Translations under genes and position numbers: made by a program
Shown here: positions 1 to 64,000 of the stretch, piece by piece
Layout of the letters: each line of letters begins with the position of its first letter
Position numbering within the stretch: the stretch's first letter is position 1
Assembly (NCBI GenBank): GCA_964016885.1
Contig: OZ024765.1
Location: 13,764,001-13,828,000 of the forward strand
Direction: 5' to 3'
Source of the DNA: Eledone cirrhosa
Taxonomy: Eukaryota
Length of the DNA: 64,000 bases
Notes under the pieces: model-generated
What the model was told of the DNA's origin: nothing
Databases searched by the model: none
Seen by the model: the letters and a program-made list of their open reading frames with translations, nothing else

Positions 1-340
1 GTTGTTGCAAGCTTGCGTGTTCGTTATTCAAGAGTCATTGAGGAAGATACAGAACACTTGGATATCTTTTCAGAACTCTCAATTTCCTTATAGCTTTTTG
101 CTTATATCACATATATATATATAATAATAATAACAATAAACAAAAGATAGTAACATTAGATCAACTCTATTTATTTTATTATATATATTTTGAAGATGCA
201 AGGCCTATGTATAACATAATCCAAAACATGTTCTCGTCAGATAAAATGCATAGGAGATGCAGTTTTCTTTTGATATACTGGTGGTCAGCCGATTATAAAC
301 CAACTGACTCTTTTTCATTGAACAATATATATATATATAT

Positions 341-720
341 ATGTGGTTAGAGCATTGGGCTTGCAATCAAAAGGTTGTGAGTTCAATTCTCAGACCGGGT
401 GATGTGTTGTTTCCTTGAGCAAGACACTTTATTTCACATTGCTCCAGTTTACTCAGCTGTAGAAATGAGATGATAGGACTGGGGTCCCTATCATTCCACT
501 GCAAAGTGGTCGTGGAGGTGCCACGTCAAAAAAAACAAAAAACACCCAGCCCACACTGTAAAGTGGACGTGTAGGCGCCACGGAAAAACAGCACCCAGCA
601 CTCACTGTAAATGAGGTTGGTGTTAGGAAGGGCATCCAGCTGTAAAAATCAAGCCAGAATCAGTTCCCGTCCCACTCTTGCAAGCAGGGAAAAGTGGACG
701 TAAAATGATGATGATGATGA
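341..720 (+). mobile_element. tRNA-derived composite SINE with RTE-type 3' tail
   Basis: A-box remnant GTGGTTAG, B-box GAGTTCAATTC, CORE-like GTGTTGTTTCCTTGAGCAAGACACTT, tail ...GCAAGCAGGGAAAAGTGGACGTAAAA(TGA)n. Confidence 0.75.
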
Positions 721-775
721 TATGTAGCCATACCATCTGAATCAGGCGTCTTCAACATGAGAGGCAACAAACCTA

Positions 776-908
776 CTATGGGGTCCCACTATGGGGTCCC
801 ACTATGGGGTCCCACTACGGGGTCCCACTATGGGGTCCCACTATGGGGTCCCACTATGGGGTCCCACTATGGGGTCCCACTATGGGGTCCCACTATGGGG
901 TCTCACTA
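776..908. repeat. 13-bp minisatellite (CTATGGGGTCCCA) x~10
   Basis: Read directly from the sequence. Confidence 0.95.
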
Positions 909-968
909 ATGTGAAATGCAAATTCAGAAAGAAAATCAAGACAAATCTTTGATGTGTTCTATACTTAC

Positions 969-1029
969 ATTTTCTTTTGACACATCTTGGACAACATTGG
1001 TTGGGTACATCATAGGAGAGTTCTTCATC
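969..1029 (-). CDS. Exon: VWC end (CCPRC)
   Basis: tttcag|GAT GAA GAA...AAA T|gtaagt; [20 protein letters not shown]; the gene continues past coordinate 1. Confidence 0.88.
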
Positions 1030-1299
1030 CTGAAAAGTTAACATCACAGATAGATAGATAGTTAGGTAGATAGATAGATAGATAGATAGCAACTAGTCTA
1101 ACTTGTAAAGTGATCATGCTGATAACACGATGAAAAAGTACCCAGTCCACCCTGTAAATGTTGTTGGTATTAGGAAGGGCATCTGGCTGTAAGAACCAAA
1201 CCATAAACAGTTCTGTATGGGTAAGACATGGTCTCTGATCTGACTTGTCTCACAATGAGACAACTCGTCTAACCCATGCTAGCATTGAAAATGGTGATG

Positions 1300-1331
<32 letters not shown>

Positions 1332-3053
1332 TTTGTGTGAATGTATGTGTACGTGTGTTTGTGTGAACGTATATGTGTTTTGGTTTGACTGTATGTGTGT
1401 TTTTGTGTGAATGTATGTGTGTTTTTGTGTGAATGTATGTGTTTGTGTGAATGTGTGTTTTCTGTGTGAGTGTATGTGTATGCTTGTGAATGTATGTCTG
1501 TTAGTGTGTATTTTTGTAAGTGTGTCTGTGTTTGCACGTTTATATTTATACACTCGCACGTTTATACTTATACACTCATACCATATAAATGTATTTGAGG
1601 GATCTGCGTGATGTGGACATGGATGTTTTCAGGAAACATCTTGACACCTTGCTATCCAGGATCCTAGATGAGCCCACAGCACGGTAGGAAGGTAACCTAA
1701 GGACAGCAGCAACGGACTCCCTCTTGCACCAATGGCCAGTCAACAAAGGGTGGAGATAGAATGTGTAGCAACAAGGGCGGTGCTCCTGCATGGCCACAAC
1801 CAGATGGCTGGAACAGGTAGAAGAGTAAAAGAGTATACACGCACACGTACATAAACATATGCGTCAGCAGGTTGAGAAAAATCCTAGTTTACTCTTTTAC
1901 TCTTTTACCAGTTCCCGTCATCCGGCTGAGGCCATGCTGGGGCACTGCCCTTGCTTTTTTACATCTAAAAATTATAACATACCGGTGAACATTTTTTGAT
2001 TTTGCAGACTCTGTTGCAAAGAATCTTTCCATTGACACATTCACATTGCTGGCACTCGTCTTCAGGGTTCGTCCAAATATCTTTGGGCTGGATTTTAAAA
2101 ATACAACAAAAAATACAATTCCAATAAATTATTAATGGTTTCTTATATAGACACAAGGCTAGCAATTTTGGGAGAGGGGAAAGTGGATTAAATCAACCCC
2201 AGTACATGACTAGTACTTTATTTTATTGACCCCGTAAGGATGATAAGCAAAGTTAACCTCGGCGGGAGAAATAAAAAATTTTTATCTGAAAAAAACGACT
2301 TTCCAGGCAAAAACCTCAAAATTTCACAGTCAATGAGGGTCACCTTGCAGTTGTCCGCTTGAGCTAAAGTTTTGCATACATTCGTTTTCTGTTAGTTGGA
2401 ACAAGATAGAGGGGTGGGAGCTAAACCTTTAGAAAGTTGAAAAATAAGGGCCACCCTAAATCATACACAAAACGCCAGCACCAACAGTTTTCCAAGAGAT
2501 GTCAACATGAATGGACCTATTTTCAAATTCCACCCCGCCCGTCCCCTCAATCTATCTTATTTCTCATTCTTTCTTCTGATGAAGGATTAGCATCCGAAAC
2601 GTTAAGACCCTCTTCCTGCTGTATCAAGCATTAACGTAATATATACCTTCCATATACTGTACCGATTGTGTTGTTTTTTTATTTTATTTATTTTTTTTTT
2701 TACATCCGCTTTTCCCTGCTTGCAAGGGTTATTTCTGTTTACCTTTTACATATATATATATAGTGCCCCAGTATGGCCACAGTCTAATGACTGGAACCAG
2801 TAAAAAAGTAATGTGTATATAATAAATCTAAGCCATTATTGTCCTAGACAGATTTAGCTTACATTTTTCATTTCATCGTTAACAAGACATCTTGTACATT
2901 CCCCTCCTGGGACACAGGTTCCATTCATGGTACGATAGAAACCTTCCTTACAGGAGCAGGAATTTACCATACATTCCGGAATTCCAAACATATCGAAGCA
3001 GAAATGTTCACAGCTGCTTTCTGTCCAGATTTCATTCTTCTTGCAATCTGAAA

Positions 3054-3094
<41 letters not shown>

Positions 3095-6000
3095 GTTTCT
3101 TATATAGGCACAAGGCCAGTAATTTGGGGGGGGAGGAGAAAGTCGATTAAATCGACCCCAGTGCGTGACTGGTATTTTATTTTATCGACTCCCGTAAGGA
3201 TGAAAGGCAAAGTTAACCTCGGCGGGATTTGAACTCATATTGTAAAGGGCCGTAACTCTATGCTGCAAAGCATGGCGTCTGACCCTCTACCGATACTGCC
3301 AATCCACCGCCCTTAATAATAATCATAATAATAGTTGTTTCTACTTTAGGCACAAGGCCAGCAATTACCCCAGTGCATTACTGGTACTTTATTTTATCGA
3401 CCCCGTAAGGATGAAAGGCAAAGTCAACCTCGGCGGGATTTGAACTCAGATTGTAAAGGGCCGTAACTCTATACGTCAAAGCATGGCGTCCGACCCTCTA
3501 CCGATACTGCCAATCCACCGCCCTTAATAATAATAATCATAATAATAATAATAATTGTTTCTACTTTTGGGGCAAGGCCAGCAATTACCCAGTGCATTAC
3601 TGGTACTTTATTTTATCGACCCCATAAGGATGAAAGGCAAAGTTAACCTCGGCGGGATTTGAACTCAGAATGGCAAGGGCCGTAACTCTATGCTGCAAAG
3701 CATGGCATCCAACCCTCTACCAATACTGCCAATCCACCAATAATAATAATAATAATAATGCTTTCTTTATTAACCACAAGGGTTGACACAAAGTATAACA
3801 TTAAGGACAGTACAGGACGGTACAAATGGGCATTTTTGCGTGTAAAAAACCCCCCCAAAACAGAGGATGTAACAAAAAAAAGAAAACAATGAAAATTCCC
3901 CAATTGGGAGGAGACCTCCGAGGGTCACTCGCGAAGAAAGCCCACAAAAAAGCCATGGTTACCCTGACCGCTAGGGCAAGTGCCCTCTTCCAGTTTTCCT
4001 CCTACGATGCTACAGGCACATGCTCAGGGTAGGCCCATTCACACAGGCCATTCTTGCCTGTCTCACCCACCTTTCAACAAACTGGCTGGAAGGCACCACT
4101 TCCCTCTATTATATATACTGGTGCATATAGTATATATACACTAGTATATATATATTATATATTATATATATATATATGAATATATTATATATATATGAAT
4201 TGCATCAATGTTTACCCTAATATATATATATATATACGATATTAAACAAATGGAAACTATATTTATAAAACCATATTTATTTCATTATACATATTTCGGG
4301 GATACCATATTAAAAATATGGCATGCCTTCGTCAGATAAAATACAATATATAAACAGTTTTATAAATAATTTTGACGTACCATAAATATGAGCGACCATT
4401 AGGTAGGAAGCTGGTTTGGTATATATATATATAACATCAAAATATTAATAAATATAGACATTCATGTGATCAAATATATTTTATTATATTTATATTTAAT
4501 AAAATATATTTGATCACATGAATGTCTATATTTATTAATATTTTGAAGTAATATTAATAACTCCAGAAAACCTATCTGTTGAGTGCTTCTAATCTATTGT
4601 AAAACTTTATTCATTGATTAATTCAATGAACCTTGTTAAACTTTTAATTATTTATATATATATATATATATATATGCAAAAGTTCTATTTAAAATTGTTG
4701 GGATACAACAAGTAAATATTTTTATAACTGATATAAAGCACTCGACAAGTATTTGGAATAGATATACGATATTAATAAATGGAAACTATATTTATAAAAC
4801 CATATTTATTTCATTATACATATTTCAGGGATACCAAATTAAATTATGGTATGCCTTCATCAGACAAAATACAATATATAACAGTTTTACAAATAAGCTT
4901 TGACGTACCCTTTTAAAATGCAACCATTATTTTTGGAAGCCAATGGTTGCATTTTAAAAGGGTACATCAAAGCTTATTTGTAAAACTGTTATATATTGTA
5001 TTTTGTCTGATGAAGGCATACCATAATTTAATTTGGTATCCCTGAAATATGTATAATGAAATAAATATGGTTTTATAAATATAGTTTCCATTTATTAATA
5101 TCGTATATATATATATATATAAAGGTTTACATATATATATATATATATAAAGTCATAGATATATATGTGTTTTGCAACGGGTCACGTTGTGGCTCAATGA
5201 AGAGTTAATAAATTAAATAATCAGAGCTATATATCATAAAACATGTCTATAGAATCACCAGATAAAAGCCTTTATTCTTATAGCTTGATCTAATTGATTG
5301 TTTATATGGTTAATTATGCTAATTGGGAGAGGAAACAGTATATATTTTATCTGGTGATTCTATAGACATGTTTTATGATATATATATATATATTAAGAAG
5401 ACCACGAAAAACATGGACAGAGGTGGTGAGAGCTGACCTCAGATTGCTGAAGCTCCACAGAGGAGATGACGAAGGACCATGATGAATAGAGAGATGTTGT
5501 GCTGAATAGGACCCGTCCCACCCTTGCAAGCAGGGAAAAGTGGACGTAAAATGATGATGATGACAAGAATGATACATACCGCAATCCATTACTCTACATT
5601 CTTCTGTATCCATTAAATTGCTTGGACAATCTTCTTTGGGGTTCTCCAAGATGGTCCTTTCTCTAACTTTTCTACCAGGTCCACAGCTAACAGAGCAAGG
5701 GGACCAAGGAGACCAATCTGTTATTTTACAGTTGGCTGAAACAGGAAACAAAACAAAGTTTTGGTGGTGGCCTAGTGGTAAGGGTATTTGTTTAAATTGA
5801 CCCCTGTATGTGACTGGTACTTCATTTTATCGACTCCATAAGGATGAAATGTAAAGCTAAGCTTGGAAGGATTTGAAATCAGAATGTAAAGGGCCATAAC
5901 TCTATGCCACAAAGCATAGTGCCTGACGCTCTACTGATACTACCAATCCACCGCCCTAATAGTAATAATAATAATGTTTCTACTTTTGGCAAAAGGCCAG

Positions 6001-7722
6001 CAATTTTACCAGTGCATTACTGGTACTTTATTTTATCGACCCCGTAAGGATGAAAGGCAAAGTTAACCTCGGTGGGATTTGAACTCAGACCATAAAGGGT
6101 CATAACTCTATGCTGCAAAGCATGGTGTCTGACCCTCTACCGATAATGCCAATCTGCCATAATAATAATATTAATAATAATAATAATAATAATGATAATA
6201 ATAATAATGTAACTCCTTACAGAGGCAGTTATCTGTGTTACAGGTCTTGTGCTGTTTCAGTTGGATGGAGCAATTAGATGAATCTTTAGGTAACAGTTTT
6301 CTAGTTCTGGTCTTTTCACCTGTGTTACAAGTTCTAGAACATTCTGTCCAGTTTGACCAATTTGACACAGTACAGCCTACAAAATAAGAAAAAGTGGTGC
6401 GGTGGTAGAGTATAGCAGGCTTAAACCCTTTCGGGACCAACACAGATATATATTTATTCACAAATACTTAGAAATATACACAATTTAATGAATCAGTAAC
6501 AGCATGAATGAATGACTATAAAATAATACGCTTTTCCCTCCCTTTTCCCATTACTTCTGATGGAGCCCATCCCTCTCCAGGTCTGAATATAGTAGATTTC
6601 TTCCAGAAAAAGATAGTAAGTGAGAGAGGAAGTGAGAAAGAGATATTGAGAAAGAACCCATCACAGTACTTGACTGGTACTTTTTTTATCAACCTCGCAT
6701 GTGATGTGCATGGAGGATGACTGCTGAGTAAAGAAGTGCCAAGAAATCCCAGTAGAAAGAAGACGTAGTAGAGGAAGACCACGAAAATCATGGACCGAGG
6801 TGGTGAGAACTGACCTCAAATCGCTGAAGCTCGCGGAGGAAATGACGAAGGACCTTGACGAATGGAGAGATGGTATGCTGAATAGGACCCGTCCCACCCT
6901 TGCAAGCAGGGGGGGGGGGGTGGTGGACATAAAATGATGATGATGATGATGATGATGACTACTTCTCCTCTGTACTCGATATCACTGGACATAAGCAGGA
7001 TACAAAACCCTTGGTCTGTCTGGGAGATCAGTAGCTCGGCTTTAGTACTAACTTGGTCTGTGTAGACCTGTCCAACCCTTGCTAGCAATGCTAAGGAAAG
7101 GAAGACCAACAAATACATGTCTATACCAATGCAGTATTCTCTCCCGCATACTACAGCTTATCCCTCTTATACAGTCATGTCTTTATATATATGGTTTCTT
7201 ATATAGGCACAAGGCCAGCAATTTTGGGGCGGGGGAAAGTCGATTAAATTGACCCCAGTGCGTGACTGGTACTTTATTTTATTGACCCTGTAAGGATGAA
7301 AGACATAGTTAACCTCAGCAGGATTTGAACTCAGATCATAAAGGGCCGTAACTCTATGCTGCAAAGCATGGCGTTCAGCCCTCTACTGATACTGCCAATC
7401 CACTGCCCTTCATGTCTTTATATATATATAAAACCAAATAATGAAGGAAACTTACATGGCACATCTGTGTTGCATAATTCTTCCTGTACATTGAGACCTT
7501 CACATAACTGACCCGAACATTTAGGTAGAGGGTTAGAACAGGTCCTTTCTCTCAGTCGCACCCCACCTAAACAACTGGAACTGCAGCCTGACCATTCACT
7601 CCATTTTGCCCAGTTACCATCAACTAGAAATGAAAACAAAAACAAAACAAAAAAAAAATCAATCACCAGGTGTTACTTACTCGGCGTTGCCATCTGCACA
7701 AAAAAGCAATAGTTAAGTGTTG

Positions 7723-7762
<40 letters not shown>

Positions 7763-8052
7763 ATAATAATAAAATTGAAGACTAAAATCCAAAGAGGGCT
7801 CGATAAGGAAAATATATATCAAATATATAAGAACCGAAGAGCAATATATTTATAAAAATTATAAAATTATAAAAATAGACAAAGAAGCCTTCAATACATC
7901 AAAAGTCTTTATTAGCCTACAATGTTTCGTCCCATTAATCAGGACTCATCAGGCTCTGTTGTATTACATTGAGCTATACCATATACTGTCATTTCTATAA
8001 TTCTATAATACGACGAGTGTGTTTTACTCAAAAGCACTCTTGTATTTTAATT

Positions 8053-8109
<57 letters not shown>

Positions 8110-11100
8110 GTGTGTGTGTGGAAGAATGGATGTAAAACGGTGATGATGATGATGATGATGAGAATGTATAATGTTAGAATGGTAATATTAGTGAAAGATC
8201 CAGTAAATTCTACGGTACTTACCAATTGCTAATGGTATTCTATTACAATAAGCTTTATTGTTTTGGCAATGGCTGTGGTTGAAATTGAAGAATAAAAGAA
8301 AAAAATATTATAAATTATAAATCTTCTACAAGATTTAAACAAATTTAGATTTAGATATAGTAAATATGGTGAGAATGGAAGTCCGAGGCCCAGTGGTAAG
8401 GACTTATGGTAATAATGTTGTGGGTTCAATTCCTGGATTGAGTTATGTGTTGTGTTCTTGAGCAAAACTGTTCCCTATCTTGACCATTTTCTTTTTTCTT
8501 CTTAGAGAAATTTATGTGGACACATCCAGACAACCTCAGCAAATGTTTAAAAACGTTCCGAATCAAATTTATCAATAGTTAATTTGAAAAGTTCCTGAAA
8601 TAACATGAACAACTTAAGAAATAGTAGGTTTTCTTAATAAAGCACACAACTTCTATAAGAGAAACGCATTTCTATTTACAACAATAATTTCTATTGAATC
8701 AAAAACATAATGTGAACACTGAACACTGAATATTGAACATTATTTTTGCCTAAGGGCGGTGAATTGGCAGTATTGGTAGAGGGTTGGACGCCATGCTTTG
8801 GCGCATAGAGTTACAGCCCTTGCCATTCTGAGTTCAAATCCCGCCAAGGTTAACTTTGCCTTTCATCCTTACAGGGTCGATAAAATAAAGTACCAGTAAT
8901 GTACTGGGTAATTGCTGGCCTTGTGCCTAAAGTAGAAACAATTATTTTTGCATAAGAGAGGATTTAGTGGCAGTTGGTATGTTTTATGGTTTTCGGTAAC
9001 GATCTGTAAAACAAATTATTTCTCAGTTTCATCTTTTGTGACAATGTTATTGTAATCCTGAATGAGTTTGACACCTCTTTCTGCAACATCATTCACAACA
9101 ACTGTCTTCTCAAGTTTTTCAAGTCCACTTTTGTAACCAGGATCATCCTTCCATGTTGAAGGGTCTTTGTCGAGGAAATCGGTGCTGATAGAAAATGTGT
9201 GTTGTGTTCTTGAGCAAAACACTTCATTTCACATTGCTGCAGTATACTCAGTTGAACATGAGTACCAGCAATAGTTGGTGGTGTTTAACCCTGCGATGGA
9301 CTGCCATCCTATCCAGGGGGAAGTCTTGTATGTGCAATTGCTTCAGACAAGGAAACCAGGTTATCACCGACTTGATGAGCCTCTGGCTTAAGACAGACTT
9401 TAGAAGAAATGTGGTAAGAAACCAGTGGCTTAGTGGTGAGAGAATTGGATTCACAATCGTGAGGTTGTGAAAATGATGAGAATGATGCTGATGATGAGGA
9501 TAAGAGTTAGAATGAAAGTGATAGAACATTACCATGTTTCACACTCTGTAGAATTGATAACTTCATCAATACGATAGTTCTTATCATTGACTCGACATTC
9601 TGGTACGCAGTTGGTGACGACACAGTCGGCTTTCTCTGCCAATGTTGTCAAGTTACAGCCAGAAGAGTGTTCCATCTCAATGGTTCTAGATGTTTTAATA
9701 AACAAACAAACATATTACAATCGCAGCCATTTTCTTACCATGTTTCTAATGAAAGACACAAACATATTAAACTCTCAACCATTTCCTTACCATGTTTCTA
9801 ATGAAAGACACAAACATATTAAACTCTCAACCATTTCCTTACCGTGTTTCTAATGAAAGACACAAACATATTAAACTCTCAACCATTTCCTTACCGTGTT
9901 TCTAATGAAAGACACAAACATATTAAACTCTCAACCATTTCCTTACCATGTTTCTAATGAAAGACACAAACATATTAAACTCTCAACCATTTCTTTACCG
10001 TGTTTCTAATGAAAGACACAAACATATTAAACTCTCAACCATTTCTTTACCGTGTTTCTAATGAAAGACACAAACATATTAAACTCTCAACCATTTCTTT
10101 ACCGTGTTTCTAATGAAAGACACAAACATATTAAACTCTCAACCATTTCCTTACCGTGTTTCTAATGAAAGACACAAATATATTAAACTCTCAACTTACC
10201 TGAACCGTTTCTTTATTCCTTTCCCACAAGATGTTTGGCAAACACTCCAGGAACTCCAGGGCATTAACGCACAACCTTTGAATAAGAAATTACATACACT
10301 ATATAATATACTTCTGCTATCTTATATATAATTGTTTCTACTTTAGGCACCAGGCCAGCAATTACCCAGTGCATTACTGGTACTTTATTTTATCGACCCC
10401 GTAAGGATGAAAGGCAAAGTCAACCTCGGCGGGATTTGAACTCAGATCGTAAAGGGACGTAACTGTGCTGGAAAGCATGGCGTCCGACCCTCTACCGATA
10501 CTGCCAATCCACCGCCCTTCTTATATATAATGGTTTCTTATAAAGGCACAAGGCCAACAATTTTGGGGGAGGGGAAAGTCGATTAAATCGACCCCAGTGC
10601 CTGACTGGTATTTTATTTTATCGACCCCCATAAGGATGAAAGGCGAAGTCAACCTCGGCGGGATTTGAACTCAGATCATAAAGGGCCGTAACTCTATGCT
10701 GCAGAGCATGTTGTACGATGCCCTACTGATACTGCCAATCTGCTGCCTGTTATCTAATATATAATTGTTTCTACTTCTGAACTCAGAATGGCAAGGGCCG
10801 TAACTCTATGCGTCAAAGCATGGCGTCCGACCCTCTACCGATACTGCCAATCCCCCGCCTTATCTAATATATAATGATTGGAGAACTGTGAGACTGTGTC
10901 CAGTTTATTATTTTACATTCATCATCATCATCATCATCATCTTCGTTTAACGTCCATCTTATATGCTAGCATGGGTTAGACGGGAGTTGTCCTACTTGAG
11001 GCAAGGTTGGTCGGGTGACCGTGTTTCGCTCATATAGAACTGTATCTGGCAGGTTTTCTACGGCTGGATGCCCTTCCTAACTCCAACCACATTTACAGTG

Positions 11101-11554
11101 TGGAACTGGGAACTTTTTACCATGTTACCTACACGGCTACATTACAGCGGGGACTGTGTGTTTTTTTGTTGTGACACCTACACGATCTCGATTTCATTAT
11201 CTCATTTATTTGGACTGGATGTTGTGGTACCAACTTTACAGAGAGAGGGTGGTGTTAGTGGGAGTGGGAGGATAGGGTAGGGGCAGTGGATTGGGGTGTA
11301 TATTTGGTTAAGAGGTGCCTACTAACTGTAGGTTTCGCTTTGTACATAGGCAAGGCGGGTCTTCTGTATTACTGCGAGGCACCAAAGATGTCGGTCCAAT
11401 GACATTGTCTTAATGTTATTAAAATAAGTTGGATTATTTTGAATAAATCGTGAATGAATATTGTGTAATTTATCTACTAAATTTCTTAGCTCTTGATTAA
11501 ACATAAATATTCTTATATGATGATAATGATGATGATTAGGATGGTGATGATTAA

Positions 11555-11587
<33 letters not shown>

Positions 11588-14500
11588 AGATGATTATAAT
11601 GATGACAGAGAGAGTGATGCTGATGATAAAGACTGTGACAATGATGGTGATGATGAAATATAAAACAAGATTTCGATCTTACAGTGTTCTCGTTTGGTAC
11701 ATGTTATTTCTCCATTTTCCCCGCATACACTGTAAAGATAATTGGAAAAATAAACAGAAATAGAATACAAAACTACAAAACATTTTTGTAAAAGAATATT
11801 TGGAAGCCAATATGTCAAAAAGTAAAATAAATCATATATCACTTACCATTTATTACACTCATGAAAGGTCGGAATCTCAAAACCTGGTAATCTAATGTTC
11901 CCCTCCTCATCAAAACAAGGACAGCTTGAAGTGTTAACACATTTGTCATTGAATTCAACTTGTCCCTCTGGACAACGGCAGCCTGGTTCACAATCATCAG
12001 TTTCAACACAGCTATCGGGCAAGCGGACATCAGCACAGGTAACAGGACAGTTTTTAATCTTGTTACCACATTCTGTCCAGATCTTCCCACCAGAACATAT
12101 AGGAGTTTCTAGTGAATTAAATACAAAGGAAGTTTATTTTAACATAAAACCAATGAATACGTACGGAGTAAAAAGTTAAAAGTTTAGTGGATCCCCAGGA
12201 ACGTCCTCTCATCCCTGTAAGAGGAGGAAACTGGCATAGTTTGGCCATGTCAGATGACATGACAGCCTGTGTGAGACCATCATGCAAGGCACTGTTGAAG
12301 GTGGACGCAGGAGGGGATGCCAACACGAAAACTGGTTGGACAATGTCAAAGAATGGACACAAATGACAACACCAGACTTATTGACAGCTGCCATTGATGG
12401 ACTATTTTGAGTGTGGGTATTGATGGCCATCGTTGGACTATTTTGAGTGTGGGTATTGACGGCCGTCATTGGACTATTTTGAGTGTGGGTATTGATGGCC
12501 GTCATTGATGGACTATTTTGAGTGTGGGTATTGACGGCCGTCGTTGGACTATTTTGAGTATGGGTATTGACGGCCGTCATTGGACTATTTTGAGTGTGGG
12601 TATTGACGGCTGCCATTGATGGACTATTTTGAGTGTGGGTATTGATGGCTGTCGTTGATGGACTATTTTGAGTGTGGGTATTGATGGCCGTCGTTGATGG
12701 ACTATTTTGAGTGTGGGTATTGATGGCCGTCGTTGATGGACTATTTTGAGTGTGGGTATTGATGGCCGTCGTTGATGGACTATTTTGAGTGTGGGTATTG
12801 ATGGCTGTCGTTGATGGACTATTTTGAGTGTGGGTATTGATGGCTGTCGTTGATGGACTATTTTGAGTGTGGGTATTGATGGCTGTCGTTGATGGACTAT
12901 TTTGAGTGTGGGTATTGATGGCTGTCGTTGATGGACTATTTTGAGTGTGGGTATTGATGGCCGTCGTTGATGGACTATTTTGAGTGTGGGCTGCTTCTGT
13001 AGTAGGATCCCACTGTCAAGGGACTGATGATGATGATTTTTTTGATCGATAGGGTAGTGGATTGGCAGGAATTGGTAGAGCATCAGACAACATGCTTTGT
13101 GGCATAGAGTTACGGCCCGTTATGTTCTGAATTCCGATCCTGTCAAGATTAGCTTTACCTTTCATCACCACCACCACCACCACTACCATCATCATCACAT
13201 CTACCACCACCACCACAGCCATCACTCAACCCCTACCAAAAAATCATTGCTGGCCTTGTGCCTAAATTATAAATGAAGCCCTTATTTACCTGTGCAGTCA
13301 TTCTCACAAATCCTACTCTGGACCCGTCCCCCGACACATCTTGTAGACGGTAACTGTCCATTCTGTGTGATACATTCCCTGGCCCTGGTCTGTTTCCCTG
13401 CCAGGCAGGGGACGTTGGTGTTACAGGGGCTCCATGGAGACCAGGGAACCCACTCATCTGGAAGGAATCCAAACAGAAGTGTTAGATTTATCATAAAACA
13501 GAGAGGAGAGGAGAGAGGTGAGAGAAGAGAGGAGAGGAGAGAGGAAAGGAGAGAGGAAGGAGATAGGTGAGAGGAGAGAGAGGAGAGGGAGAGTAGGGAA
13601 AGGAAAATAAAGAACAAAGACAAAACGAGGAAAAAGATAAAAAAAGACAAAAAGAGGAAAAAGAGGGAAAAGTGGAAAAAAGATAAAAAAGAGGAAAAAC
13701 GTGGGAAAAAGAGGAAAAAAGATAAAAGATAAAATGAAGAAAGTGATGTGAATAAGTTTAACAACCAAGGATATTGTGTAACATCATTCATCACTGTTGT
13801 CATTGTCATCGTTATCATCATTATTAACATCATCATCATTTTCATCATCATTATTATCTTCATCATTGTTATCACCATCACCATGGCACAAGGCCAGCAA
13901 TTATCCAGTACATTACTGGTACTTTATTTTATCGACCCCATAAGGATGAAAGGCAAAGCTAACCTCGGCGGGATTTGAACTCATACTGTAAAGGGACGTA
14001 ACTCTATGCTAGAAAGCATGGCGTCCAACCCTCTACCGATACTGCCAATTCACCGCCCTTTATGATAATGATCATGATAATGATAATAATGGAGATAAGT
14101 ATGATGGGGGTGATGATGATGATGATGGTAATGATGATAATACTGATGATGATGGTAATGATGATAATACTGATGATGATGATATAAAAAAATTTTTTTA
14201 AACTTCTATATATATATACAGGGTGTCCCCAAAAATGTATACACACTTCAACAACATTCTAATAAATGTGTATACATTTTGGGGGGACATCATGTATTTA
14301 TATATCCCAACTTACTGTTGCAGACTCCAACATTAAAAGTTGATGATGATAATGATGATGATGATGATATAAAATTTTTTTTTTAAAAACGTCCCTAAAA
14401 TGTATACACACTTCAACAACAATCTAATAAATGTGTATATATTTTTGTGGGACACCCTGTATATATATAAATCCCAACTTACTGTTGCAGACTCCAACAT

Positions 14501-17500
14501 TACAGTTGACTATTTCAACAGTAGTTTCAGTGCAGGGGCTAGAACCTGCGTGGAAGGACTTCACCCTTTTCCGTTTCTTGATACCATTGTCACATTTCTT
14601 AGAACAGGTTGACCAGGTGTTCCACTCACTGTATTTACAGCCCATTTCTGGAAAGGAGAAGAGACGGGAAGGGGAGGTGGGTGAACGATAAACGATAAAG
14701 AAATAAATAAAGGAAATATACAAATAAATTTTTAAATTAGGCAAAAAATAAGACAATAAATAAAAAATAAAAAATAAAAAACAAAAAATAGGCTAAAAAT
14801 AGACAAAAAAGAAAAGAAAAAAATGGGCTAAAAAAATTGGCTAAAAATATAAAAATATAGGCTAAAAAAATTTTTTAAATAAGCTATATTCCAGTATATA
14901 TACGACATATATGTATATATGTAATGCGGCATGTGTAATATAATGCCTTAATGACTCTACTAATTAGCAATCTTTTTTCCATTTTTTTTAATCAATCGAC
15001 AAGATCCCAAGGAAACAATGTTTCCATTGATCTTTCCATTACTGATACTATCTGTCAGTTAAAACTCCTGGCAGAAGAAAGGAGCTGATCAACAGATCAG
15101 ACCAAGGAAACAATGTTTCCATTGGACTTTCCATTACTGATACTATCTGTCAGTCACAACTCCTGGCAGAAGAAAGGAGCTGATCATCAGAGCAGACCGA
15201 GGAAACAATGTCTCCATTGGACTTTCCATTACTGATACTATCTGTCAGTCACAACTCCTGGCAGAAGAAATGAGCTGATCATCAGATCAGACCAAGGAAA
15301 CAATGTCTCCATTGGACTTTCCATTACTGATACTGTCTGTCCGTCACAACTCCTGGCAGAAGAAAGGAACTGATCATCAGATCAGACCAAGGAAACAATG
15401 TTTCCATTGGACTTTCCATTGCTGATATTATCTGTCAGTCACAACTCCTGGCAGAAGAAAGGAGCTGATCATCAGATCAGACCAAGGAAACAATGTCTCC
15501 ATTGGACTTTCCATTACTGATACTATCTGTCAGTTACAACTCCTGGCAGAAGAAAGGAGCTGATCATCAGATCAGACCAAGGAAACAATGTTTCCATTGG
15601 TCTTTCCATTACTGATACTATCTGTCAGTCACAACCCCTAGCAGAAAGAGCAACATGAAATAAAGTCTCTTGCTCAAGATCATAACACATCACCTGGTCT
15701 GGGAATCAAAGTCCCAGCCTCACGATTGCAAATCCAATTCACTAACCACTAAGCCACACACCTTCACCATTTTATACTGTCAAGACATAGAAACTCAAGA
15801 GACAAACCTTTACATCTGGATTTAGTACAAATTATGTCTCCATTGGAACAAGTACTGTAAAGAGAGAAAATTGGAACAAACATTGATATCGTTCTAGAGT
15901 TTTTTACACATATTGAAGAGAGAGATGGGGGTGGGAGAGAGAGAGAGTGATAGACATACAGAGAGAGAGAAAAAGAGTGAGAAAGAGAGGCAGATATATA
16001 AATATATTTTATATATATATATAAATATATATATATACATATATATATATATACATATTTATTTTTAATATATATATGTATACATATATATATTAAATAT
16101 ATAAAATGATGATGATGATGATATATATACATACTGACTCTTTTCCTATTACCCACTCTGCTACCCTAAGTATCAAGTACTCTGGTACGTTAGGGACCAC
16201 CTGGTTTCTTACCACACTTTCTTTGTTTATATATATATATTTATATATATATATTTATTAAAATAACAGATTAAAGTTTAAGCAAAGAATCGCTGCTTTC
16301 ACCCATAACGGGATCTTCTGAAAGTCTACGGTTCTTATATATTTGATATATATTATATATATATATATATATAAAGGTAGAACACTGGAAGGTAATATCC
16401 ATAGTAATATCCGTAGAGCACTCAGTCCATGGGACGAGTTTGGCCAGTCCAAGCTGAAGATCCACATAAGGTGAAACAATAGTTCTCAGTATAGTGAACT
16501 AACTGTTGTGTTACTACTTCTAAATATATATATCATCATCATCACCGTTTTACATCCGTTCTTCCACGCTAGCATGGGTTAGACGGGTTGTCCTGTTGTG
16601 GGCAGTGTCTGGTCGGCTGACCATGCCTTGCTCATACAGGAACTAATTTGGGTTGATTTCTACAGCTGGATGCCCTTCCTAACACCAACCTCATTTACAG
16701 TGAGTGCTGGGTGCTTTTTCGTGGCGCCTACACGTCTACCCTACAGTGTGGGCTGGGTGCTTTTTTTGCCGTGGCACCTCCACGACCACTTTACAGTGGG
16801 AATATATATATATATATAAATTTACATAGGCGAGACAGCTCGTAGCATAGGAGAAAGGATAGACCAACAATGCGGTGAACTAAAAGGACAAAAAAACGGT
16901 TCAGTACTATACGAACATGCCAGACAACAACAGGACAGTAACATAGGTAACATAGAAATTAAAATAATATCTAAACATAGAAATGACCCAGCAGATAGGC
17001 AAATCAGAGAAGCAAGTGAAATAGAACTTAGAAGGCCAAAGCTAAACAGAAAAAATGAATGGAATAACAACAACACCTAAACAAACAACACTGACTTAAG
17101 AGAAATATAAATAAATAAATAAATAAATATATACACAAGCACAATAACAACAAACACATATAAGCACACACTAGTAAACTAAGATAGAATACAATAACCA
17201 AAACACAGTCACCCAAACGCGAACACACACCAAACACTATACACACGCGCAAACGCATGTAAATAAATAAATAAACAGATTAAATAAAGATGCCGTAAAT
17301 ATACAATACAACAGGAGGAACATAATAGCACCACTGATGATGTTGCAGATGTGCAACGAAAGAACTTTGTTAGACTATATATATGTGTTTATATCTATAT
17401 TATATCTGTATTTTTTACCGTTGGTCAGTCAATGGTAAACATTGAGGACTGAATAAATTAAATTAACTGATATAAAAGATACAGAAGTGAAAACCAACCA

Positions 17501-17841
17501 AACAGTGAGTGTGTTCTGTTATTAATTCTGGCAATATTATTGCAACAATATGACCATCCCCAAGTATAACAATATTTATATATATATTATATGTTAGGTA
17601 ATTCCAAAGGAAAAGCAAAGGAAAATAGAGTGTTCTATGTATAGAACGGAGCTATTTAATTAGAAATTGAACAACACAGTCTGGATCACAGACGAGAATA
17701 TTATACGCCTGGAACGGTCGTCAGATAGAGATATTATAACATCTCTGGCTGACGACCGTTCCAGACGTATATTATTCTCGTTTGTGATCCAGAAACCTTT
17801 GGTAATGAAGTACTTATATTTTGTGTTGTTCAATTTCTAAT

Positions 17842-17901
<60 letters not shown>

Positions 17902-18643
17902 TCTTGTATATATATATACATATATACACATATATATATCTTATATATATATATATACATATATACACATATATCTTATATATATATATATATATATGGT
18001 GGCTGCCAACTCGTTTTCGAGTACGGCCACTACTTTATATCCATGTAGGAGAACCCCTACCGATGCGCTGAACGAGTGTGACTTTTCAGTCCAGCCAGCG
18101 ACTTGAAAACTCTGGTACAAACACTACACTTGTGACAATTATTGACACACAGTGCTGGGCCCATGGTACCATGTGACGACAAGTGCAGAGAGATCTCCAG
18201 ATATAAAGCAATGCCTGTGCCGTGAAGCTTTTATAGTGAGCAAAGGCACTGCACAAAGCCAGTCCCACTCTCTTAACCAAGATGATATTTACCAAAAAGA
18301 AGAACAAGTCAACATCATTGGATACCATCAGAGTTGCAGGTGTTATATCAGAGTTTTCCTTCTCCTAGAATTCTGCCTTGACAAAGGCTAAGGGGTCATC
18401 TCTCCCGGTGATTTTGGATGGCCATTGACTCTTAAGAGCTCCTTTGCCCTTTGACAGGTCTTGTTTTTAGTCCTGCAGGATGTCCAAAGTCACCCTCCTC
18501 ACCAAGAAACCTTGGTGGGGTTGCCAGTTTAGTCGCCAACGACCCGACCATGGGACAGGTTGTACTGGGATACATGTTACCAGTAGCACCAACTGGTGAC
18601 CTGACCATAATATATATATATATATACATATATACACATATAT

Positions 18644-18723
<80 letters not shown>

Positions 18724-19129
18724 TATATATATATTATATATTTCTAGGGCGGGTAAAATTCCCGAGATCCATGGACGAGTTCTCTCCAGCGGTCCCTGTC
18801 CCTCATTATCGCTGCCATGTCCTGCGTCTCCAACACTGGAAGAGGAAGACCAAGATTAACATATGTTGATGCCCTAAGGACAGACACTGGTCTGTTGGAG
18901 ACGCAGGACATGGCAGCGATCTTATATATATATATCTTATATATATGTGTATATACACATATATATATATCATATATATATATATATATACATATATACA
19001 CATATATATATCTTATATATATATATACACATATATATATCTTATATATATATATACATATATACACATATATATCTTATATATATATATATATACATAT
19101 ATACACATAAACGATGATGATGATGATGA

Positions 19130-19201
<72 letters not shown>

Positions 19202-19527
19202 CTTATATATATATATACATATATACACATATATATATCTTATATATATATCTTATATATACATATATACACATATATATATATCTTATATATATAGATA
19301 TATATACATATATATATCTTATATATATATATCTTATATATATATATATATACATATATACACATATATATATAGATATATATACATATATACAGATATA
19401 CACATATATATATCTTATATATAGTAATAATAATAAAATTGAAGACTAAAATCCAAAGAGGGCTCGATAAGGAAAATATATATCAAATATATAAGAACCG
19501 TAGAATATATATATATACACATATACA

Positions 19528-19569
<42 letters not shown>

Positions 19570-20636
19570 TGTATATGTGTATATATATATATATATATGA
19601 TATATATATATGTGTATATATGTATATATATGATATATATATATAAGATATATATAAGATATATATATGTATATATATCTATATATATAAGATATATATA
19701 TATGTGTATATATGTATATATAAGATATATGTGTATATATGTATATATATCTATATATATAAGATATATATATATGTGCATATATGTATATATATATATA
19801 AGATATATATATGTATATATGTATATATATAAGATATATATGTATATGTATATATAAGATATATATGTATATATATAAGATATATATAAGATATATATAT
19901 AAGATATATATATATCATCATAATCGTTTTTACGTCTGCATATATATATCTGTGTGTGTGTGTGTTTGTATGTATGTATGTCTTTCTCTCTGAAGCCAGT
20001 TTTCTAAACTATTAATAAATGAAAAAAAAAAAAAAAAACACTACATAAACAGACAACAACAGAGACAGATTATGTTACAAATCTTCCTACATCTCCAGAT
20101 GTGACCAGTTGACACATCTGTAGTAAGATATGTAAAACACCCCCCACCACCATATGATGGGTCATTTACATGAAACTTCACATCTTGACCCAATAAACCC
20201 AGTACAAACACCCGGCATACATCTGTTACTTGTGCTAGAGGACTTGTAAATCTGTTGCTAGATTGAAAGGTCACCTCTGTCTACATGGGAGGGGGTAAAC
20301 CTGTGGGGGGAGGAATTGAGATGATGTTGAGACAGGGACTATCATCTGGTGAGAGGAAGCAAGTGTAATGTGAAGAGTAAGAGATGAGAGAGAGAGTTGA
20401 AAGGGAGAGAGAGAGGGGGTGTAAGAATGAGAGAGTTCAGAAAGAGAGAGAGAGAGTTGAGAGAGAGAGGGTGTGTAAGAATGAGAGAGAGAGGGTGTGT
20501 AAGAATGAGAGAGTTGAGAGAGAGAGTTGAGAGAGAGGTGTATAAGAATGAGAGAGAGAGAGAAAGGGTTTGTAAGAATGAGAGAGTTGAAAGAGAGAGG
20601 ATGTGTAAGAATGAGAGAGAGAGGGGGTGTAAGAAT

Positions 20637-20667
<31 letters not shown>

Positions 20668-21650
20668 AGGGTGTGTAAGAATGAGACACAGAATATATAT
20701 ATATATATATATATATATAGTCCAGAAATAGCCGTCGAAACGGCTTGCGCTCTGCCGTCGGGGTCATACTTTTTCCTATTACCCACTCTACTACCCTAAG
20801 TATTGAGTACTCTGGTGCGTTATGGTCCATCTGGTTCCTTACCATATTTCCTTTGTTATATATATATAGAGGAGGCACATGGCCTAGTGGTAAGGATGTT
20901 GGACTTAAGATCATAATGTCGTGGGCTCGATTCCTGGGTTGCGTGTTGTGTTCTTGAGCAAAATACTTCATTTCACGTTGCTGGAGGTTTAACCCTGCAA
21001 TGGACTGGCGTCCTGTCCAGGGGGGAGTCTTGTACTCTCAGTTGCTTCAAGCCATGAAACCGGGATAAGCACCGGTCAAATGAGCCTTCTGGCTCAAAAC
21101 AGACTTTAGACTTTTTTTTAGATATATGTATGTATGTGCATATATATATATATATATATAAAATTGAAAAAGTGAAGAATAACATGGCCAACAGTACAAA
21201 AAAGGGGAATTTATTTACAGTCTAACAATTGTTTCTCTGATTAAGTTGTCTAAAAATTGCTGAACACTAGAAGCAGTGCCACTCAATTTTAAATACGATG
21301 CTAGCTTAATCAGATCATCAGAGACTATTACAAAAAATATATAACCAGCAAATCTACAAATTCAAATTACAGCATCAATAATAATATTAATACTTTTTTT
21401 CTTTCTTTCTTTCCTTTATCTATCTCTCTTTCTTTTTTTTTTCTCTCTCTCTATCTTTAGTACTAATATTTTTAATTTTCAATTTTATTATTCCAAGATA
21501 AACTTACATAGGAATACAAGTTAAATCATAAACTCGCCATCTACTTAAACCTCTTGTTGAGTCAAACAACTGCATACGCTAAAACTATCCATAATAAGAA
21601 GTATTCACAACCTCTAACTGGATTACCTATAACAATATTTTGTTATCCCT

Positions 21651-21686
<36 letters not shown>

Positions 21687-21913
21687 GAAGGGGTATTTAA
21701 TTTGTTGGAAGTCCAACAAATATAAATGTTTATAACTGATTTAGAGCACTCAACAGTTTACTGGAGTAAATATTCAATGATATTATTTTCTATTTATAAA
21801 ACAAACTTTGTATTTTATCTGATGAAAGCATATCAATGTGTCTTGGCACCCTTGAAATATATATAATAAAATAAATATGGTTTTATAAATATAGTTTCCA
21901 TTTATTTAATATT

Positions 21914-21977
<64 letters not shown>

Positions 21978-23516
21978 TTTTTTTTCATTTTTTTTTTTTA
22001 ATTTTTTTTACGTCCGCTTTTCCCTGCTTGCAAGGGTATATATATAAATATATATATATATACATACACACACACATACTGTAAAGTGGTTGTGTAGGAG
22101 ATACGTTAAAAAGGGTCCCAGTCCACACTATAAATGTGGTTGGTGTTAGGAAAGGCTTCCAGCCGCAGAAAACCTGTCAGAGACAGTTCTATACGAGCGA
22201 GACATGGTCTCCTGACCAATCCAGCATCAAATGGAAAAAAACCATCTAACCCATGCTAGCGTGGAAGATGGACGTTAAACAATGATGATGATGATAATTG
22301 TTTCTACTTTTGGTACAAGGCCAGCAATTACCCAGTCTATTACCGGTACTTTATTTTATCGACCCCATAAGGATGAAAGGTAAAGTTAACCTCGGCGGGA
22401 TTTGAACTCAGATCATAAAGGGACGTAACTCTATGCTTCAAAGCATGGTGTCCGACTCTCTACTGATACTGCCAATCCACCGCCTTATGATGATAATGAT
22501 AATGATAATGGCAATGATGATGATGATAAGGATGACAACGATAATAATAATTAAGATGAGGACAATGATGATGATGGCAACAGTGATAATGGCGTTGACA
22601 ATGATGATGATGATGATGATGATGACAAAATAGTGTAACCCTGGTTACCAATTATTGCAGCCGATATTCACAATCACATCTTCTTCGATTATGTCATTAA
22701 AGTAGATCAGCTCCTCTTCCGATGTCATCCCTGTTTTACCATCTTTCTCAATCCAACCAAACGGGTTGAAGTCATCAAAACCAAACTGTCGCCTGAAGAT
22801 GTCACCAGTGAACATGCACACACAGTCCTTCCTTGTGCAGAATTTCAGCTCAAAACTTTTACCTAAGCAACCATGTCTGATTGACATGTTTGATGTATTT
22901 GACAGGTGTGACGGGTTTGACATATAAATACATGTCCTGCAGAAAGAAAGAAAGGAAGTAAGATATAAGTGTGTGGTAGTGTAAATATATATATATATTT
23001 ATTAAAGTTTAAGCAAAGAATTGCTGCTTTCACCCTTAACGGGATCTTCTGAAACTAACAAAGTCAATCTGTGAACGCAGAAGTGAATATTTAAAAAAAC
23101 GTTGCAACCGGAGGAAGACAGGAAGACGATACTTTGGTTCGTGGAAATGTTCCCTGGCAAAGAACGGGAAAAAACGATTATAATATGTCATTATTTGGAG
23201 CGGTGAAAAACAATTACACGCAAAGACAAAACCACGTTTATGGTATAAAAGAAGTCGTAGACTAATGTTCTCTTAGGTGGTTCATAGAGACGTTCTCTGG
23301 CAATGAACGGAAAAAACGAAGTAAATACGTCATATGTGGAGCGGGGAGAACAATTGCACGCAAAGACAAAACCACGTTTATGGTATAAAAGAAGTCGTAG
23401 ACTAATATTCTCTTAGGTGGTTCATAGAGACATTCTCTGGCAATGAACGGAAAAATATACTTATATATATATATATATTTACATATACATAAATATATAT
23501 GTATTATATATATTTA

Positions 23517-23556
<40 letters not shown>

Positions 23557-24265
23557 ATCTAAACTATAATAAAGTAAGGAGTATCGGGACTGATCCTGAA
23601 TATATATTTTTATCCCGTTAGTAAATTAAGTTGGGTTACTTTGAATAAATAATTGTTTCTACTTTAGGCACAAGGCCAGCAATTACCCAGTGCATCACTG
23701 GTACTTTATTTTATCGACCCCGTAAGGATGAAAGGCAAAGTCAACCTCGGCGGGATTTGAACTCAGATCGTAAAGGGATGTAACTATGCTGGAAAGCATG
23801 GCGTCCGACCCTCTACCGACGCTGCCAATCCACCGCCCTTTACTTTGAATAAATAATGAATGAATATTACATAATTTATCTACTAAATTTCGTAGCTGCT
23901 GATTAAACAAATATTCTTATATATAATGATTGCTTATTTTCAAATTTTCAAATGTCAATACTTTCAGTTATGATATAATGTACACTATATCACTAATATA
24001 AACATCCATATATATGCATCGTTATATAAGGTTTCATTACATTTCACTGTAATGCAGTTTATATATAATATCGTCTTTTTTTAATGTATCATGGATTACT
24101 TTACTGATTACAGAAGACAGTGTAACTCAGTCTCCTTCAATTTCTGTGCATATTGTCAATTACAATTTTATTTGATGTATCATATCTACATGTATATATA
24201 TTTGCGTATAATATCAATATACACACTACGCATGCTAGCAGAAATATATATTATGCAAATATCAA

Positions 24266-24308
<43 letters not shown>

Positions 24309-27300
24309 CACACATATATATATATATATGTATATCTTTACTTTATATATATATATGTATATCTTTACTTTATATATATATATATATATATACACACACA
24401 TTTATGTACTTTATATATATATATATATATATATCCACCATTTGCCTCCATCATGGAATCATGGATCAACTAACCACTCTTGCTATATTAACACATTTTG
24501 ATCTGCTTAACTTCAAGAACTATGCCTGTAAATAACATTATTTTTTCTTTCACATTAACTTTTATGCTCTACATTACGCCCGTTTTTTTCTTTTTTTCTT
24601 TTCACTTCATAAACCTTGTTTGTAAATAACATGATTCTTTCTGCACCTTCTCTTTAACATGTGCGACACCACCATTCTACACTAATATATATCACTATCA
24701 TTTAATAATGCATAAAAATACTGAAACCGGTAATAGACAATTATTAAATATATAAATAGATAAATAAATGCCATTGTTAAATAATAAATAAATAAACTAA
24801 TACCTTAACACTTCACACAAAGTAAAACATTTCGTTTTAATCATTTTCTAACCCAGAAAAAAGAGAGAGAGAAATAAAAAAGGAAAAAAATATATTTTTC
24901 TTCCTAATAATCGTCTCTTTCTCCCTATTTTCATATATATATATATATATATAAAGTAAAGACCCCCTTAGGTCATGAATGACCATGGGATTTGCAATAT
25001 AGATATTGTGAGATATTATGTGAGGTAAAGCCTTTACTGTGAAAATAGTATATGTAAATGTTATGTGAGATATTATATGAGATAAAGCCTTTACCATGAA
25101 AATACAATAGTATATATAGAGTAATGTAAATGTTATGTGAGATATTATATGAGATAAAGCCTTTACCATGAAAATACAATAGTATATATAGAGTAATGTA
25201 AATGTTATGTGAGATATTATGTGAGGTAAAGCCTTTACTGTGAAAATACAATAGTAAATATAGAGTAATGTAAATGTTAAAGAGTTAAACCCAGTTTCTC
25301 CCCCAATCCATACACGTTCTACCTTTCTCTCACATTTACATTGCACATCCAACAAAGCATGGTTGCTTCATTTATCTGCAGTTTACACATGTCTTCTGCA
25401 GTCACACCCCATATTTCACTACCATGCAGCACCACATGTCCTTTGCAGTCACAGCCCATGTTTCACAACCATGTAGCACCACATGTCCTCTGCAGTCACA
25501 GCCCATGTTTCACTACCATGTAGCACCACATGTCTTCTGCAGTCACAGCCCATGTTTCACTACCATGTAGCATCGCACTTCATACAAGTGTCATACAGTC
25601 GACCTTTTTAACACACATGATATCTCAGCATTTCATAAGAGGTGACCATACCAACAGGAACATGGACAGGAAGAGCCCCTATCCATGAAACAATACCTCA
25701 AAAAGGACTTTATTGTGAATATAAAACACACACACATCAGGTGAAGACTAAAGTCAAAATTATTTTACCTGTTACGTTTTTGAATTCCTTCACCGCATTT
25801 TACAGAACAGTCTGACCATGAGGTCCAAGAACTCCAAAAATCTGAAACAGTTATAAGGACAGATATATGATTAAATATTAAACATAAATTATCCCTTTCA
25901 TTACCATATTTCTAATGAAAGACACTGTCTGTCTTTAACCCTTTCATTACCATATTTCTAATGAAAGACAGTCTATATCTTTAACCCTTTCGTTACCATA
26001 TTTCTAATGAAAGACACTGTCTATATCTTTAACCCTTTCGTTACCATATTTCTAATGAAAGACAGTCTATATCTTTAACCCTTTCGTTACCATATTTCTA
26101 ATGAAAGACAGTCTATATCTTTAACCCTTTCGTTACCATATTTCTAATGAAAGACACAGTCTATATCTTTAACCCTTTCATTACCATATTTCTAATGAAA
26201 GACAGTCTATATCTTTAACCCTTTCGTTACCATATTTCTAATGAAAGACACAGTCTATATCTTTAACCCTTTCATTACCATATTTCTAATGAAAGACAGT
26301 CTATATCTTTAACCCTTTCGTTACCATATTTCTAATGAAAGACACTGTCTATATCTTTAACCCTTTCGTTACCATATTTCTAATGAAAGACACTGTCTAT
26401 ATCTTTAACCCTTTCGTTACCATATTTCTAATGAAAGACACTGTCTATGTCTTTAACCCTTTCATTACCATATTTCTAATGAAAGACACTGTCTATATCT
26501 TTAACCCTTTCATTACCATATTTCTAATGAAAGACACTGTCTATATCTTTAACCCTTTCATTTCCATATTTTTAATGAAAGACAGTCTATATCTTTAACC
26601 CTTTCGTTACCATATTTCTAATGAAAGACACTGTCTATATCTTTAACCCTTTCATTACCATATTTCTAATGAAAGACACTGTCTATATCTTTAACCCTTT
26701 CATTACCATATTTCTAATGAAAGATACTGTCTATATCTTTAACCCTTTCGTTACCATATTTCTAATGAAAGACACTGTCTATGTCATTAACCCTTTCATT
26801 ACCATATTCCTAATGAAAGACACTGTCTATGTCTTTAACCCTTTCATTAACATATTTTGAATGAAAGACACTGCCTATGTCTTTAACATTTTCTGATGCT
26901 GAGTTGCTGAAGCACAGAGCAAACTACCTGCATCAGTTGTTAGCTGTCGGGACACTGCATCCTTCATAACTTCCATGCCTGAAATTCACCAACACTACAC
27001 CTGATATTCTCTCACACACACACACCTATATGTGTATATGGTGTGATATGTGTGTATATCATACACTGTTCACTTTCCAGACTTTTGTACATTATCTATG
27101 TTATGTACATGTATTTTTGATGAGTTGTAGTGCACCCGAGATACAGAGAAAAAATTGACCCCAGTACATAACTGGTAATTTATCAATATCAGGTATTTGA
27201 AATCCATATTAAAAAAATATTGAACTAAAAAATTATTGATTGATAAAACTTACCGATTGGAGGAAGTGTCACTGATTGTGTCTGAGGAAACGTTGATGAC

Positions 27301-30300
27301 ACGGGTGCGCCAACTGTGGACAATTCACCTCTCGCCGTGGTTGATTGTTTTCCGTAGATTGTAGTTAACAAAGGTGTGGACAGTGTTGTCACAGCAGCTT
27401 CATGTGAAGAGGTTTTCTTCTCAATTAAAGGTGATGTTACACTAATTACGGATATCGAAGAGATCTGACCTTCACCTGGACTGGTCACTTCAACAACTGC
27501 TGTGTGCTCAGGTGTAAATAATGTAGATTTATGCCCTATGGCTGGAGTGGTCAGTTCTTCAGTCATTTTGGTCTCAGTTGTTGGTAGGTGTACGGTCGAT
27601 CTTTCTCCTTTGGCCGGAGGGGTCACTTCTAGTCCAGTTATCCCAGTAGAAGGTATAGACACTGTAGTTTGTCCTTTAGCCAGAGTGGTCAGTTCACCAC
27701 TTTCAGTTGGTGTTATAGCAAAACCAGATACAGGTATTGTAGACTTTTGTCCTTGAGCTGGAGTGGTCAGTTCAAGTCCAGGTGACTTAGTAGATTTTCC
27801 CTTAGCTGAAGTGGTCAATTCTACAGCACTTGGTGTTGTTTTCTTGCTGGGAGGAACAGATATTGTAGAGATTATACCATTGGCTGGAGTGGTCACTTCT
27901 AGTCCAGTTACTCCACTGGGGGGTATGGAAACCGTACTTACTTGACCTTCAGCTGGAGTGGTCGTTTCTTCCACTATATTAGTCTCAGTAGGTGGCACAT
28001 ATATGGTTGACCTTTCTCCCTTAGATGGAGTGGTCAGTGCAACACCACTTGGTGTTGTGGTCTTAGCAGCAAGTACAGATATGGTGGAAATTTCTCCCTT
28101 AGCTGGAGTGGTCACTTTAAGTCCAGGTGTCTTAGTAGATTGTCCCTCAGCTGGAGTAGTCACTTCTTGTCCAGTTACTCCACTGGGAGGTACAGACACT
28201 GTAGATATTTGTCCCTCAGCTGGAGTGGTCAGTTCTTCCCCTATTGCTGGAGTGGTCGGTTCTTCGACTATTTCAGTCTCAGTAGGTGGCACATATATGG
28301 TTGACCTTTCTCCCTTGGCTGGAGTGGTCAGTCCAACACCAGCACTTGGTGTTGTGGTCTCAGCAGGAAGTACAGATATTGTGGAAATTTCTCCTTTAGC
28401 TGGGGTGGTCACTTTTGGGCTAGTTACTCCACTGGGCGGCATTGATACTGTAGTTACTTGTCCTTCGGCTGGAGTGGACGTTTCTTCCACTATATTAGTC
28501 TCAGTAGGTGGCACATATATGGTTGACCTTTCTCCCTTAGCTGGAGTGGTCAGTCCAACACCACTTGTTGTTGTGGCTCCACTGGAAGGTAGAGACACTG
28601 TAGATATTTCTCCCCCAGCTGGAGTGGTTAATTCTTCCCCTATTGCTGGAATGGTCAGTTCTATAGCACTTGGTGTTGTGGTCTCACTGGGAGGTACAGA
28701 TAGTGTAGAGATTATACCTTTGGCCGGAGTGGTCAGTCCCTCTCCCGTTGTAACCTTGCTAGGAGGGACATGTACTGTAGGTAGTTTTCCTCTGGTTGGA
28801 GTGGTCAGTTCACCACTTTCAGTTGGTGTTATACCAAAACCAGATACAGGTATTGTAGACTTTTGTCCTTGAGCTGGAGTGGTCAGTTCAAGTCCAGGTG
28901 TCTTAGTAGATTTTCCCTTAGCTGGTGTGGTCAGTTCTACAGCACTTGGTGTTGTTTTCTTGCTGGGAGGAACAGATATTGTAGAGATTATACCATTGGC
29001 TGGAGTGGTCACTTCTAGTCCAGTTACTCCACTGGGGGGTATTGAAACCGTACTTACTTGACCTTCAGCTGGAGTGGTCGTTTCTTCCACTATATTAGTC
29101 TCAGTAGGTGGCACATATATGGTTGACCTCTCTCCCTTAGCTGGAGTGGTCAGTCCAACACCACTTGGTGGTGTGGTCTTCGCAGACAGTACAGATATGG
29201 TGGAAATTTCTCCTTTAGCTGGGGTGGTCACTTTTGGACTAGTTACACCACCAGTAGGGACAGACACTGTAGATATTTCTCCCTTAGCTGGAGTGGTCAC
29301 TTCAAGTCCAGGTGTCTTAGTAGATTTTCCCTTAGCTGGAGTGGTCAATTCTACAGCACTTGGTGTTGTTTTCTTGCTGGGAGGAACAGATATTGTAGAG
29401 ATTATACCATTGGCTGGAGTGGTCAGTTCTTCCCCTATTGCTGGAGTGGTCGGTTCTTCCACTATATTTGTCTCAGTAGGTGGCACATATATGGTTGACC
29501 TTTCTCCCTTAGCTGGAGTGGTCAGTCCAACACCAGCACTTGGTGTTGTTGTCTCAGCAGGAAGTACAGATATTGTGGAAATTTCTCCTATAGCTGGGGT
29601 GGTCACTTTTGGACTAGTTACCCAACCAGGAGGGACAGACACTGTAGATATTCGCCCTTTAGTTGGAGTGGTCAGTCCCTCTCCCGTTGTAACCTTGCTA
29701 GGAGGGACATGTACTGTAGGTAGTTTTCCTCTGGTTGGAGTGGTCAGTTCACCACTTTCAGTTGGTGTTATACGAAAACCAGATACAGGTATTGTAGACT
29801 TTTGTCCTCTGGCTGGAGTGGTCAGTTCAAGTCCAGGTGTCTTAGTAGATTTTCCCTTAGCTGGAGTGGTCAATTCTACAGCACTTGGTGTTGTTTTCTT
29901 GCTGGGAGGAACAGATATTGTAGAGATTATACCATTGGCTGGAGTGGTCACTTCTAGTCCAGTTACTCCACTGGGGGGTATTGATACCGTACTTACTTGA
30001 CCTTCAGCTGGAGTGGTCGTTTCTTCCACTATATTAGTCTCAGTAGGTGGCACATATATGGTTGACCTTTCTCCCTTAGATGGAGTGGTCAGTGCAACAC
30101 CACTCGGTGTTGTGGTCTTAGCAGAAAGTACAGATATGGTGGAAATTTCTCCTTTAGCTGGGGTGGTCACTTTTGTACTAGTTACCCCACCAGTAGGGAC
30201 AGACACTGTAGATATTTCTCCCTTAGCTGGAGTGGTCACTTCAAGTCCAGGTGTCTTAGTAGATTGTCCCTCAGCTGGAGTAGTCACTTCTTGTCCAGTT

Positions 30301-33300
30301 ACTCCACTGGGAGGTACAGACACTGTAGATATTTGTCCCTCAGCTGGAGTGGTCAGTTCTTCCCCTATTGCTGGAGTGGTCGGTTCTTCGACTATTTCAG
30401 TCTCAGTAGGTGGCACATATATGGTTGACCTTTCTCCCTTGGCTGGAGTGGTCAGTCCAACACCAGCACTTGGTGTTGTGGTCTCAGCAGGAAGTACAGA
30501 GATTGTGGAAATTTCTCCTTTAGCTGGGGTGGTCACTTTTGGGCTAGTTACTCCACTGGGCGGCATTGATACTGTAGTTACTTGTCCTTCGGCTGGAGTG
30601 GACGTTTCTTCCACTATATTAGTCTCAGTAGGTGGCACATATATGGTTGACCTCTCTCCCTTAGCTGGAGTGGTCAGTCCAACACCACTTGTTGTTGTGG
30701 CTCCACTGGAAGGTAGAGACACTGTAGATATTTCTCCCCCAGCTGGAGTGGTTAATTCTTCCCCTATTGCTGGAATGGTCAGTTCTACACCACTTGGTGT
30801 TGTGGTCTCACTGGGAGGTACAGATACTGTAGAGATTATACCTTTGGCCGGAGTGGTCAGTCCCTCTCCCGTTGTAACCTTGCTAGGAGGGACATGTACT
30901 GTAGGTAGTCTTCCTCTGGTTGGAGTGGTCAGTTCACCACTTTCAGTTGGTGTTATACGAAAACCAGATACAGGTATTGTAGACTTTTGTCCTCTGGCTG
31001 GAGTGGTCAGTTCAAGTCCAGGTGTCTTAGTAGATTTTCCCTTAGCTGGTGTGGTCAGTTCTACAGCACTTGGTGTTGTTTTCTTGCTGGGAGGAACAGA
31101 TATTGTAGAGATTATACCATTGGCTGGAGTGGTCACTTCTAGTCCAGTTACTCCACTGGGGGGTATTGAAACCGTACTTACTTGACCTTCAGCTGGAGTG
31201 GTCATTTCTTCCACTATATTAGTCTCAGTAGGTGGCACATATATGGTTGACCTCTCTCCCTTAGCTGGAGTGGTCAGTGCAACACCACTTGCTGTTGTGG
31301 TCTTAGCAGACAGTACAGATATGGTGGAAATTTCTCCTTTAGCTGGGGTGGTCACTTTTGGACTAGTTACACCACCAGTAGGGACAGACACTGTAGATAT
31401 TTCTCCCTTAGCTGGAGTGGTCACTTCAAGTCCAGGTGTCTTAGTAGATTTTCCCTTAGCTGGAGTGGTCAATTCTACAGCACTTGGTGTTGTTTTCTTG
31501 CTGGGAGGAACAGATATTGTAGAGATTATACCATTGGCTGGAGTGGTCAGTTCTTCCCCTATTGCTGGAGTGGTCGGTTCTTCCACTATATTTGTCTCAG
31601 TAGGTGGCACATATATGGTTGACCTTTCTCCCTTAGCTGGAGTGGTCAGTCCAACACCAGCACTTGGTGTTGTTGTCTCAGCAGGAAGTACAGATATTGT
31701 GGAAATTTCTCCTATAGCTGGGGTGGTCACTTTTGGACTAGTTACCCAACCAGGAGGGACAGACACTGTAGATATTCGTCCTTTAGTTGGAGTGGTCAGT
31801 CCCTCTCCCGTTGTAACCTTGCTAGGAGGGACATGTACTGTAGGTAGTCTTCCTCTGGTTGGAGTGGTCAGTTCACCACTTTCAGTTGGTGTTATACGAA
31901 AACCAGATACAGGTATTGTAGACTTTTGTCCTCTGGCTGGAGTGGTCAGTTCAAGTCCAGGTGTCTTAGTAGATTTTCCCTTAGCTGGTGTGGTCAGTTC
32001 TACAGCACTTGGTGTTGTTTTCTTGCTGGGAGGAACAGATATTGTAGAGATTATACCATTGGCTGGAGTGGTCACTTCTAGTCCAGTTACTCCACTGGGG
32101 GGTATTGAAACCGTACTTACTTGACCTTCAGCTGGAGTGGTCATTTCTTCCACTATATTAGTCTCAGTAGGTGGCACATATATGGTTGACCTCTCTCCCT
32201 TAGCTGGAGTGGTCAGTGCAACACCACTTGCTGTTGTGGTCTTAGCAGACAGTACAGATATGGTGGAAATTTCTCCTTTAGCTGGGGTGGTCACTTTTGG
32301 ACTAGTTACACCACCAGTAGGGACAGACACTGTAGATATTTCTCCCTTAGCTGGAGTGGTCACTTCAAGTCCAGGTGTCTTAGTAGATTTTCCCTTAGCT
32401 GGAGTGGTCAATTCTACAGCACTTGGTGTTGTTTTCTTGCTGGGAGGAACAGATATTGTAGAGATTATACCATTGGCTGGAGTGGTCAGTTCTTCCCCTA
32501 TTGCTGGAGTGGTCGGTTCTTCCACTATATTTGTCTCAGTAGGTGGCACATATATGGTTGACCTTTCTCCCTTAGCTGGAGTGGTCAGTCCAACACCAGC
32601 ACTTGGTGTTGTTGTCTCAGCAGGAAGTACAGATATTGTGGAAATTTCTCCTATAGCTGGGGTGGTCACTTTTGGACTAGTTACCCAACCAGGAGGGACA
32701 GACACTGTAGATATTCGTCCTTTAGTTGGAGTGGTCAGTCCCTCTCCCGTTGTAACCTTGCTAGGAGGGACATGTACTGTAGGTAGTTTTCCTCTGGTTG
32801 GAGTGGTCAGTTCACCACTTTCAGTTGGTGTTATACGAAAACCAGATACAGGTATTGTAGACTTTTGTCCTCTGGCTGGAGTGGTCAGTTCAAGTCCAGG
32901 TGTCTTAGTAGATTTTCCCTTAGCTGGAGTGGTCAATTCTACAGCACTTGGTGTTGTTTTTTTGCTGGGAGGAACAGATATTGTAGAGATTATACCATTG
33001 GCTGGAGTGGTCACTTCTAGTCCAGTTACTCCACTGGGGGGTATTGATACCGTACTTACTTGACCTTCAGCTGGAGTGGTCGTTTCTTCCACTATATTAG
33101 TCTCAGTAGGTGGCACATATATGGTTGACCTTTCTCCCTTAGATGGAGTGGTCAGTGCAACACCACTCGGTGTTGTGGTCTTAGCAGAAAGTACAGATAT
33201 GGTGGAAATTTCTCCTTTAGCTGGGGTGGTCACTTTTGTACTAGTTACCCCACCAGTAGGGACAGACACTGTAGATATTTCTCCCTTAGCTGGAGTGGTC

Positions 33301-36300
33301 ACTTCAAGTCCAGGTGTCTTAGTAGATTGTCCCTCAGCTGGAGTAGTCACTTCTTGTCCAGTTACTCCACTGGGAGGTACAGACACTGTAGATATTTGTC
33401 CCTCAGCTGGAGTGGTCAGTTCTTCCCCTATTGCTGGAGTGGTCGGTTCTTCGACTATTTCAGTCTCAGTAGGTGGCACATATATGGTTGACCTTTCTCC
33501 CTTGGCTGGAGTGGTCAGTCCAACACCAGCACTTGGTGTTGTGGTCTCAGCAGGAAGTACAGATATTGTGGAAATTTCTCCTTTAGCTGGGGTGGTCACT
33601 TTTGGGCTAGTTACTCCACTGGGCGGCATTGATACTGTAGTTACTTGTCCTTCGGCTGGAGTGGACGTTTCTTCCACTATATTAGTCTCAGTAGGTGGCA
33701 CATATATGGTTGACCTCTCTCCCTTAGCTGGAGTGGTCAGTCCAACACCACTTGTTGTTGTGGCTCCACTGGAAGGTAGAGACACTGTAGATATTTCTCC
33801 CCCAGCTGGAGTGGTCAATTCTTCCCCTATTGCTGGAGTGGTCAGTTCTACACCACTTGGTGTTGTAATCTCACTGGGAGGTTCAGATAGTGTAGAGATT
33901 ATACCTTTGGCCGGAGTGGTCAGTCCCTCTCCCGTTGTAACCTTGCTAGGAGGGACATGTACTGTAGGTAGTCTTCCTCTGGTTGGAGTGGTCAGTTCAC
34001 CACTTTCAGTTGGTGTTATACGAAAACCAGATACAGGTATTGTAGACTTTTGTCCTCTGGCTGGAGTGGTCAGTTCAAGTCCAGGTGTCTTAGTAGATTT
34101 TCCCTTAGCTGGAGTGGTCAATTCTACAGCACTTGGTGTTGTTTTTTTGCTGGGAGGAACAGATATTGTAGAGATTATACCATTGGCTGGAGTGGTCACT
34201 TCTAGTCCAGTTACTCCACTGGGGGGTATTGATACCGTACTTACTTGACCTTCAGCTGGAGTGGTCGTTTCTTCCACTATTGCTGGAGTGGTCGGTTTTT
34301 CTACTATTTCAGTCTCGGTAGGTGGCACATATATGGTTGACCTTTCTCCCTTAGATGGAGTGGTCAGTGCAACACCACTTGGTGTTGTGGTCTTAGCAGA
34401 AAGTACAGATATGGTGGAAATTTCTCCTTTAGCTGGGGTGGTCACTTTTGGACTTGCTACCCCACCAGAGGGGACAGACACTGTAGATATTTCTCCCTCA
34501 GCTGGAGTGGTCAGTCCCTCTCCCGTTGTAACCTTGCTAGGAGGGACATGTACTGTAGGTAGTTTTCCTCTGGTTGGAGTGATCACTTCAAATCCAGTTG
34601 GGCCAGTTGGAGGTACAGACATTGTAGCCAGAGTGGTCAGTTCACCACTTTCAGTTGGTGTTATACGAAAACCAGATACAGGTATTGTAGACTTTTGTCC
34701 TCTGGCTGGAGTGGTCAGTTCAAGTCCAGGTGTCTCAGTAGATTTTCCCTTAGCTGGAGTGGTCAATTCTACAGCACTTGGTGTTGTTTTCTTGCTGGGA
34801 GGAACAGATATTGTAGAGATTATACCATTGGCTGGAGTGGTCACTTCTAGTCCAGTTACTCCACTGGGGGGAATTGATACTGTACTTAATTGTCCTTCGG
34901 CTGGTGTGGTCATTTTAAGTCCAGTCACCCCTGTAGGACTTACAGATAATGTTGACTTCTGTCCCCCAGCTGGAGTGGTCATTTCAATAACTTTCTTTGT
35001 AGATTGATGATGTATAGTGCTGTGTCCTTGAATAAGGACAGTGGATAACTTTCCCTCAGCGGGGCTGGTTACCTCTGATGTTTTTCTTGCAAATGGTGTG
35101 GTCATTTCACCACTGACTGCAGTTATTATGGCAGAGGTAATTACCGGTGTAGTTGATGTGATACCAAACCCAGATACAGGTATTGTTGACTTTTGTCCTC
35201 TGGATGGAGTGGTCACTTCAATTCCAGGTGTCTTAGTAGAAGGACCAGATTCTGTAGATTGCCCTTTAGCCAAAGTGGTCAGTTCCACACCACCTGTTGC
35301 TGTGGTCACAACAGGAAATACTGGTACTGTTGAAACTCCTCCTTTAGCTGGAGTGGTCAGTTCAGCACCATGTGATGTTGTGGTCTTAGCAGGAGGTACA
35401 TATACTGTAGTTTGTCCTTTAGATGGAGTGGTCACTTCATGTCCAGTTACTCCACTGGGAGGTACAGACACTGTAGATATTTGTCCCTCAGCTGGAGTGG
35501 TCAGTTCTTCCCCTATTGCTGGAGTGGTCAGTTCTTCGACTATATTAGTCTCAGTAGGTGGCACATATATGGTTGACCTTTCTCCCTTGGCTGGAGTGGT
35601 CAGTCCAACACCAGCACTTGGTGTTGTGGTCTCAGCAGGAAGTACAGATATTGTGGAAATTTCTCCTTTAGCTGGGGTGGTCACTTTTGGACTAGTTACT
35701 CCACCAGGAGGGACAGACACTGTAGATATTCGCCCTTTAGCTGGAGTGGTCAGTCCCTCTCCCGTTGTAACCTTGCTAGGAGGGACTTGTACTGTAGGTA
35801 GTTTTCCTCTGGTTGGAGTGGTCACTTCAAGTCCAGTTGTGCCAGTTGGAGGTACAGACATTGTAGCCTGAGTGGTCAGTTCACTTTCCGTTGGTGTTAT
35901 ACCAAAACGAGATACAGGTATTGTAGACTTTTGTCCTTGAGCTGGAGTGGTCAGTTCTACAGCACTTGGTGTTGTTTTCTTGCTGGGAGGAACAGATATT
36001 GTAGAGATTATACCTTTGGCTGGAGTGGTCACTTCTAGTCTAGTTACTCCACTGGAGGGTATTGATATCGTACTTACTTGACCTTCAGCTGGAGTGGTCG
36101 TTTCTTCCACTATATTAGTCTCAGTAGGTGGCACATATATGGTTGACCTTTCTCCCTTAGCTGGAGTGGTCACTTCAACACCAGCACTTGGTGTTGTGGT
36201 CTCAGCAGGAAGTACAGATATTGTGGAAATTTCTCCCTTAGCTGGAGTGGTCACTTTAAGTCCAGGTGTCTTAGTAGATTGTCCCTCAGCTGGAGTGGTC

Positions 36301-39300
36301 ACTTCATGTCCAGTTACTCCACTGGGAGGTACAGACACTGTAGATATTTGTCCCTCAGCTGGAGTGGTCAGTTCTTCCCCTATTGCTGGAGTGGTCGGTT
36401 CTTCCACTATATTAATCTCAGGTGGCACATATATGGTTGACCTTTCTGCCTTAGCTGGAGTGGTCAGTCCAACACCAGCACTTGGTGTTGTTGTCTCAGC
36501 AGGAAGTACAGATATTGTGGAAATTTCTCCTTTAGCTGGGGTGGTCACTTTTGGACTAGTTACTCCACCAGGAGAGACAGACACTGTAGATATTTCTCCC
36601 TTAGCTGGAGTGGTCACTTCAAGTCCAGTTGGGCCAGTTGGAGGTACAGACATTGTAGCCAGAGTGGTCAGTTCACCACTTTCAGTTGGTGTTATACCAA
36701 AACCAGATACAGGTATTGTAGACTTTTGTCCTTGAGCTGGAGTGGTCAGTTTAAGTCCAGGTGTCTTAGTAGATTTTCCCTTAGCTGGAGTGGTCAGTTC
36801 TACAGCACTTGGTGTTGTTTTCTTGCTGGGAGGTACAGATACTGTAGAGATTATACCTTTGACCGGAGTGGTCACTTCTGGGCCTGTAACTCCACTGGGG
36901 GGTATTGATACCGTACTTACTTGTCCTTCGGCTGGAGTGGACGTTTCTTCCACTATATTAGTCTCAGTAGGTGGCACATATATGGTTGACCTCTCTCCCT
37001 TAGCTGGAGTGGTCAGTCCAACACCACTTGTTGTGGCTCCTCTGGGAGGTAGAGACACTGTAGATATTTCTCCCCCAGCTGGAGTGGTCAATTCTACACC
37101 ACTTGGTGTTGTGGTCTCACTGGCAGGTACAGATACTGTAGAGATTATACCTTTGGCCGGAGTGGTCAGCCCCTCACCCGTTGTAACCTTGCTAGGAGGG
37201 ACATGTACTGTAGGTAGTCTTCCTCTGGTTGGAGTGGTCAGTTCACCACTTTCAGTTGGTGTTATACCAAAACCAGATACAGGTATTGTAGACTTTTGTC
37301 CTTTAGCTGGAGTGGTCAGTTCAAGTCCAGGTGACTTAGTAGATTTTTCCTTAGCTGGAGTGGTCAGTTCTACAGCACTTGATGTTGTTGTCTTGCGGGG
37401 AGATACAGATATGGTGGAAATTTCTCCCTTAGCTGGAGTGGTCACTTTAAGTCCAGGTGTCTTAGTAGATTGTCCCTCAGCTGGAGTAGTCACTTCTTGT
37501 CCAGTTACTCCACTGGGAGGTACAGACACTGTAGATATTTGTCCCTCAGCTGGAGTGGTCAGTTCTTCCCCTATTGCTGGAGTGGTCGGTTCTTCGACTA
37601 TTTCAGTCTCAGTAGGTGGCACATATATGGTTGACCTTTCTCCCTTGGCTGGAGTGGTCAGTCCAACACCAGCACTTGGTGTTGTGGTCTCAGCAGGAAG
37701 TACAGATATTGTGGAAATTTCTCCTTTAGCTGGGGTGGTCACTTTTGGGCTAGTTACTCCACTGGGCAGCATTGATACTGTAGTTACTTGTCCTTCGGCT
37801 GGAGTGGACGTTTCTTCCACTATATTAGTCTCAGTAGGTGGCACATATATGGTTGACCTTTCTCCCTTAGCTGGAGTGGTCAGTCCAACACCACTTGTTG
37901 TTGTGGCTCCACTGGAAGGTAGAGACACTGTAGATATTTCTCCCCCAGCTGGAGTGGTCAATTCTTCCCCTATTGCTGGAATGGTCAGTTCTATAGCACT
38001 TGGTGTTGTGGTCTCACTGGGAGGTACAGATACTGTAGAGATTATACCTTTGGCCGGAGTGGTCAGCCCCTCTCCCGTTGTAACCTTGCTAGGAGGGACA
38101 TGTACTGTAGGTAGTCTTCCTCTGGTTGGAGTGGTCAGTTCACCACTTTCAGTTGGTGTTATACCAAAATGAGATACAGGTATTGTAGACTTTTGTCCTT
38201 TAGCTGGAGTGGTCACTTCAAGTCCAGGTGACTTAGTAGATTTTTCCTTAGCCGGAGTGGTCAGTTCTACAGCACTTGATGTTGTTGTCTTGCGGGGAGA
38301 TACAGATATGGTGGAAATTTCTCCCTTAGCTGGAGTGGTCACTTTAAGTCCAGGTGTCTTAGTAGATTGTCCCTCAGCTGGAGTAGTCACTTCTTGTCCA
38401 GTTACTCCACTGGGAGGTACAGACACTGTAGATATTTCTCCCCCAGCTGGAGTGGTCAATTCTACACCACTTGGTGTTGTGGTCTCACTGGGAGGTACAG
38501 ATACTGTAGAGATTATACCTTTGGCCGGAGTGGTCAGTCCCTCTCCCGTTGTAACTTTGCTAGGAGGGACATGTACTGTAGGTAGTCTTCCTCTGGTTGG
38601 AGTGGTCAGTTCACCACTTTCAGTTGGTGTTATACCAAAATGAGATACAGGTATTGTAGACTTTTGTCCTTTAGCTGGAGTGGTCACTTCAAGTCCAGGT
38701 GACTTAGTAGATTTTTCCTTAGCTGGAGTGGTCAGTTCTACAGCACTTGATGTTGTTGTCTTGCGGGGAGATACAGATATGGTGGAAATTTCTCCCTTAG
38801 CTGGAGTGGTCACTTTAAGTCCAGGTGTCTTAGTAGATTGTCCCTCAGCTGGAGTAGTCACTTCTTGTCCAGTTACTCCACTGGGAGGTACAGACACTGT
38901 AGATATTTGTCCCTCAGCTGGAGTGGTCAGTTCTTCTCCTATTGCTGGAGTGGTCGGTTCTTCGACTATTTCAGTCTCAGTAGGTGGCACATATATGGTT
39001 GACCTTTCTCCCTTGGCTGGAGTGGTCAGTCCAACACCAGCACTTGGTGTTGTGGTCTCAGCAGGAAGTACAGATATTGTGGAAATTTCTCCTTTAGCTG
39101 GGGTGGTCACTTTTGGGCTAGTTACTCCACTGGGCGGCATTGATACTGTAGTTACTTGTCCTTCGGCTGGAGTGGATGTTTCTTCCACTATATTAGTCTC
39201 AGTAGGTGGCACATATATGGTTGACCTCTCTCCCTTAGCTGGAGTGGTCAGTCCAACACCACTTGTTGTTGTGGCTCCACTGGAAGGTAGAGACACTGTA

Positions 39301-42300
39301 GATATTTCTCCCCCAGCTGGAGTGGTCAATTCTTCCCCTATTGCTGGAATGGTCAGTTCTATAGCACTTGGTGTTGTGGTCTCACTGGGAGGTACAGATA
39401 CTGTAGAGATTATACCTTTGGCCGGAGTGGTCAGTCCCTCTCCCGTTGTAACTTTGCTAGGAGGGACATGTACTGTAGGTAGGCTTCCTCTGGTTGGAGT
39501 GGTCAGTTCACCACTTTCAGTTGGTGTTATACCAAAATGAGATACAGGTATTGTAGACTTTTGTCCTTTAGCTGGAGTGGTCACTTCAAGTCCAGGTATC
39601 TTAGTAGATTTTCCCTTAGCTGGAGTGGTCAGTTCTACAGCACTTGATGTTGTTGTCTTGCGGGGAGATACAGATATTGTAGAGATTATACCTTTGGCTG
39701 GAGTGGTCACTTCCAGTTCAGTTACTCCACTGGGCGGCATTGATACTGTAGTTACTTGTCCTTCGGCTGGAGTGGTCGTTTCTTCCACTATATTAGTCTC
39801 AGTAGGTGGCACATATATGGTTGACCTCTCTCCCTTAGCTGGAGTGGTCAGTCCAACGCCACTTGGTGGTGTGGTCTTCGCAGACAGTACAGATATGGTG
39901 GAAATTTCTCCTTTAGCTGGGGTGGTTACTTTTGGACTAGTTACACCACCAGTAGGGACAGACACTGTAGATATTTCTCCCTTAGCTGGAGTGGTTACTT
40001 CAAGTCCAGGTGTCTTAGTAGATTTTCCCTTAGCTGGAGTGGTCAATTCTACAGCACTTGGTGTTGTTTTCTTGCTGGGAGGAACAGATTTTGTAGAGAT
40101 TATACCTTTGGCTGGAGTGGTCAGTTCTTCCCCTATTGCTGGAGTGGTCGGTTCTTCCACTATATTTGTCTCAGTAGGTGGCACATATATGGTTGACCTT
40201 TCTCCCTTGGCTGGAGTGGTCAGTCCAACACCAGCACTTGGTGTTGTGGTCTCAGCAGGAAGTACAGATATTGTGGAAATTTCTCCTTTAGCTGGGGTGG
40301 TCACTTTTGGGCTAGTTACTCCACTGGGCGGCATTGATACTGTAGTTACTTGTCCTTCGGCTGGAGTGGACGTTTCTTCCACTATATTAGTCTCAGTAGG
40401 TGGCACATATATGGTTGACCTCTCTCCCTTAGCTGGAGTGGTCAGTCCAACACCACTTGTTGTTGTGGCTCCACTGGGAGGTAGAGACACTGTAGATAAT
40501 TCTCCCCCAGCTGGAGTGGTCTGTTCAACACTACTTGGTGCTGTGGTCAGAATAGGAATTACAAATATGGTGGAGATTTCTCTTTTCACTGGTGTGGTCA
40601 CTTCATGTCCAGTTACTCCACTGGTGGATTTAGGCACTGTAGATATCGCTCCTTTGGTTGGAGTGGACACTTCTGTTATTTCGGTCTCAGTAAAAGGTAC
40701 ATATTTGGTCGATATTTCTTCTCTGGCCGGTGTGGTCACTCTTTGGCCTGTAACCATTCATGTGGGTTGAAATAAAATTAAAAAGAAAATCAAAAGATTA
40801 CAATTTTTAAAAATCAAAAAATGAGAAAAAAAAGCAAGAAAAATAAAATAAAGAAAAAAATAATTCCATGTGATCACATGATGTCTTTGTGGCCACATGA
40901 TGTCTCTATGGTCACATGTCTTTGTGGTCACATGATGTCTCTATGGTCACATGTCTCTTGGTGGTCACATGATGTCTTTATGGTCACATGATATCTCTAT
41001 GGTTACATGGTGTCCTTACAATCATATCTTTATAGTCACATGATGTTTTAATGGTCACATGATGACTTTGTGGTCACATGGTGTCTTTGTGCTCACATGA
41101 TGCCATTGTAGCCAAGTGGTGTCTTTGTGGTCACATGGTGTCTGTGATCACATGGTGTCATTATGGTCACATGATTTCTTTGCAGTCACATGGTGTCTTT
41201 GTGGTCACATGGTGTGTTTGTAATCACATGGTGTGTTTGTAATCACATGATGTCTTTGTGGTCACATGGTGTCTTTAGATTTGACCACAAAGCCATGAAA
41301 AGTAGAGCTGTGAAATCTTGCATGTATTAATTTCAGTTCTTCTTATTAATAACTGCATTGTTTTTTTCCAGGGACTATGTTGAAAAGTAAACCTCATTTG
41401 GTCATTCCATGAGAGTATCTTGGTCAGCCTATGAACCTTTCAGCCTAGCCTCATTTACATGATAATTAGTGGAAAAAATTAGCTAGATCTTCATTAAGTT
41501 TTTCTTTGAAATCTTCACAGCAATAGAAACAGCAATAAAACAGAAATAAAAAGAAACAAAACATAAAAATCAAACAAAAAAACAAAAGAAAACTTTACAC
41601 CTTTAGTTGAACAGCATATGTCAGGTAACACGATACCGCTTACCTAGCCATAGTCCTCCATCTTGTACTCTGGACAAAATGGTACAAGTGTTGCTGTGAA
41701 GAACAGTCAGTAATACCTGCAGCATCAGCTATTCAGCATCACAGGACTCCTTCTTTAGATGTAAAACTGACATTCCAATTAACCCTTTCGTTTCCGTATT
41801 TCTAATGAAAGACAGTGTCTTGTGATATGATTGTAGAATTATTTTGAAAATATTCAAGTTTTGGAGGCCTTTAGTAATATAACACTATCTTTCTCATTAT
41901 TAAATTAGTGTTTGGAGCATAACTTAACAAAGGTTCTTACCTAAAATTATGATGAAAAGATTTTAGACAAATCTGGTTGGTGTTAGGAAGGGCATCCAGC
42001 CGTAGAAAACCTGCCAGACAGTCCTATACGAGCGAGACAACCAATCTTGCCTCAAGTGGGACAATTCCCATCTAAACCCATGCTAGCGTGGAAGATAGAC
42101 GTTAAACGATGATGATGATGATGATGATGATAAACATTTTTACCCTTTCGTTTCCATATTTCTAATGAAGGACACTGTCTTGTGATATGGTTGTCGAATT
42201 TTTAAAATCAAGTTTTAAGTGATTTAGTAATATAACTTTCTTATAATTAAGTTGGTGTTTTGAACATAACTTAACAAACGTTATTACCTAAAATTATGAT

Positions 42301-43939
42301 GGAAGGGTTTTAGATAAATATAAACACTTTAACCCATCTGTTACCATATTTCTAATGAAAGACACAGTTAATAACTTGGAATATAACTTAACAAAGGTTC
42401 TTACCTGAAATTATGATGGAAGGGTTTTAGATAAATATAAACACTTTAACCCTTTCATTACCATATTTCTAATGAAAGACACAGTTAATAACTTGGAATA
42501 TAACTTAACAAAGGTTCTTACCTAAAATTATGATGGAAGGGTTTTAGATAAATATAAACACTTTAACCCTTTCATTACCATATTTCTAATGAAAGACACA
42601 GTTAATAACTTGGAATATAACTTAACAAAGGTTCTTACCTAAAATTATGATGGAAAGGTTTTAGATAAATATAAACACTTTAACCCTTTCATTACCATAT
42701 TTCTAATGAAAGACACAGTTAATAACTTGGAATATAACTTAACAAAGGTTCTTACATGAAATTATGATGGAAGGGTTTTAGATAAATATAAACACTTTAA
42801 CCCTTTCATTACCATATTTCTAATGAAAGACACAGTTAATAACTTGGAATATAACTTAACAAAGGTTCTTACCTAAAATTATGATGGAAGGGTTTTAGAT
42901 AAATATAAACACTTTAACCCTTTCATTACCATATTTCTAATGAAAGACACTGTCTATGGTTTTCAAATAATTTTGAAAATAATTAAGAATTTAGAGGGAT
43001 TTAGTAATATAACTAACTTTCCCATTATTAAGTTGGGAACATAATTTAATAAAGGTTCTACTTCTTCTTCACCCACTTATTCATGAGAGGGCTTTGGGGG
43101 CACAGTCCTCAAACACTCCTTCCAGCAAGTCCTGTCAGGAGCAACCGTCTCTAATTGATCCAACCATCTTGCTCAGGGTCTACTCCTGGGTCTCCTGCTG
43201 GTTGGTTTTGCCCATAAAATCTGTCCAGCAATTCCTTCTTAAGACATTCTAACCACATGCCCATAGTATCAGAGCAGTGATCTCTCAATTCGGAGAAGTA
43301 GTGGCTCTACTTAGAGTGATTCTCTGATCTCTGAGCTACACACTTTATCGTGTTTATGTTCATGATCATATTCTTTTGGTCATTACCCATGATTCATGAC
43401 CATAGATAAGGGTTGGCATGAATACCGAATTTAAGATAATGAAACATCTTATATAAATTAATGATGGCAGGTTTTTAGATAGATATAAAAATTCTAAAAC
43501 AAACAGTTTTGTATTGTAGAAACAAAGGTGGTTTCAGGGTGGTTTGGTATCAAAAGGATTAAGCTGATGTTTGAAACTTAAAGGTTCTTACATAAAATTA
43601 CGATGGCAGGTTTTTAGATAAATATAAACACTTTAAGATGAATAGGTTTGTATTGTAGAACCAGGCTTGGTTTCCAGGAGTTTAGTATCGAAATGGTTAA
43701 GTATAAATGAGTGTCTTCTGATATAGAATGACACAAGATATAAACAGATGTATAACAAAAATATATATACAGGTAAAATTCCATTATAACAAATTTTTCA
43801 GTATAACAAAATATTTTCAATACCCGGCCACACGCTCGATGTGTCAGGTCGATCTTGTTGTAAAACATTTTTTGTAACAACAAATTTATTTTTATACCCT
43901 GTGAATTTCGTTTTAATGGGAGGGATTTCACTGTATATA

Positions 43940-44031
<92 letters not shown>

Positions 44032-44035
44032 AAAG

Positions 44036-44073
<38 letters not shown>

Positions 44074-47000
44074 CAAAGAAAGTTTGGTAAGAAACCAGGT
44101 GGACCATAATGCACCAGAGTACTCAATACTTAGGGTAGTAGAGGGGGTAATAGGAAAAGAGTCAGGACCCCAACAGCTGAGCTCCGGCCATTTCGACAGC
44201 TAGATCCGAACGCCAGAGCTCAGCTGTCGGGGTCCTGACTCTTTTCCTATATATATATATATATATTTATAAATATAACAAAAATATATATATATATATA
44301 ACAATGATATGCATATATATATATATATAACAAAGGTATATAAATATATATATATATATATGCAGAGGTTATATTTAATTTGTTGGGATTCAATAAGCTT
44401 AAAGATTTTTATAACTGTTATAAAGCACTCAACAAGTTAATGGAGTAAATACACAATATATTAATATATGGAAACTATAATAAAATAAATATGGTTTTAT
44501 AAATATAGTTTCCATTTATTAATATATTGTATATATATATATGTGTGTGTGTTGTATAATGACATAGAGTTATATAGACAAAGACTGTTGTAGAATATAC
44601 AAGACAAACTTGTCATTAGATAGAATTACACAGACCAGGGATATTCCAGAACATACTAGAACAGATGAGACAGCAGATTAGACATAGTTGACATCTTGAT
44701 ATAAATTACATGTGGAAGAAGACACCCGATGTTGAGTGCTCAAATGACAAGGGAAGGGCTGCGATTGTTAAGCAACAATAGAAAGAAAGGGAGAAGGTGA
44801 TAGACTCTGCAACAGATAAAACAGCTAATGTTGACAAGATAGTCAACAAAACAGAAATGATATCTTGATGGACAGAGCCAGATGAGACAGTTAACCCTTT
44901 AGCATTTAAACCGGCCATATCCGGCCAGAATTCCCTCATCTCTCTCTGTTCAAACCAGCCATAACCTGCCGCTCATACTGATGTTAAGTTATTGTTCTCA
45001 AAATAAATAATATCAAAATTTCATAGATTCGATACTATGTGAGATAATTATGTCAGGTAAAGCATTTACTGTGAAAATACAATAGTATATATAGAGTAAT
45101 GTAAATGTTATGTGAGATATTATGTGAGGTAAAGCCTTTACTGTGAAAATACAATAGTATATATAGAGTAATGTAAATGTTATGTGAGATATTATGTGAG
45201 GTAAAGCCTTTATCCGAGAATTGAACTCACAACATTGCAAGCCCAATGCTCTAACCACTAAGCCATGTGCCTTCACTAAATAGTATATATAGGGTAATGT
45301 AAATGTTATGTTAGATATTATGTGAGGGAAAGTCTTTACTGTGAAAATACAATAGTATATATAGAGTAATGTAAATGTTATGTGAGGGAAAGTCTTTACT
45401 GTGAAAATACAATAGTATATATAGAGTAATGTAAATGTTATGTGAGATATTATGTGAGGGAAAGTCTTTACTGTGAAAATACAATAGTATATATAGAGTA
45501 ATGTAAATGTTATGTGAGATATTATGAGAAGGAAAGTCTTTACTGTGAAAATACAATAGTATATATATAGAGTAATGTAAATGTTATGTGAGATATTATG
45601 AGAAGGAAAGTCTTTACTGTGAAAATACAATAGTATATATAGAGTAAATGTTATGTAAGGGAAAGCCTTTACTACAAAAATACAATAATATATAATTGTT
45701 TCTACTCTTTGCACAAGACCAGCAATTACCCAGTACATTACTGGTACTTTATTTTATCGACCCCATAAGGATGAAAGGCAAAGTTAACCTCGGCGGGATT
45801 TGAACTCAGAATGGCAAGGGTTAATATTGACAGTACAGTGATGACCTCTTGACAGACAGGGATGACATGTTGACAGAGAGAACCAGAAGTAACATGTCTT
45901 GTCATAGTATATTACTGACAACAGATGAGTCAGTTAATGTTGACAACACAGGGTTGACATGTTGACAGACAGGGATGACATGTTGACATACAGGGCCAGC
46001 AATATCATGTCCTGTCATAGTATATTACTGACAGTAGATGAGACAATTAATTGTTTCTACTTTTGGCACAAGGCCAGCAATTATTTCAGTGTATTACTGG
46101 TACTTTATTTTATCGACCCTGTAAGGATGAAAGTCAAAGTTAACCTCGGCGGAATTTGAACTCAGACCATAAAGGGCTGTAGCTCTTTGCTGCAAAGCAT
46201 GGTGTCCGACCCTCTACTGATACTGCCAATCCACTGCCCTGCGAATCCAATGAGACAATTAATGTTGACAACACAGGGTTGACATCTTGACAGACAGAAC
46301 TAGAAGTAACATGTCCTGTCATAATATATTACTGACAGCATACATATATGACAATTAGTATTGACAAGACAGTCACAATACAGGGATGATATCTTGACAG
46401 AGAGGGATGACATGTTGACAAACAGAGCCAGCAATAATAACATGTCTTCTCATAGTATATTACTTACGAAACAGTGGCTTAAAACAGCCATGTATATCCA
46501 GTATGAGTTTCACACTTTTACTAACATCATATCTCTCAGTTATGAATATTTGGATCTTGTGGACTTGGAAACCATTTGGGAAATATACAGTTTCAGTAGC
46601 AGAAAATTTCTGAAAATATTGAAAATTTTGTGAATCATTCTAAATATCATTATAGAACATTCTGCACAATTTCTATGCTTCCACTAACAAAATATATTTA
46701 ACTAAGTATTACAATATGTTGGATATTAAAATCTCAAATGTGTGAATATCAGAGTTAATGTGAAAACATCTAAATTATAGATATCATGTTAAATATTTTT
46801 TCATATTTTATAAAATATATTTAGAAAACTATGTAAATTATTTATGTACGTGGCCTGATGGTAAGTGTGTTGGAATTACAATTCCTGGACTGCGTTGGAT
46901 GTTGTGTTCTTGAGCAAAATACTTCATTTAAACTTTGCTCCAGTATACTCAGCTGGAAATGAGTTCCAGCTATAGCTGGGGGGTTTAATCCAGTGATGGA

Positions 47001-50000
47001 TTGGTGTTTTGTGCCAGGGGAAGTTTTGAACTCTCAGTCACTTCATGACGCAGTAACAAGGATAAGCACTCTCCTGGTGGGCCTCTGTGCTTGAGACAGA
47101 CTTTAAGCTTGTAATGAACTGGCTTCATGTTTAGAGAGGATTCTTGTATTCTCAGTCATTTCACGACATGAAAACTGGGATAACAATTGGCTTGATGAGC
47201 CTCCAGGCTTGAGAGGGACTTTAATCCTAAAATGAACTGATGTCTTGTCCAGTGGGGGAGTCTTCTACTCTCAGTCAGTTAACACCACACAAACTAGGAT
47301 AAGCATCGCATTGATGAGCAATCAGATTTGAGACAGACTTTCGACTAGAATCTGAAGTCCCCTATAAAAATACAGTGACATATCTGAGTTGAATAATTAA
47401 TTAGCTATTTGTTAATTTTATATGAAATTATTTCGTAAATTTTGTATGCTATATAATATGAAGTCCCCTATAAGATGACAGCGCTATATATGGAGTCCCC
47501 ATTAAAAGACAGCTATATAATACGAAATCCCCTATGAAAGACAGCTATATAATATAAAGTCCCCTATAAAAAGACAGCTATATAACTTGAAGTCCCCTAT
47601 AAAAGACTGACATAACATGAAGTCCCTTATAAGAGACAGCAACCTAAAATGAAGTCCCCTATAAAAGATAGAGACATAATATGAAGTCCTCTATAAGAGA
47701 CAACAACCTAACATGAAGTCCCCTATAAAAGACAGAAACATAATATGAAGTCCCCTATAAAAGACAGCTATACAATGTGAAGTCCCCTATAATATGACTG
47801 TGACATAAGTGAGTTAAATACCTTTCCAAATGCTTGGAAATGTTCTTGCTCTATTTTCCTGTACATTAACATAAAACCTTTGATGTTTGTATGAACAATT
47901 AACTGCAAACTGGCCAAAGACACATCATAATTCTCACTGAGTTGGACGGTAATAACAACAAGTGGAGCTGAACTCTCAAACACCTCCTGGTCACGTCTAC
48001 CTTGGACTCCAACGGGTCTTAAACGATATGTTGGTACAGTCTTGTCTGTAGTTTTTATCCACTCATCTTTGATGTAAACTGGAGTTGATAAACCATTGCC
48101 TTTAACACAGGCCACCTCTCCCTCTGTGGGTGTTGTTGTGGTGGTTGTTGGTGCTGTTATTGTTATTGTGGTGGTTGTTGGTTTTGTTGTTGTTGGTGTC
48201 GTTATTGTTGCTGTTGTTGGTGGTATTGTTGCTGTTGTTGGTGTTGTTCTTGTTGCTGTTGTTGGTGTTGTTCTTGTTGAAGTTGTTGGTGTTGTTGGTG
48301 TTGTTGGTGTTGTTGATGATCTCTCTGTTGTTATTGTTGTTGGTGTTCTTGTTATAGCTGTTGTTGTTGTTGTTTGTGGAACTTCTAACAACAAGAGATG
48401 ATATTTTCAACATGGTTAATTATATGAGTTATATAAAGGTTTTATATATGGTTGATATTGTGTAGATTATGTTGTTATGTTACATAAAGAGACAAGATCC
48501 AGACCTCCTTCATTTACTGAATGGAGTGGAACTTGTCAAATAAGACAGAATTATATAGACAAAGACTGGTTGGAAAATATAAGAGACACACTTGTGTATA
48601 ACAATATAGACAGAATTATATAGACAAAGACTGGTTGCAAAATATAAGAGACACACTTGTGTATAACAATATAGACAGAATTATATAGACAAAGACTGGT
48701 TGTAAAATATAAGAGACACATTTGTGTATAACAATATAGACAGAATTATATAGACAAAGACTGGTTGTAAAATATAAGAGACAAACTTGTGTATAACAAT
48801 ATAGACAGAATTATATAGACCAAGACTGGTTGTAAAATATAAGAGATAAACTTATGTGTAATAACATAGATAGGGTTCTATAGACAAAGACTGTTGTAGA
48901 ACTTACTAGACAAACTTTTGTTTAGTAAGATAGATAGGTTATATAGACACATACTATTGTATAGTATACAAGAAAAACTTGTATATAACAAAAACTTGTG
49001 TATAACAACTATTAACATAGATAAGGATATATAGACAAAAATTGATTGTAGAATTTACTTTAAAACCTTGTGTATAACAATATAGGCAAGACACAGACTA
49101 TTGTAGAATATATTAGACAAACATGTGTATAACAATATAGACAGTATTGTATAGATAAAGACTATTTTAAAACATGCTTGACAAACTTGCGTTAAATAAC
49201 ATAGGTAGAATTATATAGACACTATTGTATAATATTCAAGACAAACTTGTGTATTATAAGTAATAACATAGATAGGATTATATAGACAAAGACTGGTTGT
49301 AAAATATACAAGACGAACTTCAGTTTAATAACATAGACAAAAATTATATACACAAAGATTGGGTGAATAACACAGTAGACAAACTTCTGTATAACAATAA
49401 AAACAGAGTTATATAGACAAAGACTGTTGTAGAATATATCAAACAAACTCATAGGTAATAAGACAGCATTATAAAAACAAGGATTGGTTGTAGAATATAC
49501 GAAAGAAACTTGTGTATAAGACCATAGACTGAAACATATACACAAAGACTGGTTGTAGAACATACTAGACAAACTTGTGTATAACACCTAATAACATACA
49601 TAGGGCTATATAGACAAAGATTGGTTGAAGAACATACTAGAAAGAATGACAGGAGATAAGACAATGTTGACAAGATAGTAAATAATTCAGGGATGTCATC
49701 TTGACAGACAGGGCCAGCAATATCATGTCCTGTCACAGTTGATGAGACAGTTAATGTTAACAGTACAGGGATGACATGTTGACAGACAGAACCAGAAGTA
49801 ACATGTCCTGTTGTAGTATATTATTGACAGGCATATATGACAATTAGTATTGACAAGACAATCAACAATACAAAGATGATATATCGACAGAGAGGGATGA
49901 CATGTTGACAAACAGAGCCAGCAATAATAACATGTTCTCTCAAAGTATATTACTTACGAAACAGTGGCTTAAAACAGCCATGTATATCCAGTATGAGTTT

Positions 50001-53000
50001 CACACTTTTACTAACATCATATCTGTCAGTTATGAATATTTGGATCTTGTTGGCTTGGAAACCATTTGGGAAATATACAGTTTCAGTAGCAGAAAATTTC
50101 TGAAAATATTGAAAATCATGTGAATCATTCTAAATATCATTATAGAACCTTCTGCATAATTATTATGCTCCCACTGTCAAAATATACTAAGTATTATAAT
50201 ACGTAAAATACTAAAATATCAAATGTGTTTGTAGATATTTTCATTTACTGCTAAATCTTTTCAGGATGTTAAGAGTTGAAGAAATTAATTTAATAAAAAA
50301 TATATTTAGTAATCTACATAAATTATTTATAATGTGAAGTCTCCTATAAAATGACAGCTATATCACTGAGTTTGAGAAGTTAAGGGTCAAAAGACTTGCT
50401 TAAGGGAGGTTTCTTCTCTGAAAACCTTCAGCTGTCCAGCTCACCCGAGAGTTTCTTACAACTTTGATAATTTTATTTTTAAAATGTTCTATAATCTGAA
50501 AAATATTTATATGAAGTCCCCTATATAATACAGTAACATAACTGAGTTAAAGAATTAATTAAATATTTGTTAATTTTATATAAAAATTATTTAGTAAACT
50601 TTGTAAACTATTTATAATATGAAGCTCCCTATAAAAGACAGAGACATAATATGAAGTCCTCTATAAGAGACAACAACCTAACATGAAGACCCCTATAAAA
50701 GACAGAAACATAATATGAAGTCCCCGGTAAAAGACAGCTATACAATGTGAAGTCCCCTATAATATGACTGTGACATAAGTGAGTTAAATACCTTTCCAAG
50801 TGGTTGGAAATGTTCTTGCTCTATTTTCCTGTACATTAACAAAAAACCTTTGATGTTTGTATGAACAATTAACTGCAAACTGGCCAAAGACACATCATAA
50901 TTCTCACTGAGTTGGACGGTAATAACAACAAGTGGAGCTGAACTCTCAAATACCTCCTGGTCACGTCTACCTTGGACTCCAACGGGTCTTAAACGATATG
51001 TTGGTACAGTCTTGTCTGTAGTTTTTATCCACTCATCTTTGATGTAAACTGGACTTGCTAAACCATTGCCTTTAACACAGGCCACCTCTCCCTCTGTTGG
51101 TGATGTTGTGGTGGTTGTTGGTGCTGTTATTGTTGTGGTGGTTGTTGGTGTTGTTGTGGTGGTTGTTGGTGTTGTTCTTGTTATTGCTGTGGCTGTTGTA
51201 GATGTTGTTGATGTTGTTCGTGCTGTTGTTGTTGCTGTTGTTCTTGTTATTGCTGTGGCTGTTGTAGATTTTGTTATTGTTGCTGTTGTTGGTGTTGTTG
51301 GTTTTATTGCTGTGGCTGTTGTTGTTGTTGTTGCTGTTGTTGTTGCTGTTGTTGTTGGTGTTGTTGCTGTTGTTGGTGGTGTTGTTGTTATTGTCGTTGT
51401 TGTTGGTGTTGTTGCTGTTGTTGGTGGCGGTGTTGTTGTTGTTGTTGTTGCTGTTGTTGTTGTTGTTTTTGTTGTTGTTGGTGGTGTTGTTGTTGTTGGT
51501 GTTGTTGCTGTTGTTGCTGTTGTTGGTGGTGTTGTTGGTGTTGCTGTTGGTGTTCTTGTTGCTGTTGTTGTTGGTGTTGATGTTGTTGCTGTCGTTGTTG
51601 CTTTTGTTGCTGTTGTTGTTGGTGTTGTTGTTGTTGTTGATCTTCCTGTTGTTATTGTAGTTGGTGTTCTTGTTATAGCTGTTGTTGTTGTTGTGGTGGT
51701 TGTTGGTGTAGTTCCTGTTGAAGTTGTTGGTGTTGTTGGTGTTGTTGGCGTTGTTGTTGCTGTTGTTGGTGTTGTTCTTGTTGCTGTTGTTGGTATTGTT
51801 GTTGCTGTTGTTCTTGTTGCTGTTGTTGGTGTTGTTCCTGTTGGTGTTGTTCTTGTTGTTGATGATCTCTCTGTTGTTATTGTAGTTGGTGTTCTTGTTA
51901 TAGCTGTTGTTGTTGTTGTTTGTGGAACTTCTAACAAGAGATGATATTTTCAACATGGTTAATTATATGAGTTATATAAAGGTTTTATATATGGTTGATA
52001 TTGTGTAGATTATGTTGTTATGTTACATAAAGAGACAAGATCCAGACCTCCTTCATTTACTGAATGGAGTGGAACTTGTCAAATAAGACAGAATTATATA
52101 GACAAAGACTGGTTGTAAAATATAAGAGACACACTTGTGTATAACAATATAGACAGAATTATATAGACAAAGACTGGTTGGAAAATATAAGAGACAAACT
52201 TGTGTATAACAATATAGACAGAATTATATAGACAAAGACATGTTGTAAAATATAAGAGACAAACTTATGTATAACAATACAGACAAAGATTAATTGTAGA
52301 CTAAACTAGACAAACATTTCTGTAATAACATAGATAGGGTTATATAGACAAAGACTGTTATCAAATTTACTAGGCAAACTTGTATATAACAATAGATAAA
52401 GTTATATAGACCAAGATTGGTTGTAATACATAGAAAACAAACTCGTGTATAACAATATAGACAGAATTATATAGACAAAGATTGGTGTAGAATTTACAAG
52501 ACAAACTTATGTAATATAAGCAATAACATAAACAATGTTATATAGACAAAGACTGGTTGTAAAATAAATAAGACAAACATGTATATAACAACATGTATAG
52601 AATTATGTAGACCAGGAGTGTTATAGAACATACTATATAAAATTGTATTTAATAACATAGACAGAATTAGATAGACAAAGATTATTGTTGAACATACAAG
52701 ATAAACACGTTTAATTACAAACAGAATTATATAGGCAAACATTTGTGTAGCATTTACTAGACAAACTTGTGCATAACAACATACTTAGGGTTATATAGAC
52801 AAAGACTATTGTGGAATATACTAGACAAACAAATGTATAACAACATGGACAGAATTATATAGACACTGTTGTAGAATATACTATACAAACGTATGTATAA
52901 TAAGTAATAATGTAGATGGAGTTATATAGACAAATGTTGGTTGTAAAATGTACGAGACAAACTTCAGTTTAATAACATAGACAAAATTATATACACTAAA

Positions 53001-56000
53001 ATTGGGTGAATAACATACTAGACAAACTTCTATATAACAATATGAACAGAGTTATATAGACAAAGACTGTTGTAGAATATACAAAACAAACTCACATGTA
53101 ATAAGAAAGACAGCATTATAAAAACAAAGATTGGTTGTATAATATACCAAAGAAACTTGTGTATAAAACCATAGAGAGAAATATATAGACAAAGACTGGT
53201 TGTAGAACATACTAGACAAACTTGTGTGTAACACCTAATAACATAGATAGGGTTATATAGACAAAGATTGGTTGAAGAACATACTAGAAGGGATGACAGG
53301 AGATAAGACAATATTGACAAGATAGTAAATAATTCAGGGATGACATCTTGACAAACAGGGCCAGCAATATCATGTTCTGTCATATTATATTACTGACAAC
53401 AGATGAGAGTTAATGTTGACAACACACGGTTGACATGTTGACAGAGAGAACCAGAGTAACATGTCCTGTCATAATATATTACTGACAGCATATATGACAA
53501 TTAGTATTGACAAGACAATCAACAATAAAGGGATGATATCTTGACAGACAGGGATGACATGTTGACAAACAGAGCCAGCAATAATAACATGTCCTCTTAT
53601 AGTATATTACTTACGAAACAGTGGCTTAAAACAGCCATGTATATCCAGCATGAGTTTCACACTTTTACTAATATCATATCTCTCAGTTATCAATATTTGG
53701 ATCTTGTGGACTTGGAAACCATTTGGGAAATATACAGTTTCAGTAGCAGAAAGTTTCTGAAAATATTGAAAATCATGTGAATCATTCTAAATATCATTAT
53801 AGAACATTCTGCATAATTATTATGCTCCCATTGTCAAAATATACTAAGTATTATAATACGTAAGATACTAAAATCTCAAATGTGTTTGTAGATATTTTCA
53901 TTTACTGCTAAATTATTTCAGGATGTTAAGAGTTAAAGAAATTAATTTAATAAGAGAATATTTAGTAATCTACATCATTTATTTATAATGTGAAGTCTCC
54001 TATAATATGACAGCTATATCAGTTAGAGAAGTTAAGGGTCAAAAGACTTGCTTAGGGGAGGTTTTTTCTCTGAAAACCTTCAGCTGTCCAGCTCACCCGA
54101 GAGTTTCTTACGACTTTGATAATTTTATTTTTAAAATGTTCTATAAACTGAAAATTATTTATATGAAGTCCCCTATATAATACAGTGACATAACTAAGTT
54201 AAAGAATTAATTAAATATTTGTTAATTTTATATAAAAATTATTTAGTAAACTTTGTAAACTATATATAATATGAAGCCCCCTATAAAAGACAGAGACATA
54301 ATATGAAGTCCTCTATAAGAGACAGCAACCTAACATGAGGTCCTCTATAAAAGATAGCAACATAATATGATGTCCCCTATAAAAGACAGCTATACAATGT
54401 GAAGTCCCCTATAATATGACTGTGACATAAGTGAGTTAAATACCTTTCCAAATGCTTGGAAATGTTCTTGCTCTATTTTCCTGTACATTAACATAAAACC
54501 TTTGATGTTTGTATGAACAATTAACTGCAAACTGGCCAAAGACACATCATAATTCTCACTGAGTTGGACGGTAATAACAACAAGTGGAGCTGAACTCTCA
54601 AACACCTCCTGGTCACGTCTACCTTGGACTCCAACGGGTCTTAAACGATATGTTGGTACAGTCTTGTCTGTAGTTTTTATCCACTCATCTTTGATGTAAA
54701 CTGGAGTTGATAAACCATTGCCTTTAACACAAGCCACCTCTCCCTCTGTGGGTGTTGTCGTGGTGGTTGTTGGTGCTGTTATTGTTGTTGTGGTGATTGT
54801 TGGTGTTGTTATTGTTGTTGTGGAGGTTGTTGGTTTCGTTGTTGTTGGTGTCGTTATTGTTGCTGTTGTTGGTGGTATTGTTGCTGTTGTTGGTGTTGTT
54901 CTTGTTGCTGTTGTTGGTGTTGTTCTTGTTGAAGTTGTTGGTGTTGTTGGTGTTGTTCCTGTTGGTGTTGTTCTTGTTGTTGATGATCTCTCTGTTGTTA
55001 TTGTAGTTGGTGTTCGTGTTATAGCTGTTGTTGTTGTTGTTTGTGGAACTTCTAACAACAAGAGATGATATTTTCAACATGGTTAATTATATGAGTTATA
55101 TAAAGGTTTTATATACGGTTGATATTGTGTAGATTATGTTGTTATGTTACATAGAGAGACAAGATCCAGACCTCCTTCATTTACTGAATGGAGTGGAACT
55201 TGTCAAATAAGACAGAATTATATAGACAAAGACTGGTTGCAAAATATAAGAGACAAACTTGTGTATAACAATACAGACAGAATTATATAGACAAAGACTG
55301 GTTGAAAAATATAAGAGACAAACTTGTGTATAACAATACAGACAGAATTATATAGACAAAGACTGGTTGTAAAATATAAGAGACAAACTTGTGTATTACA
55401 ATATAGACAGAATTATATAGACAAAGACTGGTTGGAAAATATAAGAGACAAACTTGTGTATAACAATATAGACAGAATTATATATACAAAGACTGGTTGT
55501 AAAATATAAGAGACAAACTTATGTATAACAATACAGACAAAGATTAATTGTAGACTAAACTAGACAAACATTTGTGTAATAACATAGATAGGGTTATATA
55601 GACAAAGACTGTTATCGAATTTACTAGGCAAACTTGTATATAACAATAGATAAAGTTATATAGACCAAGATTGGTTGTAATACATAGAAAACAAACTCGT
55701 GTATAACAATATAGACAGAATTATATAGACAAAGATTGGTGTAGAATTTACAAGACAAACTTATGTAATATAAGCAATAACATAAACAATGTTATATAGA
55801 CAAAGACTGGTTGTAAAATAAATAAGACAAACATGTATATAACAACATGTATAGAATTATATAGACCAGGAGTGTTATAGAACATACTATATAAAGTTGT
55901 ATTTAATAACATAGACAGAATTAGATAGACAAAGATTATTGTTGAACATACAAGATAAACACGTTTAATTACAAACAGAATTATATAGGCAAACATTTGT

Positions 56001-59000
56001 GTAGCATTTACTAGACAAACTTGTGCATAACAACATACTTAGGGTTATATAGACAAAGACTATTGTGGAATATACTAGACAAACAAATGTATAACAACAT
56101 GGACAGAATTATATAGACACTGTTGTAGAATATACTATACAAACGTATGTATAATAAGTAATAATGTAGATGGGGTTATATAGACAAATGTTGGTTGTAA
56201 AATGTACGAGACAAACTTCAGTTTAATAACATAGACAAAATTATATACACTAAAATTGGGTGAATAACATACTAGACAAACTTCTATATAACAATATGAA
56301 CAGAGTTATATAGACAAAGACTGTTGTAGAATATACAAAACAAACTCACATGTAATAAGAAAGACAGCATTATAAAAACAAAGATTGGTTGTATAATATA
56401 CCAAAGAAACTTGTGTATAAAACCATAGAGAGAAATATATAGACAAAGACTGGTTGTAGAACATACTAGACAAACTTGTGTGTAACACCTAATAACATAG
56501 ATAGGGTTATATAGACAAAGATTGGTTGAAGAACATACTAGAAGGGATGACAGGAGATAAGACAATATTGACAAGATAGTAAATAATTCAGGGATGACAT
56601 CTTGACAAACAGGGCCAGCAATATCATGTCCTGTCATATTATATTACTGACAACAGATGAGAGATAATGTTGACAACACAGGGTTGACATGTTGACAGAG
56701 AGAACCAGAGTAACATGTCCTGTCATAATATATTACTGACAGCATATATGACAATTAGTATTGACAAGACAATCAACAATAAAGGGATGATATCTTGACA
56801 GACAGGGATGACATGTTGACAAACAGAGCCAGCAATAATAACATGTCCTCTTATAGTATATTACTTACGAAACAGTGGCTTAAAACAGCCATGTATATCC
56901 AGCATGAGTTTCACACTTTTACTAATATCATATCTCTCAGTTATCAATATTTGGATCTTGTGGACTTGGAAACCATTTGGGAAATATACAGTTTCAGTAG
57001 CAGAAAGTTTCTGAAAATATTGAAAATCATGTGAATCATTCTAAATATCATTATAGAACATTCTGCATAATTATTATGCTCCCATTGTCAAAATATACTA
57101 AGTATTATAACACGTAAGATACTAAAATCTCAAATGTGTTTGTAGATATTTTCATTTACTGCTAAATTATTTCAGGATGTTAAGAGTTAAAGAAATTAAT
57201 TTAATACGAGAATATTTAGTAATCTACATCATTTATTTATAATGTGAAGTCTCCTATAATATGACAGCTATATCAGTTAGAGAAGTTAAGGGTCAAAAGA
57301 CTTGCTTAGGGGAGGTTTTTTCTCTGAAAACCTTCAGCTGTCCAGCTCACCCGAGAGTTTCTTACGACTTTGATAATTTTATTTTTAAAATGTTCTATAA
57401 ACTGAAAATTATTTATATGAAGTCCCCTATATAATACAGTGACATAACTAAGTTAAAGAATTAATTAAATATTTGTTAATTTTATATAAAAATTATTTAG
57501 TAAACTTTGTAAACTATATATAATATGAAGCCCCCTATAAAAGACAGAGACATAATATGAAGTCCTCTATAAGAGACAGCAACCTAACATGAGGTCCTCT
57601 ATAAAAGATAGCAACATAATATGATGTCCCCTATAAAAGACAGCTATACAATGTGAAGTCCCCTATAATATGACTGTGACATAAGTGAGTTAAATACCTT
57701 TCCAAATGCTTGGAAATGTTCTTGCTCTATTTTCCTGTACATTAACATAAAACCTTTGATGTTTGTATGAACAATTAACTGCAAACTGGCCAAAGACACA
57801 TCATAATTCTCACTGAGTTGGACGGTAATAACAACAAGTGGAGCTGAACTCTCAAACACCTCCTGGTCACGTCTACCTTGGACTCCAACGGGTCTTAAAC
57901 GATATGTTGGTACAGTCTTGTCTGTAGTTTTTATCCACTCATCTTTGATGTAAACTGGACTTGATAAACCATTGCCTTTAACACAAGCCACCTCTCCCTC
58001 TGTGGGTGTTGTCGTGGTGGTTGTTGGTGCTGTTATTGTTGTTGTGGTGATTGTTGGTGTTGTTATTGTTGTTGTGGAGGTTGTTGGTTTCGTTGTTGTT
58101 GGTGTCGTTATTGTTGCTGTTGTTGGTGGTATTGTTGCTGTTGTTGGTGTTGTTCTTGTTGCTGTTGTTGGTGTTGTTCTTGTTGAAGTTGTTGGTGTTG
58201 TTGGTGTTGTTCCTGTTGGTGTTGTTCTTGTTGTTGATGATCTCTCTGTTGTTATTGTAGTTGGTGTTCTTGTTATAGCTGTTGTTGTTGTTGTTTGTGG
58301 AACTTCTAACAACAAGAGATGATATTTTCAACATGGTTAATTATATGAGTTATATAAAGGTTTTATATACGGTTGATATTGTGTAGATTATGTTGTTATG
58401 TTACATAGAGAGACAAGATCCAGACCTCCTTCATTTACTGAATGGAGTGGAACTTGTCAAATAAGACAGAATTATATAGACAAAGACTGGTTGCAAAATA
58501 TAAGAGACAAACTTGTGTATAACAATACAGACAGAATTATATAGACAAAGACTGGTTGAAAAATATAAGAGACAAACTTGTGTATAACAATACAGACAGA
58601 ATTATATAGACAAAGACTGGTTGTAAAATATAAGAGACAAACTTGTGTATAACAATATAGACAGAATTATATAGACAAAGACTGGTTGGAAAATATAAGA
58701 GACAAACTTGTGTATAACAATACAGACAGAATTATATAGACAAAGACTGGTTGTAAAATATAAGAGACAAACTTGTGTATAACAATATAGACAGAATTAT
58801 ATAGACAAAGACTGGTTGGAAAATATAAGAGACAAACTTGTGTATAACAATACAGACAGAATTATATAGACAAAGACTGGTTGTAAAATATAAGAGACAA
58901 ACTTGTGTATAACAATATAGACAGAATTATATAGACAAAGACTGGTTGCAAAATATAAGAGACAAACTTGTGTATAACAATACAGACAGAATTATATAGA

Positions 59001-62000
59001 CAAAGACTGGTTGAAAAATATAAGAGACAAACTTGTGTATAACAATACAGACAGAATTATATAGACAAAGACTGGTTGTAAAATATAAGAGACAAACTTG
59101 TGTATAACAATATAGACAGAATTATATAGACAAAGACTGGTTGGAAAATATAAGAGACAAACTTGTGTATAACAATATAGACAGAATTATATATACAAAG
59201 ACTGGTTGTAAAATACAAGAGACAAACTTATGTATAACAATACAGACAAAGATTAATTGTAGACTAAACTAGACAAACATTTGTGTAATAACATAGATAG
59301 GGTTATATAGACAAAGACTGTTATCGAATTTACTAGGCAAACTTGTATATAACAATAGATAAAGTTATATAGACCAAGATTGGTTGTAATACATAGAAAA
59401 CAAACTCGTGTATAACAATATAGACAGAATTATATAGACAAAGATTGGTGTAGAATTTACAAGACAAACTTATGTAATATAAGCAATAACATAAACAATG
59501 TTATATAGACAAAGACTGGTTGTAAAATAAATAAGAAAAACATGTATATAACAACATGTATAGAATTATATAGACCAGGAGTGTTATAGAACATACTATA
59601 TAAAGTTGTATTTAATAACATAGACAGAATTAGATAGACAAAGACTATTGTTGAACATACAAGATAAACACGTTTAATTACAAACAGAATTATATAGGCA
59701 AACATTTGTGTAGCATTTACTAGACAAACTTGTGCATAACAACATACTTAGGGTTATATAGACAAACACTATTGTGGAATATACTAGACAAACAAATGTA
59801 TAACAACATGGACAGAATTATATAGACACTGTTGTAGAATATACTATACAAACTTATGTATAATAAGTAATAATGTAGATGGAGTTATATAGACAAATGT
59901 TGGTTGTAAAATGTACGAGACAAACTTCAGTTTAATAACATAGACAAAATTATATACACTAAAATTGGGTGAATAACATACTAGACAAACTTCTGTATAA
60001 CAATATGAACAGAGTTATATAGACAAAGACTGTTGTAGAATATACGAAACAAACTCACATGTAATAAGAAAGACAGCATTATAAAAACAAAGATTGGTTG
60101 TATAATATACCAAAGAAACTTGTGTATAAAACCATAGACAGAAATATATAGACAAAGACTGGTTGTAGAACATACTAGACAAACTTGTGTGTAACACCTA
60201 ATAACATAGATAGGGTTATATAGACAAAGATTGGTTGAAGAACATACTAGAAGGGATGACAGGAGATAAGACAATATTGACAAGATAGTAAATAATTCAG
60301 GGATGACATCTTGACAAACAGGGCCAGCAATATCATGTCCTGTCATATTATATTACTGACAACAGATGAGAGTTAATGTTGACAACACAGGGTTGACATG
60401 TTGACAGAGAGAACCAGAGTAACATGTCCTGTCATAATATATTACTGACAGCATATATGACAATTAGTATTGACAAGACAATCAACAATACAGGGATGAC
60501 ATGTTGACAAACAGAGCCAGCAATAATAACATGTCCTCTCATAGTATATTACTTACGAAACAGTGGCTTAAAACAGCCATGTATATCCAGTATGAGTTTC
60601 ACACTTTTACTAACATCATATCTGTCAGTTATGAATATTTGGATCTTGTTGGCTTGGAAACCATTTGGGAAATATACAGTTTCAGTAGCAGAAAATTTCT
60701 GAAAATATTGAAAATCATGTGAATCATTCTAAATATCATTATAGAACCTTCTGCATAATTATTATGCTCCCACTGTCAAAATATACTAAGTATTATAATA
60801 CGTAAAATACTAAAATATCAAATGTGTTTGTAGATATTTTCATTTACTGCTAAATTATTTCAGGATGTTAAGAGTTGAAGAAATTAATTTCATAAAAGAA
60901 TATTTAGTAATCTACATCATTTATTTATAATGTGAAGTCTCCTATAAAATGACAGCTATATCAGTTAGAGAAGTTAAGGGTCAAAAGACTTGCTTAGGGG
61001 AGGTTTTTTCTCTGAAAACCTTCAGCTGTCCAGCTCACCCGAGAGTTTCTTACGACTTTGATAATTTTATTTTTAAACTGTTCTATAATCTCAAAAATAT
61101 TTATATGAAGTCCCCTATAAAAGACAGTGACATAACTGAGCTAAAGAATTAATTAAATATTTGTTAATTTTATATAAAAATTATTTAGTAAACTTTGTAA
61201 ACTATTTATAATATGAAGCCCCTATAAAAGACAGAGACATAATATGAAGTCCTCTATAAGAGACAGCAACCTAACATGAAGTCCCCTATAAAAGACAGAA
61301 ACATAATATGAAGTCTCCTATAAAAGACAGCTATACAATATGAAGTCCCCTATAATATGACTGTGACATAAGTGAGTTAAATACCTTTCCAAATGCTTGG
61401 AAATGTTCTTGCTCTATTTTCCTGTACGTTAACATAAAACCTTTGATGTTTGTATGAACAATTAACTGCAAACTGGCCAAAGACACATCATAATTCTCAC
61501 TGAGTTGGACGGTAATAACAACAAGTGGAGCTGAACTTTCAAACACTTCTTGGTCACGTCTACTTTGGACTCCAACGGGTCTTAAACGATATGTTGGTAC
61601 AGTCTTGTCTGTAGTTTTTATCCACTCATCTTTGATGTAAACTTCACTTGATAAACCATTGCCTTTAACACAAGTCACCTCTCCCTCTGTGGGTTTTGTT
61701 GTGGTGGTTGTTGGTGCTGTTATTGTTGTTGTGGTGGTTGTTGGTGTTGTTATTGTTGTTGTTGTTGGTGTTGTTATTGTTGCTGTTGTTGGTGGTATTG
61801 TTGCTGTTGTTGGTGTTGTTCTTGTTGCTGGTGTTGTTCTTGTTGAAGTTGTTGGTGTTGTTGATGATCTCTCTGTTGTTATTGTTGTTGGTGTTGTTGT
61901 TTGTGGAACTTCTAACAACAAGAGATGATATTTTCAACATGGTTAATTATATGAGTTATATAAAGGTTTTATATATGGTTGATATTGTGTAGATTATGTT

Positions 62001-63853
62001 GTTATGTTACATAAAGAGACAAGATCCAGACCTCCTTCATTGACTGAAGGGAGTGGAACTTGTCAAATAAGACAGAATTATATAGACAAAGAATGGTTGT
62101 AAAATATAAGAGACAAACTTGTGTATAACAATATAGACAGAATTATATAGACAAAGACTGGTTGTAAAATATAAGAGACAAACTTGTGTATAACAATATA
62201 GACAGAATTATATAGACAAAGACTGGTTGGAAAATATAAGAGACAAACTTGTGTATAACAATATAGACAGAATTATATAGACAAAGACTGGTTAGAAAAT
62301 ATAAGAGACAAACTTGTGTATAACAATATAGACAGAATTATATAGACAAAGACTGGTTGTAAAATATAAGAGACAAACATATGTATAACAATACAGACAA
62401 AGATTAATTGTAGACTAAACTAGACTAACATTTGTGTAATAACATAGATAGGGTTATATAGACAAAGACTGTTATCGAATTTACTAGGCAAACTTGTATA
62501 TAACAATAGATAAAGTTATATAGACCAAGATTGGTTGTAATATATAGAAAACAAACTCGTGTATAACAATATAGACAGAATTATATAGACAAAGATTGGT
62601 GTAGAATTTACAAGACAAACTTATGTAATATAAGCAATAACATAAACAATGTTATATAGACAAAGACTGGTTGTAAAATAAATAAGACAAACATGTATAT
62701 AACAACATGTATAGAATTATATAGACCAGGAGTGTTATAGAACATACTATATAAAATTGTATTTAATAACATAGACAGAATTAGATAGACAAAGACTATT
62801 GTTGAACATACAAGATAAACACGTTTAATTACAAACAGAATTATATAGGCAAACATTTGTGTAGCATTTACTAGACAAACTTGTGCATAACAACATATTT
62901 AGGGTTATATAGACAAAGACTATTGTGTAATATACTAGACAAACAAATGTATAACAACATGGACAGAATTATATAGACACTGTTATAGAATATACTATAC
63001 AAACTTATGTATAATAAGTAATAATGTAGATGGGGTTATATAGACAAATGTTGGTTGTAAAATGTATGAGACAAACTTCAGTTTAATAACATAGACAAAA
63101 TTATATACACTAAAATTGGGTGAATAACATACTAGACAAACTTCTGTATAACAATATAAACAGAGTTATATAGACAAAGACTGTTGTAGAATATACGAAA
63201 CAAACTCACATGTAATAAGAAAGACAGCATTATAAAAACAAAGATTGGTTGTATAATATACCAAAGAAACTTGTGTATAAAACCATAGACAGAAATATAT
63301 AGACAAAGACTGGTTGTAGAACATACTAGACAAACTTGTGTGTAACACCTAATAACATAGATAGGGTTATATAGACAAAGATTGGTTGAAGAACATACTA
63401 GAAGGGATGACAGGAGATAAGACAATATTGACAAGATAGTAAATAATTCAGGGATGACATCTTGACAAACAGGGCCAGCAATATCATGTCCTGTCATAGT
63501 ATATTACTGACAACAGATGAGAGTTAATGTTGACAACACAGGGTTGGTTGACATGTTGACAGAGAGAACCAGAGTAACATGTCCTGTCATAATATATTAC
63601 TGACAGCATATATGACAATTAGTATTGACAAGACAATCAACAATACAGGGATGACATGTTGACAAACAGAGCCAGCAATAATAACATGTCCTCTCATAGT
63701 ATATTACTTACGAAACAGTGGCTTAAAACAGCCATGTATATCCAGTATGAGTTTCACACTTTTACTAACATCATATTTGTCAGTTATGAATATTTGGATC
63801 TTGTTGGCTTGGAAACCATTTGGGAAATATACAGTTTCAGTAGCAGAAAATTT
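969..63853 (-). CDS. Partial multi-exon gene: giant secreted mucin / SCO-spondin-like protein ([Thr-rich + FA58C-like]n, PTS ~4500 aa, TSP1/TIL/VWC tail); 28 exons in window, both ends outside
   Basis: All 28 exons have AG/GT boundaries and compatible phases. Summed length is 19,951 nt (6650 codons + 1). TSP1 (WxxWxxC..C..G.R.R), TIL and VWC cysteine patterns are recognisable. Confidence 0.9.
1595..1740 (+). mobile_element. CR1-like LINE 3' remnant
   Basis: Translates [18 protein letters not shown]...AATDSLLHQ, resembling the CR1 ORF2 C-terminus; contains a stop. Confidence 0.6.
1983..2087 (-). CDS. Exon: VWC domain middle
   Basis: atccag|CCC AAA GAT...TCA CCG|gtatgt; [24 protein letters not shown]. 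Confidence 0.9.
2572..2608 (+). ncRNA. Minimal type I hammerhead ribozyme motif (Penelope-like)
   Basis: TCTT-CTGATGA-A-GGAT(TAGC)ATCC-GAAAC-GTT-AAGA: core, stem II, palindromic ACGT stem III and 4-bp stem I. Confidence 0.65.
2863..3047 (-). CDS. Exon: TIL-like domain + VWC start
   Basis: tttcag|AT TGC AAG...AAA AAT|gtaagc; [62 protein letters not shown]. Confidence 0.88.
3093..3740 (-). mobile_element. Three tandem tRNA-derived SINEs separated by (AAT)n
   Basis: On the minus strand: GGCGGTGGATTGGCAGTATCGG (A-box), GAGTTCAAATCCC (B-box), conserved GCCTTTCATCCTTACGGGGTCGATAAAATAAAGTACCAG body. Confidence 0.88.
4762..5108. repeat. Near-perfect inverted repeat, ~167-bp arms, 13-nt spacer
   Basis: 4762-4928 is the reverse complement of 4942-5108, with one mismatch seen. 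Each arm carries a CTGATGA...GAAA hammerhead-like motif. Confidence 0.92.
5395..5562 (+). mobile_element. RTE LINE 3' end
   Basis: [15 protein letters not shown]...[10 protein letters not shown] plus (TGA)n tail. Confidence 0.75.
5580..5735 (-). CDS. Exon: TSP1 #7
   Basis: tttcag|CC AAC TGT...TGC G|gtatgt; [25 protein letters not shown]. Confidence 0.92.
5795..6160 (-). mobile_element. Two tandem tRNA-SINE copies
   Basis: Same family as 3093-3740. Confidence 0.85.
6221..6376 (-). CDS. Exon: TSP1 #6
   Basis: ttgtag|GC TGT ACT...CTC T|gtaagg; [25 protein letters not shown]. Confidence 0.9.
6695..6958 (+). mobile_element. RTE LINE 3' end
   Basis: [36 protein letters not shown]...RTRPTLASR plus (GAT)n. 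Confidence 0.8.
7192..7410 (-). mobile_element. tRNA-SINE
   Basis: Same family as 3093-3740. Confidence 0.85.
7456..7623 (-). CDS. Exon: TSP1 #5
   Basis: ttctag|TT GAT GGT AAC TGG...CCA T|gtaagt; [34 protein letters not shown]. Confidence 0.92.
7913..7958 (-). ncRNA. Hammerhead ribozyme motif
   Basis: AGC-CTGATGA-GTCC(TGATTAATG)GGAC-GAAAC-ATT-GTA-GGCT; stem I is imperfect. Confidence 0.6.
8223..8272 (-). CDS. Micro-exon: VWC-like end ([16 protein letters not shown])
   Basis: ccacag|C CAT TGC...ATT G|gtaagt; phase 2 to 1 links both neighbours. Confidence 0.82.
8752..8942 (+). mobile_element. tRNA-SINE in opposite orientation
   Basis: Same family, on the plus strand. Confidence 0.85.
8950..9195 (-). 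pseudogene. DNA transposase C-terminal fragment (hAT-superfamily-like)
   Basis: [15 protein letters not shown]...[17 protein letters not shown]...[18 protein letters not shown]; in-frame stop; family assignment is from recalled motifs. Confidence 0.6.
9533..9685 (-). CDS. Exon: TSP1 #4 C-part + VWC-like start
   Basis: atctag|A ACC ATT...ACA TG|gtaatg; [51 protein letters not shown]. Confidence 0.87.
9725..10195. repeat. 52-bp minisatellite x~9 filling an intron
   Basis: Unit ACCATTTCCTTACCGTGTTTCTAATGAAAGACACAAACATATTAAACTCTCA. Confidence 0.95.
10200..10275 (-). CDS. Exon: TSP1 #4, N-part
   Basis: caaag|GT TGT GCG...TTC AG|gtaagt; [26 protein letters not shown]. Confidence 0.88.
10332..10860 (-). 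mobile_element. Three tandem tRNA-SINE copies (last internally deleted)
   Basis: Same family; separated by CTTATATATAAT/TATCTAATATATAAT target-like repeats. Confidence 0.85.
11683..11729 (-). CDS. Micro-exon: VWC-like end ([15 protein letters not shown])
   Basis: ttacag|T GTA TGC...CAC T|gtaaga. Confidence 0.85.
11847..12108 (-). CDS. Exon: TIL domain + VWC-like start
   Basis: cactag|AA ACT CCT...AAA TG|gtaagt; [66 protein letters not shown]...ECNKC. Confidence 0.9.
12195..13037 (+). mobile_element. RTE LINE 3' fragment containing a 36-39-bp minisatellite (12385-12990)
   Basis: RRKLA*FGHV...[28 protein letters not shown], then ~16 copies of GATGGACTATTTTGAGTGTGGGTATTGATGGC.., then a (TGA)n tail. 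Confidence 0.8.
13290..13457 (-). CDS. Exon: TSP1 #3
   Basis: ttccag|AT GAG TGG...ACA G|gtaaat; [30 protein letters not shown]. Confidence 0.9.
13885..14060 (-). mobile_element. tRNA-SINE
   Basis: Same family as 3093-3740. Confidence 0.85.
14217..14461. mobile_element. Two ~80-bp Tc1/mariner-type MITE copies
   Basis: TA-CAGGGTGTCCCCAAAAATGTATACAC...GTGTATA(C/T)ATTTT..GGGACACCCTG-TA terminal inverted repeats. Confidence 0.65.
14483..14647 (-). CDS. Exon: TSP1 #2
   Basis: ttccag|AA ATG GGC TGT...AAC A|gtaagt; [25 protein letters not shown]. Confidence 0.9.
15005..15640. repeat. 95-bp minisatellite x~6.5
   Basis: GGAAACAATG recurs at 15011, 15106, 15201 and onward. Confidence 0.95.
15808..15854 (-). 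CDS. Micro-exon: VWC-like end ([15 protein letters not shown])
   Basis: ttacag|T ACT TGT...AAA G|gtttgt; completes the CNNC-TC motif; phase 2 to 1. Confidence 0.85.
17998..18920 (-). mobile_element. RTE-type LINE fragments (5' UTR and rearranged 3' end) in (TA)n
   Basis: Minus strand has GGCAGAATTCTAGGAGAAGGAAAACTCTGA, a recalled RTE 5'-UTR motif. C-terminal peptides are [14 protein letters not shown] and [11 protein letters not shown]. Confidence 0.6.
18921..19915. repeat. Complex (TA)n/(TATACA) microsatellite field
   Basis: Read directly from the sequence. Confidence 0.95.
20870..21112 (+). mobile_element. tRNA-derived CORE-like SINE
   Basis: TGGCCTAGTGG A-box, GCTCGATTCC B-box, GTGTTGTGTTCTTGAGCAAAA body. 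Relatives lie at 8385-9405 (split) and 46850-47105. Confidence 0.75.
21219..21326 (-). ncRNA. Type I hammerhead ribozyme motif with extended stem II
   Basis: AGTCT-CTGATGA-TCTGATTAAG...CTTAATCAGA-GAAAC-AATT-GTT-AGACT: 5-bp stem I, 10-bp stem II and palindromic ACAATTGT stem III. Confidence 0.72.
21812..21872 (+). ncRNA. Degenerate minimal hammerhead motif in Penelope-like repeat
   Basis: ATTTTAT-CTGATGA...GAAA-TATATA-TA-ATAAAAT; stem II is degenerate; same repeat family as 4240-4400, 4760-5108 and 44365-44530. Confidence 0.45.
22298..22487 (-). mobile_element. tRNA-SINE
   Basis: Same family as 3093-3740. Confidence 0.85.
22649..22936 (-). CDS. Exon: TSP1 #1 C-part + VWC-like start with long insert
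   Basis: ctgcag|G ACA TGT...AAT TG|gtaacc; [11 protein letters not shown]...[19 protein letters not shown]...IGCNNC. Confidence 0.85.
23655..23839 (-). mobile_element. tRNA-SINE with ~18-bp TSD
   Basis: Flanked by TTACTTTGAATAAATAAT on both sides. Confidence 0.9.
25000..25280. repeat. 72-bp minisatellite (copy 1)
   Basis: GTGAGATATTATGTGAGGTAAAGCCTTTACTGTGAAAATACAATAG...; same unit at 45035-45690. Confidence 0.9.
25385..25572. repeat. 47-bp minisatellite x4
   Basis: GCAGTCAC recurs at 25398, 25445, 25492 and 25539. Confidence 0.9.
25769..25841 (-). CDS. Exon: TSP1 #1, N-part
   Basis: tttcag|AT TTT TGG...AAC AG|gtaaaa; [25 protein letters not shown]; too short for the ORF track. Confidence 0.9.
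25890..26888. repeat. 46-48-bp minisatellite x~21
   Basis: TTAACCCTTTCGTTACCATATTTCTAATGAAAGACACTGTCTATATCT. Confidence 0.95.
27254..40747 (-). CDS. Giant mucin (PTS) exon, 13,494 nt, ~4,498 aa of TTPAKG-type repeats
   Basis: Open 4510-aa ORF 27225..40757. An in-frame TGA precedes the ATG. The first AG after the pyrimidine tract is ttacag|GC CAA and the donor is ATC G|gtaagt; phase 1-1. Confidence 0.92.
40866..41278. repeat. ~19-bp minisatellite (GTGGTCACATGRTGTCTTT) x~20
   Basis: Read directly; lies ~120 bp upstream of the giant exon acceptor. Confidence 0.9.
41779..43701. mobile_element. piggyBac-type MITE cluster with internal 117-bp tandem repeat (42320-42955)
   Basis: Left ends TTAA-CCCTTTCGTT..; right ends ..GGTATCAAAAGGA-TTAA (43562) and ..GTATCGAAATGG-TTAA (43700). 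Confidence 0.65.
43060..43435 (-). mobile_element. RTE (Rex3/Expander-like) LINE fragment
   Basis: [17 protein letters not shown]...[21 protein letters not shown]...[14 protein letters not shown], with stops. Confidence 0.75.
45035..45690. repeat. 72-bp minisatellite (copy 2), interrupted by a SINE head
   Basis: Same unit as 25000-25280. Confidence 0.9.
46468..46609 (-). CDS. Exon B1: C-half of last FA58C-like domain
   Basis: 142 nt; ends in phase 1, compatible with the giant exon acceptor. Confidence 0.85.
47822..48384 (-). CDS. Exon A1: Thr-rich linker + N-half of FA58C-like domain
   Basis: 563 nt; ...[26 protein letters not shown]...[20 protein letters not shown]|gt. Confidence 0.88.
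49958..50099 (-). CDS. Exon B2: C-half of FA58C-like domain
   Basis: 142 nt with conserved splice sites. Confidence 0.85.
50792..51930 (-). CDS. Exon A2: expanded Thr-rich linker + N-half of FA58C-like domain
   Basis: 1139 nt, phase 1 to 0; (ACA/CCA/GCA)n expansion; within ORF 50738..51937. Confidence 0.88.
53615..53756 (-). CDS. Exon B3: C-half of FA58C-like domain
   Basis: 142 nt; same peptide as B4. Confidence 0.85.
54444..55051 (-). CDS. Exon A3: Thr-rich linker + N-half of FA58C-like domain
   Basis: 608 nt, nearly identical to A4; within ORF 54390..55061. Confidence 0.88.
56869..57010 (-). CDS. Exon B4: C-half of FA58C-like domain
   Basis: 142 nt; [47 protein letters not shown]. Confidence 0.85.
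57698..58305 (-). CDS. Exon A4: Thr-rich linker + N-half of FA58C-like domain
   Basis: 608 nt, phase 1 to 0; within ORF 57644..58315. Confidence 0.88.
58463..59250. repeat. 65-bp intronic minisatellite x~12 (~3-5 copies in sister units)
   Basis: AGACAGAATTATATAGACAAAGACTGGTTG.AAAATATAAGAGACAAACTTGTGTATAACAATA. Confidence 0.92.
60557..60698 (-). CDS. Exon B5: C-half of FA58C-like domain
   Basis: 142 nt with the same splice sites as B6; ...[35 protein letters not shown]. Confidence 0.85.
61385..61911 (-). CDS. Exon A5: Thr-rich linker + N-terminal half of FA58C-like domain
   Basis: ttgttag|AA GTT CCA...GGA AAG|gtattt; 527 nt, phase 1 to 0; within ORF 61331..61921. Confidence 0.88.
63712..63853 (-). 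CDS. Exon B6: C-terminal half of FA58C/discoidin-like domain
   Basis: tttcag|AAA TTT TCT...CTG TTT C|gtaagt; 142 nt; [56 protein letters not shown] resembles the LRLELYGC end of FA58C. Confidence 0.85.
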
Positions 63854-64000
63854 CTGAAAATATTGAAAATCATGTGAATCATTCTAAATATCATTATAGA
63901 ACCTTCTGCATAATTATTATGCTCCCACTGTCAAAATATACTAAGTATTATAATACGTAAAATACTAAAATATCAAATGTGTTTGTAGATATTTTCATTT

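What the first reader, a model, noticed from the sequence alone, without database searches (positions are those of the whole stretch)
969..63853. Giant chimeric mucin-spondin: discoidin/Thr array + 4,500-aa PTS + SCO-spondin-like TSP1/TIL/VWC tail
Seen: 28 phase-compatible exons give at least 6,650 aa in one frame. Established: vertebrate gel mucins interrupt PTS with CysD and end in VWD/VWC/cystine knot, while SCO-spondin has TSP1-TIL-VWC arrays and an FA58C but no huge PTS. This gene combines both designs. Inference: a lineage-specific polymer-forming secretion protein (skin mucus, egg coat or cement, sucker or gland secretion). Automated annotation may well split it into several genes.
Basis: partly seen in the sequence, partly recalled or inferred. 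Interest (0 to 1): 0.8.

Follow-up and report, generated by a model that had tools for sequence, protein, structure and literature searches.

The report
Giant octopus SCO-spondin-type mucin gene
Twenty-eight exons of an octopus-type genome read as one open frame of at least 6,650 amino acids (repeated discoidin-fold beads, a 4,500-residue threonine/proline rod, a SCO-spondin-like tail), likely one secreted, polymer-forming mucus glycoprotein whose basic design is known from other invertebrates but whose octopus relatives turned up only as fragments.

Summary
Observation confirmed: 28 AG/GT exons on the minus strand (63853 to 969) give 6,650 aa without a stop. The repeated domain has no Pfam hit but folds as FA58C/discoidin (pLDDT 91; Z 14 to factor V/VIII C domains). 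An O. bimaculoides model matches the PTS end and the whole tail across all 16 junctions and ends in a cystine-knot pattern. An O. vulgaris model puts VWD-C8-TIL and LDLa in front of the same bead, and its D3 assembly is closest to vertebrate SCO-spondin. So this is not a fresh mucin/spondin chimera. It follows SCO-spondin's own domain order, with the FA58C multiplied and a giant rod inserted, a design known from lophotrochozoan mucins and flatworm adhesive protein 2. The array-to-PTS junction (46468>40747) is inferred, not shown; no RNA run was available. The rod misses the usual 40% Ser+Thr mark (32%). Tissue is unknown; a paralog is in O. vulgaris skin mucus. This scan noted the same design earlier on other DNA of this genome (unchecked notes). 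Verdict: new variant of a known kind, interest 0.35.

The parts
63712..63853 (-). Array exon B1: C-terminal third of a discoidin-fold bead (phase 0>1; alternative in-frame acceptor 30 nt upstream)
61385..61911 (-). Array exon A1: Thr-rich linker + N-terminal two thirds of bead (phase 1>0)
60557..60698 (-). Array exon B2
57698..58305 (-). Array exon A2
56869..57010 (-). Array exon B3
54444..55051 (-). Array exon A3
53615..53756 (-). Array exon B4
50792..51930 (-). Array exon A4 (longest linker, 284 aa, 62% Thr)
49958..50099 (-). Array exon B5
47822..48384 (-). Array exon A5
46468..46609 (-). Array exon B6, last bead; GTAAGT donor identical to those of B1-B5
40748..46467 (-). 5,720-nt intron joining array to rod (junction inferred, not shown by RNA or by a relative's model)
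27254..40747 (-). 13,494-nt exon: 4,498-aa Thr/Pro/Ser/Gly/Val/Glu rod, 218 TTP motifs, nested 1-2.8 kb repeats 92-98% alike, 0 Cys, 0 Asp, no N-glycan sequon
25769..25841 (-). TSP1 #1, first half
22649..22936 (-). TSP1 #1 second half + start of a short VWC/FnI-like module with an insertion
15808..15854 (-). End of short VWC/FnI-like module
14483..14647 (-). TSP1 #2
13290..13457 (-). TSP1 #3
11847..12108 (-). TIL #1 + start of short Cys module
11683..11729 (-). End of short Cys module
10200..10275 (-). TSP1 #4, first half
9533..9685 (-). TSP1 #4 second half + start of short Cys module
8223..8272 (-). 50-nt exon that restores phase (2>1); end of short Cys module
7456..7623 (-). TSP1 #5
6221..6376 (-). 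TSP1 #6
5580..5735 (-). TSP1 #7
2863..3047 (-). TIL #2 + start of VWC
1983..2087 (-). VWC middle (Pfam E 9e-5, below cut-off)
969..1029 (-). VWC end; phase-1 donor; the cystine-knot exon is inferred to lie beyond position 1

Best explanation
The window holds the middle and most of the rear of what is likely a single octopod gene of the SCO-spondin lineage, whose product is predicted to be a secreted, disulfide-polymerised, O-glycosylated gel- or fibre-forming glycoprotein of a glandular epithelium. Shown: the open frame, the domain content, the discoidin fold of the bead (on a predicted model of the O. vulgaris copy), and the conservation of the PTS-to-tail exon chain in another octopus. Inferred from relatives: a signal peptide, three VWD-C8-TIL assemblies and about five LDLa repeats upstream, and an 11-Cys cystine knot downstream. 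Inferred from von Willebrand factor and mucin biology: cystine knots join monomers tail to tail and VWD assemblies join dimers head to head. The Cys-free rod and Thr linkers would be O-glycosylated into stiff hydrated spacers. The beads would act as spaced non-covalent binding points, in the place that CysD takes in vertebrate mucins. TSP1/TIL/VWC would bind matrix or glycosaminoglycans and resist proteases. The bead array and the rod grew by tandem duplication, with homogenisation of copies within each lineage.
For: One open frame over 28 exons. Tail: 523 of 721 residues identical to O. bimaculoides XP_014769815.1, colinear over all 16 junctions from the rod onward, including 27254>25841; that model carries the same TTPAKG-type rod before TSP1 #1. 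Front: O. vulgaris CAI9742241.1 has VWD, C8, TIL, 5 LDLa, a Thr stretch, then the bead at 71-73% identity. Its VWD3-C8-TIL stretch scores 173-216 bits against 12 of the 14 vertebrate SCO-spondins that returned a hit there (the other two 54 and 66; 22 long tail homologues given), against 82-120 bits for single-D3 chains of VWF, MUC2, MUC5AC and MUC5B. Its C8/TIL cysteine pattern matches SCO-spondin residue for residue. Bead fold: pLDDT 90.8; Foldseek best factor VIII, E 1.5e-6; VIA Z 14.1, rmsd 3.4 over 139 residues. Single gene: the B6 donor equals the five donors that must splice on; no further bead lies in the 5.7-kb intron; the first AG after the pyrimidine tract gives the right phase; the rod's own Met starts no hydrophobic leader. 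A paralog model (A0A7E6FK29) carries both VWD-type and TSP1-type peptides in O. vulgaris skin mucus. Lineus XP_064639835.1 has 3 VWD followed by 13 related beads in Thr linkers.
Against: No transcript or protein model spans bead to rod; all 5 informative relatives are fragments. The rod has Ser+Thr 32%, below the typical 40%. Pfam does not call the cystine knot of the O. bimaculoides model at E 0.1; it rests on an 11-Cys pattern. None of 11 short motifs specific to this gene or its orthologs was found in the stored, truncated skin-mucus table; a twelfth shared motif hit only the paralog, so skin mucus is not supported for this gene. One hydrophobic ATG frame at 46443-46344 with a weak donor exists in the intron. 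It lies in sequence shared with the other unit introns and I read it as chance, but it is not excluded. Among bead copies, amino-acid changes are not depleted (18 in 344 sites vs 5 silent in 91), which does not suggest a tightly constrained binding site.
Confidence: 0.68

Rival explanations
1. Two genes in tandem: a VWD-LDLa-bead mucin that ends after B6, and a separate PTS-TSP1-cystine-knot gene.
For: Every database model found is one half or the other. Reading through the B-exon donor gives a stop after two codons, which is how both Argonauta models end. Limpet pedal mucus yielded the two halves as separate transcripts with FPKM 2 and 1,147, the front one with a stop codon (PMC7333891 Table 2).
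Against: The same read-through stop follows all six B exons. The rod exon has a phase-matched acceptor and no leader of its own. The rear-half models lack a signal peptide (P0005 by inspection; P-vulgata_6). SCO-spondin, Mlig-ap2 and paralog A0A7E6FK29 hold both halves in one chain. Repeat-rich adhesive genes are reported to assemble as two unconnected halves (PMC9229212).
Confidence: 0.12
2. It is the octopus's neural or internal-matrix SCO-spondin (Reissner-type fibre protein), not an external secretion.
For: The D3 assembly of the O. vulgaris ortholog is closest to vertebrate SCO-spondin. SCO-spondin expression is reported in radial glia-like cells of an annelid (PMC5543218). The ortholog's motifs were absent from the stored part of a skin-mucus table.
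Against: About 78% of the modelled chain is Cys-free rod or Thr linker, unlike the domain list of vertebrate SCO-spondin (PMC8487547). SCO-spondin-like proteins occur in limpet, snail and octopus mucus, and the limpet one is made in pedal glands. The annelid paper notes that such glia are absent from subepidermal ganglia.
Confidence: 0.13
3. The array or rod is inflated by misassembly, or the locus is decaying.
For: Units are 90-99.7% alike including introns; pN/pS among beads is about 1.
Against: Copies differ from each other. There is no stop in 6,650 codons and all splice sites are intact. Genomic contigs over bead exons are 6-9 times deeper than neighbouring unique contigs in 3 runs of one sample, which may be the source sample (a weak hint only). 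Argonauta and Lineus have their own homogenised arrays.
Confidence: 0.05

Closest known systems
Octopus bimaculoides 'SCO-spondin' XP_014769815.1 (P0005), O. vulgaris 'mucin-2-like' CAI9742241.1 (P0002), Argonauta hians GAB1608769.1/GAB1608770.1
   Same: Likely orthologous fragments: tail 72.5% identical and colinear; bead 71-73% (O. vulgaris) and 62-65% (Argonauta) identical.
   Different: Each is a partial automatic model; none shows the 13.5-kb exon in full or joins bead to rod.
Vertebrate SCO-spondin (SSPO; PMC8487547, passages read)
   Same: Same inferred order: VWD-C8-TIL, LDLa, FA58C, TSP1/TIL/VWC, cystine knot; closest D3 assembly of those compared.
   Different: One FA5/8C, 27 TSR and 13 LDLa in chick, and no PTS in the paper's domain list; here at least 6 beads, 7 TSP1 and about 5,200 aa of rod and linkers.
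Lophotrochozoan gel-forming mucin-like proteins (Lang et al. 2016, PMC4948705; passages, section 15, supplement text) and Lineus longissimus XP_064639835.1
   Same: F5/8C is described as characteristic of lophotrochozoan mucins, and invertebrate mucins as nearest to SCO-spondin; Lineus has 3 VWD plus 13 related beads in Thr linkers.
   Different: Lang et al. report CysD beside the F5/8C, and none is in the window. Octopus is not named in the main text or supplement file 2. The beads here fall below Pfam detection.
Flatworm adhesive protein 2 (Mlig-ap2 14,794 aa, PMC6410801; Tmed-ap2 7,228 aa, PMC9229212; passages read)
   Same: N-terminal VWD/TIL/LDLa (Mlig), long central arrays of 220-330-aa repeats, C-terminal TSP1 (and TIL), O-glycosylation.
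   Different: Homology of their repeats to this bead was not tested here; Tmed-ap2 is 22.5% Lys, whereas this rod is slightly acidic (pI 5.5).
Octopus mucin-19-like A0A7E6FK29 / LOC115224399 (skin mucus proteome, PMC10138644 supplement)
   Same: One model with VWD-type and TSP1-type peptides, found in skin mucus (17 spectrum rows seen).
   Different: The peptides differ from P0002 and P0005 by inspection, so it is a paralog; its full sequence was not fetched.
Vertebrate gel-forming mucins MUC2/MUC5AC/MUC5B
   Same: VWD front, PTS rod punctuated by small globular domains, VWC and cystine-knot end (PMC4948705).
   Different: CysD rather than discoidin beads; no TSP1 or LDLa in the paper's description; weaker D3 match.
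Hemolectin/hemocytin (3+2 VWD; PMC4948705)
   Same: F5/8C after three VWD-C8-TIL units.
   Different: Two further VWD units follow the F5/8C there; here TSP1/TIL/VWC follow instead.

Membership tests
Gel-forming mucin | Three N-terminal VWD-C8-TIL assemblies | tested here: inconclusive
   Outside the window; the O. vulgaris ortholog model has 2 VWD, 1 C8 and 2 TIL stretches, Lineus has 3 VWD.
Gel-forming mucin | PTS with Ser+Thr at least 40% and Pro over 5% (PMC4948705): array linkers | tested here: met
   5 of 5 linkers have Thr 55-62%, Ser 3-4%, Pro 12-14%.
Gel-forming mucin | The same criterion: 4,498-aa rod | tested here: not met
   Ser+Thr 32%; 0 of 4,399 windows reach 40%, 4,132 reach 30% with Pro at least 5%.
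Gel-forming mucin (MUC2/MUC5 type) | CysD (Mucin2_WxxW) inside the PTS | tested here: not met
   Rod has 0 Cys; all 7 WxxW matches lie in the tail; no Pfam hit.
Gel-forming mucin / SCO-spondin | C-terminal cystine knot | tested here: inconclusive
   Beyond position 1; the O. bimaculoides model ends in an 11-Cys pattern like that of SCO-spondin, not called by Pfam.
Gel-forming mucin / SCO-spondin | Signal peptide, secretion, O-glycosylation, disulfide polymers | not testable with these tools
   5' end outside the window; no genome, no RNA holder.
SCO-spondin | LDLa cluster after the VWD assemblies and SCO-spondin-type D3 | tested here: met
   On the ortholog model only: 5 LDLa; D3 173-216 bits vs 82-120 for mucins and VWF. 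No tree with outgroups was built.
SCO-spondin | FA58C followed by TSP1, TIL and VWC | tested here: met
   Beads, then 7 TSP1, 2 TIL and VWC; the joining intron is inferred.
SCO-spondin (vertebrate form) | Single FA5/8C, about 27 TSR, no PTS in the domain list (PMC8487547) | tested here: not met
   At least 6 beads, 7 TSP1, giant rod.
SCO-spondin (vertebrate form) | Secretion by subcommissural organ or radial glia | not testable with these tools
   No expression data.
FA58C/discoidin domain | Pfam PF00754 above cut-off | tested here: not met
   0 families for window halves and for the O. vulgaris domain; Argonauta E 0.0027, 18.3 bits vs cut-off 28.2.
FA58C/discoidin domain | Beta-sandwich fold of factor V/VIII C, neuropilin b, DDR DS | tested here: met
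   Predicted model of the O. vulgaris copy: Foldseek E 1.5e-6, VIA Z 13-14 for the top 18 rows, 17 of them discoidin-type domains; Atlas agrees.
FA58C/discoidin domain | Ligand site (lipid, glycan, peptide) | not tested
   Identity to solved domains is only 10-18%; no ligand can be assigned.
Hemolectin (3+2 VWD) | Two VWD-C8-TIL units after the F5/8C | tested here: not met
   No VWD or C8 hit in the exons scanned; the tail is colinear with P0005, which has none.
Flatworm ap2 adhesive | Sequence homology of central repeats; expression in adhesive glands | not tested

The most novel reading that the evidence does not exclude
Octopods, limpets, nemerteans and flatworms share one overlooked family of giant SCO-spondin-lineage secretory proteins. 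In it, Pfam-invisible discoidin beads take the role of CysD as reversible cross-links, and this gene is the octopod glue or cement member. The published 'truncated SCO-spondin' of limpet adhesive mucus (P-vulgata_3) and its TSP1/cystine-knot companion (P-vulgata_6) would then be two ends of one such gene, and the Reissner-fibre protein a de-mucinised descendant of a glandular gel or adhesive protein.
Probability: 0.25. Interest if true: 0.6.

Novelty: new variant of a known kind. Interest (0 to 1): 0.35.

Why it matters
It supplies a nearly continuous model of a gene whose octopod relatives appear in the databases searched only as disconnected, differently named fragments. It shows that the repeated middle domain is a discoidin fold that Pfam misses. 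It gives a concrete test of whether SCO-spondin-like halves reported from mollusc mucus and adhesives are single giant genes, which bears on the origin of SCO-spondin and on the make-up of cephalopod secretions. It is not a new kind of protein: the design is already described for lophotrochozoan mucins and flatworm ap2.

Tried and rejected
No whole genome is held, so the 5' and 3' flanks could not be read. No RNA holder listed. The three runs X1-X3 (one sample) behave as genomic DNA and show no splice joints. Bead homodimer prediction gave no answer (score 0.01) and is not used either way. A search for a long protein holding both bead and tail found none: 120 of 230 long tail homologues were fetched (1,816-5,000 aa only), and none matched the bead profile at a domain E under 1. 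This is weak, because a full-length product would exceed 5,000 aa and the profile is narrow. Two weak hits of the bead search (P0010, P0011) are PKD/Ig and InlB-repeat proteins and were rejected as chance. Other open frames over the rod and array (plus strand, Asn- or Gln-rich frames) were rejected as shadows of the repeat. Candidate extra exons in the large introns were microsatellite or repeat frames. A count of indel lengths between rod repeats was uninformative. The O. maya oviducal-gland paper gave no mention of such a transcript in the passages found. Paper searches: octopus+mucin+discoidin, 0 papers; SCO-spondin+mucin+PTS+invertebrate, 2; SCO-spondin-like/mucin/tandem/F5_F8/lophotrochozoa at 4 of 5 terms, 1. 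None described this gene; subscription journals were not covered. Supplements not seen may bear on novelty and tissue: the drawings of Lang 2016 Figs S4/S5 and its file 1, the PMC11431876 supplement, the cut part of the PMC10138644 table.

Full report
1. The observation. I rebuilt the gene on the minus strand. A 50-nt exon at 8272-8223 is needed to keep the frame. The 13,494-nt exon at 40747-27254 has no stop, against 366 and 311 in its other two frames and about 64 in position-shuffled codons. Pfam on 18 exon translations gives seven TSP1 and two TIL above cut-off and one VWC below it. Both ends of the gene are outside the window, no genome is held, and no RNA run holds the sequence. The organism is an octopod by inference from its relatives.

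2. The array. Each unit is a two-exon cassette: a Thr linker plus the first two thirds of a 139-aa domain, then the last third. Five whole domains and the end of a sixth are in the window. Pfam finds nothing for the window halves or for the matching O. vulgaris domain. An AlphaFold model of the O. vulgaris copy (71-73% identical to ours) has mean pLDDT 90.8. It matches factor VIII/V C domains, neuropilin b1/b2, CASPR2 and DDR discoidin domains: Foldseek E 1.5e-6; VIA Z 14.1, rmsd 3.4 over 139 residues; the Atlas agrees. Copies are 91-99% identical as protein within this genome and 99-100% within Argonauta, but 62-73% between species; the intron inside each unit is 90-99.7% alike between copies. 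This is the pattern of tandem duplication with homogenisation. Among copies there are 18 replacement changes in 344 sites and 5 silent in 91, a ratio near 1; omega 0.3 or lower is unlikely (P 0.012; small numbers, changes not independent). Genomic contig depth over bead exons is 6-9 times that of adjacent unique contigs, a weak hint that the array is real and perhaps a little longer than the window shows.

3. The rod. It has 4,498 aa: Thr 21, Pro 13, Ser 11, Gly 9, Val 9, Glu 8%, 218 TTP motifs at 8-26-aa spacing, nested repeats of 1-2.8 kb at 92-98%, pI 5.5. It has no Cys, no Asp and no N-glycan sequon. It misses the typical 40% Ser+Thr of mucin PTS stated in PMC4948705 (0 of 4,399 windows), while the array linkers pass. 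I therefore call it PTS-like; O-glycosylation is inferred.

4. Relatives fix the rest of the architecture. The unique tail exon finds one protein, O. bimaculoides XP_014769815.1 'SCO-spondin'. It begins in a rod with the same motif and runs straight into TSP1 #1, aligns with our spliced tail at 523 of 721 residues over all 16 junctions, and continues into an 11-Cys knot pattern like that of SCO-spondin (Pfam does not call the knot). It is a predicted model and I could not see its RNA support. The bead finds O. vulgaris CAI9742241.1, with VWD, C8, TIL, five LDLa and a Thr stretch before one bead. It also finds two adjacent two-bead Argonauta models and a Lineus mucin with three VWD units and 13 related beads. 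The O. vulgaris D3 stretch scores 173-216 bits against 12 of 14 vertebrate SCO-spondins with a hit there, 134 against Lineus, and 82-120 against single-D3 chains of VWF and MUC2/5AC/5B; its cysteine-rich core is almost identical to SCO-spondin's. No outgroup tree was built. The whole order, VWD-C8-TIL, LDLa, FA58C, TSP1/TIL/VWC, knot, is that of SCO-spondin (PMC8487547, passages).

5. One gene or two. The junction 46468>40747 is the unproven link. For it: a donor identical to the five that must splice on, no further bead in the intron, a phase-matched first AG after a pyrimidine tract, and no leader on the rod's Met. A paralog model, A0A7E6FK29, also carries both VWD-type and TSP1-type peptides (17 spectrum rows of the 108 mentions seen, assigned by eye and by co-listed transcripts). 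Against it: all related models are halves, and a hydrophobic ATG frame with a weak donor sits at 46443-46344. I put a single gene at about 0.85.

6. How it likely works. By analogy with VWF and mucins (PMC8487547): knots dimerise the tails, VWD assemblies link the dimers, the glycosylated rod and linkers hold water and set mesh size, beads give spaced non-covalent contacts as CysD is thought to do (recalled), and TSP1/TIL/VWC tie the polymer to matrix. All of this is inferred. Tissue is open. SCO-spondin-like proteins are reported in octopus skin mucus (PMC10138644 and PMC11431876, passages), limpet pedal mucus (PMC7333891, passages and Table 2) and snail mucus (PMC10475054, passages). But 11 motifs of this gene or its orthologs were absent from the stored, truncated skin table, where only the paralog appeared. 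A neural role, as reported for an annelid SCO-spondin (PMC5543218, passages), is the main functional rival.

7. What is known. Lang et al. 2016 (passages, section 15 whole, supplement text without drawings) state that F5/8C is characteristic of lophotrochozoan mucins and that invertebrate mucins are closest to SCO-spondin. Mlig-ap2 has VWD/TIL/LDLa, 46 central repeats and C-terminal TSP1 (PMC6410801, passages); Tmed-ap2 is similar and needed a genome to be joined (PMC9229212, passages). No paper on this octopod gene came up in seven searches. Unchecked notes of this scan describe the same design on another piece of this genome and other bead arrays; my bead query found no look-alike window, so I take those for divergent paralogs.

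8. Verdict. The feature is real and well built. The chimera reading is replaced by an expanded SCO-spondin-lineage mucin. It is a new variant of a known kind; interest 0.35. The boldest reading left open, a shared family of bead-cross-linked secretory giants whose published halves are single genes, gets probability 0.25 and interest 0.6.

Noticed in passing
window 27254-40747 (-): 376 Glu codons but no Asp codon, no Cys and no AAC codon in 4,497 codons, although repeat copies differ by 2-8% (about 113 Asp expected from position shuffles, repeats not independent). Suggests selection against Asp; reason unknown.
   Followed up: partly
window 63883/63853 and the five other B exons: Two in-frame acceptors 30 nt apart are kept in all six copies; the upstream one would add 10 aa inside the bead. 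Only the downstream one is seen in relatives' models.
   Followed up: partly
window 22649-22936 (-): The first short VWC/FnI-like module carries an insertion of about 35 aa that is well conserved in O. bimaculoides and has no Pfam hit.
   Followed up: no
window 46344-46443 (-): Hydrophobic ATG-started frame just behind the B6 donor, in intron sequence shared with other units; weak donor.
   Followed up: partly
window 12394-12990 (-): Intronic 39-bp tandem repeat (15.6 copies) that gives a 268-aa open frame rich in Thr/Asn/Ser/His; not part of the chain conserved in O. bimaculoides.
   Followed up: no
window 9691-10195, 25889-26887, 42262-42950: Three intronic minisatellites (52, 48 and 117 bp units) share a common core sequence.
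   Followed up: no
same piece, about 134 kb before window position 1 (note e1-8670757): Another mucin-type gene is noted on the same piece, which would make a mucin cluster; not checked.
   Followed up: no
P0008 (Lineus longissimus XP_064639835.1): 4,464-aa model with 13 bead-related domains, many identical, alternating with LDLa; Pfam misses them as well.
   Followed up: partly

What the first reader, a model, noticed from the sequence alone, without database searches (positions are those of the whole stretch)
46468..63853. Hidden split discoidin (FA58C)-like domain repeated as a two-exon cassette
The ORF track shows only exon A and an antisense shadow of exon B. Splicing A(...FGK) to B(KFSAT...IHGC) builds a ~145-aa domain bounded by two Cys. 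Motifs line up with FA58C: C..G..IKDEWI ~ C..LG..I.D.QI, ITVQL ~ LQVDL, FMLMY ~ [17 protein letters not shown] ~ F.PPI.ARYIRI and KLILDIHGC ~ RLELYGC. The usual Trp residues are missing. Inference: a divergent lectin or cross-linking bead spaced by O-glycosylated linkers, analogous to CysD in gel mucins.
Basis: partly seen in the sequence, partly recalled or inferred. Interest (0 to 1): 0.7.

Follow-up and report, generated by a model that had tools for sequence, protein, structure and literature searches.

The report
Split discoidin repeats in octopod mucin
An octopus-type gene for a very large mucus-like protein repeats, at least five times, a pair of exons that likely splice into a small domain predicted to fold like the discoidin domains already known in mollusc mucins but too diverged for Pfam to call, and these beads likely serve as weak contact points along a probably sugar-coated chain.

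Summary
Observation confirmed. On the minus strand lie five complete two-exon cassettes plus one exon B at the window edge, all with GT-AG sites; joined, they read 1,432 codons without a stop. Each cassette gives a Thr-rich linker and a 138-residue Cys-to-Cys domain. Octopus vulgaris and Argonauta gene models have the same join (70-73% identity to O. vulgaris). The O. vulgaris domain folds confidently (pLDDT 86) and matches factor V/VIII C and neuropilin b domains (Z about 14); exon A alone does not fold (pLDDT 47). Pfam's cut-off is not met. No RNA run was listed, so splicing is unproven. Downstream come a 13.5-kb PTS exon and TSP1/TIL exons; the O. vulgaris relative has VWD-C8-TIL and LDLa upstream. 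F5/8 domains are already described as characteristic of lophotrochozoan mucins. The lectin reading is unsupported: F-type motifs are absent and the domain is about 15 residues shorter than its best matches. It is not a CysD; the likeness is positional. Likely role: weak multivalent contact bead in a secreted gel or glue. This scan noted similar discoidin mucins on other DNA of this genome. New variant of a known kind.

The parts
63712..63853 (-). Exon B, copy 0 (its exon A lies beyond the window edge)
   Evidence: AG/GT sites, 142 nt, phase 0 to 1
61385..61911 (-). Exon A, copy 1: Thr-rich linker plus first 96 residues of the domain
   Evidence: AG/GT sites, phase 1 to 0; linker 85 aa, 71% P/T/S
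60557..60698 (-). Exon B, copy 1: last 42 residues of the domain to the second Cys, plus 5 residues
57698..58305 (-). Exon A, copy 2
   Evidence: linker 112 aa
56869..57010 (-). Exon B, copy 2
54444..55051 (-). Exon A, copy 3
   Evidence: domain differs from copy 2 at 1 of 414 nt
53615..53756 (-). Exon B, copy 3
50792..51930 (-). Exon A, copy 4, with expanded 289-aa linker
49958..50099 (-). Exon B, copy 4
47822..48384 (-). Exon A, copy 5 (domain part 47822-48109)
   Evidence: 71 of 96 residues identical to O. vulgaris P0002
46468..46609 (-). Exon B, copy 5, last cassette of the array
   Evidence: 29 of 42 identical to P0002
27254..40747 (-). Giant PTS exon, 13,494 nt, about 4,500 aa, no Cys, phase 1 to 1; inferred next exon of the same gene
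   Evidence: Open frame, AG at 40747, GT at 27253; Thr 21%, Pro 12.5%, Ser 11%
14565..14645 (-). TSP1 exon of the inferred C-terminal tail (approximate ends)
   Evidence: Pfam TSP_1 E 3.5e-6, above cut-off
11846..12133 (-). TIL exon of the inferred tail (frame that holds it)
   Evidence: Pfam TIL E 1.4e-7, above cut-off
10199..10321 (-). TSP1 exon (frame that holds it)
   Evidence: Pfam TSP_1 E 1.3e-5
7421..7672 (-). TSP1 exon (frame that holds it)
   Evidence: Pfam TSP_1 E 6.9e-11
6290..6374 (-). TSP1 exon (approximate ends)
   Evidence: Pfam TSP_1 E 6.7e-7
5590..5735 (-). TSP1 exon (approximate ends)
   Evidence: Pfam TSP_1 E 5.4e-12 on the frame 5350-5826; ends
2930..3045 (-). Possible TIL exon (weak)
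   Evidence: Pfam TIL E 0.008, below cut-off

Best explanation
The region holds five complete copies of a two-exon cassette that likely splices into a Thr-rich linker plus a 138-residue domain predicted to fold as a trimmed discoidin (F5/8 type C) beta-sandwich, within a gene for a likely secreted VWD-type mucin, where the beads likely act as weak, non-covalent, multivalent protein-contact sites spaced by probably O-glycosylated linkers. Shown: exon structure, open frame, conserved join in two other octopods' gene models, downstream PTS, TSP1 and TIL coding exons. Predicted: the fold (on the 72%-identical O. vulgaris domain). Inferred: a disulfide between the only two Cys, which leaves no free Cys for covalent cross-links; an N-terminal VWD-C8-TIL/LDLa head (from the O. 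vulgaris relative); secretion and polymer formation; growth of the array by unequal crossing-over of a phase 1-0-1 unit. My odds: real discoidin-fold domain in a mucin-type protein about 0.9; given that, protein-protein contact in the gel or glue about 0.45, glycan binding 0.25, lipid or surface binding 0.1, no ligand 0.2.
For: 11 of 11 exons have GT-AG sites and join without a stop. O. vulgaris CAI9742241.1 carries the 138-aa domain with no gap against the window copies, 97-100 of 138 identical, after VWD, C8, TIL, five LDLa and a short PTS stretch. Two Argonauta hians models each hold two joined domains with a Thr-rich linker. In P0001, P0004, P0006 and P0007 similarity stops right after the exon A end and reads on as Val, as a GT donor would. 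AlphaFold2 of the joined O. vulgaris domain: pLDDT 86.1, pTM 0.82, mostly strands; window exon A alone: pLDDT 46.6, pTM 0.31. Foldseek: best E 7e-6, TM 0.57-0.66 to factor V/VIII C, neuropilin b, CASPR2, DDR2. VIA over 48,161 chains: Z 13.9-13.0, e.g. factor V C2 Z 13.8, rmsd 2.9, 131 aligned. ESM Atlas: F5/8 type C clusters at 0.92 by features (151-155 shared features, under the 170 typical of same-family hits) and TM 0.70 by its own model. Pfam F5_F8_type_C is the top hit on P0005, E 0.0027. 73 of 138 positions, both Cys included, are invariant in 7 of 7 sequences. F5_F8 domains are characteristic of lophotrochozoan mucin-like proteins (PMC4948705). For a bead role by analogy: MUC2 CysD1, tethered by a PTS segment, binds VWD1 and C8-2 non-covalently (PMC7599080).
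Against: No RNA evidence for the join; whether the two gene models rest on RNA was not seen. Pfam's cut-off is not reached (18.3 vs 28.2 bits on P0005; no hit on P0002, P0008 or on 5 of 5 window exon pieces) and no discoidin turned up in 3 sequence searches of the PDB. Intracellular members of the same superfamily tie in Z (IFT25 Z 13.4, rmsd 2.2), so the fold alone does not single out FA58C. The window's own joined domain was not folded, and the two folds differ in sequence and alignment depth (11 vs 7 rows). Among the five copies, 15 of 19 variable codons are non-synonymous, against 327 non-synonymous and 87 synonymous sites, about what drift gives, so current constraint among copies is not shown. 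No ligand or partner was tested. The gene's head and last exons lie outside the window, and linking the cassettes, giant exon and tail into one transcript is inferred from strand and phase.
Confidence: 0.45

Rival explanations
1. The beads are divergent lectins that cross-link the gel by binding glycans on neighbouring mucin chains or on microbes.
For: Sugar-binding CBM32 modules share the fold (Z 10-12.5). Several invariant polar residues (Arg31, Arg38, Glu42, His73, Asn75, Arg122, Asp124, Lys127) could cluster at the ligand end by canonical topology (inferred, coordinates not available). The host chain is likely heavily O-glycosylated.
Against: F-type lectin fucose and calcium motifs (PMC5712786) are absent in 7 of 7 sequences. 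CBM32 rows rank below factor V/VIII and neuropilin rows. Only one Trp is present. In Dictyostelium discoidins GalNAc binding is attributed to the H-type domain.
Confidence: 0.22
2. The domain has lost its ligand site and serves as a protease-resistant, non-glycosylated spacer; the array grew by neutral unequal crossing-over.
For: About 15 residues shorter than factor VIII C2 over the aligned range (model 6-147 vs chain 2173-2329); consensus Trp words absent; variation among copies looks neutral; copies 2 and 3 differ at 1 of 414 nt.
Against: Length (138 aa) and 73 positions, many polar, are kept across the window, O. vulgaris and Argonauta; Argonauta also carries tandem copies; the last cassette's exons stay within 0.9-2.6% of the others while its A-B intron differs by about 33%.
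Confidence: 0.18
3. The protein is an adhesive (egg, sucker or skin glue) and the beads bind lipid or solid surfaces, as factor V C2 binds membranes and as tandem FA58C proteins act in echinoderm adhesion.
For: The reconstructed order VWD/TIL/LDLa - central repeats - TSP1/TIL matches flatworm Mlig-ap2 (PMC6410801, PMC8621496); sea urchin nectin has six tandem FA58C domains (PMC10057474).
Against: No expression data. No sequence link to these proteins was found. The trimmed loops and single Trp argue against hydrophobic membrane spikes (inferred). Mucin- and SCO-spondin-labelled proteins occur in ordinary octopus skin mucus (PMC11431876).
Confidence: 0.1
4. Exon B is not spliced to exon A, or the array is an assembly artefact or pseudogene.
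Against: Two other species' models have the same join; no stop or frameshift in 11 of 11 exons; copies carry distinct alleles that also appear in public DNA contigs of one sample, which may be the window's own source; exon A alone does not fold.
Confidence: 0.05

Closest known systems
Lophotrochozoan gel-forming mucin-like proteins with F5_F8 domains, and insect hemolectin (Lang et al. 2016, PMC4948705; passages, section 15 and a search of supplement file 2 read)
   Same: F5/8-type domains beside PTS segments behind VWD-C8-TIL units (head seen in the O. vulgaris relative).
   Different: Here the domain falls below Pfam's cut-off, is repeated at least 5-6 times with 97-99.8% nucleotide identity, and the tail seen is TSP1/TIL rather than two further VWD units. 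'Octopus' does not occur in that paper's supplement file 2 (file 1 not searched).
Octopus vulgaris 'mucin-2-like' CAI9742241.1 and Argonauta hians GAB1608770.1 / GAB1608769.1 (gene models)
   Same: Same 138-aa domain, same A-B join, Thr-rich linkers; 70-73% identity to O. vulgaris.
   Different: The domain carries no annotation in those records; the models hold one or two copies and stop just after exon B, so they look truncated.
FA58C / discoidin domains of factor V/VIII, neuropilin b1/b2, DDR1/2, CASPR2 (PF00754)
   Same: Predicted jelly-roll sandwich, Z 13-14, rmsd 2.6-3.5 over about 130 residues; Cys at both ends in register.
   Different: 10-18% identity, about 15 residues shorter, consensus Trp words absent, ligand unknown.
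Macrostomum adhesive protein Mlig-ap2 (PMC6410801, PMC8621496; passages read) and SCO-spondin
   Same: Overall order VWD/TIL/LDLa head, long central repeat region, TSP1/TIL tail.
   Different: No sequence comparison to the Mlig-ap2 repeats could be made here; those papers assign no domain to them in the passages read. This gene adds a 4,500-aa PTS exon.
CysD domains of MUC2/MUC5 (PMC7599080; passages read)
   Same: Small folded module repeated between PTS segments.
   Different: CysD is about 100 aa, has its own fold, several disulfides, two calcium ions and WxxW; none of these motifs is here.

Membership tests
FA58C / discoidin domain (PF00754) | Score at or above the Pfam gathering cut-off (28.2 bits) | tested here: not met
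   18.3 bits, E 0.0027 on P0005; no hit on P0002, P0008 or 5 of 5 window exon pieces
FA58C / discoidin domain (PF00754) | Jelly-roll beta-sandwich of about 8 core strands | tested here: met
   Predicted model of the O. vulgaris domain, pLDDT 86; Z 13-14 and TM about 0.6-0.66 to FA58C structures; superfamily members such as IFT25 tie
FA58C / discoidin domain (PF00754) | Cys at both ends joined by a disulfide (feature recalled) | tested here: inconclusive
   Exactly two Cys, at positions 1 and 138, in 7 of 7 sequences; ends in register with factor V/VIII C2 ranges; S-S distance not available
   Strict core and end patterns match 0 of 7; a relaxed end pattern matches 7 of 7
FA58C / discoidin domain (PF00754) | Phase-0 intron at the position of F8 intron 25 | tested here: inconclusive
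   F8 intron 25 lies between c.6900 and c.6901, phase 0 (PMC6058261 passages); counting back from aligned C-ends puts it within about 3 residues of the A-B join, using a recalled 19-residue numbering offset; no residue-level alignment seen
FA58C / discoidin domain (PF00754) | Ligand binding through loops at one end of the barrel | not testable with these tools
   Needs binding assays
F-type lectin | Fucose motif His-X24-Arg-X-Asp-X4-Arg/Lys and calcium motif h2DGx | tested here: not met
   0 of 7 sequences, spacing relaxed to 22-28 (motifs from PMC5712786; test)
Mucin CysD (Mucin2_WxxW) | WxxW motif and multiple disulfides | tested here: not met
   One Trp and two Cys in 7 of 7; no Pfam hit
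Gel-forming mucin (Lang et al. definition) | PTS domains | tested here: met
   Linkers 70-76% P/T/S; giant exon 45% P/T/S, no Cys
Gel-forming mucin (Lang et al. definition) | Three N-terminal VWD-C8-TIL units | tested here: inconclusive
   Outside the window, no genome held; the O. vulgaris relative shows 2 VWD, 1 C8, 2 TIL matches in an apparently partial model
Gel-forming mucin (Lang et al. definition) | C-terminal cystine knot; fourth VWD unit | not testable with these tools
   Gene end lies beyond the window start; none among 19 candidate frames scanned
SCO-spondin-like / Mlig-ap2-like architecture | LDLa repeats after the VWD head and a TSP1/TIL tail | tested here: inconclusive
   5 TSP1 and 1 TIL exons above cut-off in the window; five LDLa only in the O. 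vulgaris relative; no orthology test

The most novel reading that the evidence does not exclude
A cephalopod subfamily of loop-trimmed discoidin domains, invisible to Pfam, has taken over the job CysD does in vertebrate mucins: self-associating or head-binding beads whose number and spacing, set by copying or skipping a symmetric two-exon cassette, tune an octopod gel or glue; the unassigned central repeats of flatworm adhesive proteins with the same architecture would be the same kind of module.
Probability: 0.15. Interest if true: 0.62.

Novelty: new variant of a known kind. Interest (0 to 1): 0.33.

Why it matters
It gives a fold to an unannotated domain in octopod mucin-type genes and shows why annotation misses it: split over two exons, below Pfam's cut-off, and in models that stop early. 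It supplies a small, expressible unit with which to ask what F5/8 domains do in invertebrate mucins, and whether they play the cross-linking part of CysD. The pairing of F5/8 domains with lophotrochozoan mucins is already in print, and this scan has noted similar genes elsewhere in this genome, so surprise is modest.

Tried and rejected
RNA check: no RNA holder listed; the three runs offered are one sample whose contigs run through the introns, and no A-B joint appeared among the joints listed, which says nothing on expression. Contig depth over the exons was about 5-9 times that of nearby single-copy intron pieces; the tool says depth is no copy number, so I take it only as a hint that the array is real. 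No whole genome is held, so the gene head and total copy number are unknown. Homologue searches: 2 of 67 candidates, 0 of 101, 2 of 7,991, 5 among 1.84 billion representatives; both named relatives are octopods; long proteins are poorly covered, so a narrow range is not proven. PDB sequence searches gave nothing or unrelated weak hits (EtpA E 3e-4 from four 5-6 bit stretches, rejected). Second ESM search, unnamed clusters only, gave 0.91 hits with 131-142 shared features, uninformative. Pairwise comparisons of two tail exons with P0002 showed nothing; one was in the wrong frame. 12 of 19 candidate downstream frames had no informative Pfam hit above cut-off apart from those listed. An invariant His90...Arg122-x-Asp124 looks like the F-type motif but has spacing 31 and likely lies elsewhere in the fold; rejected. 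No four-gamete conflict within exon B. Literature: searches (listings only, open-access library) showed no paper on this octopod domain; two searches gave no useful review of discoidin loops. PMC11232871 passages did not give the RS1 intron position.

Full report
Observation. The window is AT-rich animal DNA with no N. Between 46468 and 63853 the minus strand carries six copies of a 142-nt exon B and five copies of a 527-1,139-nt exon A, alternating, with unit spacing 3.2-3.7 kb. All 11 exons have an AG acceptor after a pyrimidine-rich run and a GT donor. Exon A enters in phase 1 and leaves in phase 0; exon B enters in phase 0 and leaves in phase 1. Joined in a script they give 1,432 codons with no stop. 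Each A+B pair yields a domain of 138 residues from Cys to Cys (96 from A, 42 from B), preceded by a linker of 85, 112, 112, 289 or 97 residues that is 70-76% Pro/Thr/Ser with no Cys and no N-glycan sequon.

Is the join real? Four lines support it. (i) An O. vulgaris model named mucin-2-like (CAI9742241.1, P0002) has the same domain without a gap, 97-100 of 138 residues identical, with the join at the same place. Two Argonauta hians models each hold two joined domains separated by a Thr-rich linker. These are gene models; I did not see their RNA support. (ii) In four database proteins that look like genomic read-throughs (P0001, P0004, P0006, P0007; 43-75% identical to exon A) similarity ends at the exon A donor. 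(iii) Exon B matches P0002 at 29 of 42 residues; 0 of 20,000 shuffles reached this. (iv) The joined O. vulgaris domain folds with pLDDT 86.1 and pTM 0.82, while window exon A alone gives 46.6 and 0.31; the two jobs differ in sequence and depth (11 and 7 rows). Direct junction reads are lacking: no RNA holder was listed.

Fold. Foldseek found 119 PDB chains at E up to 0.001, led by factor VIII, neuropilin b, CASPR2, factor V C2 and DDR2 (best E 7e-6, TM 0.57-0.66). A full search of 48,161 representatives gave Z 13.9-13.0 for factor V/VIII, neuropilin, CASPR2, Dictyostelium discoidin I and DDR1 (factor V C2: Z 13.8, rmsd 2.9, 131 aligned, 14% identity), with IFT25 tied at 13.4 and CBM32 modules at 10-12.5 (second look). 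The ESM Atlas, with its own model, gave F5/8 type C clusters at 0.92 by features and TM 0.70 by structure; its top feature hit was an unnamed eukaryotic cluster. Pfam F5_F8_type_C is the top but sub-threshold hit on P0005 (18.3 bits, cut-off 28.2, E 0.0027) and is absent on P0002, P0008 and 5 of 5 window exon pieces. So the fold is the galactose-binding-like jelly roll. FA58C descent is the best reading, given the terminal Cys pair, the extracellular setting and the weak Pfam hit, but formal Pfam membership is not met. Over the aligned range the domain is about 15 residues shorter than factor VIII C2; I infer that the loss falls in the ligand loops, from recalled topology. F8 intron 25 is phase 0 (PMC6058261, passages) and falls within about three residues of the A-B join by end-counting with a recalled numbering offset; suggestive only.

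Surroundings. After the last exon B comes a 13,494-nt exon (27254-40747, phase 1 to 1) coding about 4,500 residues rich in Thr, Pro and Ser without Cys, then five TSP1 exons and one TIL exon above Pfam cut-off and one weak TIL, out of 19 frames scanned. P0002 has VWD, C8, TIL and five LDLa matches before the domain. The inferred protein is therefore VWD-C8-TIL/LDLa head, six or more linker-discoidin beads, a PTS rod and a TSP1/TIL tail. No genome is held, so head, end and total copy number are unseen.

Evolution of the array. Domain exons differ by 0.2-3.5% between copies, like the introns of copies 1-4; the last cassette keeps exons within 0.9-2.6% of the others while its A-B intron differs by about 33%. 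Of 19 variable codons 15 are non-synonymous, against 327 to 87 sites, so recent variation looks neutral, on small numbers. Across the window, O. vulgaris and Argonauta the length and 73 of 138 positions are invariant, which points to long-term constraint. A phase 1-0-1 unit can be copied or skipped in frame; copying is evident, skipping is untested.

How it likely works. Inferred: a secreted, O-glycosylated polymeric mucin whose beads are closed by one internal disulfide. With only two Cys there is no spare thiol, so any cross-linking would be non-covalent, with avidity from repetition. The precedent is MUC2 CysD1, which is tethered by a PTS segment and clasps VWD1 and C8-2 (PMC7599080, passages), but CysD has another fold, calcium and WxxW, all absent here. 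Lectin activity is the main rival: F-type motifs (PMC5712786, passages) match 0 of 7 sequences, and the same review notes that factor V C2 binds phospholipid, not sugar. A ligand-less spacer and an adhesive surface binder are the other rivals.

Comparison with what is known. Lang et al. 2016 (PMC4948705; passages, section 15, supplement file 2 searched, file 1 not) state that the F5_F8 domain is characteristic of lophotrochozoan mucin-like proteins and that insect hemolectin has such domains after three VWD-C8-TIL units; 'Octopus' has 0 occurrences in file 2, and its domain figures could not be seen. Flatworm Mlig-ap2 has the same head, central repeats and TSP1/TIL tail (PMC6410801, PMC8621496; passages). 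Sea urchin nectin has six tandem FA58C domains (PMC10057474; passages). Octopus skin mucus holds mucin- and SCO-spondin-labelled proteins (PMC11431876; passages), with no link shown to this gene. Searches listed no paper on this domain; subscription journals are mostly missing. The scan's own unchecked notes describe similar discoidin mucins on other pieces of this genome; they are not support.

Verdict. Real, well-supported structural identification; function open. New variant of a known kind; interest 0.33.

Noticed in passing
window 27254-40747 (-): A single 13,494-nt coding exon of about 4,500 residues built from nested PTS repeats, with no Cys; its Lys/Glu-containing repeat differs from the Thr-rich linkers of the cassettes.
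   Followed up: partly
window 2930-14645 (-): Run of TSP1 and TIL exons forming a SCO-spondin-like tail; further Cys-containing frames at about 22651-22935 and 9535-9684 end like VWC starts but have no Pfam hit.
   Followed up: partly
window 46864-46979: Very high copy repeat inside the last A-B intron (summed contig depth over 100,000); this intron is 1,212 nt against 686-692 nt in the other cassettes.
   Followed up: no
window 48539-63402: The B-to-A introns are made largely of a 65-bp tandem repeat whose copy number varies between cassettes; the A-B introns hold a 32-bp repeat. These could drive unequal crossing-over.
   Followed up: no
window 46468-61911: Alleles in exon A and exon B group the copies differently (A3 with A5 at one site, B2 with B3 at five), a hint of conversion or crossover between cassettes.
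   Followed up: partly
window 26000-26887 and 42262-42950: Related intronic tandem repeats (48-bp and 117-bp units sharing a core) flank the giant exon on both sides.
   Followed up: no
P0002, P0005, P0008: All three public models end a few residues after exon B, so they appear to be fragments of much longer genes.
   Followed up: no
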